The notes: a model not told the origin generated them from the letters alone. 64,000 bases of DNA from Rhodospirillales bacterium (GCA_038143065.1 JAYQLI010000012.1:79198-143197); one strand, 5' to 3'; counted from the stretch's first letter, positions 1 to 64,000 are shown. A program made the numbers and translations.

Positions 1-21
1 AAGTTAGCTATTTGTTTAATT

Positions 22-902
22 TTGGTATCTACGCTTGGGTTCGCGTTGCAAGACACGGTTGTGAAACTCCTAGCTAATATTGGTTCTTTGTGGCAATTGA
101 TGTTTCTGCGAGCAGTAATTGTCGTTTTAATTCTAATAACTTGGGCAGTACTTAAAAACCATCTAAATTTGATAAGACCAGCGGGCTGGAAGTGGCCAAT
201 TATTCGCGCCTTTTTAATGAGTTGTGCGTACACTTTTTTTTATGCATCACTTCCTTTTACTTCACTAGCACAAGCGGCATCATGTTTTTTTATGGGCCCC
301 ATTTTTACCTGCCTATTTGCCGCCATAATATTAAAGGAAAAAATTGGAAGATGGAGAGTATCCTCAATTTTTTTGGGATTTTTAGGGGTACTTTACATTA
401 TTCAGCCCGGCACTTCTGGTATGCAGGCCATTTTGTTTTTGCCAGTTTTAGCGGGGGCATCTTACGCACTTGCAGTTGTAATAACTCGAGGATATTGCGC
501 AGATCACCCTGCCTTATCATTAACAATTATTCATAATGCATTTTATGCATTGATTGGCGCACTAATGATCACGGTTATTCCAATTTTCCCAATTGAAATA
601 GACACACGAGTTTCAAATCCATTTGTTTTATCTGGTTGGGTACAACCAACATCAATGATACTTTTTTGATTGGAATTACATCGATCACTCATATTGTTGC
701 AATGACCGCCTCTATACGAGCCTATCAGTCAACCGAAAGTAGCTTTGTTGCCCCTCTAGAATACACATATTTAGTTTTTGCTCTAATAATTGATTACACG
801 GTTTGGCAAACACTTCCTAATGCGCAGGGACTAATTGGTGTAACATTGGTTATTGGCGCAGGGGTCATGATTGCAATTAGAGAAGGAATAGAAAAGAAAT
901 AA
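22..902 (+). CDS. DMT/EamA family transporter (5' end may lie before window; frameshift near 661-668)
   Basis: ORFs 22..669 and 636..902 join into a multi-TM protein with EamA motifs (PIFTCLFAAIILKEKIG, SFVAPLEYTYLVFA); break at a T homopolymer. Confidence 0.85.
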
Positions 903-1176
903 GTGGCACAATTACGCACATTTAAAGGCAGTACTAACTAGATTCTGACCTAGATAAGCGGGCATCGAAAAGCGATTGGAACAAAAAATTGCAAAACTCT
1001 TGAGAGCTGGCAAAAGTATCGTTCCCTTCACTTAAAACCTTCCACATGTTTCCACACCTTCCACCAAAGTATCCCCACCCCACCTCACATTACCAACCAC
1101 TCACCACAAAAGCGTTTAATGAGATCAGCTTGTTTGCTAAGAAAATAGCAAAGGCGAAACAGCCGCTCAGTTCTGT

Positions 1177-1855
1177 TTAAGTTCTGTTAACACCTGTTGG
1201 GTGCGCTGTGCCGTCAATTACAAGTTTCGGCTCTATACCTACATCAATTAACTCGGGTCGTTTTCCATATATTTCGACACTTTCATTAATGCTTTTTATA
1301 TCCTCTACAAAATTTCATTAACCGAGGAAATCCATCTAATAATTTTGGATCAAGCTTCTTCGACAAATCTAGGTGGTGAAAACACGCAAACTCAGCAGCT
1401 CTGGGCGTGTCATCAACAAAATACTTTCCATCATGTTTGTTCAGATAACGCTCTAAATCGAAAAATCTGCTTTCCAAATCAGCTCTCATCGCATCTCGTT
1501 TAGCTTTAAAGTCTTCACCAACCGCAAAATTAACGGTTGGATTTAAAGGCGCAAATAATTCCTGTGAACTTTGTAATACAGCACTTGCTTCAGCGGCCTT
1601 TTCTGGATCAGGTATCGTAAGACCTGCTATTGCTTCTATATAATTTAAGATCGCTATGCTCTGAGCAATCTGAGTTCCATTATCTAACTCCAAAATTGGT
1701 AATTGTTTAAATGGCACATTTGCTTTTACGTTAATCCATTGATCGTCAAAATGATCCCAAGACATCAGATACTTGTACTCTATGCCAGAAGAGCACATCA
1801 GCATTTGTGGTGCCTCGGCAAGCGCCCGCATTTTAAAATAAATAAGCTTAATCAT
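1177..1855 (-). CDS. Glutathione S-transferase family protein (frameshift near 1310)
   Basis: MIKLIYF..R, PFKQLPIL, IAQSIAILNY GST motifs; removing one T at ~1310 extends the frame to ...HPTGVNRT* at 1177. Confidence 0.85.
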
Positions 1856-2060
1856 CTGTCACCTTCACCAGTATGCACGATCCTAAAAGCGTAACGGCTA
1901 AAAAATAATTTTCAAAGAAATACCTTTTTCGAGAAAAAATGTGAGAGCAGGATACCTAGCAACTAGAGCGGCCGAGCTTTTTCTCCCCCCTTCTTTTTCT
2001 TGATGTTGAACAATTCATTTGCTTAGGTTGATGCCTAATCTTTGAAGTTAAGGAAACAAA

Positions 2061-2324
2061 ATGTCATTGAACAAATATACTAAAGCCGAACTTCTTGAGA
2101 TGCTTTCGTCTAGGGGCATTGATGCAAAGCCATCAATGAAGAAGGATGCGCTAATTGAATTGTTAGGAAATACCGTCGAGCCAGCGCGGGAAGAAGCAAT
2201 GATCGAAGCATCAGCGTCCGAGGAAAATACAAAGAGCACCACCAAACCAAGTGCATCTCAACCAGTATTTCTAGTAGTTGGTGTATTTATCGTACTCGCA
2301 ATTCTTGCATGGATAATACTCTAA
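2061..2324 (+). CDS. Small protein with N-terminal HeH/SAP/Rho-N-like motif and C-terminal transmembrane helix
   Basis: TKAELLEML...GI...SMKKDALIELL pattern; hydrophobic C-terminus VFLVVGVFIVLAILAWIIL; AAGGA RBS upstream. Confidence 0.6.
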   Translation: MSLNKYTKAELLEMLSSRGIDAKPSMKKDALIELLGNTVEPAREEAMIEASASEENTKSTTKPSASQPVFLVVGVFIVLAILAWIIL

Positions 2325-2406
2325 TATTGTTGAGATAATGTTTGCCCAGCGTTTCCTCAGAAAAGCAAAGGCTCAGCGCTTTTCCGCTAAACCCTTGATA
2401 TTAGCA

Positions 2407-2435
2407 GTGAGCTGTACAGGATTTGAACCTGTGAC
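2407..2435 (-). pseudogene. Degenerate tRNA 3' fragment (T-arm plus acceptor strand, tRNA-Lys-like), probable att scar
   Basis: Minus strand GTCACAGGTTCAAATCCTGTACAGCTCAC has a GGTTCRAATCC T-arm; no D-arm or anticodon arm. Confidence 0.5.
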
Positions 2436-2464
2436 TCTCATCAATTTCAATGAACTACGCTTGT

Positions 2465-2630
2465 TGTCTTAGCCCCCTAGCTCTGTGCCTTTATATTTTG
2501 GCAAAGGGAGTAAGGAAACATGTCTCGAAAGCGTTATTCTGATGCAGATGTGTTGAAGTTATTACGCAAAATTGATGTTCATTTGCACGATGGTTTAGAC
2601 GTAGTAAGTGCGTGTCGCAAAGCTGGGATT
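2465..2630 (+). mobile_element. IS3-family left end with truncated OrfA
   Basis: TG-starting end, then ATG at 2520 giving MSRKRYSDADVLKLLRKIDVHLHDGLDVVSACRKAGIS, an IS3 OrfA N-terminus. Confidence 0.7.
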
Positions 2631-2733
2631 TCTGGACTGGTTTTGAAGTAGTCGAAAGGATACAGGGTTGGGCATGTCACAGAAGTTAATTTCCAAGATG
2701 CTGCTGGGCAAGGTGGTTTATTCTGACAAAGCC
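2631..2733 (-). mobile_element. IS6-family left-end fragment
   Basis: IR GGCTTTGTCAGAATAA (2733-2718) followed by MPNPVSF..YFKTSPE, matching the IS6 remnant at 50484-50811. Confidence 0.7.
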
Positions 2734-3748
2734 GATGCATGCATTGTAGCCTGTAACAAAAGTCTAGGCTGAGTTTGAGCTTCCTCTTGAAAATTTAATT
2801 TTGAGCGCCATCCTCTCCAATTCGCCTGAATAAGAGCTTGAGCCGTCGCACCGCCAAGCGTGGTGCCTGGGCCCAAAACGATAAAAACATCTGGCATAAA
2901 TTCACGCGCCGCTGTGCGAATAGCTGCCGTAAAGTCATAAGGTTCAACAACCTGATGCCCTAGCGTGTAGTTATATAGCGCGCTAATATCTGTCGAGTTG
3001 GGATACCAAATTGCACCACGACCATCAATGAGCGGGATGGTCGGTTGGACAAATAGCTGCTCTGAAAGCGCGTCAAAGCCAAGTTTGGAAATAGGTCTTT
3101 GCAAATGGGTATGAAAACCTGCATGATTTTGTAGGCGCATCGGGAAACGCCCCTGTAAAGCTGGGACTGATCTTTCAAATGCGCTCAAACCTGCCTCGTT
3201 TCCCGCAAGTACCAACATGCCACCAAGATCAATGGATAGGCCCAGATCGTGATCTGGGCGGGCGTTGATCGTGGCGGCTTCAGACAGCAAATTGTCGCGT
3301 CTGCCAGGAATTTCTTGCCAATTATCGTCTAGAAAAGGATAGATCAATTGGCCACCAATCATGTGAACTTGCATGAGCGTTCCCATGGTGTTGACAACCT
3401 GCATCCCACCCATGGGATCAAGTGCACCCGCGCAAGCCAACGCGATATACCAACCCATGGAATTGCCCGTTATCCCAACAATATCGAAAAGATCACGATC
3501 AATGGAAACAAAATCAGAATAGGCGCAGGCATAAATAAGCGGTGCCGCATTGTCACCGCGCGTGTGTGTGGGACCAGAAAATTGGGAAAACGTATCTAGC
3601 TCACTGATTTTTTTTGGCCAAGCGTGGCGCGGTAAGCATCAAATTGGTCAAGATTTGGAGCGTTCGGGTGATGCCGTTTCAGATAACCGAGTTCGTTTTT
3701 ATTATAAGTGCCCCGGCCAGGCGCGATAACAACTGCGGTTTGTTTCAT
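2718..3748 (-). CDS. FabD-like (ACP S-malonyltransferase family) acyltransferase; frameshift at T-run ~3608-3616; C-terminus runs into IS6 end
   Basis: N-terminus MKQTAVVIAPGRGTY from ATG 3748 (overlaps E1 stop), GNSMG nucleophile motif, HAGFHT, VLGPG. Confidence 0.75.
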
Positions 3749-5928
3749 AAGGTATTCCAAAGCTTCGTAGCAGCCGTGATTATACTCTCTCGACTGGGCA
3801 TTGTGGCGGCATATGCTGGACCCGTCGCGATAAAGCTATCTTCCGCAGCAAGACGTGCCACGGGGAGATCGCTGCGTTCCGTAAGCATCGCAAATAAGGC
3901 TTCGGCCTGGCCACCGGTTCCGCGACATTCATCTACAACCAGAACTTTTTGTGCACCGTCAATGGCGGATAATATGCCCTCGGCAGGAAGAGGGGCAATC
4001 CAGCGGATGTCGACAATACGTACTTCAATTCCTTGTTTTTTCAGAACTTTAGCGGCTTGTTGTGATAAATAATGACCATTGCCATAAGTGATAATAGCCA
4101 AAGGGCCATTGCCTGTAACGCCGACTTCGCCCAATGAAATGCATTCATCCATTGCGGGGTAAGTGTGCATCCAACCGCCGTCTTTTTCATCGTGCAAATC
4201 ACGCATTGGATACAGCGCGATGGGTTCTACAAACACCACAACACGCTGTTCTTCGCGCGCTAGTCGTAAGCATTCGCGCAGCATTTTAACAGCGTCAGCA
4301 CCGTGGGATGGGCAAGCAACGATCACTCCAGGGATGTCGCGCAAGACTGCAAGCGAATTATCGTTATGGAAATGCCCACCAAAACCTTTTTGGTAACCCA
4401 ATCCCGCTATGCGCAGCACCATAGGGTTTGTGAATTGTCCATTGGAAAAAAAAGAGAGCGTTGCGGCTTCGCCGCGAATTTGATCTTCAGCGTTGTGAAA
4501 ATAAGCAAGGAACTGGATCTCAGGAAGTGGAATAAACCCGTTATGGGCCAAACCGATCGCCAAGCCGAGTATGGATTGCTCATCTAGCAATGTGTCGATC
4601 ACCCGATCCTGACCGAAACGATCACAAAGCTTTTGGGTCACACCATAAACGCCTCCTTTACGGCCCACGTCTTCGCCCATCATTATAATTTCAGGATGTT
4701 CAAGCATAAGATCGGTCAATGCCCAGTTTATCAACTTCGACATATTTTGAGGTTTTTCCATTTGTTGTATGTCGCTGCCGAATGCAATCTCTCGTGCCTC
4801 TTTAGATGGACCGTTGGTGAGCTTACATTCTCTTTTGGGTGGCACGATAGAGGCCATGACCTCCCGCGATGTAGACAGACGTTGTTGTTGGATCACCTCC
4901 TCAGCGACTCGAGCGCATTGCTCTTCAGTCTCAAGATATATTGAGAGAACCTGGTCAGCCGTTAGAACGCCGCTTTCGGTAAGCAAGCGCGCCGAATGCA
5001 GCAGCGGATCGTTTTGCTCCCATTCCTCAAATATACTTTTCGCCAGATAAGTTTGTTGCAGATCTGCGCCTGCATGACCGTAAAGGCGAACCAGCGAAAG
5101 ATGTAAAAATGCAGGTTTCTTTCTTTTGCGGACATATTCTGCAGATGCCTGTGCTACGCAAAAAGTGTCAAATAAATCAAGGCCGTTTGCTTTGAAGTAT
5201 TTCAGACCTGGTTTATTGGCAAAGCTTGCGCCAATCCAACCTTGAGGTGTGCGCGTGGAAATGCCGATATCGTTGTCTTCACAAACAAACAATAGAGGTA
5301 GTGGGACAGATTGATAGGAGGTCCAGCAGGCTGTATTTATTGCCCCTTGCGCTGTGGAATGGTTCGCCGACGCATCACCAAACGAGCACATGACAATGCT
5401 ATCATCCTTCAAAACTTTGTGTTCAGGTGGATGTCGTTTGGCTAATGAAATGGAATATGCAGTACCGACCGCTTTGGGAAGGTGACTGGCAATCGTAGAC
5501 GTTTGGGGCGGGATGTTCATAGCCTTGGATCCAAGTACCTTATGACGACCGCCAGACATAGGGTCCGATTTTGCGGTGGAGAAGCTGAGCAGCATATCCC
5601 AAGCAGGTGTTGTTCCAGGCACCATTGCAGAACGGCGCGTTTGAAACGCACCATCCCGATAATGCAGAAACGCCATATCATCGGGCCGTAATGCAGAAGC
5701 AATCGCCGCCATGCCTTCGTGCCCGGATGAACCGATGGTATAAAACCCTTGTCCAGCGCTTTGCATTTTGCGCGAGCGTCGATCAAGATTTCGGCTCAGG
5801 CATTGAGCCCGAAAAATCGCAACGGCCTCAAAGCTAGACAAAGGACCGTATGGCGCATCACCACTGGGAAATTCACCTGCACTCACTCTGGCAAGAAAAG
5901 CCTCGTGAACGATATCTGCGCGATCCAT
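3745..5928 (-). CDS. ThDP-dependent 2-oxoacid dehydrogenase E1, fused alpha/beta subunits
   Basis: 727 aa; GDASAN...DNDIGIS ThDP motif, RLYGH, GEDVG..GGVYGVT, DTLLDEQSI, PEIQFLAY beta motifs. Confidence 0.9.
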   Translation of the reverse strand: MDRADIVHEAFLARVSAGEFPSGDAPYGPLSSFEAVAIFRAQCLSRNLDRRSRKMQSAGQGFYTIGSSGHEGMAAIASALRPDDMAFLHYRDGAFQTRRSAMVPGTTPAWDMLLSFSTAKSDPMSGGRHKVLGSKAMNIPPQTSTIASHLPKAVGTAYSISLAKRHPPEHKVLKDDSIVMCSFGDASANHSTAQGAINTACWTSYQSVPLPLLFVCEDNDIGISTRTPQGWIGASFANKPGLKYFKANGLDLFDTFCVAQASAEYVRKRKKPAFLHLSLVRLYGHAGADLQQTYLAKSIFEEWEQNDPLLHSARLLTESGVLTADQVLSIYLETEEQCARVAEEVIQQQRLSTSREVMASIVPPKRECKLTNGPSKEAREIAFGSDIQQMEKPQNMSKLINWALTDLMLEHPEIIMMGEDVGRKGGVYGVTQKLCDRFGQDRVIDTLLDEQSILGLAIGLAHNGFIPLPEIQFLAYFHNAEDQIRGEAATLSFFSNGQFTNPMVLRIAGLGYQKGFGGHFHNDNSLAVLRDIPGVIVACPSHGADAVKMLRECLRLAREEQRVVVFVEPIALYPMRDLHDEKDGGWMHTYPAMDECISLGEVGVTGNGPLAIITYGNGHYLSQQAAKVLKKQGIEVRIVDIRWIAPLPAEGILSAIDGAQKVLVVDECRGTGGQAEALFAMLTERSDLPVARLAAEDSFIATGPAYAATMPSRESIITAATKLWNTL

Positions 5929-5947
5929 AAATTATTTCCCTAGATGT

Positions 5948-7156
5948 TCAAAAAAAGGCCTGCAAGCCGGTCTGTGCGCGGCCCAAGATAAGGGCATGCA
6001 CATCATGGGTTCCTTCGTAGGTGTTAACCGTTTCCAGATTAACCATATGGCGGATCACCTGAAACTCCTCAGAAATTCCATTGCCTCCGTGCATGTCACG
6101 AGCATGGCGAGCAATTTCTAAGGCTTTGCCGCAATTATTACGCTTCATAATACTGATCATTTCTGGCGCAGCCTTTGCCTCGTCCATCAGGCGGCCAATG
6201 CGCAAGCTTCCCTGCAAACCAAGTGTGATTTCAGTTTGCATATTGGCCAATTTCAATTGGAAAAGTTGTGTTTGAGCAAGTGGTTTATTGAACTGTTTAC
6301 GATCCAAACCATACTGGCGCGATGCATGCCAGCAGAATTCTGCAGCCCCCAGAACACCCCATGAAATACCGTAACGTGCCCGGTTCAAACACCCAAACGG
6401 CCCCTTAAGACCTTCGACATTCGGAAGCAGTGCATCTTCGCTCACTTCCAGGTTATCCATAACAATTTCGCCGGTGATTGAGGTACGCAATGACATTTTA
6501 CCGCCAATTTTAGGTGCCGAAAGACCTTTCATACCTTTATCCAGAATGAAGCCGCGAATTTTATCGCCATGGGCGTTAGATTTTGCCCAAACCACAAATA
6601 CATCTGCGACTGGGCTGTTTGAAATCCACATTTTAGAACCGTTAAGGACATACCCGCCCTGCACTTTTTCTGCGCGGGTTTTCATATCACCCGGATCACT
6701 ACCGGCATCTGGTTCAGTAAGCCCAAAACAACCGATGAATTCGCCACTGGCCAGTTTAGGTAAATATTTCTGACGCTGTTCTTCGGAGCCATAGGCATAT
6801 ATCGGATACATCACCAATGAGGATTGCACGGACATCATAGAACGGTACCCAGAATCAACACGTTCAATTTCGCGCGCAACCAGCCCGTAAGTGACATAAG
6901 ATGCGCCTAAACCGCCGTATTCCTCAGGAACGGTAACGCCAAGCAAACCCATTTCTCCCATTTCACGGAAAATTTTTGTTTCTGTGGTTTCATTGGCATA
7001 GGCTTCAATAACGCGAGGCTGTAGTTTTTCTTGAGCAAAGGTACGGGCTGAATCCCGCATCATCCGTTCTTCCTCATTGAGTTGCTGCTCCAGAAAAAAT
7101 GGGTCATCCCAGTTAAAACAAGACAAGCCTGGGACGTCTTTGGGTTTTAGTGACAT
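5948..7156 (-). CDS. gcdH: Glutaryl-CoA dehydrogenase
   Basis: [55 protein letters not shown] signatures. Confidence 0.93.
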
Positions 7157-7167
7157 ATGACTATCCT

Positions 7168-8400
7168 TTATGAAAGTTTGGCCACGGCGTTAGCAATACG
7201 CGCACAACCTTCTTTTAAATCCGCCATCGCATAGGCGTATGACAATCGAAAATGGCCGGACAAACCAAAAGCGCGCCCGGGCACAAGCGCAACGCCGGCA
7301 CTGGCTAAGATGTATTCACAAAATTCGGCGTCAGTGGTTAGCTCGGTTCCATCTGGCGTTTTGAGGCCAAAGGTTTTCACACATGAGGGAAAAACATAAA
7401 ACGCACCGCCCGGGGTGGGGCAATCAAGGCGCCGTGTTTTGTTCAATGCATCCACCACATAGTCTCGACGTTCTTTGAAAGACGCTAGGCGTTTGCTCAG
7501 AACATCTTGTGGCCCTGTAAGGGCAGCAATTGCGGCGGCCTGCGAAATTGAGCATGCTCCAGATGTGGATTGGCCCTGCACGCCCACCATTGTAGCGATA
7601 AGTTCACGCGGGCCAATGCCCCAGCCCAAACGCCAACCAGTCATGGCATAGGCTTTGGACACACCATTTACAATGAGCATGCGGGCCAAAAGGTCGGGCG
7701 CAATTTCACGGAATGATGTGAAAGTATCATATGAGATATGTTGATAAATTTCATCTGCCAATATCCAAACATGCGGGTTTGCACGCAAAACATCAGCGAG
7801 AGCAGATAATTCTTGTGAAGAATATAACGCGCCAGACGGATTGCCAGGTGAATTCAGCAATAACCATTTTGTTTTTGATGTAATTGCGGCAGACAGTTGT
7901 GCTGGGGATAGCTTGAAATTTGTTTCGCCAGTGCATGCGACTGGCACTAAATTAGCCTGACAAAACGCTACTATGTCGGCGTATGATGTCCAATAAGGCG
8001 CAGGAACAATAACTTCGTCTCCTTGATTAAGCGTGGCCAGGAAAGCATTTGATAGCACCTGTTTCGCTCCTGTACAGACGATCACTTCGGTTTTGTCCGG
8101 TTTTCCGCTTGGGCCGGAAGCCGTGTGTTCTATAATGGCCTTCCTTAAAGAAGGTATGCCCTGCGTTGGTGGGTAAGTTGTTTGCCCTGCTAGCATAGCA
8201 GAATGCGCGGCTTCGATGATATTCATTGGTGTTGGGAAATCTGGTTCGCCGGTACCAAAACTAAGAATATTCTCACCTTTAGCTTTGCGGGCTTGCACTG
8301 ATTCTGAAATCCGAACGATTTCGGATAGTTTAACAGCTGCAGCGCGGTCAGATCTAGCAAACATAGGTGTTTTAATTTTTGTGTTCATTACGATACGCAA
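7168..8400 (-). CDS. PLP-dependent class I/II aminotransferase (AspC-like); true start probably slightly downstream
   Basis: [32 protein letters not shown]-lysine motif. Confidence 0.9.
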
Positions 8401-8481
8401 TTATTTTTGTTGATATGAAACAGATATCTTTATTAATATCGAATATTACGGACAAATTTTACGAAATTTTGGAATTAGATC

Positions 8482-9402
8482 ATGTCAAAATGGAATGATA
8501 CTTCCATCCCGAGGAGGTTCCTACCTCCGTTTGCGTGGCTCGCCTCGTTCGAAGCAGTTGCAAGGCGCGGATCGGTCACAACTGCGGCCCATGAACTAAA
8601 CCTTACGCAAGGCGCGGTCAGTCGCCATGTGCAAAAGCTGGAACAGCAAATCGGTGTGCAGTTGTTTGAACGGGATAAGCAGCGCCTGCATTTAACGGGG
8701 TCGGGTAAGACTTATGCAGAAGAGGTGCGCCAAGGCATAAGCCAAATAACCAACGCTGGCGTCAAATTGCATACTAACCCTAATGGGGGCGCGTTGAATT
8801 TAGCGGTGCTACCAGCATTCGGAACCCATTGGTTAGCGCCGCGTTTGGCGGATTTCATTGGCCAGTGTCCTGGCGTGACAGTCAATCTGTCAACGCGAAC
8901 CCGTCCTTTTGACTTTTCGAACGAGAATTTTCACGCGGCCATACATTTTGGATTGAACGACTGGCCGGACGTGAACAGCTTGTTTTTAATGGAAGAAGAA
9001 GTAGTTGCCATTGCAGCACCCCTGATCGTGAAGCCAAGCGCCGCAAACGATATGGACGAGATTCTGAAAATGCCACTGTTGCATCTGCAGACACGGCCGG
9101 CAGCGTGGAGCCGTTGGTTTGCGCAACAAGATTTAGACGTGAAAAATATAACCGGCATTCAGTTTGACCAGTTTGCGACGATGATACAAGCAGTAGTTTC
9201 TGGCCTTGGCGCGGCAATTGTGCCCAAATATCTTGTCGAGAACGAGCTAAAACAAGGGAGACTGGTTGGGCTGGGCGGTTCTGCGACATCTGTAATTGGA
9301 TCGTATTTTCTTGTATGGCCAGAACGCAGCGCACATCATCCCCCGGTTATGGCTTTCCAAAAGTGGATGAAATCCCTGGTAGGAGAAAACGCAATAATTT
9401 AA
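8482..9402 (+). CDS. LysR-family regulator (GcdR/GcvA-like), divergent from the gcdH operon
   Basis: N-terminal HTH (SVTTAAHELNLTQGAVSRHV), LPAFGTHWLAPRL; position typical of gcdR. Confidence 0.88.
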   Translation: MSKWNDTSIPRRFLPPFAWLASFEAVARRGSVTTAAHELNLTQGAVSRHVQKLEQQIGVQLFERDKQRLHLTGSGKTYAEEVRQGISQITNAGVKLHTNPNGGALNLAVLPAFGTHWLAPRLADFIGQCPGVTVNLSTRTRPFDFSNENFHAAIHFGLNDWPDVNSLFLMEEEVVAIAAPLIVKPSAANDMDEILKMPLLHLQTRPAAWSRWFAQQDLDVKNITGIQFDQFATMIQAVVSGLGAAIVPKYLVENELKQGRLVGLGGSATSVIGSYFLVWPERSAHHPPVMAFQKWMKSLVGENAII

Positions 9403-9911
9403 CCATCGGAGGTTGCCAGTTTTTTCTTAGATGGTTGTTGATTGGGACGCCAAGGTGCACGGCTACTGTGATCATTGGCAGAAATCAGTTTTTGGGTCAG
9501 CGTCATATACAAAGCGTATTCTTCATCTGTCAGAGGATCTATCAGCCGCCTTTGTGCTTTCACCATTCCAGGTTTCACTTTTTCGACAAGCTGGCGTCCC
9601 GCAAGGGTTATTTTGGCCAGCTTTGTGCGTTTGTCTGTCGGATTATCGGGCCGCTCCAGTAACTCGCGTTTGGCCAGACGTCTGATAACATCCGCAGCGG
9701 TGTTTCTGTCCACGCCAATCATTGAGGCAATGGTAACCTGATCGCGAACATTGCCATCTACAAGTACCGTAAGCACACCAAATTGGACAGGTGTTAGATC
9801 ATGCTTGCCGCATTCCTCCAGAAAAAGGGCTACGTGGATTTGGTGCAACCGCCGAATAAGGTGTCCCGGTCGATCTGTAAGGTTTTGAAAAATCGAATCA
9901 TCAACTGACAT
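9399..9911 (-). CDS. MarR-family transcriptional regulator
   Basis: PGHLIRRLHQI, LTPVQF, DKRTK wing motif; divergent from the hydantoinase/F420 operon. Confidence 0.9.
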   Translation of the reverse strand: MSVDDSIFQNLTDRPGHLIRRLHQIHVALFLEECGKHDLTPVQFGVLTVLVDGNVRDQVTIASMIGVDRNTAADVIRRLAKRELLERPDNPTDKRTKLAKITLAGRQLVEKVKPGMVKAQRRLIDPLTDEEYALYMTLTQKLISANDHSSRAPWRPNQQPSKKKLATSDG

Positions 9912-10059
9912 AGAGGCTCTGGTTTTAATTACTGCTTAATCGGTATTATATACCAAAGCACCGTGATTTAAACCAGCGCTTGAAAATGTAAGGTACAGCG
10001 GGCCGCACACAGGAAGAGCCACAAGGTGTGTGGATGACGGATAAAAAAATGTCTTTTAT

Positions 10060-10089
10060 TTGACACCGCCAATTTCCGTAGTACACTAC
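10060..10089 (+). promoter_or_regulatory. Sigma70-like promoter overlapped by palindromic operator
   Basis: TTGACA (10060-65) N16 TACACT (10082-87); GTAGTACACTAC (10078-89) covers the -10. Confidence 0.65.
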
Positions 10090-10124
10090 CTAATATTGTG
10101 TGTTCGAACTTTGGAGAAAACCGT

Positions 10125-12197
10125 ATGGGTTGGACAGTTGGTGTGGATGTCGGCGGGACATTTACTGATTTTTATGCAGCGAACGATCAAACCGGAGTGT
10201 TTCACGTTCACAAAACGTCGTCCACGCCTTCGAACCCAGCTGAAGCAATTCTAAATGGTCTTGACGTAATGTGCACCAAGTTCGATATCCCAGCGGATGA
10301 AATCGAACGGGTGTCCCATGGAACAACAGTTGGCACCAATGCGCTGATCCAGCGCACTGGAAGCCGTGTGGCCTTGGTAACAACCAAAGGGTTTTGCGAT
10401 CTGTTGGAAGTTGGTCGCCAAACGCGCCCTCATATGTATGACTTGCAACGGGATCACCCCGATCCGCTAGTGGATCGGGAATACCGCATTGAACTGAATG
10501 AACGTATCGGCGCAAAGGGTGAAATCGTTCGCGCTCCGAGTGCTGAGGATATCGATGCGGCTGTTGATGAAGTGATTTCTGTGGCTGCAGGCGCCTGCGC
10601 CATTGGGTTTGTTTTTTCGTTCAGAAATGACAGCCACGAACAAGCGTTTGCAAAGGCCTTGCGCAAACGTGCACCAGAGATTGCGGTTTCGGTGTCCTCC
10701 GAAGTACAGCCAGAATTTCGCGAATATGAACGACTATCCACAACAGTTCTCAACGCCTATTTGCAGCCTGTTATGTGGCACTATTTGGAAACCTTGGAAG
10801 CAGGGATCGCAGAACGTGCGCCCAATGCCAGCCTTGGGATTAACCAATCAAGTGGTGGATTGATGTCGGTTCAGCGGTCAAGGGAATTTCCAGTGCGGAC
10901 TGCTCTGTCTGGTCCTGCTGCAGGTGCAGTGGGCGCGGCCCATGCGGCACGTCAAACAGGACGCCGCAATATCATTACGCTCGATATGGGTGGCACCAGT
11001 GCCGATGTAGCGTTGATCCGTGACTACAGCGTTGATCTGGCGTTTGATCGTGATGTAGCTGGCTTTCCTATTCGGATGCCGTGCGTTGATGTGGAAACTG
11101 TTGGTGCGGGTGGTGGCTCGATTGCGTGGTTTGATCGTGATGGTCTGTTGAAGGTTGGTCCAAAATCCGCAGGGGCGTATCCCGGACCCGCGTGTTACGG
11201 CAATGGCGGCGACGAACCGACAACAACGGATGCGAACCTATTGCTAGGTCGTTTGTCTTCACGCGGTTTGCTGGATGGTGAAATGGGGCTTGATCCAGAG
11301 TTATCCCGTGCAGTTTTTAAGCCGATTGCGGATCAGTTGGGTTTTACCCTCGAAAAAACCGCACAGGGGATGCTGGGTATCGTAATTGCCAATATGGTGC
11401 GAACGATCCGCACCATTTCTGTTGAGCGTGGACATGATCCGCGTGACTTTGTGCTGATGCCATTTGGTGGCGCTGGGCCTCTGCACGCCCGTGATGTGGC
11501 TGTAAGCCTCGGCATGAAAGAAATGGTTGTGCCCGCCGCACCTGGTATCGTTTGTGCTCAGGGTCTGTTAGTGTCTGATTTGAAAGAAGATTTTGTTGTC
11601 AGCCGCCGTATTGCATTGGATGACACTGGGATCGGTGTTTTGGCGCAAACATTAGCAGACTTGCACACCAAAGCCGTGGATTGGTTTGCCAAGGAGAAAG
11701 CCCCTGAAACTGGTCGTAGTGTTCAATTGATTGTGGATGCGCGGTATGTGGGTCAAAACTTTGAACTTGCAGTGCCCGTGGCCGCAGGTGCGCAGTTATC
11801 TGTAAACGATGTACCAAATGCCCAAACGGTGACCAAAGCATTCTGTGATGCGCATGATCAAGCTTATGGCTACGCCAGCGAAACTGATCCCGTTGAAATA
11901 GTGAATGTTCGCTTGTCGGCACGTGCAAAGTTACACACATTCGAGGACAAACCAGCCGTAGATAGTGAAATAGATGAACCACAGGTGCGCGACACTCGTT
12001 TAGTTTATTATGATAGCGATGCTCCTGTTGAATCGCGTATTTACGACAGTGCGGAAATGCGCCCGGGCCAACGGGTCACCGGCCCAGCGGTTCTGGAGCA
12101 AATGGACACGACCACACCAGTTTACCCTGGTGATGTTGCTGAAATGACGCCCGATGGGCATTTGATTATCACCATAAAGCCGGAGGACCTTGCATGA
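10125..12197 (+). CDS. Hydantoinase/oxoprolinase family subunit A (ATP-binding; HyuA/OplA/CapA-like)
   Basis: GVDVGGTFTD, HGTTVGTNAL, SGPAAG, DMGGTSADV, GAGGGS; GGAGAA RBS before ATG 10125. Confidence 0.93.
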   Translation: MGWTVGVDVGGTFTDFYAANDQTGVFHVHKTSSTPSNPAEAILNGLDVMCTKFDIPADEIERVSHGTTVGTNALIQRTGSRVALVTTKGFCDLLEVGRQTRPHMYDLQRDHPDPLVDREYRIELNERIGAKGEIVRAPSAEDIDAAVDEVISVAAGACAIGFVFSFRNDSHEQAFAKALRKRAPEIAVSVSSEVQPEFREYERLSTTVLNAYLQPVMWHYLETLEAGIAERAPNASLGINQSSGGLMSVQRSREFPVRTALSGPAAGAVGAAHAARQTGRRNIITLDMGGTSADVALIRDYSVDLAFDRDVAGFPIRMPCVDVETVGAGGGSIAWFDRDGLLKVGPKSAGAYPGPACYGNGGDEPTTTDANLLLGRLSSRGLLDGEMGLDPELSRAVFKPIADQLGFTLEKTAQGMLGIVIANMVRTIRTISVERGHDPRDFVLMPFGGAGPLHARDVAVSLGMKEMVVPAAPGIVCAQGLLVSDLKEDFVVSRRIALDDTGIGVLAQTLADLHTKAVDWFAKEKAPETGRSVQLIVDARYVGQNFELAVPVAAGAQLSVNDVPNAQTVTKAFCDAHDQAYGYASETDPVEIVNVRLSARAKLHTFEDKPAVDSEIDEPQVRDTRLVYYDSDAPVESRIYDSAEMRPGQRVTGPAVLEQMDTTTPVYPGDVAEMTPDGHLIITIKPEDLA

Positions 12198-13889
12198 GCG
12201 AGCGCACAGTAGAACTCGATCCGATCCGTCTGGAAATTATCGCCAATGGTCTGCGCTCAATTGCGGATGAATGCTTTGTGGCGTTGATGCGGTCTTCGTA
12301 TTCGACCAACATCAAGGAGCGCAAAGACCATTCCATTGCGATTGTAGACAAAGTCGGCCGTTTGGTTGTTCAGGCGGAACTGACCCTGCCCATTCACATC
12401 GCCTCGATGGGGGGATTGATGAAATGTGTGTTGGAAAAATTTGGCGACGACATCAATGAAGGCGATATCTTTGTAGCCAACGATCCACACACGGCGGGCG
12501 GCACACACTTGCCTGATATTAACTACGCAATGCCGATCTTTATTGACGGCGAGATCGTAGCTTTTGTGTGCAACATCGCCCACCACGCCGATATCGGTGG
12601 TATGGTTCCGGGTTCTATGGCGGGTGGCATGTCGGAGATTTATCAGGAAGGGCTGCGTATTCCCGCTGTCCGCCTGTTTAACAAAGGTATTTTGCAACAA
12701 GATATCATGGATATCATGTTGTTGAACGTTCGAGTTCCCGAAGAACGCCAAAGGCGATCACAACGCACAAATTGCGTCGTGTCGATTGGGCGAACGGCGG
12801 TTCAAAGAAGTTGTCGGAGTTCATGGATTGTCAAGCGTTGTGACAGCGTTTGATGAAATTATCAGCCGTACAAACCAGCGGATGAAAGACACTATCGCGC
12901 AGATACCTGATGGAGTTTATGAATTCAAAGACTACATGGATTCAGATGGTCTCTCGACCTACGATATTCCGATTTGCCTGAAACTGACGGTTAAAGGCGA
13001 ACGTATCCATCTGGATTTTGCGGGCACCAGCCCACAGGTTAGAGGTAACATCAACACGACATTAAATGCAGTACAGGCCAGTGTGAGTTATGCGTTGATC
13101 GGGGCATTAGACAGCGAAATGCCATCCAACCAAGGTGTGTTGGACGCGGTTGATATTTCATGTGGATCTGGCACGATTTTGAACTGTGTCTTCCCAGCCC
13201 CCGTAGCGGCGCGTGCGCATGCCTGCCAACGGGTGATTGATATTGTTCTTGGCGCCTTGTCCAAAGCGATCCCAGACAAGGTGATTGCAGCGGCGAACGG
13301 AGCCAATACAACGGCTGTTTTTTCGGGCGTCGATCCTCGCACTGGTAAACCGTATCTGTACTTTGAAACCATCGGAGGTGGTATGGGTGCACGGGCGACC
13401 AAAGACGGCAAAGATGGCGTTCAAGTTGGCATAACCAACACATCAAACCTGCCAGTGGAATCCATTGAACAAGAATACCCGCTGCGGGTCGAAGAATACG
13501 GCTTTGTCGAAAACTCTGGCGGCGCGGGTGAATTTCGTGGGGGCATGGGATTGCGCCGCGTGTTAACACCTGTGGACCATGAATGTGTGTTCAACGGCGC
13601 GGGCGAACGGTTCCGGTATCAACCTTGGGGGTTGTTTGGCGGCGAAGCAGGTGCGTCTGGCCAATTCCAGATCGAAGACGCTGATGGCATACGCCGTTTG
13701 GACGACAAACCGAATGAGGTTGAAGTCAAACTGGGCACGCGCATAACAGTGGAAACACCGGGCGCGGGTGGCTATGGCAAACCTGCTAAGCGGAATGCAG
13801 AAGCTGTAAAACGAGACCAAGAGAGCGGAAAATATTCGCCAGAGTTCATAAAAGAAAACTATGCAGAAACCAACTTCGGGGAGCAATAA
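12194..13889 (+). CDS. Hydantoinase/oxoprolinase family subunit B (frameshift near 12750)
   Basis: NDPHTAGGTHLPD, HHADIGG, EIYQEGL, GGAGEFRGG, TPGAGGYG; ORFs 12194..12853 and 12786..13889. Confidence 0.9.
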
Positions 13890-13890
13890 C

Positions 13891-14928
13891 ATGCGTGTCT
13901 ACTCTATGGTACGGCCCAAGAAACTGTCGGAAATGCCAGAAGCAATGGCACGGGCAGAACGGCTTGGCTATGACGGGACAACTTTGCTGGAACTGACTGT
14001 TCCACCAACCTTGTCTGCTGCGGCTGGAGCGATGCTAACCAAAGATATCAAGATGATGTCTGGCGTTTTTGTTGCCTTTCCCCGTAGCCCGATGGCAACC
14101 GCCTATGATGCGTGGTCGTTGAATGAATTGTCGGGTGGGCGTTTCCAGCTTGGCCTTGGCAGCCAGATCAAGGCCCACATTACGCGCCGCTTTGGTATGG
14201 AGTATTTGCCGGTGATCCGTCGGATGAAAGACTACATCAACGCTTTGAACGCAATTTGGGATTGTTGGCAGGATGGAACTAAACTGGATTATGATGGCGT
14301 GTATTACAAACACAACCTCATGATACCGTATTACAACCCTGGCCCATTAACGACCGGCAAGCCGGAAATCCATTTGGCCGCGATCAACAAATTAATGTGT
14401 CGGTTGTGTGGTGAGGTTGCAAACGGCCATTTACCCGGTGATCCGATCACATGGAAATGGCACGAGGAAGTCATGTTGCCCAACCTTGAGATAGGTTTGG
14501 AACGTTCCGGTCGCACGCTCAAAGACCTCGATCTGGGTGGCTATGGCTTCATCGGCTGTGCGACAAATACCGAGGGGCTGGATCGCGTTGCCAATGGTTT
14601 GAAAGAGCGGGTTGCATTATATGCGTCGACGCCAGAATATGCAGAAATGTTGTCAATGTTTGGTTGGTCGGTGAGCCAAGAAGATTTCGCCAATCTGTCC
14701 CGTCAAGGTAAATGGGCCGAAATGGGAAATCTGGTAACTGATGATATGCTTGAAGCCTATTCGGTGATTACAACACCGGAAGACCTGCCTTCTGCTTTGG
14801 CCAAAAGGTATGGTGGAAAAGTTGATCGCATCCCAATTGATGAAACATGGTTTGATGGTTTGACTGATGATCAAGTTGAAACACTGGTAACTGAAATTAA
14901 GAAAATACCCAGCCATGCTGACGGTTGA
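13891..14928 (+). CDS. LLM-class (luciferase-like) oxidoreductase, probably F420-dependent (TIGR03617/MSMEG_2256-like)
   Basis: AFPRSPM..AY.AW.L..LSGGRF.LGLGSQIKAHI.RRFG and YASTP.Y motifs; in an operon with F420 genes. Confidence 0.82.
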   Translation: MRVYSMVRPKKLSEMPEAMARAERLGYDGTTLLELTVPPTLSAAAGAMLTKDIKMMSGVFVAFPRSPMATAYDAWSLNELSGGRFQLGLGSQIKAHITRRFGMEYLPVIRRMKDYINALNAIWDCWQDGTKLDYDGVYYKHNLMIPYYNPGPLTTGKPEIHLAAINKLMCRLCGEVANGHLPGDPITWKWHEEVMLPNLEIGLERSGRTLKDLDLGGYGFIGCATNTEGLDRVANGLKERVALYASTPEYAEMLSMFGWSVSQEDFANLSRQGKWAEMGNLVTDDMLEAYSVITTPEDLPSALAKRYGGKVDRIPIDETWFDGLTDDQVETLVTEIKKIPSHADG

Positions 14929-16426
14929 ACCCTTTCTTCAAAACGCCGATACCAGAGACTTTGCAGCTGAAGAATGGGATCGACTGTGCGCCCGTGATCC
15001 GTCAGCTTTGGCGGTTGCCGAAATTGACCGTGAAATCACTGTTGGTGAACTGATCAAACAGGCTCGTGTGCGGGCGGGACAGTTTATTGCACAAGGCGCG
15101 GAGCCAGGATCTCGGGTGATTGTTGCGCGCCCGAACGTGATCGAATTTGTGGTGGATTATCTCGCGGTTCGTCTTTGTGGTGCTGTATTGGTCAACCTTC
15201 CTTGGGCCGCAGGGACCAGCATCACGGAATTGGCAGAAATTCTGGACGCCAAAGTGGTTGTGCTGACCGAACATCTTGTTGGCGACAATCCTTTGTTTGA
15301 TCAACTGGGAGATCGTCGTTTTCGTGAAGATGAAACCACCGACATCGGACCAGAACGCCCTGTTGCACGGAGCGGCGAAGAATTGGCTTGGTTGGCCTGC
15401 ACGTCTGGCACCACAGGTACGCCCAAGGCGGCGATGCATACGGGCGCCACGTGGCAGCGCCAAACCGAGGTATTTGCCCAACATTTTAGGCTGACCAAAG
15501 ACGACCCGATTTTGGTGTCTGCGCCTGTCGGTCACGCAGTTGCATTGTTGTTCGGTGTGCGGTTCTCGCTGTTGCTGGATTCACCGATGATTTTGGTGTC
15601 TCGTTGGAAAATCGACACGGCGGTGGATTTGATTGAGCGTTATAATTGTACCTTCACAGTTGCGCCGACGCCGTTTCTGATTGATATGGTTTCCTTTGCT
15701 GAACAAAACGGCAACGAGCGAGTGAAATCGCTGAAATTCTTTCCATCTGCTGGTGCGCCTGTGCCACGCACATTGGTGCGTCGTGGCTTGGATGCTTTGC
15801 CCGGGTGTCAGGTTTGGTCCTATTTTGGAACGTCGGAAGCGGGCGCGGTAACGGCCTGCCCGTTGGACGCTGATTTGGAGAATCGTCTAGAGACAGATGG
15901 AATAGCGATGCCCGGCACAACAACCCGTGTCGTTGATAATGAGCTGCAAGTGCACTGCCCTGAACAAATGATGACAGGGTATTGGAGCGGCGATCCGAAT
16001 GGGCGGCTGCATGATGATGGCTGGTATCAAACTGGCGATGCTTGCGAACAGCGTGAAGATGGCTATATCAAGATGGTAGGACGTGCGCAGGATATCATTC
16101 TGCGTGGCGGAGAGAACATCTCACCGTTAGAGATCGAAAACACGTTGCTGAGCCATACTAGCGTCGAAGATGTTGCCATTATTGGCTATCCTGATGAGCG
16201 TCTGGGCTCTCGATTGGCGGCAGTAGTTGTTCAAACGGCTGATGTGACGCTGGACGATTTGCGTGATCATTGTAAAGGTGTTGGGCTTGATAAGGCAAAG
16301 TGGCCGGAATTCATGACATGCATCGACAAAATTCCACTGTCCGCAATTGGCAAAGTCCAACGCGGCGTTTTGGAAGATTACGTTTGGGATGAAGTCAAGA
16401 AAACCGCAAAGAAAGGTGTTTCCTAA
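14915..16426 (+). CDS. AMP-forming acyl-CoA synthetase
   Basis: TSGTTGTPK, YFGTSE, TGD, RGGENISPLEIE, GKVQR. Confidence 0.9.
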   Translation: MLTVEPFLQNADTRDFAAEEWDRLCARDPSALAVAEIDREITVGELIKQARVRAGQFIAQGAEPGSRVIVARPNVIEFVVDYLAVRLCGAVLVNLPWAAGTSITELAEILDAKVVVLTEHLVGDNPLFDQLGDRRFREDETTDIGPERPVARSGEELAWLACTSGTTGTPKAAMHTGATWQRQTEVFAQHFRLTKDDPILVSAPVGHAVALLFGVRFSLLLDSPMILVSRWKIDTAVDLIERYNCTFTVAPTPFLIDMVSFAEQNGNERVKSLKFFPSAGAPVPRTLVRRGLDALPGCQVWSYFGTSEAGAVTACPLDADLENRLETDGIAMPGTTTRVVDNELQVHCPEQMMTGYWSGDPNGRLHDDGWYQTGDACEQREDGYIKMVGRAQDIILRGGENISPLEIENTLLSHTSVEDVAIIGYPDERLGSRLAAVVVQTADVTLDDLRDHCKGVGLDKAKWPEFMTCIDKIPLSAIGKVQRGVLEDYVWDEVKKTAKKGVS

Positions 16427-16427
16427 T

Positions 16428-16868
16428 ATGGGAATGCGTCACAACAATCTGACGATTGATGACATACAGGAACGGATCAACCGCTCCAAATACCATCAAT
16501 TATTCCAACCAAAAGTGCTGGAACTGGACAACGAAATAGAAAGGCTAAAGCTGCGGGTATCGATGTGTGATGAGTTTGAACGCCAGCCAGAAACAAATCA
16601 GTGGCATGGTGGCGTAATTGGATCCTTGGTGGATATCACTGGATGCTATGCGTTGATGCTGGTCGCTGGTGGCCCGATGCTTACGCTGAATTTCAGCACG
16701 GATTTCCTGCGCCTTGCAGTGTCAGACCATCTGTATGCCATTGCAACCGTGCGGCGCATTGGGAGCACAGTTGGATTTGTAGATGTTGAAATCGAAGATG
16801 ATGTAGGGGTGACAGTTGTAACGGGTCGTGCCTGTTATGCCATCCGCGCAAACAAAACAGAGGTATAA
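16428..16868 (+). CDS. PaaI-family (hotdog fold) thioesterase
   Basis: HGGVIGSLVD motif, T..F..DFLR, ~145 aa. Confidence 0.85.
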   Translation: MGMRHNNLTIDDIQERINRSKYHQLFQPKVLELDNEIERLKLRVSMCDEFERQPETNQWHGGVIGSLVDITGCYALMLVAGGPMLTLNFSTDFLRLAVSDHLYAIATVRRIGSTVGFVDVEIEDDVGVTVVTGRACYAIRANKTEV

Positions 16869-16885
16869 GCCTGAGAGGTGAAGAC

Positions 16886-17569
16886 ATGACTGAATATTCC
16901 GAAAGTATGAACATTGCTATCATCGGTGGTACCGGCGCATTGGGCGCTGGGTTGGCACTGCGTTGGGCGCGAGCTGGCCACAACGTGGCCATCGGGTCGC
17001 GCGATGGCGGGCGTGCTACTGATAGAGCCGCCGAGTTGTCCGCGCAAGCAGGTGCGAAAATTACAGGACATGACAATGCAACGGCTGCAGCCGGTGGCGA
17101 TCTAGTCGTTATGGCAGTGCCTTATGCAAGCCACACGGCGACGTTGAACAGCATCAAACCGCATCTAGAAGGTAAAATTTACGTTGATGTTACCGTTCCA
17201 TTGATACCCCCAAAAGTGCGCACAGTTCAATTACCAGAGAGCGGTTCGGTCGCCAAGAATGTGCAAAAGGAACTGGGCGAAACTGTTCGTGTTGTTTCTG
17301 CGTTTCAGAACGTCGCAGCGGCTCATTTGAATGATCTGGATCACAGTATTGATTGCGACGTATTTGTTTGTGGTAACGACAAGCCTGCGCGCGGAACGGT
17401 TATCAAGCTGGCCCAAGACGCGGATATGAAAGCTTGGCACGCAGGACGGATTGACAATTCCGCCGTAGCTGAAGCATTGACCTCTGTTTTGATCTTCATC
17501 AATGGAGCCTACAAAATCGACGGCGCAGGCATCAAAATCATTGGCAAACCACAACTTCAAGACGACTAA
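16886..17569 (+). CDS. npdG: NADPH-dependent F420 reductase (Fno/NpdG)
   Basis: IAIIGGTGALGAGLA, IGSR, AVPY, VVSAFQNVAA, EALTSVLIFIN. Confidence 0.9.
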   Translation: MTEYSESMNIAIIGGTGALGAGLALRWARAGHNVAIGSRDGGRATDRAAELSAQAGAKITGHDNATAAAGGDLVVMAVPYASHTATLNSIKPHLEGKIYVDVTVPLIPPKVRTVQLPESGSVAKNVQKELGETVRVVSAFQNVAAAHLNDLDHSIDCDVFVCGNDKPARGTVIKLAQDADMKAWHAGRIDNSAVAEALTSVLIFINGAYKIDGAGIKIIGKPQLQDD

Positions 17570-17587
17570 GTCAACGAAGGAATTCGC

Positions 17588-18367
17588 GTGTCAATCCAAA
17601 TTACCCTTACGGCGCTACAGGATCTCCCGCTTGTAAAATCGGGGGACGATCTTTGCAGTTTGATAACAGACGGTTTGACACGTTTGCCACTAGTGCTGTG
17701 TGATGGCGACATCATTGTCGTGGCGCAGAAAATAATTTCCAAAGCCGAAGGGCGTACAGTAAATTTGAACACTATCTCTCCCAGCGCGCGGGCGATGGAA
17801 TTGGCGGGTGAAACGCAAAAAGATGCCCGTGTTGTTGAGTTGATCCTCAGCGAAAGCAAATCCATCGTTCGCAAGAAACCAGGCGTGATGATTGTTGAAC
17901 ACAATCGCGGCTGGATCATGGCAAACGCGGGAATTGATACGTCGAATGTTCGGTCCGACAGTGGTGAAGAAAACGTTCTATTACTGCCACTGGATCCAGA
18001 ACAGAGTGCAACAAACTTGCGCGATGCATTGATGCAGCGGCACGGTTGCGATGTCGCTGTGGTTGTTTCTGACAGTTTCGGACGGCCCTGGCGGTTAGGT
18101 ACAACGGGTGTCGCAATTGGCGCCTCTGGACTACCGAGCCTGTGGGACAGACGCGGCGAAGTTGATTTGTTTGGACGCAAACTGATTGTCACACAACAAG
18201 CCATCGCAGACGAAGTCGCTACGGCCGCATCATTATTGCAGGGGCAAACCGCCGAAGGGCGACCTGTGGTGCATATGCGGGGGCTGGAATTTGGAGGTCA
18301 TGCCTCGGCGCATCATCGCCCTGCCTCTGATCTGATCCGTGATATCGCCGAGGATATGTTCCGATGA
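17588..18367 (+). CDS. cofE: Coenzyme F420-0:L-glutamate ligase (no fused nitroreductase domain)
   Basis: QKIISKAEGR, ANAGIDTSN, SDSFGRPWRLG, ADEVA; 259 aa. Confidence 0.92.
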   Translation: MSIQITLTALQDLPLVKSGDDLCSLITDGLTRLPLVLCDGDIIVVAQKIISKAEGRTVNLNTISPSARAMELAGETQKDARVVELILSESKSIVRKKPGVMIVEHNRGWIMANAGIDTSNVRSDSGEENVLLLPLDPEQSATNLRDALMQRHGCDVAVVVSDSFGRPWRLGTTGVAIGASGLPSLWDRRGEVDLFGRKLIVTQQAIADEVATAASLLQGQTAEGRPVVHMRGLEFGGHASAHHRPASDLIRDIAEDMFR

Positions 18368-19311
18368 GCGGAGCCGTTGTAACCTTGTCTGGTGGCGTCG
18401 GCGGTGCCAAACTGGTGCTGGGCATGTCCTATGTTGTTGCGGGCAGAGAACTGGTCGTTGTTTGCAATACTGGCGATGATTTCACGCATCTCGGTCTGCG
18501 AGTATGCCCCGATATCGATTCCGTTCTATATGCGCTGTCTGGCCTGTCTGATCAGACGCGGGGTGGGGAAGAAAAAGACGAATCTTGGACCTTTATGTCC
18601 GCGATGAAGGATTTGCAGGGACCAGATTGGTTCAATCTGGGTGACAGAGATTTGGCCACGCATGTTTTGCGCACAGATATGTTGGCGCAGAATAAAACGA
18701 TGACGGAAGTGACCGGTAATTTGGCGCTGCGGATGGGTATCGAGGCGGATATTCTGCCGATGAGCGATGATCCCGTTGCGACTATTGTTCATACAGACGC
18801 AGGTGATCTGGCATTTCAGCATTATTTTGTGCGCGAGCAATGCGGACCGCGTGTTGCTGGGTTCTCTTTTGATGGAACCGAAAATGCGGAACCACAGCCG
18901 CAGATATTGGACGTGCTGCAATCTGACCCAGAATCTATTATCATCGCGCCGTCTAACCCTTACGTTAGTGTTGATCCCATTTTGCAGCTGAAAGGAATGA
19001 AGACGGCGCTGAAAAATGCAGGCGCTCCCATTGTGGCCGTCTCGCCGATTATTGGTGGGAAAGCCATCAAAGGGCCAGCTGCCAAGATGATGCAAGAGTT
19101 GGGCAAAGACGTTTCGGTGCTTAGCATTGCAGCTCACTATCAAGATTTGATCGACGGTCTGGTGATTGATGTTAAGGACGCAGAATTGGCACCGCAAATT
19201 CGCGAGATGGGGATAAAAACCCTCGTCACACAATCAGTCATGACTGATCTGAACAGTCGCATTGAATTGGCACAAGCGACGCTGGATTTCGCACGGGACT
19301 GTGGGTCATGA
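18364..19311 (+). CDS. cofD: 2-phospho-L-lactate/PEP transferase (CofD/FbiA)
   Basis: LSGGVGGAK, NTGDDF, CPDID, LGDRD, FQHYFV, PSNPYVS, KGPAAK. Confidence 0.93.
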   Translation: MSGAVVTLSGGVGGAKLVLGMSYVVAGRELVVVCNTGDDFTHLGLRVCPDIDSVLYALSGLSDQTRGGEEKDESWTFMSAMKDLQGPDWFNLGDRDLATHVLRTDMLAQNKTMTEVTGNLALRMGIEADILPMSDDPVATIVHTDAGDLAFQHYFVREQCGPRVAGFSFDGTENAEPQPQILDVLQSDPESIIIAPSNPYVSVDPILQLKGMKTALKNAGAPIVAVSPIIGGKAIKGPAAKMMQELGKDVSVLSIAAHYQDLIDGLVIDVKDAELAPQIREMGIKTLVTQSVMTDLNSRIELAQATLDFARDCGS

Positions 19312-19976
19312 CCGATGTCATAATTCCAGTCAAAGATTTGTCACGAGCCAAAGGACGGTTGCAAAACATCTTGACCCCCGCCGAGCGTGCGGGTCTTGTT
19401 TTGGCAATGTTACACGATCTGCTAACGACGCTTAATCAGTGTGCTTTGGGAGATATCTGGCTTGTCGCATGTGATGAAGCTGTGTTTGATCTCGGGGCAG
19501 AATTCGGGGTCCATGATATCCGTGAACACGTTTCAAAGGGTTACAATCACGGCGTTTCTGCGGGATTGCAGTCCGTTAACGCAAAGAATTCAGTTGTTAT
19601 TCTTCCCGCTGATCTGCCATTGGCAAAGCCCCACGACATTGCGCAGTTGATTCAAGCAGGAGCTGGTATCAATCCAACGGTTGCGATTGTGCCTGATCGT
19701 CACAATCGTGGGACAAATGGGTTGTTTCTATCTGCTCCTGATTTGATCACACCTGACTTCGGTGAAAGCAGTCTTTTCAATCACAAGGTTGCCGCCGCAC
19801 AACTCAGTATTTCCGCACATGTCGTTCCTATCGAAGCAATGGCGATGGATATTGATAGCCCAGAGGATCTTTTTGCGGTGGCTCAATCGACGACATCCAA
19901 TTCCACTACGAATTTTCTGGCATCCATTGCGTTTGGACAAGATGCGTGGACTTCACATAAATGGGAGGTCGCATGA
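19308..19976 (+). CDS. cofC: 2-phospho-L-lactate/PEP guanylyltransferase (CofC/FbiD)
   Basis: IPVK...AKGRL, ADLP, GTNGL, FGESS, DIDSPEDL. Confidence 0.9.
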   Translation: MTDVIIPVKDLSRAKGRLQNILTPAERAGLVLAMLHDLLTTLNQCALGDIWLVACDEAVFDLGAEFGVHDIREHVSKGYNHGVSAGLQSVNAKNSVVILPADLPLAKPHDIAQLIQAGAGINPTVAIVPDRHNRGTNGLFLSAPDLITPDFGESSLFNHKVAAAQLSISAHVVPIEAMAMDIDSPEDLFAVAQSTTSNSTTNFLASIAFGQDAWTSHKWEVA

Positions 19977-22315
19977 CCTACGCTTCAAGCCAATCCACAC
20001 TGCCCCATTACGTATCCGCTGACGAGGCAAAAGTATTTCTGAATAGGCCGATCGATACTCTGATGGCATGTGCAACCCAAATACGAGACGAGGGGCATGG
20101 GCGGCTGGTCAGCTATTCGCGCAAAGTGTTCATTCCTTTGACCAAATTGTGCCGTGATGTTTGTCATTATTGCACTTTTGCCAAAACGCCCAAAAAGATT
20201 GATGCGCCATTTCTAAGCCCTGAACAAGTGCTTGAGATCGCGCGCGCTGGTCAGGTTGCTGGATGTAAAGAAGCCTTGTTCACGCTCGGCGACAAACCGG
20301 AACTGCGATATTCCGTTGCGCTTGAAGCTTTGGCGGAAATGGGCTATGAAACCGACGCTGGATTACCTGCATGCAATGGCGGAATTGGTGATCAACGAAA
20401 CCGGTCTTTTGCCCCATCTTAATCCCGGCGTGATGACCCGCAATGAACTGGCGAAGTTGCGCGAAGTTTCAGTTTCTATGGGAATTATGCTGGAGTCGAC
20501 CTCGTTGCGGTTAATGGAGCAGGGAGGGTGCCACTTTGGCTCACCTGACAAAGATCCTGCTGTTCGATTGAAACGATCCGTAATGCGGGCGAACTGAAAA
20601 TCCCGTTCACCAGCGGCATTTTGATTGGAATCGGAGAAACGCGTGCGGATAGAATTGAAAGCCTTCTGGCCTTGCGCGATTTGCACCAAGAATTTGGCCA
20701 CATTCAGGAAATAATTATCCAGAATTTCCGCGCCAAGCCAAATACGAAAATGGCCGATGTGCCCGAACCTGATTTGACTGACTTGCAGTGGACCATCGCG
20801 ATTGCGCGGGTTATTTTTGGGGCTGAGATGTCAATACAAGCGCCCCCAAATTTGTCTGATGGTGGTGCAGGGTTGATCGCTGCGGGGATAAACGATTGGG
20901 GTGGTGTTTCACCTGTTACGCCGGATCATGTGAACCCAGAGGCCCCTTGGCCTCTTTTGGATCAACTTGCTGATGATACCGCAGGTTGTGGAAAGATATT
21001 GGTAGAACGGTTGGGGATTTACCCGAACTATGCGCATCAAAATACGGTTTGGCTGGATAAAAAGCTGCGTAAACCAGTGCTTGATCTGATTGATGCCGAT
21101 GGATTGGCACGCACGGACAGTTGGGTTCCAGGTGATGCATCCCAAGATTTACCCAAGCTGCCGAAATCGCCTGCGGTCATTCCAGACATGGGTCTGTCAC
21201 GCGTTTTGGTGAAGGCAAATAAGGGTGAGAACCTGTCCGAAGCAGATATCTGCCGCCTTTTGACCGCACGGGATTGCGAAGTTCATGAGGTCATGCAAGC
21301 CGCAGATGACGTTCGCAAACGGGTGAGTGGCGAAACGGTGAGTTATGTTGTAACACGCAACATCAACTATACCAATATCTGTTATTTTAAATGCAAATTC
21401 TGCGCCTTTTCCAAAGGCAAGATGAGCGATAACCTGCGCGGTCGCCCCTACAATTTGGGCGCTGATGTTGTGGTTGAGCGTGCGCGCGAAGCATGGGATC
21501 GCGGCGCGGTTGAGGTTTGTTTACAGGGCGGTATTCATCCCGAATATACAGGCCAAACCTATCTTGATATTCTGAGTGCAATCAAATCTGAGCTGCCTGA
21601 TATGCACGTCCATGCGTTTTCCCCGCTAGAGGTGCACCAAGGGGCCGCTACGTTGGGTGTTTCAGTCTATGATTTTATTGGGCAGTTAATTGACGAAGGA
21701 TTGGGCAGCTTGCCTGGCACTGCGGCAGAAATTTTGGACGATGAAGTGCGACGTGATTTGTGCCACGACAAGATCAATACAGCCGAATGGTTCGAAGTGG
21801 TGAACGCGGCACATAAACAGGGGCTAAAAACTACTGCAACAATCATGTTTGGCCATATTGACCGACCCGTGCATTGGGCGCGGCATATGCTGCGTCTGCG
21901 GGATCAACAGACTAAAACTGGTGGATTTACCGAATTAGTACCCTTGCCGTTTGTTCATATGGAATCACCGATTTACTTGAAGGGTGGGTCGCGTAAAGGG
22001 CCAACTTGGCGGGAATCCGTGTTGGTTCATTCCGTTGCGCGTTTGGCGTTGAACCCGCTGATCCCAAACATTCAGGCCTCTTGGGTCAAGCTCGGCCCGG
22101 AGGGCGTCGCGGCTTGTTTGTCCGCCGGAGTGAACGACATTGGCGGCACTTTGATGGATGAGACCATCACACGCTCTGCTGGGGCGGCGCATGGGCAGGA
22201 AATGACACCTTCCGCGATGGAAGAGTTGTTGTTGCGCCAAGGCCGCCCATCGCGGCAACGCACGACACTATATCAAGATGCGGCAAAGGATCGGCGTTTA
22301 GCTTCATTTGCTTAG
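19973..22315 (+). CDS. fbiC: Bifunctional Fo synthase (CofG-CofH fusion), frameshifts near 20355 and 20575
   Basis: Two radical SAM CxxxCxxC motifs (CRDVCHYC; CYFKCKFC), [25 protein letters not shown]; ORF 20621..22315 runs from the CofG half into the CofH half. Confidence 0.9.
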
Positions 22316-22340
22316 CCTTTGCAGTTCTATGGTTGGATTG

Positions 22341-23654
22341 TTAGCCGACCTGATTAGGCAGCCACGTGGCAATAGCTGGAAAAGCGACAATCAGCGCTAT
22401 ACCCAACAAGAACAGCGCGACAAACGGCCAGGTTGCGCGGTAAACTTGACTGATGCTCATGTCTGGCACGACGGCCTTGAACGCGAACAACGTATATCCG
22501 AATGGCGGAGTGATCGCGCCAAGGGTAATGTTGACGAGGAACAGCAGCCAGAACCAAACTGGATCAAACTCCAGCGCAGTGACGACGGGTTGGTAGATCG
22601 GGATCGTCAGTAAGATCACTGCGATCGTGTCGATGAACATACACAGAATAAACGGGACCGCTAGCATGACAAGCAACATCGCAATCGGAGAGTATCCAAG
22701 ATTGGCAACTAGATTAACCAGTTCACCGGTCGCGCCGGTGAAAGCGAGCAGCTGTGTGAACATCTTAGACATCGCCATAATGGCTAAGATCATTGCAGAA
22801 ACTTTTATCGCGGCCATTAGCGAGTCCAAGATCATCTGTAATGAAAGCTTCCGGTAGATAGCTGCGGTTAACAACGATCCAACTACGCCGGTTGCGGCCG
22901 ATTCAGATGGAGTTGCGATACCCAACATAATAAAGCCCATAACCGAAAAGATCACGATCAAGAAGGGCATGGTGCGGACAATAGCTATGAGTTTCTCCAT
23001 CGGTGTGACTTCGGCCCGCTCGCCTGCAACATTGCCCGGAGCAAGTGAGGGGTTCATGCCGATCCGTACAAAGACGTAAACCAAGAAAATCCCACCGATA
23101 AAGAGACCAGGGATAACACCTGCAATCAGCAGTTTTGCAATCGACACGTCAGCTATAGAGCCAACAATAATCGCCAGTAGACTAGGTGGGATAATCGGAG
23201 CAAGGCTCGCACCGCCGATAATCAGGCCCGCCGCGATACTACGATCGTAACCGCGATCGTGCATCCCCGGCATAATGGCCCGCCCAAGCATCGCAGCCAC
23301 GGCCATGGCAACACCGGAGAGCGCGCCAAAGACAGCGGATAAGACGACGACCAGAACGTATTGGCGGCCCCGTACTTTGCCCACCAGTTTGTCAATTGAA
23401 TCGAACAAAACGTCCATTGTTCCAGATCGAAACAGCAATTCACCCATTAGGATGAACAAGGGTATTGAGGCCAAAGAAGTAGTTGTGGCCGTGTCGAGCA
23501 CCGAATTTGCAAACAATGGAAATCCGGCGGGGCCAATGACGAAATACACGCCCAGCAAAATCGCTGCCAGAAAGGCAAGAAAGATTGGAGCGCCCGACAA
23601 AAACAAAACGAAGAGGATCGCCATCCCCAAAATAAGCGTTGTGTACCATTCCAT
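22341..23654 (-). CDS. TRAP transporter large permease (DctM)
   Basis: IPLFILMG, IIPPS, ATPSES, ITPPFG; many TM helices. Confidence 0.92.
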   Translation of the reverse strand: MEWYTTLILGMAILFVLFLSGAPIFLAFLAAILLGVYFVIGPAGFPLFANSVLDTATTTSLASIPLFILMGELLFRSGTMDVLFDSIDKLVGKVRGRQYVLVVVLSAVFGALSGVAMAVAAMLGRAIMPGMHDRGYDRSIAAGLIIGGASLAPIIPPSLLAIIVGSIADVSIAKLLIAGVIPGLFIGGIFLVYVFVRIGMNPSLAPGNVAGERAEVTPMEKLIAIVRTMPFLIVIFSVMGFIMLGIATPSESAATGVVGSLLTAAIYRKLSLQMILDSLMAAIKVSAMILAIMAMSKMFTQLLAFTGATGELVNLVANLGYSPIAMLLVMLAVPFILCMFIDTIAVILLTIPIYQPVVTALEFDPVWFWLLFLVNITLGAITPPFGYTLFAFKAVVPDMSISQVYRATWPFVALFLLGIALIVAFPAIATWLPNQVG

Positions 23655-24175
23655 TAATCTGCTTGCTCGCTTGCATCAACACCGCTAATGCGGTGTTTAG
23701 GGGATAAATAAAGCAGCAGGTAAATTGCGCTTAAACCTAGCCCGAAAGTGATAAATGAAGACACCCACCATTGCGGAATTGGCACAATGGCAAGGGTATG
23801 AATCCCACGGGTGAATTGCCGGATGTTTTCCTGCAAACTAACCCAAGCAGCGAAAGAGAGGCATAAGAAACCTAAGATGCTGATGATGACATGCAAAATG
23901 TTGGCGATGGGTTTTGGAGCGATGTCGACCAAAATCGTAACGGCAACATGGGCTTTATCTTTGGTGACGTGGGGCAGCGCAAGAAATGCTGATGCGCAAA
24001 GGGCATATGCCACAAAATCGCTGGCCCATGCTGTTGGTGATTGAAAAACATACCGCGAAACGACTTCGTAGATGTAGGAACAGACAATCATGGCAAGACC
24101 GGTTGCAGCGAGGACTGATGCCGCCAGCGTCAGGAAGTCAACCACCTTTTTAACATTTGTGACAATCACGGTCAT
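23654..24175 (-). CDS. TRAP transporter small permease (DctQ)
   Basis: EVVSRYVF..PTAW, HVAV; about 4 TM; between dctP and dctM. Confidence 0.9.
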   Translation of the reverse strand: MTVIVTNVKKVVDFLTLAASVLAATGLAMIVCSYIYEVVSRYVFQSPTAWASDFVAYALCASAFLALPHVTKDKAHVAVTILVDIAPKPIANILHVIISILGFLCLSFAAWVSLQENIRQFTRGIHTLAIVPIPQWWVSSFITFGLGLSAIYLLLYLSPKHRISGVDASEQAD

Positions 24176-24211
24176 TTGGAGCCCTATTTACGTTTGTTTT
24201 TGACTAAAAAC

Positions 24212-24246
24212 AAAAAAGTGCCCGGCCCCTATCAGGAACCAGGCAC
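24212..24246 (-). terminator. Hairpin plus U-tract after dctP
   Basis: Minus strand GTGCCTGGTTCC-loop-GGGCCGGGCAC-TTTTTT. Confidence 0.6.
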
Positions 24247-24260
24247 AAGATCACTATAAT

Positions 24261-25235
24261 TTACATGCCTTTTGAAGCAACAAAGTCCCGGAAGGCTTCG
24301 CCTGTTGCGCCTGATGCTTCAACGGCCACTTCCATTGCACGATCTGCGAACAATGCATTTGCTTCTTCCAGTGTGTACCCAATGGAAGTTTTCTTTGCAC
24401 CAGCCGCCATCATCGCTGCGTTTTCTTGTTCCAGAAGCGCATTGAAGATATCGATCGAGTTTTGTTCCAGCTTGTGACCCGCTTCGAGCATTGCTGTCTG
24501 CTGGGCTTCATTCAAGCTGTTCCATTTGTCTAAGTTCATCATGATCAAATAGGAAACTGTGCCAAACGCTGGCTCTGCCAGATAAGGTGTAACTTCGTGG
24601 AATTTATAGCCTACAGCGCCAACAGAAGGCCACACCAGCCCGTCAATTACGCCTTTTTCAGCAGCTGAGTAAAGTTCGCCAAACGGGATAACAACCGCAG
24701 TACCACCCAAAGATCCAACAATTTTATTGTAGGATGGCAGGGCACGAATTTTTGTACCGTTAAGTTTATTGGTTTCATCCATTGGCTCTTTTAGGAAGAA
24801 ACGGAACCCGGTTGTTGCTGTTGGAATTGACAGAACTTTCAGGTTTTGCGTTTCCTGGTAGTGCGCATCCACCCAATCCCAAATACCAGACGTACGGCGT
24901 TTTTCGATGTCACCGTTTACGGCGTCAATCGCAGCACCGACGCCTGTGTCACCAGTGTGGTACAAGCCGTGCGTGTAGATGATGTCAAAGACACCAGCCG
25001 AAACTGGTTGAATTTGTTTACCACCTGGCACAACTTCTGGTCCGCTTGGCGTAATATTGATGTCGCCGCCAGAGATTTCTTTGACTAGATCAATGTAACC
25101 GTAAGCCATATTGGCTGTGCCAGAGTGATTGCCACCCCAAGCTGTCAACATTTTCATGTCTTCAGCAAAACTTGCTGACGCGGACAAAGCTAAGCCCAAG
25201 GTGGCCGCAACCAGTGATTTTGATATATTGTTCAT
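24261..25235 (-). CDS. TRAP transporter solute-binding protein (DctP)
   Basis: Signal peptide, G.KIR, LGG..V, ELYSA.EKGVIDG. Confidence 0.9.
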   Translation of the reverse strand: MNNISKSLVAATLGLALSASASFAEDMKMLTAWGGNHSGTANMAYGYIDLVKEISGGDINITPSGPEVVPGGKQIQPVSAGVFDIIYTHGLYHTGDTGVGAAIDAVNGDIEKRRTSGIWDWVDAHYQETQNLKVLSIPTATTGFRFFLKEPMDETNKLNGTKIRALPSYNKIVGSLGGTAVVIPFGELYSAAEKGVIDGLVWPSVGAVGYKFHEVTPYLAEPAFGTVSYLIMMNLDKWNSLNEAQQTAMLEAGHKLEQNSIDIFNALLEQENAAMMAAGAKKTSIGYTLEEANALFADRAMEVAVEASGATGEAFRDFVASKGM

Positions 25236-25602
25236 TTAGCAGTCTCCCATTTTTTCTATCGCCGAACCGAGGGGTCTACCCTCTGAAACAAGTGACTTCA
25301 GCGGTGTTGGTGTTCAAATTATGTAGTATACGTCTTATTATGTCGAATCATATTTTTAAACCTAATTAAACTACTGTAATGATGTGTTTTTTTTGGATGC
25401 AGAAGTAAGTTCCGTAGCAAAAACGGCAAATTCCTAGTACGAAACATGTAAATTTTATTGATGACAAGACGCCGGTAAGCCTACAGATAAAGCAATAGGA
25501 AAATGCCAGATCGTAACGCCTAAATTGACGCGGATTTTGTTATTAAGTTGTTAGTAGGGGTTACGGTTTTTGTAGACTTTTGAGTCATATGGCTGATAAC
25601 TA

Positions 25603-25618
25603 ACGTAGTGTACTACGT
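25603..25618. promoter_or_regulatory. Palindromic operator upstream of nitroreductase
   Basis: ACGTAGTGTACTACGT; its reverse complement shares CGTAGTACACTAC with 10077-10089. Confidence 0.6.
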
Positions 25619-25656
25619 GTTTAATGTTGACGCCAAATTTGGATTGGAAATGCACT

Positions 25657-26331
25657 ATGAGTGATGAATTTAAAATACTGTCTGGCATCATGGACAGCCG
25701 TTATAGCTGCCGAGCATATCTTGATAGAGAGGTGAGTGATGCCGACATCAACCAAATTGTCAAAACCGCATCAAAGGTTCCGACGTGGTGCAATGCTCAG
25801 CCATGGAAAATTTTGGTTACCAAAGGTGATGAAACAAAATCTTTTGCAAAAACGATGGTAGACGCCGCCAACGCTGGCCCAATGGAACCCGATTTTGATT
25901 GGCCCAAGCAATATACGGGTGATTATCAAGATCGCAGACGTGTGTGCGGGTATCAGCTGTATGAATCCTTGGGTATTGCGCGAGATGATCGGGAAAAGCG
26001 CGCAGAACAAATGATGCAAAATTTCAAATTTTTTGGTGCTCCACATGTTGCGATTGTAACAACAGAAGCTGATCTAGGCCACTATGGTGCAATGGATTGT
26101 GGTGGGTTCATAGCATTGTTCACATTGGCCGCCCGCGCGTTAGGGGTAGCATCAGTTGTTCAAGCTTCTGTAACGGGTTATGCACCAATCATTCGCAGTC
26201 ATTTTGGAATTTCAGAAAACAGGCTTATTCAAACAGCAATTTCATTTGGATATGAAAACAAAGACCATCCCGCTAACAGTTTTCGCACACAGCGAGCAAT
26301 AATCGAAGATGTTTTGAACATTGTCTCTTAA
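25657..26331 (+). CDS. Nitroreductase family protein
   Basis: SRYSCRAY, PTWCNAQPW, NFKFFGAPH, DCGGF, ISFGY. Confidence 0.88.
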   Translation: MSDEFKILSGIMDSRYSCRAYLDREVSDADINQIVKTASKVPTWCNAQPWKILVTKGDETKSFAKTMVDAANAGPMEPDFDWPKQYTGDYQDRRRVCGYQLYESLGIARDDREKRAEQMMQNFKFFGAPHVAIVTTEADLGHYGAMDCGGFIALFTLAARALGVASVVQASVTGYAPIIRSHFGISENRLIQTAISFGYENKDHPANSFRTQRAIIEDVLNIVS

Positions 26332-26345
26332 TGAAATGAGCTAAT

Positions 26346-26390
26346 GCACACGGACTCGAACTCCCTGACCCACTGATTACAAATCAGTGC
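26346..26390 (-). pseudogene. Degenerate tRNA-Thr(UGU) 3' fragment, probable att scar
   Basis: Minus strand CTGATTTGTAATCAG anticodon arm (TGT) then GTTCGAGTCC T-loop; 5' half and CCA missing. Confidence 0.65.
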
Positions 26391-26558
26391 TTCTGTTTCT
26401 TTGTTATTCATCTGCCTAATTCCATTCTAACTATGCCTCTCTAAAGAAAGCACAATACCATTGTTGTTTTGATCTTTGCCTCGCGATCATCAAATTCACG
26501 CTGAGACAAAGCGATTATGTCTGCTACTCGCTCTTTAGATAGCGATACGGGCGCTGTT

Positions 26559-26860
26559 TCATTCATCAGCTATAGCCTCCTTGATTGCTCGAAAATTTAT
26601 CCAGAGTGATGCCTTATCGCTTAGCTTGTGCGCGAGGCTTGGCCGGTGGATGAAAATTGGAACATATTCATCCAAATCTTTGCGAAGTAACAAAACGCCT
26701 TCAATATCATCGCGATATTGCCAAGCATGCAGAATGTGATCTTTTGCTGAGCTATTAAGGCGCATCCACGTCGTAGCTGGGCCAGTTCTCCATTCAGCTG
26801 GCAAACATCAAATAGAGCGTCAGCCAAATCGATAGAAAGCTCAGCATAGCAGTTCCGCAT
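26559..26860 (-). pseudogene. Phage/satellite-like hypothetical protein, frameshifted
   Basis: Overlapping short ORFs 26621..26860 and 26559..26804 on the strand of the element. Confidence 0.3.
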
Positions 26861-28299
26861 GCGCTGACGGTTGATTTGTGCGCTGCGCTTGGCCGTTTGC
26901 AGTATTTGATCTGGGGGTTAAGAACATTAGAAAACCCTTGAGTTTTGCGCGTAAAAATGTCCGATAAATCTATCGGTATGGAATTTTACGCAGCCGTCAT
27001 CAGCAAAAGCAAACTCCTTCCAGCCCGTGACTACTGTAGAGAATTCTTTATCTAAATCAGATTGTTGCGGGAACGCAGATAATCAACTTATCGGTAACCA
27101 GCTCAAATCATCTAATACGGCGCGCAGAACCTCTAAGTTGATCCGCTTAACAAGATTGACCAACAGCCATCGGAAAGCCGTAAGCTTTTAACTCACCTAA
27201 TTACGAGCCAACGTCAATACTTTGATCAAACCATAGCGATTTGAGCCTGGATGATCCGTTTTGCCTCTATTGGCAGGTGATAACGCGCAACTTCATTAAG
27301 AAATATGCGTGGATCTGGGTAATGCAGCGGCCATTGCCAGCTCCTTTGAAGAATATATCATATGTGCCTCAATATTGATGCTTAATATATTGAAAATATA
27401 TCACATTTAGTGATTTTAGGTAATAGCGCTATTGGGCAAATATGAGTGCTCCCCTTGTTGAAAGTCGCAGTCTGCCTGGAAAAAGGGTGAGAACGCTACA
27501 AGCATAGCGTGACTAGAGTACCTTTTGTTCTGAACTGTAACCTGATCTGAAAATCTGAATGGCCAGATTGTTGGCGACTGAACGTACCCGCAAGACAGGG
27601 ATTGTCAGAAGGACCTGTAGTGGTAGGTTCATGCAAAGATTTAATCATGGAGGAAAACTTAAGTTAATGGCTTTCGAAAAATGGTTCTGGAGTTCTTATC
27701 CTATATTGGCTTTTTGACCGGGAGAGTAGAAAACCTCTCGATGATCACGAAAAAGCTTGCCAATAGAGATTTGGGAAAGCGCGGGCGATAGTGGGCCATC
27801 TGATAAAGTGCTCCTTCCTTATGCATCAAAATTTGAACGCTGCTAGATCGCAAAGATCAACGAGGAACACAGAAGTTTTGATCATGCTTCTGGTAATTGC
27901 TTTCTTGGTTGATGCAGCGGGGGTCGCTTACTGGCAACGCTAGGTTCTCCCAACCGCAATCCATCGCGGGTACGCCGGATGCTAGACACCTGCCTAGCGG
28001 TTTAGCTTTTGCTAGGGGGTTTAGCGCAGTTTTGATGCTGTCCCAGAACAAATGGTGTCACCGTTGTCACTGCAGACGCAACGTGTTCAGAGGCAAAGTC
28101 GAAGCCAACATTAAAAAGATGGGAGAAGACATCTTTATATTGGCGCGCAAGATGAGATATTGGTGACAAAACTCACGAGTTCTGCCCTTCCCAGCGACTG
28201 CATCAAGGCGACAGAACCATGCGCGCGGCTTATTGATCAGCACGCCAGCAAATTTATATGCACTTGAGCATTAACAAGCATGAAGGAGGTTTGTTTGGG

Positions 28300-30460
28300 T
28301 TCTTATCTTCGCTTACCCGCACCCAAACACAGCGCAGCCAATTGCTCAAACAGAGCGCGCGTCACGGTGATCCAGCGTTTGAGCTTACGTGTGCTTCTGC
28401 TCAAGTTTAGATAGGTGAGAACATCAAGCTTTTTAGATAAAATAAATCCCGCAATATCGGTCAGCGTGTCGTGATTATCCGCAACGCTCACCAATGCCTC
28501 CATAAAGTGCCATGTCATTTGGCAGTTTATAATCAAACAAAAGGTGTCTGATTGCTTGAACGTATCCAGATCACATCAGACAGAACGTATTTGAACATTC
28601 TTAATGCAGTACCAAAGGCAGAGCCGAACAAATAGTCCGTCATATTTAGGAAACCAACGTACGCCAACTTTCCATTAAATGTTTCAACAGACAATAACTG
28701 ATGATTTTTCGCAATCATTGAACTCGCTGCGCGGTATTCTTGAGCATCAGGGGAAAAGATCACCCATGACTGCCATCTATTACTTTTTTCGGAAATCTCT
28801 TGAAAGATCCCTAATAAGAACTTCATAGCTGCTCACTGACCGGTGGGATGGGTTCATCCCTTCCAAACAGAAGGCGCCAAAAAGACAGGCGTCATCCTTG
28901 CAATAAGCCGTCCTCTGGCAGGCTATCTGCTATCTTTCGGCGGATCTTGGAATGCCACCAATTAAACAAAGGGAAGCATGCGGCAATATTGTCTTCGCCC
29001 GAAATCTTCCACCGGATATGAACCGCCATTGTAGCAACGCAACCAAAACGCCCTATCAGCGCCACTGCCTTTGCCACCACCATATTTATCAAGGCGACCA
29101 AACAATCCAGAAAGCTCATCGTGGCTACGCCCAATCCCTCGAGGCATTATCATGCATGACATTCTGCATCGTAGGGATGTGGCATCATCCACGCGCTTAC
29201 GTTTGCAGATCATTTTCGTCGCGATCTTCCTCTTTCTGCTCCTGCCACGCCTTAAGCTCTTTTAAGTATTCTTGATAAATCGGCATCGATTTTCTTAACG
29301 GCTTTTCGGCTGCATTTGGAATAGGCGATTTCTTTGCACTGGGCGGCCCGATTTTGACCGTAAAGCCTAGCGCACCAAGCTCCAATAATCGTGACACTTC
29401 ACCTTTAGCTGTAACTGGTCTGGGCTCATGCTGCACAGACAGTTAGCGCATCCATTGCTAGCCCCGCTGGATCGCAGCCCATTGTGGAGCCTAAAGCAAA
29501 AGCAAACTCATATTCACAGGCGGTAAAAGCCCGCGAGGAATGCAGGGTATTAGCTAAATTACCCCATAGATCAAACTGGCTTATACTTTTGCCTGTCTGT
29601 AGTCTCCACAGCCGCTTTAGGGCAACATTACGCCTCTTAGCACGAATTTATCAAGTGTATTTCCAACCCGCTGCTTTAATGCGCGTTGCCCATCAGGTGA
29701 CGTCCAGCGATCATCGCCGGCTGTATTATCTAAGAATGTTGGGAAGCATTCATCAAACAGCTGATCGACACGAGGCCATCAATCATGATTTTGCAGCCAG
29801 TTTGCCAGAGTCTCTAACAATGCTGCGCCAATATATTTCACGGCCATCTATTACCTTGCCATCATCGTCGTCTGAAAGACCAATTTAAAGAGACCCCGGT
29901 CAATCTTAGAGCTTAGCATTGTGTCCATTCGGGATGCGGCTTTAAGTTAGGGAGGCTAAACTATGCATTCACAGGCGGGCTTTCAGATAGTTTCATTGGG
30001 CAATTTGTTCTTCAGCGTAGCCTTTTGCCTTCTTGCTCAATGACGGGTAACTATCTGTCCCAGCCAACCTGAAAAGGTGTGTTCCCGTATCAATGCTGTT
30101 TGCATCGCCGCAGATGGCAGCATTTAAGATAGGTGCAGCCTCTCGGATGGTTTCAATGTCATCCGTCACCTGATCAAGCTCAAACCAAACTTGCACTCTG
30201 GGTTCTGGCTTGCTGCCCGTCAAAACACCTAAGCGATAATTCAAGCCAAGCGCTTTGACTGCATCGCGGCTACGCTCCCACTTTTCGTCAACATCAGCCA
30301 CCAAAAACTTAGAAGGCGAAAAAGTGTGAAGAATATGGATCGGCCCCGGCATTCCCTTAAAGCACTGGCTGGAAACAATGTAGATATTGCTGGATTGGTT
30401 TTTTATAACACAAAGTCTTTAGCCTGATCAATCTTATCGGGTGAGAAATTACACGTTTGC
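28300..30460 (-). pseudogene. Replication gene remnant: RepB-type primase domain followed by DUF3987/YfjI-like domain
   Basis: Primase-like VADVD...TGSKP..RVQVWF...LFRLAGT..YP (29993..30352); DUF3987-like SAKKSP, DDAT, DELSGLFG.LDKYGG, DRAFWL..YNGG, DGLL spread over several frames. Confidence 0.6.
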
Positions 30461-30726
30461 CATGGCGTGTTTGCATTTCTGTAAGCAATCTCAAAGCTGC
30501 CATCTTCAATGGCTCTGAAATTGTCTGGATTAAAGACAGTTTCGCAGATGCAGGCGCATGTGTTTTCTGTTCATCAGCGAATTTCCTCTTTAGGCTTTGC
30601 CGCAGCAGAAAAATCGCGTATAGTCAGGGTGTCATAAGCTCCTTGGCCCGTCGCGCTTTTCCCTTCTGTGCGGCGGGTTTTTTATTTGGAGTTTTTTAGC
30701 AGATCCGCAGCAGCAGCTTTTGCGCC

Positions 30727-30942
30727 TAGTTTTCTTGTGCAGTATCTTGTTTAAGCAAAAACTCTTCTGCGTCGTCATATTTGATGATTTTGAGGCTTTT
30801 TACCCTGATGAACTTTGGCACCTCGCGACGGGCAAATTTTGCCTTAGTCGTTTCTTTGTTCCAGTTGTTTAACTCGGCCCAATCTGTGTCTAACAGAATG
30901 CGCTTCTCCAGCAGAAAATTTTGTAGCCTTCGGTAGGGACAT
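30727..30942 (-). pseudogene. Small Xis/AlpA-like DNA-binding protein (frameshifted)
   Basis: Manual translation ..ILLDTDWAELNNWNKETTKAKFARREVPKFIRVKSLKIIKYDDAEEFL; position between integrase and primase. Confidence 0.4.
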
Positions 30943-31507
30943 GATCAAACTCCTTTAGTGCAAAGCGTTTGATCAGACCCTACTTAAAACCGATTATTCT
31001 AAGCACTGGGGGTTATTTGTCGGACAATTTATTTTTTTGTACCAGATATCCCTGATATACGTTTCACCACGCCCAACTGCATCAGCAACAAAGATCATTG
31101 CCTCCTCAACGCCAAAATCTAGCTCTCTTCGCTTAATATTTTAATGAAACGTCTTATTGTATGGTGCAAAGCGTAAGCCGGTTTGCGACCTGCTTTTTGT
31201 TGCAGCAATTTTGGATCTTTAACTCTTTCAGCGATCCACTTGACTACGTCAGCCGGTAATTCACCACCATCAGCCAAGTAATCGGCAATTGCGTTATGCA
31301 TCACTGCTGCTGGCAACAAATTGACTGCTTCACTCGGATCTTCCTTTAAAAAACCTTAAAGCCAATCCCCCAAGCGGTATATCTGGCAATTTAGTATCTG
31401 CTTTTTTATGTATTGCTTGAGTTCATTTTCAGATAGGCCGCGCAAATAGTTAGCTTCCCGCTCTGAAGCATCAATTAATGCTTTAACCCCTTTTGATACC
31501 ATTGACC

Positions 31508-32522
31508 CTACCCCAGCAATTCAACAACTGATTGCGGCTGTACTTGCGTATATCGCCTCAGTTGCGCCAAAGTTTTATGACCACTAATCAATGAAACTTG
31601 CTCAATGCTCAGACCTTCAGCGAACAAATCAGTAATCGCTCGGTGCCTTAAATCGTGAAATGTGGCATGTTCAATCTTTGCTATTTTGCGCGCGTAGATC
31701 CAAGCCACAGAAATACTTTCGGCTCTGTATGGAAAAATTCGACCTTCAGTAGTTTTTTGATCTGCAATTATTTTGCGAGCCACAGAAGACAAAGGTACGC
31801 GCATGTGATTACCCAACTTGCGCTTAGGATCTTTCCGGTCTCGAATAATTATTGTGCCTTCATTATGCGAAAAGTCTTCGTGTGTAATTCTACAAATCTC
31901 ACCTAATCGCATCGCTGTGGCCATTGCAAAATCCATTAAATCCGACATTGGCAGCTTTAGCTTGTCCTGATGATCAAACGTATGGCGCATCAATTCTATT
32001 TCCTGATCTGTCAGGTATCGATCACGCTCTTGACTGTGGGTATCTATTTTTGCGGCACTAAGAGAAGCGCGAGCGTTTTTGGTCAAGCTTAGATCAACGT
32101 CAAGGTGACGGTTATACCGGAGCCACTTTAGCAATCCAGAAATTAAACCAATATTGTGAGCAACAGTAGCGCCAGCCACGCCCTTTGTTTAAGACGATGA
32201 TCAATCCAGTGCTGCATCGTCGCTGCATTCAAGTCACGCAAACTAAGCGAAGATAAAACCTTCCCAAACGCCCTTAAAGAAGCTTGGTTAGCCGGTTTGA
32301 GCGATACGCTTCTGAAGATATGCCCCAATCGCCTGAGCAAGCGTCATGGCCGCTGGCACATCGACTGCACCATTTACTGCTTTTTGCTTCAGGGCAACTT
32401 CAGTCGCTTGCGCCCAATCCTGAGCCTCAGCTTTTTTATCAAAACGTTCGGGAATAGCTAGATCCGTTGCGCCGTACTTGGCCGCGCCATCTACCTGATG
32501 GGAGTTGCTGAAAACTTGGCAT
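31508..32522 (-). CDS. Tyrosine recombinase/integrase (frameshifts in 5' part)
   Basis: N-terminus MPSFQQLPSGRWRGQVRR; catalytic TAMRLGEI, FHDLRH, SGHK, LRRY. Confidence 0.88.
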
Positions 32523-32620
32523 GTGCAATCTTGATGTGTGCAATATATGCAATCGAAATATCATCAAATAGGTGTGAATTTAAATATATGTAAATAAACA
32601 GTTTTTATATTATAAATAAA
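32522..32620. promoter_or_regulatory. att-arm-like region upstream of integrase
   Basis: TGCAAT three times (32524, 32539, 32548) followed by an AT-rich tract ending at the ctrA breakpoint. Confidence 0.4.
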
Positions 32621-32623
32621 ATC

Positions 32624-33162
32624 ATATAGATGATTTAGAAACATCTCTTTGGTCAATGTGGTTCCCTTTGCGCAGCGAAAGAAGTTCTAACATTTGATAT
32701 TCTTTTCCAGTCAGATGTACGCTTTTTCCATCCACCTCTACAGTTTTTGCATCCAAATTAAGTGCTATTTTACCTGTTTCAATGATCGATTGAGAATGCC
32801 CTTCGACCGCCGGATAATCGCATGGATCCGCGCAACCAGCTCTTCACGGTGAAAGGGTTTGATCAAATAATCATCTGCACCAGAGCCCAAACCCCGAATT
32901 TTGCTATCTGTGTTATCATCGCCCGATAATATCAGTGTTGGCGTATCAATCCGCGCCAAGCGCAATTGTCGCAACACCTCATGCCCGCTCTGTTATCCGG
33001 CAATTTCAAATCTAGAAGTATCAGGTCAAAATCATAAAGTTTGGCCAAGTCGATCGCTTCTTCGCCAAGATCTGTCGTATACACGTTCAAACTAGCATGA
33101 GATAGCAACATCTCGATACTTTTCGATGTTGTCGCATCGTCTTCAACCAATAGAATACGCAT
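32624..33162 (-). pseudogene. ctrA: CtrA response regulator, 3'-truncated after ...KEMFLNHLY, with internal frameshifts
   Basis: [80 protein letters not shown]; the conserved [21 protein letters not shown] tail is absent. Confidence 0.88.
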
Positions 33163-33209
33163 CAAAATCTCCAACACTTACGCGCGTCACCAAAGCTTCA
33201 CCATAAAGG

Positions 33210-33224
33210 TTAACCACTCGTTAC
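33210..33224. promoter_or_regulatory. CtrA box upstream of ctrA
   Basis: TTAA-CCACTCG-TTAC matches TTAA-N7-TTAA with one mismatch. Confidence 0.6.
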
Positions 33225-33279
33225 CATAACGTAATTAACTTAACTCTAGCGTGAAATATTGCTGCGCGACGTTATTGTA

Positions 33280-33855
33280 AGACCTCTGCGTGACGACGGG
33301 ATTCCCTGAACTGTCTGGAGCTTGTATGGTTTTCGCAGTTTTTCGAGGATGTTTTCATGGACCTATTTTTGCGTGAAGCGGTGGATCGGATTGGGGTCGA
33401 TGATGCCTTGGCCAAGATTGATGCGCTGATGGATTGGTCGTCGTTTTCGCCCATTCTCAAACGCGGTCTTGGACGTTCCGGTGTCGGCCCCCAAGGTTAT
33501 GATCCACTGGTCCTGTTCAAGTGCCTGCTGATTGGACAATGGCACGGTCTGAGCGACCCTGGGCTGGAGCGGGCGCTGAAGGTCTGGCTGGATTTCATGA
33601 TCTTTTGCGGGCTCAATCTGCACGCTCCCGTACCGGATGAGACGACCCATTGTCGCTTTCGCAACGCCTTGGTGAAAGGTGGTGTTTACGACGATCTTCT
33701 GGCTGAGGTTTGCCGTCAGATCGAGGCGCATGGGCTGAAGCTCAGGAGGCCGAGGCCGCGATCATCGACGCGACTTTGGTGGAAAGCGCTGCCCCGCACC
33801 TGATATCGACGCGCCTGAAGATCGGGCCGAAGGCGAAGCCCCGGATGATCCGCAG
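33280..33855 (+). mobile_element. IS5-family element, 5' part with truncated transposase
   Basis: ORF 33357..33803 with YDPLVLFKCLL..QWHGLSD..LE, PDETTHCRFR; continuation IIDATLVE in a shifted frame; no right end seen. Confidence 0.85.
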
Positions 33856-33875
33856 TTAAAGTTTTCAATTTCACT

Positions 33876-34940
33876 CTAATGCGCAATAGGGTTCTGACAT
33901 TCCAAAGCTTCTGGGCCAAACTGCCTGAGAGCGGCTTCAGATCGCATAATGGGCGGAACCCGGACAGCCATCACTTTGACCCGTTGGCCATAGCGCAGAG
34001 TTTCATTGGTGATGGGCATTGCGGTCTCTGCGTCGAGAATTGAGATGATATCGGGCACAATTGCCAGCAGATCGCCGTCAGCGCGGGCGATGAGGTTTTC
34101 GTTTTGGAATTCGATGACGCAGCGACCGTTCGGGTTGTCGATCGAAACACTGCCTAAGGTAAAGCCTTCACTTGTGCGCCGGTCCACATCGGTTATTTTG
34201 CCATCAAAGATAACGCGCGCAACTGCATAACTTGTCGTCGCCAGAAAACGGCACAATTCGTCAAAGGGATCCTGCTTGCGGGACCGGGAATTGCGGATAA
34301 TCTCTCCAATATGCCGTGCAAGTGTCAAAGTGTGTTTGACAGCGCTGCGTTTCACATCGGCGCCACTCATGGGGTAGTTGGCGAAATATGCGGTACCGCC
34401 GAAGCGGATGGTGATGCCGCGGGCGATCCATTCCATGCGATGATTGTTATCCGTCATAACCAGTGACGTGTCACCCTTTTCGTCAGAAATCCCTAATGGG
34501 CAGCCTTTGACACCTTCGATGGCGAAGGTCTCCATCTGCAGTTCGGGAAAAGCCCGCCCTTGACCATCCGCATCGACCACGGGGATTCCCAGCCTTGCGC
34601 CCACAAACAGCGGTATGGTCGAGTTAATGCCGCCAACTTCGGTCGGCATAGTCGCGTCAGCCTGTCGCCCAAGCTCGTTTTCAACAACCCGCAGAGCGCG
34701 AATTGGCTCTTCGCCTGATGGTATCTTCTCAAGTAACACGGTGGGTGCACCCATCATTGCCGTTGGGATAATCAGCTTGGAGTCATCCAACCCGTCTGGG
34801 TCAATAATCTCGATCCTCCGTCCAGCGGCCAGTTCCTGTTTGACCATTAGTCCACCGATATAGGGATCGCCGCCGCCACCGGCGCCCAAAAAAGCTGCGC
34901 CGATACAGAGGTCGTCAACATCTTTGCATTTCAGTTCCAT
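33876..34940 (-). CDS. DUF917 family protein (thiohydantoin desulfurase-like)
   Basis: GAAFLGAGGGGDP, MGAPTV, EVGGIN, DADGQGRAFPELQM, FQNENL, PDII. Confidence 0.88.
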   Translation of the reverse strand: MELKCKDVDDLCIGAAFLGAGGGGDPYIGGLMVKQELAAGRRIEIIDPDGLDDSKLIIPTAMMGAPTVLLEKIPSGEEPIRALRVVENELGRQADATMPTEVGGINSTIPLFVGARLGIPVVDADGQGRAFPELQMETFAIEGVKGCPLGISDEKGDTSLVMTDNNHRMEWIARGITIRFGGTAYFANYPMSGADVKRSAVKHTLTLARHIGEIIRNSRSRKQDPFDELCRFLATTSYAVARVIFDGKITDVDRRTSEGFTLGSVSIDNPNGRCVIEFQNENLIARADGDLLAIVPDIISILDAETAMPITNETLRYGQRVKVMAVRVPPIMRSEAALRQFGPEALECQNPIAH

Positions 34941-34948
34941 TTGGCTTC

Positions 34949-36484
34949 CTATATTGGTAGATCGCCGACAGCTTTGACGCGCAATCGTGTGGGGTTTCCG
35001 GGCAAGTAGCTGATGGGCACCTGCTCCACTTCGATAATCTCAACACTCGCGGCAGTGGCGCCTGCGCTGATTGTCTTGTCTTTGGCCTCCTGGCGGGCGT
35101 CATCCAGCACCGTCTTCCGATTAGTCTCGTTCAAGGTCACCACACGTTCAACTTCGCCTGACACTTGCGCAATGGCCGCGCCGACGGCATTGGCAACAGA
35201 TGAGAACTCGGGGCGCAGCACATCCGAGACCGACTGTACCGGCCAATCCACGAGGATTGCGCCGCCGCCGACGACCAGCAAGGGCAGGTCCGCAGCTTCG
35301 GTTTTCATGCGCTCGACATTCCTATCCAGCAATAGGCGCATCGATGCGCGGGCGGCGTCAATGGTTACCTTGTCTGCGCGAACCAGCGATCGGTCTCCGA
35401 CATCGGCCCACCCTCCAGCGGCGGCAATATCAGTGGCCGTTAGCGTGTCGCCGCCAAAACATTGCGCGCGACTGGTCAACTCGTATCCAACTGAGTCCGG
35501 TCCAACCAGTCGCCCTTCATCGCGGACAAGACTGCCACCACCGAGACCAACTGCCAGGACGTCGGGCATGCGAAAGTTCGTTTTGACCCCACCCACATCA
35601 ACAAAATTGGTCGATTGGCGCGGGAAACCGTTGCGCAGCATGCCGATGTCCGAGGTCGTGCCGCCAATATCCACCACCATCGCGTCCTGAATCCCGGCCA
35701 GATAGACCGCGCCTCGCATAGAGTTGGTGGGCCCAGATGCAAATGTCAGCACCGGATACCGCTGCACATCATCCGCGCGCATCAGGGTGCCGTCATTCTG
35801 GCTGATGAACAGGGGCACATTGATGGCTAGTTCCTGCAGGGCGCGACGGAAGGCCTGCACCACATGGCTGGATAGTTCGGAAAGTGCGGCATTAATGATC
35901 GTGGAATTCTCTCGCGGTAACAGGCCAAACTGGCCCAATTCGCAAGACAGCGAAATCGCTATATCCGGCACCTCGTTTTGCACAATTTCAGCTGCGCGGC
36001 GCTCCATGTCACCGTTCATCGGCGAAAACACTGAGGTAATCGCTGCCGTTCGAATACCATCGCAGCGGAAAGACCGTGCAGCTTTGGCAACTGCTACTTC
36101 ATCCAGTGGCGCGATCTCTCTACCGTCAAATTCGTAACCACCGCCAACAAGATGCGCGTTTCGGCCAATCTCGGTGATCAGGTCATTGGGCCAGTCCGTC
36201 AGCGGTGGGATGGCCGACGTCGCAGGCAGCGCGAGACGGATAATGCCAACCGGCAGTAAAGATCGGCGCTGGATAACGGCATTGGTGAACTGGGTGGTAC
36301 CAATCATCACACAATCCACATCGGCGCTATCGACCGAAGCGTCAGCTATGGCATGCGTAATGGCCGCGACAATGCCGCTATAAACATCTGCCGTGGTCGG
36401 CGTCTTGCGCCATCCAAGTACGCCATTTGGGCCCAGCACAACAGCATCCGTGTTTGTACCCCCGACATCCACACCAATTTTCAT
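34949..36484 (-). CDS. Short hydantoinase/oxoprolinase A-like protein (DUF917-associated)
   Basis: GVDVGGTNTD, GTTQFTNA, SGPTNSMRGA, DIGGTTSD, GLGGGS, ANAVGAA; 511 aa. Confidence 0.88.
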   Translation of the reverse strand: MKIGVDVGGTNTDAVVLGPNGVLGWRKTPTTADVYSGIVAAITHAIADASVDSADVDCVMIGTTQFTNAVIQRRSLLPVGIIRLALPATSAIPPLTDWPNDLITEIGRNAHLVGGGYEFDGREIAPLDEVAVAKAARSFRCDGIRTAAITSVFSPMNGDMERRAAEIVQNEVPDIAISLSCELGQFGLLPRENSTIINAALSELSSHVVQAFRRALQELAINVPLFISQNDGTLMRADDVQRYPVLTFASGPTNSMRGAVYLAGIQDAMVVDIGGTTSDIGMLRNGFPRQSTNFVDVGGVKTNFRMPDVLAVGLGGGSLVRDEGRLVGPDSVGYELTSRAQCFGGDTLTATDIAAAGGWADVGDRSLVRADKVTIDAARASMRLLLDRNVERMKTEAADLPLLVVGGGAILVDWPVQSVSDVLRPEFSSVANAVGAAIAQVSGEVERVVTLNETNRKTVLDDARQEAKDKTISAGATAASVEIIEVEQVPISYLPGNPTRLRVKAVGDLPI

Positions 36485-37551
36485 GGCATCGCCACACCGC
36501 TATCCGCGTTCCAGTAGACCTCAACGTCGTCATCCAGATCGAGCCGGGCCAGATCGGGACGGTTGGCGACCTCCACCATCACGTGCTGATGTCCAACTTG
36601 AATGCGGTAGCGCATAACGGACCCCTGATAGATGATTTCGCGGACTGTCCCGTTCAGTTTGGGCTTTTCACTGGCATCCAGCGAATGCAGCCGGATCATT
36701 TCTGGGCGCACAAGCAATGTGACCGCCTGACCTTTTATGGCCGCATTGTTCTGGGTCAGCCGTCCGGTGACGGTGGTGCCGTCGATATCAATCGAACAAA
36801 CCGCGCCGTGAACGTCTAAGGCGGTGCCGTCCAACAAATTGGATTCACCAATAAATTCTGCGATGAACCGTGAGGCGGGCTGTTCGTAAATCTCGACCGG
36901 GGTGCCAATTTGGAGCACGCGACCCTGATCCATGACGGCAATCCGATCTGACATCGTCAGCGCCTCGGACTGGTCATGGGTCACATAAATTGTCGTGATG
37001 CCAACAGATTTTTGGATGTTTTTTATCCAGAACTTCATCTCTTCGCGCATCTTCTTGTCTAGCGCAGACAAAGGTTCATCCAGCAACAAAATCTCAGGCT
37101 CGATCACAAGCACGCGGGCCAACGCCACTCGTTGTTTCTGGCCACCCGAAAGTTCTCGCTCGTACCTGTCTTCGAAGCCGGTCATACCGACTTCGGCCAA
37201 CGCAGCATCAACTTTTTGCTTAATTTCGGCGCGTGGCAACTTGCGTTCAACAAGGCCGAAAGCAATGTTGTCAAAGACGGTCATATGCGGGAAAATTGCG
37301 TAATTCTGGAAGACGATTCCGATGTCGCGGGCCTCTGGCGGCAAGGCCGTCACATTGCGTCCATTGACACGGATTTGGCCTGTGGTCGGCTTCACGAACC
37401 CAGCCAACATGCGTAGCGTAGTGGACTTACCGCAGCCAGAGGGCCCAAGCAGCGAAAAGAATTCACCTTGCTCGATTTGCAGATCCAAATCCGCGACGGC
37501 AACCGAAGTGCCGAAGTGTTTCGAGATCGTGCTGAATTCTACATAAACCAT
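36481..37551 (-). CDS. ABC transporter ATP-binding protein (PotA-like)
   Basis: GPSGCGKST, LSGGQKQR, LLLDEP, C-terminal TOBE-like region. Confidence 0.92.
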   Translation of the reverse strand: MVYVEFSTISKHFGTSVAVADLDLQIEQGEFFSLLGPSGCGKSTTLRMLAGFVKPTTGQIRVNGRNVTALPPEARDIGIVFQNYAIFPHMTVFDNIAFGLVERKLPRAEIKQKVDAALAEVGMTGFEDRYERELSGGQKQRVALARVLVIEPEILLLDEPLSALDKKMREEMKFWIKNIQKSVGITTIYVTHDQSEALTMSDRIAVMDQGRVLQIGTPVEIYEQPASRFIAEFIGESNLLDGTALDVHGAVCSIDIDGTTVTGRLTQNNAAIKGQAVTLLVRPEMIRLHSLDASEKPKLNGTVREIIYQGSVMRYRIQVGHQHVMVEVANRPDLARLDLDDDVEVYWNADSGVAMP

Positions 37552-37568
37552 CAGATTTCCTTAGGGCG

Positions 37569-37594
37569 TGACCGGGAACCAATGCCCCCGGTCA
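37569..37594. terminator. Intergenic hairpin after the solute-binding gene
   Basis: TGACCGGG-N10-CCCGGTCA. Confidence 0.45.
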
Positions 37595-37601
37595 TGATTT
37601 T

Positions 37602-38708
37602 TTAAAGACCGAAGATCTGGTTCAACCTGTCGGTAATGTCGGCCTTGTTTTCCACGAAGAAATCCCAGTCTGGAACCCAATAGGCGGATACAGCATCAAC
37701 CGTATTAGTCGCCCCTTCGGCAGCAAGCGCGGAGGGCATGGCGGCTTTGCCATTGGTCGGACGCCACAAGAATTCCTCGCCAAATGGCTCAAGGAAATCT
37801 GGCGAAAGCGTGCGGTTCAACAGGGCAAGCGCAAGCTTTTTCTGCATCGGATCCGAATACCGGCTGATGGTTTTGGTCTGAGTCAGAATTGGCTTGCTAT
37901 CCCATTCCCAGACATCAACAGGCGCCCCTTGCTTTTTCAGCGTCAAAGCCTCGCCTTCGATATGTACCGCGATATCAACTTCGCCTCGTTCCAACAGCGA
38001 CAGCATGTTGAATGTGAATTCGCTGATCTTCATCGGCATGGCGCCCTCAAGAGCTGTGAAAGCGGCTTCCATGTCATACTGATCTTTGCCGAACTCCTTT
38101 GCCGTCGCCATAAAAAATGCGTGCATTAACCCATTTTCGGTGGCGTAAGTGCCGCGTTTGTTGACGAAACGTTCCGCAAAGAAGTCGCGGAAATTACTGA
38201 CTGGCGCACCACGATCTGTGCGGTAGGCATATACATAAGGTTGATATGCCCAAGTCACACCCGCCCCGCTGGCAAAGGCAAAGTCCCAGCAATCGGCTGC
38301 GTTAGGAACGTTGGCTTTGATTTCTTCTGTTGTTAAGAAAAAATCTCCCGCTGCATTGGTTTGCATCAAGTTTGGCAGGTTCCAGTTGGCCACGTCGTAA
38401 ACCGGATCGTTGGCACCCTGGGTAACAAATTTTGGAAACCACGGGAACGAGCTGTCCCAGTTCAGTTTGCAATTGAAGTCTTTTTCAAACTGGTCGGTCA
38501 ATCCCTTGCGTACAAACTCTTCCCATCCGCCGCCCCACTCCGCGACATTCAGGGTGGCACCGCCCGCATCAAACACTTCGCCGTCGTAAACGACGTCCTG
38601 TGCCCAAGCGTGGTTGATGTAGAACATGTTGGGGATGGTTGCCGCCGCTCCGAGAGCCGCACCACCTTTCAAAATGAATCGTCTGCTATGTTTCTTTTCA
38701 ATGGTCAT
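37602..38708 (-). CDS. ABC solute-binding protein (PotD-like) with Tat signal
   Basis: SRRFILK twin-arginine motif, WGGGW, LERGEV. Confidence 0.85.
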   Translation of the reverse strand: MTIEKKHSRRFILKGGAALGAAATIPNMFYINHAWAQDVVYDGEVFDAGGATLNVAEWGGGWEEFVRKGLTDQFEKDFNCKLNWDSSFPWFPKFVTQGANDPVYDVANWNLPNLMQTNAAGDFFLTTEEIKANVPNAADCWDFAFASGAGVTWAYQPYVYAYRTDRGAPVSNFRDFFAERFVNKRGTYATENGLMHAFFMATAKEFGKDQYDMEAAFTALEGAMPMKISEFTFNMLSLLERGEVDIAVHIEGEALTLKKQGAPVDVWEWDSKPILTQTKTISRYSDPMQKKLALALLNRTLSPDFLEPFGEEFLWRPTNGKAAMPSALAAEGATNTVDAVSAYWVPDWDFFVENKADITDRLNQIFGL

Positions 38709-38737
38709 CTGTCTTACTCCTTTGGTTGGTTTTGATA

Positions 38738-39545
38738 TTAGCCGTCCTGCCGTTCCAGCAATCGGCGGATGTTCACCAGCCGGTTCGTTAGAAGAACCGA
38801 GGCGATAACGAGGGTGATGGCAAAGATGCCGGCGGCGGCGGCATCAGGTTCAAATTTGTAGCGCAGTGAATTGTACATTGCGATGGGCAGCGGTTCGGAA
38901 TTGGGCGCGGATAAGAACAGCGAGACCTCGAACTGACCAAAGCTGACGATGAAGGCGAAGATTGACCCTGCCTGAATGCCTTGGGCGATGTTGGGGAAAG
39001 TGATCTTGCGAAAGGCGCGCATGGGCGATGCACCAAGGCTGCGCGCGGCCTCTTCTAGCGAGACATCGAATGTTGCCAACGATGCACCGACCGTGCCGAT
39101 AACGTAAGGTGTTGAGTACAGGATGTGCCCAATCCACAAGCCCCAGATCGTGCGCGATATGCCCAATCCGCTGGTGATAAAGAACGCGTAAAGGGCAAAC
39201 CCGACGACCACGCCCGGTAGGACCACCGGCGATAGGAATGAAGGCTCTAAGGGCGGTGCGACCGACGAAGCTAGATCGTGCAATGAACAAGGCCGCCGCC
39301 GTGCCCAAGATGGTCGAGACGATCATCGTCATCAGGGCCAGCTTGAACGAAAAGAAGAAGGCAGAGAGGTACTTTTCTGAGTTCAGGAAAGAGATCACCC
39401 AGCGTAGGGACAATCCTTTGGGGGGAAAGGTCAAGAACTCTCCGGTTGTTAGGCCCGCAAGCACCACAACAAGGATCGGAAACAGCAGATAGCAAAAGCC
39501 CAAGATTGCAAGGATTAACATTGGCAGCGGGATTTTGCGTTCCAT
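38738..39545 (-). CDS. ABC permease (PotC-like), frameshift near 39235
   Basis: FPPKGLSLRW, EEAARSLGA, SFGQF. Confidence 0.85.
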
Positions 39546-40435
39546 CAGGCAAGTCCACCAGAACTGCGGTTGCCCAGTTTCAGATAAACCGCGACGGCCG
39601 TGGCGCTGATCAAAAACAGGATCACGGCAATTGTGGCTCCAAACTGAAATCGCGCGCTTTCAGCGACCTGCTGATAGATGTGGATCGGCAAGACGCCGAC
39701 GCGAAATCCGCCCATCAGCGCCGGCACGATATAAGACGAGATCGACAAGGCAAAGACCAGCAGGGAACCCGACAGAATACCAGGCATTGAGGCGGGTAAA
39801 GTCACCCGCATGAACGCCCTTCGGCGTGAGGCCCCTAGAGAGCGCGCGGCCTCTTCAAGACTGGGCGGAATGCCCATAATCACGCCAACAAGGGTCAGGA
39901 TCATGAAAGGCAACGCGAACTGAACCAGTCCGAAGACCACGCCACGAAAGTTATACATCAGCGCGACCGGACCATCCGTCAGCGCCATGCTTCGAAGAAT
40001 TTGGTTGATCAGCCCATTGTCGCCAAGAATCACCATCATCCCATACAGTCGGATCACCATGTCCAACTGCATCGACGCCAGCACGAGGATCAGCAGAAAA
40101 GTGTTTCGCGCCGGGTTTTCTGTTTTGGCAATCACAAAAGCCATCGGATAGGCGACGATTAAGGTGATCGCAGAAACGATGCTGGCCAGCAGGATCGATC
40201 GCCCCGCCGCTATTAGGTAATTCGAACGCGAGAAGAAGCGGATGTAATTGTCAAACGTCAGGTCGGAAACCAATGCAACCTGCCCAACCTTCGCCGGATT
40301 GAAAGACGTTGCGAACAGTAGTCCGACCGGAATCACAAAGAACAAAACGAAAAACGCGACCAGCGGGACGACCAAAAGCCATTTAAATTGATGTTGGGAA
40401 AGGCCGCTTGCCCTGACTGCCGTAGCTTTAGTCAT
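39545..40435 (-). CDS. ABC permease (PotB-like)
   Basis: LPFMIL, EEAARSLGA, VTLP..MPG. Confidence 0.88.
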   Translation of the reverse strand: MTKATAVRASGLSQHQFKWLLVVPLVAFFVLFFVIPVGLLFATSFNPAKVGQVALVSDLTFDNYIRFFSRSNYLIAAGRSILLASIVSAITLIVAYPMAFVIAKTENPARNTFLLILVLASMQLDMVIRLYGMMVILGDNGLINQILRSMALTDGPVALMYNFRGVVFGLVQFALPFMILTLVGVIMGIPPSLEEAARSLGASRRRAFMRVTLPASMPGILSGSLLVFALSISSYIVPALMGGFRVGVLPIHIYQQVAESARFQFGATIAVILFLISATAVAVYLKLGNRSSGGLA

Positions 40436-41165
40436 CCGCTTGGCTCCGCATCAAGGCATCCAAAGCTGCCCATTCACGAAAACCGACGATGGGTTTTGCG
40501 TCCGGGTAAGGGTAGACTGCTTTGTCAGTGGTTTGACTGTTTTGGATCGCGTCATGGGCGGCTGTTATAGCATTTGGTAAAGGGTCGATGACTTTGAGCC
40601 CGTGGAGGGCACTACTGACTTCATCAGCAAACCCAAGCATTCCGGTACAGCCAAAGACAACGGATTTTGCCCCGCGTTCCATGGCCCGACTTGAGCCCTC
40701 AATAGTCGCCGCGAGCGCTGTCTTTCGGTCCGATTTCAAGGCAAGAACAGGGACACCGATACCGATGATTTCAGTCATCCGGTCAGCCATCCCATATCTC
40801 CGCGCCAGATCGGCAAAGGCGCGTTCTTGACGCTGCAATACTGTCACGATGGCGAAATTTGTACCTGCTGCACGCATCGCAGCCTCACCACAGCCAATAA
40901 CAGGGATCGAGACCGCCTCGCGTGCCGCGTCAAGGCCGGGATCAAGCATGCAATCAATTACGACGGCCTGCACGCCGTCTTCGTCGGCCTTGATCGCGGA
41001 ATTGACCACTCCGGGTGCCGCCAGAACTTCATCAACCGCAGATTCTATCGAGGTCGGGCCCTGTTTGATCTGAAAATTCGTCACTCTGCGTCCGTTTGGT
41101 GCGGGCAAGGCAGCGACGCGAAAGCCTGTCGTGACGATTGGCGTGATGACGTGGACCCAGCTCAA
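40428..41165 (-). CDS. Asp/Glu/hydantoin racemase family protein (start codon uncertain)
   Basis: GPTSIES, IDCMLDPGLDAARE, FGCTGM (two catalytic Cys), VIDP. Confidence 0.88.
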   Translation of the reverse strand: MSWVHVITPIVTTGFRVAALPAPNGRRVTNFQIKQGPTSIESAVDEVLAAPGVVNSAIKADEDGVQAVVIDCMLDPGLDAAREAVSIPVIGCGEAAMRAAGTNFAIVTVLQRQERAFADLARRYGMADRMTEIIGIGVPVLALKSDRKTALAATIEGSSRAMERGAKSVVFGCTGMLGFADEVSSALHGLKVIDPLPNAITAAHDAIQNSQTTDKAVYPYPDAKPIVGFREWAALDALMRSQADD

Positions 41166-41231
41166 AACGAATCCCCCTGATCCAACTGTTTCTCTTGCGG
41201 ATCATCCTGCTTAAGAAGTGATGTGGAGACG

Positions 41232-41249
41232 ACTACCCAATCGGGTAGT
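41232..41249. promoter_or_regulatory. Palindromic operator upstream of racemase operon
   Basis: ACTACCC-AATC-GGGTAGT perfect 7-bp inverted repeat. Confidence 0.55.
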
Positions 41250-42871
41250 TAGTCATCAATTATACCCAGCATTCTGGCCTGACTGACCGCACGTGCCCGA
41301 TTATGAACGTGCAATTCGCCGTAAATTTGTTTGAGATGATATTTGACCGTGTTAGAGGAAACCCCCATGACGCGACCAATTTCCTTGTTGGAAAAACCCT
41401 GCGCCAATAGCTCTAAATAACGCCTCTTGGAATCACCTTGTCGGTCGCGTGATTGCCCCTCGGTCGATGAAATTCCGCCCGATGACCAATGATGCATGAT
41501 TTCTGACAGCTGATGGCGTTGCACCGTGTCGATGGGTACTTTCACCCGTTCGCCGTCCAAAGCGGCCTGAACTACGGGTTGAAGCGACAGCCCCTCATCA
41601 AGAATAAATCGCCGAAAAGGCTGTTTCCCAAGAAGGCGAATCGACGACAAAAGCGCGCTGGTTGCGTCGCTGCGCCCGTTCAACTGCAAATGGGCCTGAG
41701 CGCGGATCACACGGAGTTTGGCCAGAGACAACAGTTGTCCGCCTCTGATCGCGTTTTCTTCAGCCAGATCCACAAAATCAAGCGCACGTTTGGCGCGGCG
41801 TGCACGAACCAGCCAACGGGCGATAGCAACGTTGGTGGTGCCGTGGCGAAGACCCCAATCCATTTGCGGCTGATTTGCATCCAGCTTTCCTGGATCCAAA
41901 CCAATACGTTGCATCTCGATGTTGGCTGTCTTGATCTCGTCACTGAGCGTCAGCGCACGTATGCGCTCGACGGCCATCAATCGCGCTAAACGCGGCATCT
42001 GACGGTCGCGGGCCGCAGCATCTGCATGAGCAAGTTCGTTTAAAGCACCCGGCAGTCCGGCCTGCACAAAGGCAAGTCGGGCACGAACGCGGTAGGTTGC
42101 CGCTAAAACATCAAGCCACGCATCCGTTTGCTCGATACTTGTCAACGCATCGGCCAACAGCGATTGAGCGTCTCCCATTTTATTCATCTCGTAGTAAACT
42201 TCGGATTTCAGCGCCTTACAGATCGCACGAAGCCCCTGCGGGTCACCATCCAACTGGTCTAGGCTTCTTTCCATCTGGTCATATTGGGCTATGGCGCCGG
42301 TCAGATCCCCGCGCATCATACGAATTTGTCCCAGATGGGTATGCATGTGTAACGAGCCGAACTGCGCCCCGCCTAACAGATAAAGCCGAATTGCGTTTTC
42401 AGCGTGATCCTGCGCGCGGTCGAATTCTCCGCGATGAAGCGCTGCAGTGGACAGGTGATTGAACGTTAGCGCTTGACCGACCTGATCACTCGCCGGTAGC
42501 GTCGACAACAATCTTTTCAAACGCGCCGAGTGCTCCTCGGTCAGAGCGCGGTCCTCGTATACCCTGACATGGGCATCAACAAGCAGCAGGTCCGCAGCGT
42601 GCGTCCCAACAGCAGGATCAGTTTCGTTAGTCGCGGACGTCATGTGTCTCAGTTGTTCGCGCGCTCCAGTCGGATCGCCAATCTTGGCAAGAACAAATGC
42701 TGAAGCGAGCATTGCCTGCGGCGAGACACCGTCTCTAGGCCGGTCCGTGGCAATCGCATCCAAGCCGGGCATATTTGGCACACGCATGTAGGAACGCCAG
42801 TCATTATTGTGATCAGTGTGCCCGACAGTCGAGGTTGCCCGTTTAGGCTTTTCTAAATTGTTTTGCACCAT
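41249..42871 (-). CDS. LuxR/MalT-like regulator (TPR-like region plus C-terminal LuxR HTH)
   Basis: LAQGFSNKEIG...SSNTVKYHLKQIYGEL.V.NR; lacks an obvious N-terminal ATPase. Confidence 0.85.
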   Translation of the reverse strand: MVQNNLEKPKRATSTVGHTDHNNDWRSYMRVPNMPGLDAIATDRPRDGVSPQAMLASAFVLAKIGDPTGAREQLRHMTSATNETDPAVGTHAADLLLVDAHVRVYEDRALTEEHSARLKRLLSTLPASDQVGQALTFNHLSTAALHRGEFDRAQDHAENAIRLYLLGGAQFGSLHMHTHLGQIRMMRGDLTGAIAQYDQMERSLDQLDGDPQGLRAICKALKSEVYYEMNKMGDAQSLLADALTSIEQTDAWLDVLAATYRVRARLAFVQAGLPGALNELAHADAAARDRQMPRLARLMAVERIRALTLSDEIKTANIEMQRIGLDPGKLDANQPQMDWGLRHGTTNVAIARWLVRARRAKRALDFVDLAEENAIRGGQLLSLAKLRVIRAQAHLQLNGRSDATSALLSSIRLLGKQPFRRFILDEGLSLQPVVQAALDGERVKVPIDTVQRHQLSEIMHHWSSGGISSTEGQSRDRQGDSKRRYLELLAQGFSNKEIGRVMGVSSNTVKYHLKQIYGELHVHNRARAVSQARMLGIIDD

Positions 42872-43105
42872 CTGTGGAATATACCGCCGCTCAACGGAAA
42901 ATCAACGGTGGGTCACTTACCCTGTTGGTGCACATTCGAAAATTGGAACAAGCAACTTGGATAGTTTTGGTGGCCAACGTTTTATCGCAAACAATACCTT
43001 CAGATAAAATGCGTGAATGGTAGTTTGGAGCCTTCCAGTTCTGATGCAATTGAATAGCCGGTTCGGGGAAAATCACCGCATTATTGAATTTCTTGTGCCG
43101 AATTC

Positions 43106-43138
43106 GCGCAGCGAATGCTGCGCGAGCATTCGCTGCGC
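43106..43138. repeat. Perfect 14-bp inverted repeat within a degenerate REP/MITE-like tract
   Basis: GCGCAGCGAATGCT-GCGCG-AGCATTCGCTGCGC. Confidence 0.55.
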
Positions 43139-43378
43139 CTGCAAAAGGCCACTTCTTCCGCATGTCTGACATTCATGTTTGTAACCGCGAAGGTCCGCTC
43201 TGCCTGCCAAGAGCTAAACAGCAGCATGTTTTTTGCGCTCTTTGGTCTTTTTAAGTAGAGCTACAACACACATCCAAAGCAGAAACGGAACCATTTATGG
43301 ACCAACTTTTAGAAAGTCATAAATTTCATGCAGGCTTTATACGGCAGTGCGCGCATTCTTATAACTTAACTGACTAAA

Positions 43379-44600
43379 CTATTTCTCCTCAACATTAGGC
43401 TGGCTTCCAATCGGCACAGTCGCACCTTGGATCAGTAGGTCATCGCCATTTTGACGGGGTTCTAATTCTTCCAAATCCCCGCACCTCGTTTGGTGTCTTA
43501 ATGCCGTTCTGGATCGCGGTCGCATGAGCTTCCATGCGGGTTTTCAAATCGCCGCGCAGTAAGCTATCCACGTTAAAGCGAACGCTCATATCGCTCTCGC
43601 GGCCAAATAGCTTAAGGTTCATTTCCTGCTCGGCCTGCTCAATCCAGCGCCGCAGCGTATGCTTTACGAAATGCAAATCCTGCTGCTCAACATTGCTGAA
43701 CGTGCCAGTCGATAAATCTTGCAGAAACACAGGCGGCAGTGAATATATCCGCGCTACTTGCTCAATGCAGAATTTCTGCAACTCTATCAGCTGCATTTCC
43801 TCTGGCGAAAACCCAATTGATTTTAGCTCATGGCCTGCAGGCAATGCCATGACAGGGCGACCCTCACGGGCCAGTTTGATCGTGGCACTGGCAACATCCT
43901 CTGATGCGCGCTGAGCTGCTGCCCCACTGGCAAACGGGCCTTGCAGCGCCACTGGTGGAATGCCGCCAGATTGAAACGCTTTTGATCCGTAGCGCGATGA
44001 TGCAATTGCCAGCCCAATGACGTCCTTGTTGGTCATGATTGGGCCGCGCACATCGATCATATTGTGTTTGAGCATAAAGCTCAGATCAATGATTTCTGTG
44101 GCTTCATAGATTGCCGTTTTGGTTCTGTAGCCTTTTGTCGGGTAGCCTTGCTCACTGGTCTTGGAGTAGACACTAAGATCGGTTGGATCGAGCGGCACCA
44201 AGTCGGTAATTACGCCCTGCCCGTTCCGCACAATCAGCGTAACAGATCGGCCACCCGTTAGTGTTTGCTCAAAGCTATATTTGCGCCACGCAAAGCTGCT
44301 CAGAGAGGGGTTTACGGCCCTATCAAGCCAAGTTCCCATTCCGTCAGTTACGCGCTCTGTGCCGCTCTGTGTGCGCCGCATAACCTCCAAAGGTAAGCTG
44401 GCTAAAGTGCCGCTGATAAAGTTGACCGCAGCCCAGATGGCTGGAACGCCCAACGCGCTTTCAACGTTAACGACAACGCCTGAGCTGGAGTTAAAATCGC
44501 CCCACCCCATTAGGTGCAGGAAGTTATCGGCAGACACGGGGATATTAGGGTTTTCGAGTGACCTAACGTCGACTTTTTTAAAGTTGTCAAAAAGGCCCAT
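43379..44600 (-). CDS. Phage portal protein, HK97 family (frameshift near 3' end)
   Basis: AAVNFISGTLASLPL, QLIE..KF..EQVARIYSLPP, TFSNVEQ, LLRGD, TPNEVR; shifted frame ends ...GATVPIGSQPNVEEK* at 43379. Confidence 0.9.
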
Positions 44601-44643
44601 GCTGTGGTTTCCTAGTCTTATCTTTTACAAGGGAGAGAACGAA

Positions 44644-44937
44644 ATGGCGAAGTATGCAGTTTATACAAAGTGGTCGTGGCCCAACGGCGTTCCAAGCGCA
44701 GAAACGATGCAACAAAAGCATCGTGAGGTTAAATCAAACACAAAAGCTGAAGATATTATTTGGTTTAAGATTGACGAAAACACTCATCAGTCGGTTATCA
44801 TTTATTCCTCTGAGGCAGACGCGAAGGAAGAAAACGCAAGGCGTCAAGAATTGCGCAAACAAACAATTGAAGAAACTGGTCACTCAATGATTGAAGAAAC
44901 TATGGGACCAATTCTTTCTATTATGTCTGAAGTCTAA
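44644..44937 (+). CDS. Hypothetical 97-aa protein (antisense moron between terL and portal)
   Basis: GGGAGAG RBS, MAKYAVYTKWSW...; stop overlaps terL stop. Confidence 0.7.
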   Translation: MAKYAVYTKWSWPNGVPSAETMQQKHREVKSNTKAEDIIWFKIDENTHQSVIIYSSEADAKEENARRQELRKQTIEETGHSMIEETMGPILSIMSEV

Positions 44938-46450
44938 ACCGCCATTTTAAACTCAGGATCGTCCCACGGGCTTGTCGGCATTGTCATATCTTCTGCGCTC
45001 ATTGATCCAAGAGCCATGGCCAGCGCCACCAGCCCATCAATCTTTGAGTAACTTTTTGACTTGTGCAGTTTGCGATTGCCCGCAGGATCGCTTTGCACAA
45101 CCGCTCCAGCTGCGCACATGTTAAGGATCGGGTTGCCGCCGTGGCGCAGCTTGCGCTCTGCAACATGTTGCTCAACCTTATCGACCGCTGGCGACATATC
45201 GCGAAAGCCTTGACCAAACGGCTGCATTGGAACTTGTCGCTGCCGATCTTTTCTAGCTCGCGCCTAAAGTCATTGATGCGCCACCTGTCATAGGCGAGCA
45301 GCTGCAGCTGATATTCCTCAACTATCTCTGCCACCGTTCTGGCGATCACCTCTGGCTGGATAACTGGCCCCGCGATCGTGGTTAGATAACCTTGGTCGGC
45401 CCATATATCCCACGGCACTTTTTCGCTCTGTGCCTTATCTCTCAGCCCGTCCTCTGGCAGCCAGAAATGCGGAACAACGTGTAGCTGGTCATCTTTTGGA
45501 AATACCAAAACCAGCGCCGTTAAATCTCGACTTGCCGAAAGATCGAGGCCAGCGAAACAAACATCACCAGCCTCGACAAGTGCAGGAGAACAACACGCCT
45601 CCCATTCTGCCCGTGACAGAAACGGAGACTGAGCCTCGATCCGCTGATTAAGGAATAGCCAGCGGAAAGAGTTTGCTTTTGCCGGGAGCCTTTCAGCTTG
45701 CTTGGCAAAATCCTTCATATCTTGTTTTGAGCGAAACTTACCCAGTGCAGGGTTCGCTATTTTCCACGCTTTCTGGTCAGAAAGTTCGCAATCTTTCGGA
45801 GCCGAATAAACGTGCGAAACAATGCGCCGATCTTTTGCAGCCGCCGCGTCATCCAACCAAATGCTAAAGAGGTCAGCATCCGTGGCAGCTTGCGTAGAAA
45901 TCGCGATAAGTAACGGGTTAGCATGTGCGCCCTGTGCAGTTTCGACTGCTTCAATAAACGCATCGTGTGGGCCGCGTACTTGCCCCACTTCATCTAAGAT
46001 GGCTAAGACAGGAGAAAGCCCGTGCGCGGTCCCACTCTCTGCGCTTATGGCTTTAAATTCAACATTACAAATCAAACCCACCAGCATCTTCTGCGATGGA
46101 ACGATCCGCACAATCTTTGACAGATCAGGCGACAGTCTGACCATTTTTTCAGCCAGTTTAAAAACCAAGCTGGCCTGATCGCGTGATCTAGCACCACTGA
46201 TGATCTGGCTGTTTTGCCTTGCTTCTGGCCCAACCAAATGCGCTAGCAATATGGCTGCGATCAGCGCAGACTTGCCATTCTTTCTCGCCACCGACAGATA
46301 AGCGCGACTGGTGCCGTGCGGGTTATCAAAGACATCCAAAATAAACTTGCGCTGAAACTTCATCAGCTTGATTGGCTGCCCCACCTGAGCGCCTTCTGGA
46401 ATTAGGCAATAATGCTCAATAAATGCGCATATTTTTTCGCCGCGTGTCAT
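44934..46450 (-). CDS. Phage terminase large subunit (frameshift near 45230)
   Basis: ARKNGKS Walker A, AILDE Walker B, ISTQA, GLDLS, YDRW, KIDGLVA. Confidence 0.92.
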
Positions 46451-46535
46451 GTTGATATTATCTTTCGTGGCGTAATATTTGACAGAAACGGATCAAACTT
46501 TTCGATAGCTGTAGCCATAACTAGGGAGAGAAAAA

Positions 46536-46920
46536 ATGTCGGATATTATGAACATTGCAGCGGATCGTGATCGACGTCAATAATGAATGGAGCTACGAGG
46601 GGGCGAGACTTATACTGGGGATTTACAATCGCAATATTCAGTAATTTAGTTACGCTATTTATCATTTCAGCAGGGTGGAGACTTACCTTCAAATGCTATT
46701 TGTAATGGTCGTGGCAACGTTTATTTTTGTCATGATTAATTCTTTTGATTGCATGGATGACCTTAAGGCAAATGCTGATGATATGGATGCAGAGGAAGCT
46801 GCTTCAAACTTTGGAGCAAAGTTCCTTAAAGCACCTTGGGGCATGTTTAAGACTGTTTTAACGATTTTGTTCGGAGCTATCGCACTTACACAGCTTGATG
46901 CCATTTGGGGCATCTTTTGA
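46536..46920 (+). CDS. Hypothetical membrane protein (antisense moron between terS and terL; 5' part frameshifted)
   Basis: GGGAGAG RBS before ATG 46536; ORF 46675..46920 with hydrophobic segments. Confidence 0.55.
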
Positions 46921-47390
46921 TTAATGAGCGGGCTGAGCGATTAGCCCCTCAACTCCAACATCCTTAAAGCCGCTCTAGCATCGCCCTCAACCTTAGCCGA
47001 TCCATTGATTGTGCGCGGATCAGAGGCCGTTTGGTTTAGCGACATTGATCGAATAACCGCCAGCTGACGCCGCTCAAGTGTATCTATGACTGACAGCAGC
47101 GGATTTGGTATCGGAGTGCCGCGCTTATTTTTAACCATCATACCCATAGCATCCAGCTCAATCTGAGCAGCTCGGATGTCCGCTTCCATCTTCACGATTT
47201 TCGCCAAGAAGATTAGGTCCATATCCCGCCAGTCTGACCTCGCGCGGGCGCGGGTGAACTGGTGCCAAATTATCAGCTCAGCCTCGCTGCGCAGCTCCAC
47301 TCCAGCAGGCAATGGAATGCGATCATTAATGGCACCAACAAATCCTGCCACCGCAGAGGTCGCGCTGTTTTTGTCAGATCGTTTTTTCAT
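46921..47390 (-). CDS. Phage terminase small subunit-like protein
   Basis: G..V.NKRGTPIPNPL..V...E.....IRSMSL motif; lies between cos-like site and terL; likely end ...GLIAQPAH* after a frameshift. Confidence 0.75.
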
Positions 47391-47473
47391 AATTCTGTTA
47401 CGACCTCTCGTTATCCAAAGACTACCTGTACCCTTTGTACTCACCCGCTTTTTGATCTCATTCAAAGAGCGGG

Positions 47474-47553
47474 TTTTTTTCGTAAACGCAAAGAAAGTTT
47501 GATGTGGACGCCGGTTTCTTAAACGTAGCTTTTAGCCTTTGACCCACCCCCCC
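47474..47553 (-). other. Putative cos region
   Basis: Minus strand CGGGGGGTGGGTCAAA...ACCGGCG...TTTCTTTGCG between HNH end and terS, the usual position in HK97-like phages. Confidence 0.45.
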
Positions 47554-47570
47554 GTTGTCGTACATAATTG

Positions 47571-47913
47571 CATGATGAAAAACTTTATGGCTATTCACGA
47601 CGCACACAGTGATGCGGCAAGAGAAGAGTATAAATCTTACTTTAAAAGTATTTACTCAAGCGAAACGACACATGGCGAGTGGGCCAAGAGTAGTGTTGGA
47701 GAATTTGCAACGGCGCACCAAGTTTGGATGGGCGCAGAGAGTGATTTCTTTTGCACACACTTTTTAGCCAGCAGCAAAGACAACGTTTTTAAGCAAATTG
47801 AGCTGTGGGGCATGTCCAGATTTTTCACCACAATGGTCATTGAGACAGATCGATTTACTTCTGCTTTGATGCCACCTGACCAAAGAATTGATCAATCCTA
47901 TTTTAACGATTGA
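47571..47913 (+). CDS. Hypothetical protein (antisense moron next to cos)
   Basis: MMKNFMAIHDAH...FFCTHF..; stop overlaps the duplicated HNH 3' end. Confidence 0.6.
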
Positions 47914-47921
47914 CGGACGGA

Positions 47922-48785
47922 TGCTTTGGGTCGCTAGGCCACCCATCGTCTCCGGTATTCAGAAAAGTTTTACGCTGCGTTAAGATCACTGAGACCCGCT
48001 ATAGGTACTGCTGACAAAGCGTAATTTTAAAAATACTTAGCGTCTGCCCGACGGTTTGAATAAGCCCACCCAATGGAAGAATGGATCACAAACTGACAAA
48101 GTCACAAATATCTTAGCTAATTAAAACATATCACCATCGTAGTGATCTGGATGATACTTCTTCATATACCAACGAAAAAACCAGAGGATAAACCAAGAGC
48201 AGACCATACCTAGAAATATTTTAGGGTTGGTCTCGTATCCTCTTTCCAGCGACTTGTCATTTATTCTAAGCATAACCCCAACGGCAAACATATTCCCTAG
48301 AATAACAAGCATTGTTCCACTCATTGTGAACATGAAAGTGAAGATAAAACCATCAAGCTTTCTAAAAAACAAACGTGCGTACGTCACAAGCTTTGTATCA
48401 GACGCAAGTACATCTAACGGCTGCGATTGCTTCTGCGTTTTCCTTTTTCTGTAGGGGTAAATAATTATCACCAGTATAGATAATACAACCGCGATAGATA
48501 TGATGGTGATACTTGCCTCGGGGAATTTGCCGTACAGTACAATCACCACCGGAAATGCTAGGACCCAAATTAAAATAAGGCCCCGCAGGCTAGCTATATA
48601 ATTCTTGTGGTTTTTATTCTCACTCATGACAACAAAAGCTTACTCGGTTTTTTGTTTTTTCAGTGTGCCTCGCCAGAGAAGCCTCATTTATCTGTTATAA
48701 TTCACGGCCTCAGCTTAAGACAGATTGGTTTATCAAAAAAGTTAGAATTTACTCATGGGTGCTTTGGGTCGCTAGGCCACCCATC
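47922..48785. repeat. 26-bp perfect direct repeat (47922-47947 and 48760-48785) flanking a membrane-protein gene
   Basis: TGCTTTGGGTCGCTAGGCCACCCATC twice; encodes DGWPSDPK of the HNH C-terminus. Confidence 0.85.
48121..48627 (-). CDS. Hypothetical membrane protein (about 4 TM), AT-rich
   Basis: 168-aa ORF with hydrophobic stretches between the direct repeats. Confidence 0.6.
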   Translation of the reverse strand: MSENKNHKNYIASLRGLILIWVLAFPVVIVLYGKFPEASITIISIAVVLSILVIIIYPYRKRKTQKQSQPLDVLASDTKLVTYARLFFRKLDGFIFTFMFTMSGTMLVILGNMFAVGVMLRINDKSLERGYETNPKIFLGMVCSWFILWFFRWYMKKYHPDHYDGDMF

Positions 48786-49082
48786 AGCTCCAATAGTCGT
48801 GTCATACCCCAACGCCTCTTCTGATTGGATCACGCCTGAGTGACAGCGCCAGCATACGCTTTCGAGGTTGGCAGGATCGTTGAACAAGGTCAGGTCGCCT
48901 TTATGCGGTTGGATGTGATGAACGACCGCTGAGCGGGGATCAGAGCGTCCGTTCGTTAAAGTTACTCTGCAACGCTGGCAGCGATAGCCGTCGCGGGTCA
49001 GGATCGTGCCGCGCAGCTGCTTCCAGCGTTTGGTGTAGTACAGTTTGCGATATTCATCAGCGGTGGTTGAGCGTTTATTCAT
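48753..49082 (-). CDS. Phage HNH endonuclease (HK97 gp74-like)
   Basis: Y.TKRW..LR...L.RD...CQ.C, VVHHIQPHKGD..LF.D..NL..VC..CH. Confidence 0.9.
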   Translation of the reverse strand: MNKRSTTADEYRKLYYTKRWKQLRGTILTRDGYRCQRCRVTLTNGRSDPRSAVVHHIQPHKGDLTLFNDPANLESVCWRCHSGVIQSEEALGYDTTIGADGWPSDPKHP

Positions 49083-49238
49083 AGCAAAATGGTGTGTGTG
49101 GCGACTGGGAGTAGCGGTCGCCACACAAAGCAACGACCCCGAAGGGTGCATGGGTCGTTTATCGAGCAGTACAAGGAAGGATGAACTGGACGTAACTTTT
49201 CCAATTCTATCCAAAATCTCACGATCGTCTCACGTTTA

Positions 49239-49571
49239 TCAACCCCTTAGTTGCGATAATTGCATTATTTTTTCCCAGACGTCTGAACAGGCGTCTTTCT
49301 GGGCCTTCCACAGCTGCTGGTAGTTCAACCCGGTAAGCTCCTGCACGGCCCGTGGACGCATCCCAGACGCCTTAAGATAGACAGCGCGTTTAAGCCGTTT
49401 GCGGTCGCCCTTCTCAATCAGAGCAACGTGATGCCACAGCTCAAGCATGACCTCAGCGCGGGTGATTTGCTTTGCGCTGGGGCGCGGTGCTTTGGTTTCG
49501 TCAGAGGGCAGGTTTTCAATCTCGCCCTTGAGGTACGCGCTGACCATCTGCCACGTAAGAGAAAGCGCCAC
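49239..49571 (-). CDS. Phage protein, DUF6362-like/late regulator-like, 5' truncated
   Basis: RPSAKQITRAE...W, C-terminal HTH-like segment; just upstream of HNH-terminase module. Confidence 0.4.
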   Translation of the reverse strand: MALSLTWQMVSAYLKGEIENLPSDETKAPRPSAKQITRAEVMLELWHHVALIEKGDRKRLKRAVYLKASGMRPRAVQELTGLNYQQLWKAQKDACSDVWEKIMQLSQLRG

Positions 49572-49774
49572 TTTTGTTAGCAGAAAAACTCTGTAGAGAC
49601 GGAACGTGTGCTGTCAGACTCGTTACGCACTTCAAGCATCAAAATTAAGCGTGCATTCTACTAAGTTACAGAAGCGCCACTCTGTTAAACGGTATCTGCG
49701 TGTTTGGTCTCGGCAATTTTGTCACATTCCAGTTACAAATGATTTAATCAGATGGCGTTTGTCACACAGTTTAA

Positions 49775-49885
49775 TCCCAACGAAGCGATCGATATTCGGC
49801 ATCTGATTTATACCGTAACCGTAAGCACTGATGGCTTTGGAAGCATGTTCGCCAGCCATAATGAAAATGATGTTTGGCGGTATTG
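49775..49885 (-). pseudogene. Sulfatase N-terminal fragment
   Basis: PNIIFIMAGEHASKAISAYG.GIN.MPNIDR resembles sulfatase N-termini. Confidence 0.55.
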
Positions 49886-49949
49886 CCCTGCTCGTCTCCA
49901 GCTGAAAACGCCTCAAAAATCTTTCATTTGAAGTATATTTTTATGCCCT

Positions 49950-50273
49950 TCAGGGTTGAGTCGATGCTCCGCTGATATTTACCGTCCCTTGGAGCACGGC
50001 CCCAGAGCTGACTTGCAGATTGGCGCTTTCCAAATTAGTCTTAGTTGTCAGAGCCTTCTTTCAGATCAACACTTTTGGCGTGAATCTCTCCTGAAATACT
50101 TCCAAGGCTGACAAGATGATGCGCTTGTATGTTTCCTTGAATAAAACCACCCGAATTTATGGTCACATTTATGCAGCTGACATCTCGACTACTCTTCCAT
50201 CGACAGTCAAGTTTCCATCACTTTTAATGTCACCTTCAATAGTTAAATCCGCGCTTATTAGGGAGTCTGACAT
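49950..50273 (-). pseudogene. Bactofilin (polymer-forming cytoskeletal, CcmA-like), frameshifted
   Basis: Manual translation MSDSLISADLTIEGDIKSDGNLTVDGRV..VTINSGGFIQGNIQA..GSISGEIHAKSV. Confidence 0.65.
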
Positions 50274-50483
50274 TTTTTCGATCCTTTATTGCTTTATCTT
50301 CTTGGTGAGCAAAAAAATGAGCCAAAAAATTCAATTGCCCAGCCATCTCCTCAACTACTACCCTGACAAATATAATAACTAGCTGCATAGCCGCTCGCCG
50401 GACTTCTAGCAGGCCATGACAGGTGTTTAAAACTCAGCCAGAAGACTTAGCCATCGTAAATTTGCGATCTAAATCGTTGCTGA

Positions 50484-50811
50484 GGTGCTGTCAGAATAAC
50501 GAGCCCAAGCATGATTATTCATTTGACGTCTACGCACGCCCCCTGCTCTTCGCTTTTTAATTTCGCTTGCAAATTGAGAGCCAAACCTGTCCCACCAGTA
50601 GCGGACAGATTCATAGCTTGAATCTATTCCACGCTCATGAGGCAGGTCCTCCACATTTCTCAAAGAGAGTGGAAATCTCACATAAAGCACCACCGAAAGT
50701 TGGATGATCTCTGGACTGGTTTTGAAGTAGCGGAATGAAACTTGATTGGGCATAGCTGGGTAGCTAATTGTCAGGCCTCCTTGAGGCAAGGTAATTTAAT
50801 CTGACAAAACC
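50484..50811 (-). mobile_element. Internally deleted IS6-family element with both IRs
   Basis: IRs GGTGCTGTCAGAATAA and GGTTTTGTCAGATTAA; ORF FRYFKTSPEII.L.V.LY.RFPLSLRNVED..HERGID.SYESVR.W. Confidence 0.8.
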
Positions 50812-51120
50812 CATAGTGCTCAACTATCATCGGTCTATGGGGTTTTATTATACCCCATATTAGATAGCTTTTGCTAGGCATGAGTGACTTGGTCCACGGA
50901 CCGCGGACCGAGCAAAACCAACCAACGCCAATTGTGTACAGGCAACGCCGGTAATAGGTCGACGGTGCGTACTCTATTGTCCGATAGAGCACTGGTTCTT
51001 GTTCCCGGTTCCCGCTTAGGCAAGATGGTTCAGGAACCCCGCCAGGTTTCATGTACCTGAATGGAGAGTGTTTTGTTATACGGAGAGGCTACGAAACCGC
51101 CCGCCCCGTCTCAAGCTCGT

Positions 51121-51304
51121 TTTGTCTGACAGTACCCGCTTACAGCTTTGTGGATTGCATCCACCCGCTGCATCGCTTGGCCGACAAGCACATCAACCTG
51201 CCGCAACTTCTGAACTATTTCCTCGAGCTTGTGCCGCTTGTTTGCCATCCTTCGTCCTCCGTTTTCTAAACATAACGGTGGGCCAAATCAGATGGGGTAT
51301 TCCA
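51121..51304 (-). mobile_element. IS3-family left end/OrfA fragment cut by an IS6 IR
   Basis: ATG 51248 gives MANKRHKLEEIVQKLRQVDVLVGQ; IS6-type IR GGTACTGTCAGACAAA at 51136-51121. Confidence 0.7.
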
Positions 51305-51357
51305 GCCTTACATCATTACTACTATCTATTGTCTGTCTGTACTGCTATATTATGCTG

Positions 51358-52200
51358 ATGTCGAAGCCCTGCGCATACGTTCCTGGTAGTTTTGGCCGTG
51401 TCGCACTACTGGACATGGATCGCAATCTTGTGCGGCACGCTCATCCCCACTGCCATGTCCTTTTGAAAGTCGATGGTGCTGACACGCAGTTTCTTTGTCG
51501 GCGAGACTGTAGCGCACCTCACGGATGAAAGCGCTGGTTTTGAATGCCTGACGCCGCATGCCTATGTTCATAAGCCGGATCGGCCGCGTTGCCTAATCCT
51601 TGCCCTCTATATTGAACCGATCTGGCTGGCAGAGTTCCGAAAGAATTGGGCTTCGTCAGGCGATGCCGGGTTCTTCGCATCCGCCACAGGTGCCATAACG
51701 CTAAACATCCGCAAATTGTCGATGGCGCTGGCCACGTCCATGATCCATGCGCCGACGGATGTCGTAGAGCACGAGAAATTGCTCGGTGACCTGATGATCG
51801 CCGTGATCGAACGCTTTTCGAATGGCGCAGTGTCGGGGCGGGACTGCGCGAGGCGTCGCGCGTGCAATCGGTGGACTGGCGCGTACGAAAAGCCATAGCC
51901 ATGATCCGACGCGAACCGGGCGAGGTCGACAATATCGAGCGACTGGCGGCAGAGGCAGGCATGAGCCGCGCCAATTTCTTCCGTGTGTTCGAAGCCTCGA
52001 CCGGCGTAAGCCCGCGCGTCTTTCTGAATGTTGTGCGACTGGAGCAGGCCATTTTCGGAACAGTCAATGGCGATATGAGTTTTGGCCAAATGTCCGATAA
52101 GCTCGGCTTTTCCACCCAAGCGCACTTTACCCGCTTTTTCCGCGATCACGCCGGTGTTGCGCCCAGCCAGTTCCGGTCCATCGCCCGGATCGGGATATAG
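51358..52200 (+). CDS. AraC-family regulator of the furoate operon (frameshifted)
   Basis: GSFGRVALLDMD..LVRHAHPHCH cupin-like N-terminus; AGMSRANFFR..GFSTQAHFTRFFR...G..PS.FR HTHs. Confidence 0.82.
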
Positions 52201-52325
52201 CGAAGCCTTCCCTCTTTGAGACTCTAGGGTAAATTCTGCGATGCCTCGGTATCGATTTACAGCCAGATTGTAATCCAGCGTACCTGATAAGAGCTCGAAT
52301 ACGCTCATCAGGGAGGCTGCCATTA

Positions 52326-55255
52326 ATGGCATTTGATACAAAGACAGCGGACGTGGAAGAGCGCATCGAGGATGGCGCGCTCCTGTCCGGATCGGCACAC
52401 CATTGACGACCTGCCCTTCGCCGTAGGCACGTTGCACGCCGCTATTCTGCGCGCTCCATGCCCATGCCAGCATTGTCTCGATAGATAGTAGTCGCGCCCG
52501 CGCTTTGCCGGGTGTGGCTGCGGTAATCGACGGCACCGCCTTGGCCAAAGTGTCGGAACCCCTGATGGTCGGCGTCAAAATTCCGATCAAATGCTGGCCG
52601 ATGGCTGTGAATCGCGCGCGATATGTCGGGGAACCGGTGGTGGTTGTGCTGGCCGAAGACCGTTATGTTGCCGAAGATGCGCTTGACCTGATCGAGGTGA
52701 ACTACACCCCGTTACCGCCGGTGATCGACCCTGAAGCCGCCTTGGACATGAACGCGTATGTCCTGCACGAAGAACTTGAAAAACAACCTCGGTTCGGAAC
52801 GCACATTCCGCTATGGTGACCCAGAATCTGCCCGCGAGGCTGCTCCACGCTGCATCGCGGTCAAGGTCCGCTATCCCCGCAATTCCTGCACGCCGATGGA
52901 AACCTACGGGGTTCTGGCCGAATACGATCCGCACGGTACCGGATATGACATTCAGGCGAACTTCCAGGGTCCGTTTTCGATTCATCCCGTAATCGCGCGT
53001 GCGCTGAAGGTTCCTGGAAGCAAGCTGCGACTGCGCACCGCCGAATTCCGGCGGCAGTTTTGGGGTCAAGCAGGGAGTATTCCCCTATATCGTTCTGATG
53101 GCTGCCTGCGCCCGCATCGCGGCCCGCCCCGTGAAGTGGATCGAAGACCGTCTTGAGCACCTGACCGCGTCGGTGTCCGCAACCAACCGTGTCGTCGAAC
53201 TGCAAGCCGCCGTCGAGCCTGACGGCCGCGTGACAGCTCTGTTCTGGGATCAGATCGAAGATGTCGGAGCCTATCTGCGCGCTCCTGAACCGGCAACGCT
53301 CTACCGGATGCACGGTAATCTTTGCGGTGCTTACGACATTGCGAACCTTTCGGTTCGAAACAGGATCGTGATGACCAACAAGACGCCAACTGGCCTCAAC
53401 CGGGGTTTGGAGGGCCGCAGATCTACTACGCGCTGGAACGGCTAATGCAGAGGATCGCCCAGGAACTGGAACTTGATCCGCTTGACGTCATACGCCGCAA
53501 CCTGATTAGTTCTTTTCCCTACCGGACAGCCAGCGGAACCACTTATGACTCGGGCGATTATGTCCGCGCCTGATGTTGCACTGAATGACGGCCGTTATGG
53601 CGAGCTGCTGTCTCGACGTGATCTGGGCGCGCCGCGGGGCGGATCTATGGCATCGGCCTGACTGCTGCAGTCGAGCCGTCGGTTTCGAACATGGGCTATC
53701 TTTCCACGGCGCTGACGCCGGCGCAGCGCGCCAAATCTGGCCCGAAAAACGGCGCACATGCTGCAGCTACGATCTCGCTGGATCCAGTGGGATCTGTGAC
53801 TGTGCAAATAGACAGCGTGCCGCAAGGACAGGGGGCACCAGACGGTAGCGGCGAAACTGGTGAGCGGTGTTCTGGGACTTCGCTCCAAAGATGTCAGGGT
53901 TGTTGCCGAATTTGATACCGCCAAGGATGCCTGGTCCATCGCCGCCGGCAACTATTCCAGCCGGTTTGCAGCCTCCACTCTTTCGGCAGTGCAACTTGCC
54001 GCCGACAGACTGCGCCATCGCCTCGCGCGGATCGCTGCGGGGCAACTGAACGGCCGGCCGGAAGATATCGTCTTTGCCGGAGGGCGCGTACATCTGAATG
54101 GCAACCCTGAAGCCAGCATATCCTTTGCGCGTATCGCCTCGGCCAGCCATTGGGCTCCGGGAACGCTGCCCGACGATATGGACCCGTAGTTCGTGAAACA
54201 GCGATCTGGTCGCCCGAAGAATTGGCGGCACCTACTGGTGAGGATGGGATCAATTCCTCGCTGTGTCATTCCTTTATCTTTGATTTTTGTGGTGTAGAGA
54301 TCGACGCGGTCTCCGGTCAGGTTCGGGTCGACCGTTGTGTTACTATGCATGACTGTGGGCGCGTTCTGCATGCCGGCATGGTCGAAGGACAAATTCGCGG
54401 CGCTTTCGCGCAGGCGATCGGCGCATCTCTGTTCGAAGAGTTCGCCTACGGTCCGGACGGGGCCTTTCTGGCAGGCACCTTCGCGGATTATCCGGTGCCG
54501 ACCGTTCTGGAAATCCCAACCTTGGATATCCTGCATATCGAAACGCCGTCGCCGCTGACGCTGACCGGTGCCAAAGGTGTCGGAGAGGGCAACTGCATGT
54601 CGACGCCGGTCTGCGTAGCCAATGCCGTCGCCGACGCACTGGCGCCGAAGTGTGGCGCGGTCGACCTTGTCCTGCCGCTGACGCCCGCGCGTATTGCCGA
54701 ATTTCTGGACGCCGAACCTGCAGCACCGAAGGCTACCAACCCGCCGCACCTACGACAGGCAAGGGCCTGACGGGGCGAGGCAGACCAAGGTGTCCGCGTC
54801 GCCGCAGGCAATCTGGGGATCTGTTGATGGACCCGGAACAACTTGCAGCGATTATTCCAGGGGCCCACGGCGTCACCCAGCCCAGCGAAGACCGGTTCAG
54901 CGCCGATGTGACCCTTGGTGTTGGACCGGTAAAGGGCCGCTACAAGATCGATGTCGCGCTCAGCGAGTTTGATCCGCCAAGCTCCGCCCTCTTGACGGGG
55001 CGTGCCGCCGGTGCGCTTGGCATGGGTGAGGGAACGGGACACGTCAGTTTGACCGTGCTGCCTGATGGCGGAACCGAGATCGCCTATGAATACGAAGCCC
55101 GTGTCGGTGGCAAGGTCGCCTCCGTGGGCGGTCGCCTGCTGGATGGTGCGGCGCGCATCGTGATCGGGCAGTTCTTTACGGCCCTAGGTCGTCGGGCCGG
55201 TGGCCAGCGGAGTCTTTTTGCACGTCTGTTCGTATGGATCGGAGATGGTAAATGA
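52326..55255 (+). CDS. hmfA: 2-furoyl-CoA dehydrogenase large (Mo) subunit with C-terminal CoxG/SRPBCC domain; many frameshifts
   Basis: ERIED.ALL.G, RYVGEPV, PVKWIEDRLE, PTGLNRG, GAKGVGEG, then CoxG-like GGKVASVGGRLL; gene order matches hmfABCDE. Confidence 0.78.
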
Positions 55256-56076
55256 AACCTGCTCCCTTTGACTATTTGCGGGCTGGCACGGTTCAGGAGG
55301 CACAGGCAGCGCTGGCTGCCGAAGGCGAAGGCGCCCAGGTCATCGCCGGCGGCCAGTCGCTGGTCGCAATGCTGAACATGCGCCTTGCGCGGCCGACCCT
55401 GCTGGTGGACGTAATGCATGTGGCGGGCGGTGCCGAGATACGAGTTGAGCGCGGTCAACTGGTCGTGCCCTTCGCCGTGCGTCAAGCGGCTCTTTTAAAT
55501 CGACGGGATCTCCTGTCTGAGTGCCCTTGCTGGCCGCTGCCCTGCCGTGGGTCGGTCACGTCCAGACACGGGCGCGGGGTACGGTTTGCGGCTCTGTCGC
55601 GCATGCTGATCCGTCTGCGGAAATCGCTTTGGCTCTGGTGGCCCTCGACGGCAGGGTACATCTGCGCGGGCGCGGTGCGCGCCGCCTTCCCCGCTGCCGA
55701 ATTTTTCACCGGTATGATGCAGACCGCCGCCAGACCGGACGAGATGATCGAAGCGGTCAGCTTCCCGCTCTCCCAAGAAGGCACCGGACACGCCTTCAAC
55801 GAGGTAGGCATACGCCACGGCGATTTTGCCATTGTTTCCGTTGCCGCAATCGCCACCGGCGACCGACTACGGCTCGCCATCGGTGGCGTCAACGACACGC
55901 CGCTGGTGCGCGATTGGTCCTCGCTGGATGAGCGGCAGGTCGACGACGCGCTCAACGATCTCGCTTGGTCGCTCGATGCCCGCAACGATCTCCACGCCAC
56001 CGCCCGCTACCGCCGGGATCTTGTGCGGCGACTGGGGCGCAAAACCATAAAGGAGGCCCGCCAATGCGCCGCCTGA
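55252..56076 (+). CDS. hmfB: 2-furoyl-CoA dehydrogenase FAD-binding subunit (frameshifted)
   Basis: MKPAPFDY, AGGQSL..MLNMRLARP, RGTVCGSVAHADPSAE, RHGDFA. Confidence 0.78.
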   Translation: MKPAPFDYLRAGTVQEAQAALAAEGEGAQVIAGGQSLVAMLNMRLARPTLLVDVMHVAGGAEIRVERGQLVVPFAVRQAALLNRRDLLSECPCWPLPCRGSVTSRHGRGVRFAALSRMLIRLRKSLWLWWPSTAGYICAGAVRAAFPAAEFFTGMMQTAARPDEMIEAVSFPLSQEGTGHAFNEVGIRHGDFAIVSVAAIATGDRLRLAIGGVNDTPLVRDWSSLDERQVDDALNDLAWSLDARNDLHATARYRRDLVRRLGRKTIKEARQCAA

Positions 56077-56572
56077 TTGCTGACCAAACGCATTCCATCA
56101 GTCTGAAACTGAATGGAAAACCGGTATGCAGAGGCGGAGCCCGCATGCTGCTGTCCGATTTTATACGACACGTTCTTGGCGCCAAGCGGGCACCCATGTT
56201 GGCTGTGAACACGGCGTCTGCGGAGCTTGTACGGTTCGCATGGACGACGGTCTCGCCCGTAGCTGCCTGACACTGGCGGTGCAGGCCGACGGAGCCGAAA
56301 TCGAAACCGTGGAACATCTGGCGCCAGCACCGGGCTCCCTGTCCGTGCTGCAAAATTCATTTCGCCGCCATCATGCCCTGCAATGCGGGTTTTGCACGGC
56401 GGGTATCCTAATGTCCCTCGACACACTGTTGCACGATCATCCTGAGGCAGGCGAAACCGAAATCCGCGACGCGCTTGCCGGCCATCTGTGTCGCTGTACC
56501 GGATACGAGCCGATTGTCACTGCCGCGATGGAAGCGGCTAAAATTCTGCAAAAGGAGCGTTTGAATGCTTGA
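56064..56572 (+). CDS. hmfC: 2-furoyl-CoA dehydrogenase 2Fe-2S subunit (frameshifted)
   Basis: GCEHGVCGAC, QCGFCT, HLCRCTGY. Confidence 0.8.
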
Positions 56573-58108
56573 TCTCGGCAGATCATTTCTGGCCTCTGTG
56601 GCCCGTGACCCGAATGCAGTTGCGCTGGTTGATGGCGACCTTCAATTGACCTACGCCGAATGGCTGCCGCGTGTCGCGGCTCTGGCCGATGGATTGCACC
56701 GCGTGGGTCTGAAAAAGGGTGATCGTTTGGTCACGGCCCTGCAAAACACCGCAGACGCGGCAACGCTACACTGGGCCTGCCAGTTTACGGGCGTGGTCAT
56801 CGTTCCGATCAACTGGCGTGTGACACCGGATGAACTTGATTTCGTGCTGGATGACGCAGAAGGCACGGCGCTGGTTTTCGACGCCTCCAGCGAAGACGCT
56901 GTCAAAGGTTCGCTCAGGGCTGCGGGAATGCCGTGGATTTCTGTTGAAGCCAACTGCAAGGACGCAATCGATATAGCTGAATTGTACCAGGCTCAGGCCG
57001 ACGCAATGCCCGTGGCCGGACCGGACGACCTGTCTCTGATGTTCTACACCTCCGGTACCACGGCGAAGCCAAAGGGCGTGCCGCGAAGGCACCAAGCCGA
57101 ACGCGCTGCAGCGTTGGCGCATGTGGCACAGAACCTAATGCCGCAGGGTGAGCGCACGCCGAGCGTCATGCCTCTCTATCATACGATGGGTGTGCGGTCG
57201 CTGCTGGCTGTGATGTTGCTGGGAGGACGCTTTGTCTGCCTGCCGCGTTTTGATGTGAAAACTGCGCTTCGATTGATAGAGGATCACGCTATTTCAAGCC
57301 TTTATCTGGTTCCGACGCTCTACCACGATATGCTGGCGCATGAAGATTTCGTAACGACTGACATCTCCTCGGTCCGCAGGCTAGGCTTTGCCGGCGCGTC
57401 GATGACTGACGGACTGTTGCGCCGTCTCAACGTCGCTTTCAAGCCAGACCTGTTCGTCAACCACTACGGTTCTTCAGAGGTTTTTACGTTTTCAATCAAC
57501 CAGAAGGCATCTCTCAAACAGGGCTCAGCCGGACGCGCCGGTTTGAATCAGCATCTGCGTATTGTCTCCGTCGGCAGTGGCGACCCGAGGGCCGAGGTGA
57601 GCGTAGGCCAAGAAGGCGAGATCATCGCAACCCTGGCAGGGGATGAGGCCTTTGAAGGATACTGGCGCCGGCCCGAGTCAGACGCCAAGGCGCTACGCGA
57701 CGGATGGTATTTCACAGGTGACCTGGGCCGGGTGGATTCGGACGGCGACCTATTCGTGACCGGCCGTGTGGATGACATGATCATATCGGGCGGAGAGAAT
57801 GTCAGCCCGGTCGAGGTCGAAAGCTGCCTGTCCTTACTACCCAGCGTCAGCGAATGTGCGGTTGTTGGACTGCCGGATGAACGTTGGGGCAATGTCGTAA
57901 CCGCCTTCGTGCGCCGCTCCGGCCGCTAACACCTGATGAAATTGACAGTCACTGCCGGAATTCGGGGCTTGCCGGATACAAGCGACCCCGCCGCATCATA
58001 TTTGTCAACGATCTGCCGAAATCGCCGGTCGGTAAGCTGCTGCGCCGCGTTCTGGCGGCTGGCAAATACAATCCCGAAACCACTGACGCCTCTGCTGTTG
58101 AGAAATAA
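56565..58108 (+). CDS. hmfD: 2-furoate-CoA ligase (frameshift near 57925)
   Basis: MLDLGRSFL N-terminus, YTSGTT.KPKGVPR...AERAAALAHVAQ, NHYGSSE, KSPVGK. Confidence 0.8.
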
Positions 58109-58125
58109 CCTTTTAGGAGAAAACA

Positions 58126-58921
58126 ATGACCGACACTTCAACAGACCCCCGCCTAAGCGACCTTGACGGGTTCCGGGTCGAGATCGACCCGGACCGCCAA
58201 CGCGGCGACATCATTCTGTCTCGCCCGCCGATGAACGTCATTTGGATGGGGCAGCGGGACCAGCTGCGGGTGGCTTTCGAGAAACTGGACGCGGACGATC
58301 GGGTCCGGGTTATTGTCCTGCGCGCCAGGGGGCAATTTCTCGTCGGGCGGTTACATCAAAGGTTTCCTTGATGCCTCGCCCGAGCATGTCAGCCATCTTG
58401 CGGACAATATCGCCGCGCCCTGGCGCTGCGCGAAACCCTGTGATTGCGGCCAATCAGGGCTACACGTTCGGCGTCGGCTTTGAAATTTCGCTGGCATGCG
58501 ATTTCCGGATTGCCACGCACGGCACGCGCTATGCCCTGCCGGAACAAACTCGGCCAGATTCCTGGTTCTGGCGGTTCCGCCCGCCTTATGGGCCTGATCG
58601 GCCTTGCCCGCACCAAAGACGTCGTCATGCGCTCGCGCCGGATATCCGGCGAGCAGGCGCGCGATTGGGGCATTGTCGTCGACTGCGTGGCAGTTGACCA
58701 ACTAGTCGCAGCGACCGACGCGCTGGTTGCAGAGCTGGTGGCGTTTTCGCCGCTGGCGCAACGCACGGCCAAGAAACTTCTGAATGACAGCGAGAATGCG
58801 ACTGTCGCCTCAGGAGTGAGTTGGAGGGCCACTGTTATAGCCGCCTGCGCCAATCCGAAGATTTCGCAGAAGGCGTTCGCGCTTTTCACGAAAAACGCAG
58901 CCCGCATTCCGCGGATGCTGA
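58126..58921 (+). CDS. hmfE: 2-oxoglutaroyl-CoA hydrolase (crotonase family), frameshifted
   Basis: LDGFRVEID...RGDIIL.RPP.NVI...QRDQLR, FGVGFEISLACDFR, GQIPGSGGSARL. Confidence 0.78.
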
Positions 58922-58954
58922 ACAAAACACCTAAAAACTTCTGGAGGAAACCTG

Positions 58955-60118
58955 ATGAGACTTAACCTTTTAACGACGACAACAATAGCGATGCTGCTGG
59001 CGTCCGGCGCCTACGCGCAGGAAACTATCAAGATCGGTGTGCTTACGCCTCTGTCCGGCACCTATGCCGGCATCGGTCAGCAGGTCCGCTGGGGCATAGA
59101 CCAGTCGGTGGAAGAGATCAACGCTGCCGGCGGGATCGCCGGTCGTCAGATCGAACTTGTCTATGAGGACAGTGAGGCAAATCCCGCAGTTGCCGTCACC
59201 AAGGCAGAGAAGCTGTTCACGGTCGACAACGTTGACTTCTTAACCGGTACCGTCAATTCCGGAGCCACGCTGGCTGTAGGCCAAGTCGCTGATCGGGCCG
59301 ACAAGCTTATCGCGACAACCGTGTCGTTTTCAGATGCGATCACCGGTTCGGTTGTTCACCGAACGTCTTTCGAGTCAACGCGCGCGGGCCAGCAATCGGT
59401 GGCGCTTGCGGCATGGCTAAAGCAGGAAAAACCGGGAGCAAAAGTCTATTACCTTGGTCCGGACTATGAAATGGGCCGCTCCACCGTCGCCGCGTTCAAA
59501 GAGAGAGCCGAAAGTGTCGGTGCGACATCGACCGGCCAGGTTTTGCTCCGCTCGACTCAAAGGACTATTCGCAATATTTCGGTCAGTTGCGTGCGGCACG
59601 TCCCGATGTCCTCTATACATCGGTCGCCGGCAATGACACCGTGCGTCTGTTCACACAAATGAATGATTTCGGCGTTAGCGATGGCCTCACCATCCTTGGC
59701 GCATCGGGTACCGTGACAGCGCAGAACATCAATGCGATCGGTGCTGCGGCCGAAGGGTTCATTACCGGCGTTGGGTATTCCGTGCTTATCGACTCCCCGG
59801 AGAATAAAGCCTTTACTGAGGCATTCCGCGAGAAGGAACGGTGCTGATCCGGACCTGTACGGTGCCGACAGCTATGGTTTGCTGTTCGCCTACAAGGCGG
59901 CTGTCGAAGCTGCGGGTGCAACAGACACCGACTCGGTCCGCGCCTCGCTGGAAGGTCTGTCCTGGGACACGCCGCAAGGCACTAAGACCATTCGGGCGGG
60001 CGACCATCAGGCGATGCAGCCGATGTATGTCGTTGAAGTAAAGAACGGCCAGTTCACCATCGCAAGAAGTATCGCTGGCGAAGATGCCATCGGTCCTGAC
60101 ACCTGCGACAAATTCTGA
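58955..60118 (+). CDS. HAAT (LivK-like) ABC solute-binding protein, frameshifted
   Basis: Signal peptide, IKIGVLTPLSG, EINAAGGI.GR, DYEMG, TPQG....R..DHQ. Confidence 0.85.
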
Positions 60119-60125
60119 GCGCCCT

Positions 60126-61017
60126 ATGCCCGATCTGATCTCATATCTCCAATTCGTGCTGGCACCACAGATGCTTAATGGCCTTGCGCTGGGGGTCTCG
60201 GTGATCCTTGTGGCACTTGGACTGACGATTATTTTTGGGCTTCTGGACGTAATTAACATGTCCCACGGCGAGTTCTACGCCGTGGGAGCCTTCGGTGCGC
60301 TGGCGCTTTCCGCCCTGGGTTTCAACTACTGGGTACTGATCGCGCTGGTCCCGATCCTAATGATCCCAATCGGGGTGCTGACGGAACGCTTTCTGATCCG
60401 CCGGGTCTATGATGGCGGGGACAGGCATGTGTCGACCCTGCTGCTGACCTTCGGTCTGGGCATGATTGCCGAAGACCTGCTGAAGATCGTATTCGGCCCC
60501 AACACGCATCGCCCCGAGAACCCGTTGCCAGGTGCCACGGAGGTTTTGGGTGTTTTCATCCCTACCTACAGGCTGTTTCTTATTGCAATCGGTGCCGTGG
60601 TGATCGTTGCGGTGGCGCTGGTAGTCTATCGTACCCGTCTGGGCGCGATGGTTCGCGCCGCAGCCTTTGATCGCAATATGGCGGCTTCGTTGGGCGTCCG
60701 TGTCGGTTGGGTCTATTCAGGCGCTTTTGCATTTGGCGTGGCACTGGCCGGTCTGGCAGGGGTTTTGCTGGCACCGATCTATTCGGTCTTCCCAACAATG
60801 GGTCATGACTTCATCCTGATGGCCTTTACCGTCGTTATCGTCGGCGGCATGGGATCGATATCGGGTGCAGTAATCGCCGGGGTCCTGCTTACGCAGGTCA
60901 GGCCATTTCAACCTGGTCATTTCGCCCGTCTGGGCCGATCCGATTGTCTTCGGCGTCATGGTCCTTGTTCTTATGTTCCGCCCGCAGGGCATATTCGGGA
61001 GGATCGGTCATGCATGA
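60126..61017 (+). CDS. HAAT ABC permease (LivH-like)
   Basis: ALGLTIIFG...VINMSHGEF, VIVGGMGS. Confidence 0.85.
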
Positions 61018-62030
61018 TCGTCTAGATATATCCATGCGCGCAAACCACGTGTTCTTTGGGATTCTGGTTATTGTGGCGCTTGTTTCGCAGCTTTCGCCTG
61101 CTTCAGCGGCGACGTTTTCTATCTGCGCCTTGCGACCGAGGCGCTGATCCTTGGGGGTCTGGCGCTATCGATCGACATCCTTCTAGGGTTCACCGGTCTT
61201 CTGTCTCTTGGGCAGGCGCTATATTTCGGTATCGGGGCATATGTCTCAGCGCTTGTACTGCGCGAGGAGCCGTCGTTCTGGCTCGCCATGGGCGCAGCGG
61301 GCGTCTCAGTCCTGCTGGCCGGTATTGCTGGCGGGCTTATCGCCAACCGTGTGCGCGGCGTGTATTTCGCGCTGATAACCTTTGGCATGGCGCAGGTCGT
61401 CGCCAAGGTTGTCTATAACAGTCGGGAACTGGGAGCCTCAGATGGCCTAATTGGCATTCCCGTGATCGAAATTCCGCTCGGCTTAATCACTCTGTCAGCA
61501 GGCGATCCACTGGGGGTTCTTCCTGCTTGCGCTGGTGATCATAGCGCTGCTCTATTCCGTGTCGGCTTACCTGCTGGGGACGCCGTTCGGCCGGATCATC
61601 ATTGCGCTGAAAGCCAATGAAAAGCGCGTGCCTTATCTGGGGTATTCGACATGGGCTGCCAGAATGGCCGCCTATGTGCTTGCGGCTGTGATCGCCGGGC
61701 TTGCCGGTGCGCTCTATCCGATGCTGCGCGGGTTCGTCTCGCCGGAACTGCTGTTCTTCGCGACATCGGGCGATGCGCTGATCATGGTGATCGTCGGCGG
61801 TGCCGGCACTCTGGCCGGCGCGATTTGGTGCAGTGATCCTGACCATGCTGAAGTCCGTTATCGGAAGTTGGACAGAACACCACCTGATCGTGATTGGCTT
61901 GATCTTTATGAGTGCGATCCTGTTCATGCCCAAGGGCATAGTTGGCATGTTGAAGCCTTTCGTCGAACGCAACCTGTTGCGCAACAGCGCACGGCAACCC
62001 AAGCCTGAAGTGGAAAGGACGGCGCTATGA
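61010..62030 (+). CDS. HAAT ABC permease (LivM-like), frameshifted
   Basis: G.TGLLSLGQ, RGVYFALIT, VIVGG.GT fragments across frames. Confidence 0.8.
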
Positions 62031-62767
62031 CCGATATCATGCATGTGGAGGGTCTGTGCATTGCCTTTGGTGGGCTCAAGGCCGTTGACGGCGTCAGTTT
62101 TACTGCCGAACGCAATAAAATCACCACGGTGATCGGCCCGAACGGTGCAGGCAAAACTACGTTGTTCAACCTGATTTCCGGCGCTCTTAAACCGAGTGGC
62201 GGGCGCGTTATCATCAAAGGCAAAGATGTGACCGGGAAGGGCCTGCGGCCCTGCAGGAGGCCGGCCTGGCCCGGTCTTTCCAGATCACTAACCTGTTCTT
62301 CGAGATGACCGTTCGGGAAAACCTGCGCCTTGCCGCCCAGCGTCTGGAGCCGGTCAGGCAGGCCTTGCTGCCTCTGCGCAGACACGGTCGCGCGGCGGAC
62401 AAGGTCACTGCACTGATCGAGCGGTTCGGTTTTGCGGAAAAGGCGCATGAAATTGTCGCGGCTCTCAGCCACGGGGAACACCGGCGGCTGGAGATCGCGA
62501 TGTGTCTGGCTTCTGAGCCCCAGGTCCTGATGCTCGACGAACCGACCCAGGGGATGAGCCACGGCGACACCAAGGATACGGCGCAGTTGATCCGCAGTCT
62601 GACTGACGAAGTAACGATTCTGCTGATCGAGCATGACATCGGCCTGGTGATGTCCCTGTCGGACCACGTGGTGGTCATGCATCAGGGCCGCAAGCTAGCC
62701 GAAGGCATACCGGCAGAGGTTCGCGCCGACAGTGCGGTCCAGGCTGCCCTATTTTGGACACGGGTGA
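62027..62767 (+). CDS. HAAT ABC ATPase (LivG-like), frameshifted
   Basis: FGGLKAVD, GPNGAGKTT, LSHGE.RRLE, LDEPT, IEHD. Confidence 0.85.
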
Positions 62768-62772
62768 GAGAT

Positions 62773-63469
62773 ATGCTTAAAATTGATCAATTGCATGCAC
62801 ATTACGGACTTGCCCATGTCTTACAAGGTGTCAGCCTCACGGCAGATGCCGGCGAGGTTATCGGCCTGTTCGGACGCAACGGCGTCGGGAAGACGACGTT
62901 TTTCAAAACCATCGCCGGGTGGCTGCGCCCGACAGACGGTTCCATCACGCTGGATGGCGAGACGTTGACCAGGCATTTGCCCGATTTCATTAATCGTGCG
63001 GGCGTGGCTATAGTTCCCGAGGATCGCCGATCTTCCCGGCCTGTCCGTCGAGGAAAATCTGGTGCTTGGCCTGATGGGCCGCAAGGGCGGCAGCAGTAAG
63101 TCGCATCTAGACACGGTTTATGACCGGTTCCCCGCCTTGCGGAGCGCCGCAAACAGGCCGGAAACACCCTGTCTGGTGGCGAGCAGCAGATGCTGTCGAT
63201 GGCTCGTGTCATGGTGGCCGAACCGCGTGTCGTCCTAATCGACGAGCCCTCGGAAGGCTTGGCACCTATGATCGTTGTCGAGGTTTTCGCCATCATCCGC
63301 GAAATGCGCGAAAGCCGGAACTATCGTCCTGCTGGTGGAGCAAAACGTCCACGAGGCGATTTCGCTTTGCGACAGATTCATGGTGCTGGAACGCGGTCAG
63401 GCGATCCTGACGGGCGAGGGCGACGATGATGACGACCGCAAGCGCTTGCTCGACGTTCTGGCGGTATAA
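62773..63469 (+). CDS. HAAT ABC ATPase (LivF-like), frameshifted
   Basis: GRNGVGKTT, VPEDRR, LSGGEQQML, DEPSEGLAP, VEQN. Confidence 0.85.
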
Positions 63470-63620
63470 ATATCAAGGTGCGGTTCAAATCTGCAAAAAC
63501 TCAGATGGTCCGGACGGCGCGCGGCTCTTTGGAGGTTGCCGAGTTCGGGCAGGGCGCGCCGGTGGTCCTGTTGACAAGGATTCGGAACGTGGGCCTGAGG
63601 CTCTGCTGTAAGGATTAGGT

Positions 63621-63780
63621 GGTGCTGTCAGACTAATGATTGCAAGCATCAGATTGATGGAGACGTCAGGAAATTTATGCGCTCAATAGTTGACGCCACT
63701 CAGCCAGAGCGGCGGCGCGGTTTTAACTAAAAAAATTGATGCGTGAGTGGCGATCAGTTACCAAACAAATTCCAGCCCAA
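63621..63780 (-). mobile_element. IS6-family right-end fragment
   Basis: IR GGTGCTGTCAGACTAA at 63621; minus strand encodes NRAAALAEWRQL, an IS6 transposase C-terminus. Confidence 0.75.
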
Positions 63781-63918
63781 TGAATCTACAACGCTAATAA
63801 TAAAGGCCCGTGGTCAGGGACGGGCCTTATGATGGGGAGCCCCGGTCCGCGGTCCTCGGCTTAACCGTAGGGATCAGGCGCAGTAACCCCTGATTAACTC
63901 TGTTTTGATCTGACGTTT

Positions 63919-63954
63919 CGTTGTGGGTAGCGTTGTGGGTAGCGTTGTGGGTAG
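63919..63954. repeat. Perfect 12-bp tandem repeat, three copies
   Basis: CGTTGTGGGTAG at 63919, 63931 and 63943. Confidence 0.9.
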
Positions 63955-64000
63955 AATTTTTGCTTTATTAATAAAAATAAAAACACCGCAATACCATACA

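Follow-up and report, generated by a model that had tools for sequence, protein, structure and literature searches.

This locus raises the question of whether F420 can serve one catabolic regulon only, with the genes for its synthesis, its recycling, the enzyme that uses it and a substrate importer all in one place. The sequence-only reading of the window (the whole stretch of DNA analysed, 64,000 nucleotides from a Rhodospirillales bacterium assembly) had proposed such a self-contained, portable module. We called genes from open reading frames and from Pfam and NCBIfam profile matches compared with curated cut-offs. All the cluster genes that had been named lie within 9399-26331, in the order and on the strands claimed: the MarR gene, then hyuA-hyuB-LLM-CoA ligase-hotdog-npdG-cofE-cofD-cofC-fbiC, a convergent TRAP importer and a nitroreductase gene.

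9399-9911, minus strand: MarR-family regulator, divergent from the operon (Pfam MarR, 1.3e-09)
10125-12197 (ORF from 10098), plus strand: hyuA, A subunit, ATP-dependent hydantoinase/oxoprolinase family (Pfam Hydantoinase_A, 4e-95)
12194-13889, plus strand: hyuB, B subunit, in two frames, 12194-12853 and 12786-13889 (Pfam Hydantoinase_B)
13891-14928 (ORF from 13861), plus strand: LLM1, luciferase-like oxidoreductase of the F420-dependent TIGR03617 family (325.7 bits; cut-off 278.15)
14915-16426, plus strand: adenylate-forming acyl/aryl-CoA ligase (Pfam AMP-binding)
16428-16868 (ORF from 16347), plus strand: hotdog-fold (PaaI-type) thioesterase (Pfam 4HBT; TIGR00369, 48.8 against 36.6)
16886-17569, plus strand: npdG/fno, NADPH-dependent F420 reductase (TIGR01915, 204.6 against 149.8)
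17588-18367, plus strand: cofE, F420-0:glutamate ligase (TIGR01916, 273.4 against 180.65)
18364-19311, plus strand: cofD (TIGR01819, 291.5 against 257.45)
19308-19976, plus strand: cofC (TIGR03552, 152.4 against 105)
19973-22315, plus strand: fbiC, fused CofG-CofH FO synthase (NF006687, matched by all three pieces)
22341-23654, minus strand: dctM, TRAP large permease (TIGR00786, 279.5 against 268.45)
23654-24175, minus strand: dctQ, TRAP small permease (Pfam DctQ, 2.1e-23)
24261-25235, minus strand: dctP, TRAP solute-binding protein (Pfam DctP; NF037995, 71.2 against 50)
25624-26331, plus strand: NfnB-like nitroreductase (Pfam Nitroreductase)

The ten operon genes (10125-22315) are joined by overlaps or by gaps of at most 18 nt, which agrees with the tight coupling that had been claimed. 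ATGA overlaps connect hyuA with hyuB, cofE with cofD, cofD with cofC and cofC with fbiC; the LLM and ligase genes overlap by 14 nt, single nucleotides separate hyuB from the LLM gene and the ligase gene from the hotdog gene, and npdG is flanked by gaps of 17 and 18 nt. These figures use revised starts for hyuA (10125), LLM (13891), hotdog (16428) and fbiC (19973); the hyuA start follows the ribosome-binding site GGAG and gives the N-terminus MGWTVGVDVGGTFTD. The cof, fbiC and npdG genes thus share translational coupling with the catabolic genes, and one MarR-type promoter and operator precedes the whole set. The three TRAP genes are adjacent to one another, and dctM converges on fbiC across a 25-nt spacer.

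Three frame breaks, each of a single base, interrupt this arrangement in the window, one in hyuB near 12750 and two in fbiC, near 20352-20354 and at 20569. They leave hyuB pieces that cover positions 1-177 and 189-519 of the Hydantoinase_B profile and fbiC ORFs at 19961-20422, 20232-20597 and 20621-22315. If the breaks were real, the cluster would be a decaying remnant in this genome, with no F420 made and a dead operon, and the splitting of many further genes in the window could be taken in the same sense. We compared the sites with contigs from four other runs, which are about 99% alike, and with L017, a contig of a metagenome-assembled genome (MAG) that is 98% identical. The base at 12750 is omitted in all four other runs, the base at 20352 or 20354 in all three runs that cover the site, and all four carry an extra G after 20569. 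In L017, HyuB is one ORF of 564 aa and FbiC one ORF of 784 aa, the latter scoring 1141.7 bits against a cut-off of 1018. The rpoB gene of the same assembly is also frame-broken, which points to consensus indel errors. The three frameshifts are peculiar to the present assembly; in the population the fbiC breaks, which had been named as a possible refutation, are not real, and we regard decay as exceedingly unlikely.

The module is found again in both Alpha- and Gammaproteobacteria. Dozens of genomes repeat the order, which puts the arrangement far beyond chance, and the order is common to many marine bacteria. Among the 39 related loci, defined as those with hyuB beside the LLM gene, 22 have the complete set from hyuA to fbiC, 32 have the MarR gene adjoining hyuA, and 30 contain dctM, in most cases beside fbiC. 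The variants concern the cof genes: three loci have none, three are without cofE and cofD, one is without cofD and one without cofC. The cof block is separable, some versions keeping cof genes elsewhere in the genome. For instance, cofE is present in 25 of the 26 searched genomes with the cassette, including those whose cluster lacks it; in the one exception, the MAG of L030, no cofE was found. This distribution agrees with TIGR03617 proteins occurring only in F420-capable genomes.

The portability that had been suggested also finds support in a tree of HyuA, LLM and ligase (34 rows), which conflicts with taxonomy: the Gammaproteobacteria are split between at least two positions and the Rhizobiaceae between four clades. 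None of the plasmid records searched for orthologues carries one. Near-identical DNA was found in 14 DNA runs from 11 studies. In one metatranscriptome, contigs span all 30 bins of the window, a weak hint of expression, as RNA contigs are no proof of transcription. One boundary stands out just beyond the nitroreductase gene.

26361: point where three other DNA assemblies cease matching the window (loose ends in X1 and X6; pieces of X1, X5 and X6 end there)

Beyond it lies strain-specific DNA with an integrase (31508-32179) and a transposase (33357-33803).

Is the cassette the only F420 system of its carriers? Each of 16 carrier genomes has exactly one cofE, within the cluster, and exactly one LLM above the TIGR03617 cut-off, in the cassette; 14 of the 16 have one LLM above the TIGR03619 cut-off, always in the cluster. 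Profile searches of the same 16 genomes detected neither FDOR-A (PF04075, for which a positive control matches on contig C35) nor FDOR-B above its cut-off (TIGR03618). These genomes have no recognisable F420 machinery outside the cassette. The bin that contains the window cannot itself be read in this way because contig C35, from the same assembly, encodes a further F420 system, with its own fbiC and cofE, an FDOR and 43 LLM hits; it is without lpxC. The contig of the window, C12, is probably foreign to the organism of C35, that is, mis-binned; if the two truly share a cell, the cassette is not the only F420 source of that cell. The description as self-contained holds for the 16 carriers but cannot be taken from this bin.

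Six F420-related gene families in the cassette exceed their curated cut-offs, fbiC by way of the intact L017 copy, and npdG, cofE, cofD, cofC and fbiC together give the content of a proteobacterial F420 operon. Two other biosynthetic routes do not fit. In the actinobacterial and Chloroflexi route, dehydro-F420 is processed via FbiB or FbiE; here cofE is stand-alone (259 aa, without a nitroreductase domain), and a profile search for the FbiB C-terminal/FbiE-type reductase (TIGR03553) returned nothing above the cut-off in the 16 carriers. For the 3PG-F420 route of the Mycetohabitans-type CofC, PMC8764529 states that a serine (S162 in M. rhizoxinica CofC) is needed for the use of 3-phosphoglycerate. 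In pairwise alignments, a glycine of the cofC product aligns with that serine of 7p97 and with the glycine of M. tuberculosis FbiD. The nitroreductase was likewise rejected as an FbiB-type biosynthesis domain, being NfnB-like, with 3gr3 and NfnB 2wzv as its nearest solved structures.

The putative control region has the following sites.

10060-10089, plus strand: promoter-like site, TTGACA, 16 nt, TACACT, upstream of hyuA (consensus-type scan)
25318-25346, minus strand: promoter-like site of dctP (TCGACA, 17 nt, CATAAT); an operator-like site with two mismatches, 25323-25334, overlaps it
25605-25616, strand not assigned: second exact operator copy, just upstream of the nitroreductase gene
24218-24246, minus strand: terminator-like hairpin between dctP and dctQ, 13-bp stem and T run (consensus scan only)

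The regulator has a winged-helix MarR domain, and the divergent promoter region holds an inverted repeat, GTAGTACACTAC at 10078-10089, a predicted operator of the form GTAGT-NN-ACTAC within which the operon promoter has its -10 box. At most 260 bp upstream of hyuA, the operator is found in 28 of 35 loci with up to one mismatch and exactly in 16 of the 35; the remaining 657 kb contain only eight matches. The layout TTGAC...GTAGTAYACTAC is repeated in the eight loci inspected. The window has eight matches on both strands against 1.7 expected, and its two promoter regions hold three operator sites. Upstream of dctP, an exact operator lies at about 100 bp in L026 and a one-mismatch site in L055. 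The pattern is consistent with repression by MarR and induction of the regulon.

LLM1 passes the profile check against TIGR03617 that had been proposed for it, and its orthologues score 322-350 bits on this model in all 16 carriers. Its homologues are 339-345 aa long, and its solved relatives at E<=1e-5, six in number, all represent F420-dependent Mer. Membership in the model and co-occurrence with the cofactor genes suggest that the LLM uses F420. That there is one such enzyme is correct for this sub-lineage but not elsewhere: in 31 of 34 assessable loci, a second F420-type LLM (TIGR03619) lies between the ligase and the hotdog genes. It is missing in the window, having been lost in this sub-lineage.

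The direction of the reaction is not fixed by anything in the sequence. The same cassette could use F420 as an oxidant, the LLM being an F420-reducing dehydrogenase like Fgd or Adf and NpdG handing the hydride to NADP+; the review PMC8498797 describes Fno/NpdG as reversible and LLM-class enzymes of both directions. According to that review, however, bacterial Fno works predominantly in the direction that reduces F420. The solved structures nearest to LLM1 (Mer) are of reductases, and there is little evident gain from a low-potential cofactor where NAD(P)+ could oxidise. We consider this reversal unlikely and favour reduction of the substrate by F420H2.

HyuAB may also be read in two ways. The family includes carboxylases, and the ApcC, ApcA and ApcD models and acetone carboxylase structures match, so that an ATP-dependent carboxylase of the acetone or acetophenone carboxylase type could act on a ketone that the LLM makes or uses. 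These matches (acetophenone carboxylase 1.5e-75, acetone carboxylase 6e-62) are far weaker than those of the nearest solved structures of HyuA, N-methylhydantoinase 7hk5 (2e-146) and 6yra (2e-113). Caprolactamase models also score higher than the carboxylase ones (551 against 275.6 bits), and the cassette has no gene for a further carboxylase subunit. Carboxylation is in our view very unlikely, and HyuA is nearest to ATP-dependent lactam and hydantoin hydrolases. At the cut-off of 1000 bits, the caprolactamase CapAB models (NF050156/NF050157) nevertheless fail, with 551 bits for HyuA and 304.5 for the intact L017 HyuB. HyuAB is best assigned no more narrowly than to the wider hydantoinase/oxoprolinase family, and scores so far under the cut-offs imply a substrate that differs from that of caprolactamase.

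Sequence comparison found no close characterised relative of the CoA ligase or of DctP; the nearest solved structures of the ligase (~1e-37) are malonyl-CoA synthetase, FadD5, feruloyl-CoA ligase and 4-chlorobenzoate-CoA ligase. One may ask whether such genes serve catabolism at all. They could act in the F420-dependent tailoring of a secreted metabolite, as F420-dependent LLMs of Actinobacteria do with antibiotics (PMC8498797). Alternatively, they could reduce a toxic compound: MarR regulators often control detoxification, and the nitroreductase gene shares the operator in the window. Against this, TRAP systems are importers, the conserved core is without scaffold-building genes (NRPS, PKS, RiPP precursor), and an ATP-dependent ring opener with a CoA ligase fits breakdown. 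The nitroreductase, which had been counted in the cluster and is present in the window, is not conserved: orthologues are adjacent only in close relatives (70% in G003/L019, 66% in L018), and it appears to be a lineage-specific member of the regulon, outside the conserved cassette. Biosynthesis or detoxification seems highly improbable, and we retain catabolism.

Taken together, we consider it probable that the locus is a horizontally mobile proteobacterial cassette in which one MarR-controlled regulon joins import, catabolism, F420 recycling and F420 synthesis. The TRAP system would take up an organic acid. MarR would occupy the palindrome over the -10 box, as well as the similar sites upstream of dctP and of the nitroreductase gene, until the compound taken up, or its CoA ester, released it. 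A single transcript would then carry all ten operon genes (10125-22315), so that the cell would make the cofactor along with the enzyme that depends on it. HyuAB would open a lactam- or hydantoin-type ring, spending ATP, and act in one route with the CoA ligase, the hotdog thioesterase and one F420-type LLM (two in most versions). The LLM would reduce the substrate, perhaps as a CoA thioester, by hydride transfer from F420H2, with NpdG/Fno keeping F420 reduced with NADPH and the full FbiC-CofC-CofD-CofE route supplying it. The reductive direction, the order of steps, catabolism itself and the choice of a single organic acid as substrate are our inferences.

More tentatively, and with somewhat less than even confidence, we suggest that F420 is single-purpose in these marine Alpha- and Gammaproteobacteria, made only when the regulon is on and only for its one or two LLMs. 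The package of importer, regulator, enzymes, recycling and synthesis would move between lineages as a unit, and the substrate would be an abundant marine carboxylated ring compound (lactam, hydantoin or N-heterocycle) beyond reduction by ordinary nicotinamide or flavin enzymes. If so, an F420-naive bacterium would gain low-potential hydride chemistry in one transfer. The cassette offers a concrete means of testing the role of F420 in such bacteria.

No paper describing the cluster was found in the literature searched, in line with the claim that no characterised pathway has this gene set. Ney et al. 2017, cited in PMC8498797, showed the presence of F420 in Paracoccus denitrificans and Oligotropha carboxidovorans; the review gives the F420-dependent enzymes of such bacteria as unstudied and treats the use of F420 there as an open question. 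The cassette resembles the proteobacterial fno/npdG-cofE-cofD-cofC-fbiC operons in having fused fbiC, stand-alone cofE, cofC, cofD and fno in one block. Unlike in those operons, the block here forms the end of a conserved catabolic operon that brings its own regulator, operator and importer, and it is the sole F420 machinery of its carriers. 

The likeness to the npd picrate/dinitrophenol cluster of Rhodococcus and Nocardioides, where npdG accompanies F420-dependent hydride transferases, is one of logic: a catabolic cluster pairs an NADPH:F420 reductase with F420H2-dependent hydride transfer. That cluster was reportedly studied by Ebert in 1999 (cited in PMC5765558) and by Heiss in 2002 (cited in a table of PMC8498797), and its NADPH:F420 reductase (npdG) gave TIGR01915 its name. 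The actinobacterial npd hosts, however, make F420 anyway from genes elsewhere, and npd is without HyuAB, CoA ligase, thioesterase and TRAP genes. N-methylhydantoinase 7hk5, 6yra and CapA/CapB belong to the same two-subunit HyuA/HyuB family and are the best sequence matches, but no link to F420 is known for any of them. The 4-chlorobenzoate pathway combines a CoA ligase and a hotdog thioesterase with an enzyme whose substrate is the thioester; the cassette similarly has a ligase of the same class (structures at ~1e-36) beside a 4HBT-type hotdog thioesterase, which by analogy suggests CoA as a transient activating handle, although it has no dehalogenase and the sequence relation is distant. Finally, the Xanthobacter Py2 megaplasmid links coenzyme M biosynthesis genes to alkene and epoxide catabolism. 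There too, genes linked to a single catabolic pathway supply a proteobacterium with a cofactor familiar from methanogens, for use in that pathway, but the cofactor and chemistry differ, and the Py2 genes are linked on a plasmid rather than joined in one operon under one operator.

All of the genes named in the sequence-only reading, and the order given for them, were borne out by the ORF list, Pfam and NCBIfam in the window:

9399-9911, minus strand: MarR regulator (Pfam)
Plus strand, in order: hyuA, hyuB, LLM, AMP-forming CoA ligase, hotdog thioesterase, npdG, cofE, cofD, cofC, fbiC (ORFs, Pfam, NCBIfam)
Minus strand: dctM, dctQ, dctP (ORFs, Pfam, NCBIfam)
25624-26331: nitroreductase (ORFs, Pfam)

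The LLM, a luciferase-like oxidoreductase, was confirmed as TIGR03617-type (325.7 bits, cut-off 278.15), and npdG, cofE, cofD and cofC exceeded their NCBIfam equivalog cut-offs. At the window junctions, ATGA overlaps join hyuA to hyuB, cofE to cofD, cofD to cofC and cofC to fbiC. The LLM and ligase genes overlap by 14 nt, gaps of 1 nt separate hyuB from LLM and ligase from hotdog, and npdG is flanked by gaps of 17 and 18 nt. Given these overlaps and short gaps, the ten genes form one translationally coupled unit. The true starts are likely at 10125 (hyuA), 13891 (LLM), 16428 (hotdog) and 19973 (fbiC).

In the window, hyuB is spread over two frames and fbiC over three. We compared positions 9300-26400 with Logan contigs from four studies (three DNA runs, one RNA run), which are about 99% alike. 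At 12750, all four runs have one base fewer than the window; at 20352 or 20354, one base is missing in all three runs that cover the position; and behind 20569, all four runs have an extra G. Each of the three differences abolishes one frame break. In L017, a metagenome-assembled genome (MAG) contig with 98% protein identity to the cluster, HyuB is a single 564-aa ORF and FbiC a single 784-aa ORF, which scores 1141.7 bits against the CofGH equivalog (cut-off 1018). The rpoB gene of the same assembly (C35:2660058-2664196) also lies in two frames, with a break near 2662007-2662016, a sign of indel errors in the assembly, and split genes are numerous elsewhere in the window. Real pseudogenes were rejected as a reading, and the breaks are most likely consensus indel errors; in either case hyuB and fbiC are intact in the population. 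The frameshifts that might have spoken against F420 synthesis are thus absent both from the other runs and from L017. Frame breaks of the same kind occur at 53098-63099, among molybdo-hydroxylase fragments (MoCoBD, FAD_binding_5, Fer2_2), a truncated AMP-ligase, a split Peripla_BP_6 gene and ABC ATPase genes.

The window lies on a 143-kb contig (C12) in a bin of 52 contigs, the main one of which, C35, measures 2.86 Mb. C35 has F420 genes of its own, including an intact fbiC (849-aa frame), cofE and FDOR-A (e.g. 1735747-1738119, 2582754-2583500, 1893754-1894149). It also has 43 LLM matches, four of them over the TIGR03617 cut-off. No lpxC was found anywhere in the bin, and the control was positive in four Gram-negative genomes. 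Its own F420 genes, the many LLMs and the lack of lpxC suggest that C35 comes from an F420-rich monoderm, perhaps of Chloroflexota type, in contrast to the proteobacterial cassette on C12. The C12 cluster is 98% identical to the L017 contig, and the rpoB of that MAG shares only about 72% DNA identity with that of C35. Nine genomes of the same genus had no LLM orthologue, only paralogues of 33-40% identity, and no synteny with window positions 1-9400; none of 400 genomes of the class had an LLM orthologue at 1e-110. Four-letter-word composition sets C35 apart from the small contigs, and long matches number 239 among the small contigs and only 4 between them and C35. Other parts of C12 and of a further contig of the bin, C33, matched nothing in the genomes searched (one search covered G001, G004 and G006, the other also G003) except for one 66% piece, and a piece of C35 matched its genus. 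Taken together, the identities, absences, composition and long matches indicate that C12 is most likely mis-binned proteobacterial accessory DNA, and the other F420 system, on C35, is probably from a different organism. A roughly 170-bp repeat (window 2462-2634) recurs at 75-92% identity on C12 and at least 10 other small contigs, and is absent from C35.

The gene set is not confined to this contig. A search of a protein collection gave 1395 LLM homologues at E<=1e-20, the best 120 of which share 57-89% identity with the LLM. Scanning species-representative genomes with the LLM alignment gave 80 loci, 47 with an LLM of 57-98% identity and the remainder at 35-42%. By tblastn with the window proteins, hyuB adjoins LLM in 39 loci; in the remaining 8 of the 47, the gene context differs. 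The order hyuA through fbiC is complete and as in the window in 22 of the 39, several incomplete loci being truncated by contig ends; 32 have a divergent MarR gene upstream, and 30 have dctM. According to record titles, the alphaproteobacterial carriers are Paracoccaceae, Hoeflea and other Rhizobiaceae, Hyphomicrobiales, Geminicoccaceae, Tepidamorphus, Kordiimonadaceae and Magnetovibrio, and the gammaproteobacterial ones Granulosicoccaceae, Candidatus Njordibacter (complete genome), Oceanospirillaceae, Acidiferrobacteraceae and Bugula-associated Chromatiales. Among the carriers are the cultured strains Hoeflea sp. TYP-13 (L021) and Hoeflea poritis E7-10 (L025). Near-identical DNA also occurs widely in coastal metagenomes. 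Some clusters lack cofactor genes: all cof genes are missing beside the catabolic genes in three loci (L042, L048, L055), cofE and cofD in three (L026, L030, L051), cofD in L036 and cofC in L027. A group of eight sister LLMs (L053, L057-L063; 57-60% identity), in Rhodospirillales-type genomes, lies beside a distant ligase (27-29% identity); hyuAB is not beside the LLM in seven of them, in L059 hyuB lies on the opposite strand, and cofE was found in both genomes tested.

One part of the earlier proposal, that F420 serves a single LLM enzyme, does not hold for the usual cassette, which has two. When ORFs of the loci that had no assignment were clustered, a second LLM of about 310 aa (LLM2) emerged between ligase and hotdog, with 177.6 and 180.8 bits against the F420-type subfamily TIGR03619 (cut-off 166.9). 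It is present in 31 of the 34 loci judgeable at that position (five loci end too early) and missing from the window, L017, L019 and L055, so the arrangement with one LLM is that of a derived sub-lineage. The flanks of 40 loci held no further conserved genes besides LLM2 and divergent cofC copies.

We searched 16 carrier genomes for F420 genes. Each has a single cofE, inside the cluster locus, and a single LLM over the TIGR03617 cut-off; at E<=1e-10, this model gave only one additional match across all 16. Of the 16, 14 have a single LLM above the TIGR03619 cut-off, again in the cluster; the two without one are the window-like G001 and G003. FDOR-A (PF04075) was found in none of the 16 (a match on C35 served as positive control), nor was FDOR-B (TIGR03618) over its cut-off, with only weak matches such as E. 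coli also gives. The cluster is thus the sole F420 machinery found in all 16 carriers. These patterns give good comparative support to the view that the LLMs depend on F420 and that in most carriers the cofactor would have no other recognisable user, although sub-threshold LLMs elsewhere in some carriers could use it. Over all 26 cassette genomes searched, 25 have cofE: it lies elsewhere in the genome where the cluster lacks it (L042, L048, L055, L026, L051), the L036 genome has two, one outside the cluster, and none was found in the L030 MAG.

The cofE product is a stand-alone protein, and none of the 16 carriers has an FbiB-C-terminal or FbiE-type protein over the cut-off. The nitroreductase was considered as a dehydro-F420 reductase (FbiE) and rejected: it has no NCBIfam match, and among solved structures it is closest to 3gr3 and NfnB rather than FbiB. 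This NfnB-like protein lies next to the cluster only in L018 and L019 among the loci. CofC has a Gly aligned with the Ser that the 3-phosphoglycerate-using enzyme requires (PMC8764529), and a CofC of the 3PG-F420 type was rejected on this ground. The same study reports that the CofC enzymes of P. denitrificans and O. carboxidovorans prefer 2-phospholactate in vitro, and that such assays cannot reveal the substrate in vivo (PMC8764529).

The top promoter-like site of the region (TTGACA at 10060, a 16-nt spacer and TACACT) has its -10 box within the palindrome GTAGTACACTAC (10078-10089). A second copy stands directly before the nitroreductase gene (25605-25616), and a copy with two mismatches within the dctP promoter-like site (25323-25334). 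Over both strands, 8 palindrome matches occur in the window where 1.7 are expected, and three of the four distinct sites fall in the two promoter regions of the cluster. We located this predicted operator by eye and by pattern search; an inverted-repeat tool returned only an AT palindrome in the MarR-hyuA spacer, and no Rfam family was found in 9000-34000. Within 260 bp upstream of hyuA, GTAGT-NN-ACTAC is present at no more than one mismatch in 28 of 35 loci, and exactly in 16. Elsewhere, the other 657 kb hold only 8 matches, two of them upstream of dctP (L026, L055). The TTGAC...GTAGTAYACTAC layout is common to alpha- and gammaproteobacterial loci. The natural reading is that the MarR repressor would cover the -10 box and that the substrate would release it. 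Three DNA assemblies lack two bases of the window at 10097, where the hyuA leader has a GT repeat between operator and ribosome-binding site; the difference is non-coding and reflects either strain variation or an assembly error.

HyuA is closest to the ATP-dependent N-methylhydantoinase (2e-146) and the 6yra enzyme (2e-113), much more distant from acetophenone and acetone carboxylases, and far under the caprolactamase equivalog cut-off. Its nearness to ATP-dependent hydantoinases rather than carboxylases suggests that HyuAB is the ring opener of some cyclic amide. By its closest structures the ligase is a generic acyl/aryl-CoA ligase. No close characterised relative of the hotdog protein was found, the solved relatives of DctP are all distant, and a literature search for the ligand of the nearest one (4mnc) gave unrelated papers. 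In the most economical scheme, which leaves the order of steps open, the TRAP system would import an acid that is then activated with CoA, F420H2 on the LLM or LLMs would reduce the activated acid, NpdG would recharge F420 using NADPH, and HyuAB would open a lactam-type ring. An amino acid as ring-opened product would fit the upstream neighbours in the window's sub-lineage (aminotransferase, acyl-CoA dehydrogenase, 2-oxoacid dehydrogenase E1), which are not conserved. A second, unrelated ring-compound cluster, of higher GC (0.54-0.57), lies at 33876-42871, with S-Me-THD-like and hydantoinase-A-like genes, ABC transporter parts, an Asp/Glu/hydantoin racemase and a MalT/LuxR-type regulator.

The cassette had been proposed to be portable. 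We built a maximum-likelihood tree of HyuA, LLM and ligase for the window and 33 loci (L018, L020, L031, L033, L035, L039 and L053, which lack full-length matches, were omitted). Well-supported branches force the Gammaproteobacteria into at least two places, Rhizobiaceae are split among four clades, and the window with L017 (titled Rhodospirillaceae) is sister to a Paracoccaceae MAG. Flanks vary by lineage, and the side on which the TRAP genes lie, upstream or downstream, differs among loci. These tree conflicts, varying flanks and shifting TRAP positions fit repeated horizontal transfer, subject to the caveats of MAG labels and binning, and agree with portability. A search of a plasmid collection found no orthologue, only Rhodococcus paralogues of 38-39% identity. 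Three other assemblies part from the window at 26361, 30 nt past the nitroreductase stop. A hairpin at 26371-26389 resembles part of a tRNA, and ARAGORN found no tRNA at this border. The low-GC DNA that follows carries a phage-type integrase (31508-32179) and a DUF772 transposase (33357-33803), and the stretch 26361-33900 is probably an island that was inserted here. At 43440-49214, genes for a phage portal, a large terminase and an HNH endonuclease mark a prophage or its remnant.

The claim that no characterised pathway has this gene set stood up to a full-text literature search, which returned no description (Ney et al. 2017 and its supplements lay outside its scope). According to a 2021 review, no F420-dependent proteobacterial enzyme had been studied, and why Proteobacteria make F420 was an open question (PMC8498797). 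A Pseudovibrio genomics paper only speculated on its role there. The cassette links a full F420 route to defined enzymes, an importer and a regulator with a recognisable operator, and because it is present in cultured strains, the role of F420 in Proteobacteria is directly testable. As a predicted natural, compact and co-regulated unit from Gram-negatives that makes and uses F420, it is also of interest to biocatalysis. F420-dependent LLMs, HyuAB enzymes, TRAP systems and MarR repressors are known kinds, and the fno-cofE-cofD-cofC-fbiC block is a known proteobacterial layout. The novelty lies in how these parts are joined, in a conserved fusion that makes them a single regulated and transferable unit, the only F420 machinery found in its carriers: the known proteobacterial block is here fused with catabolic genes, a regulator and an importer.
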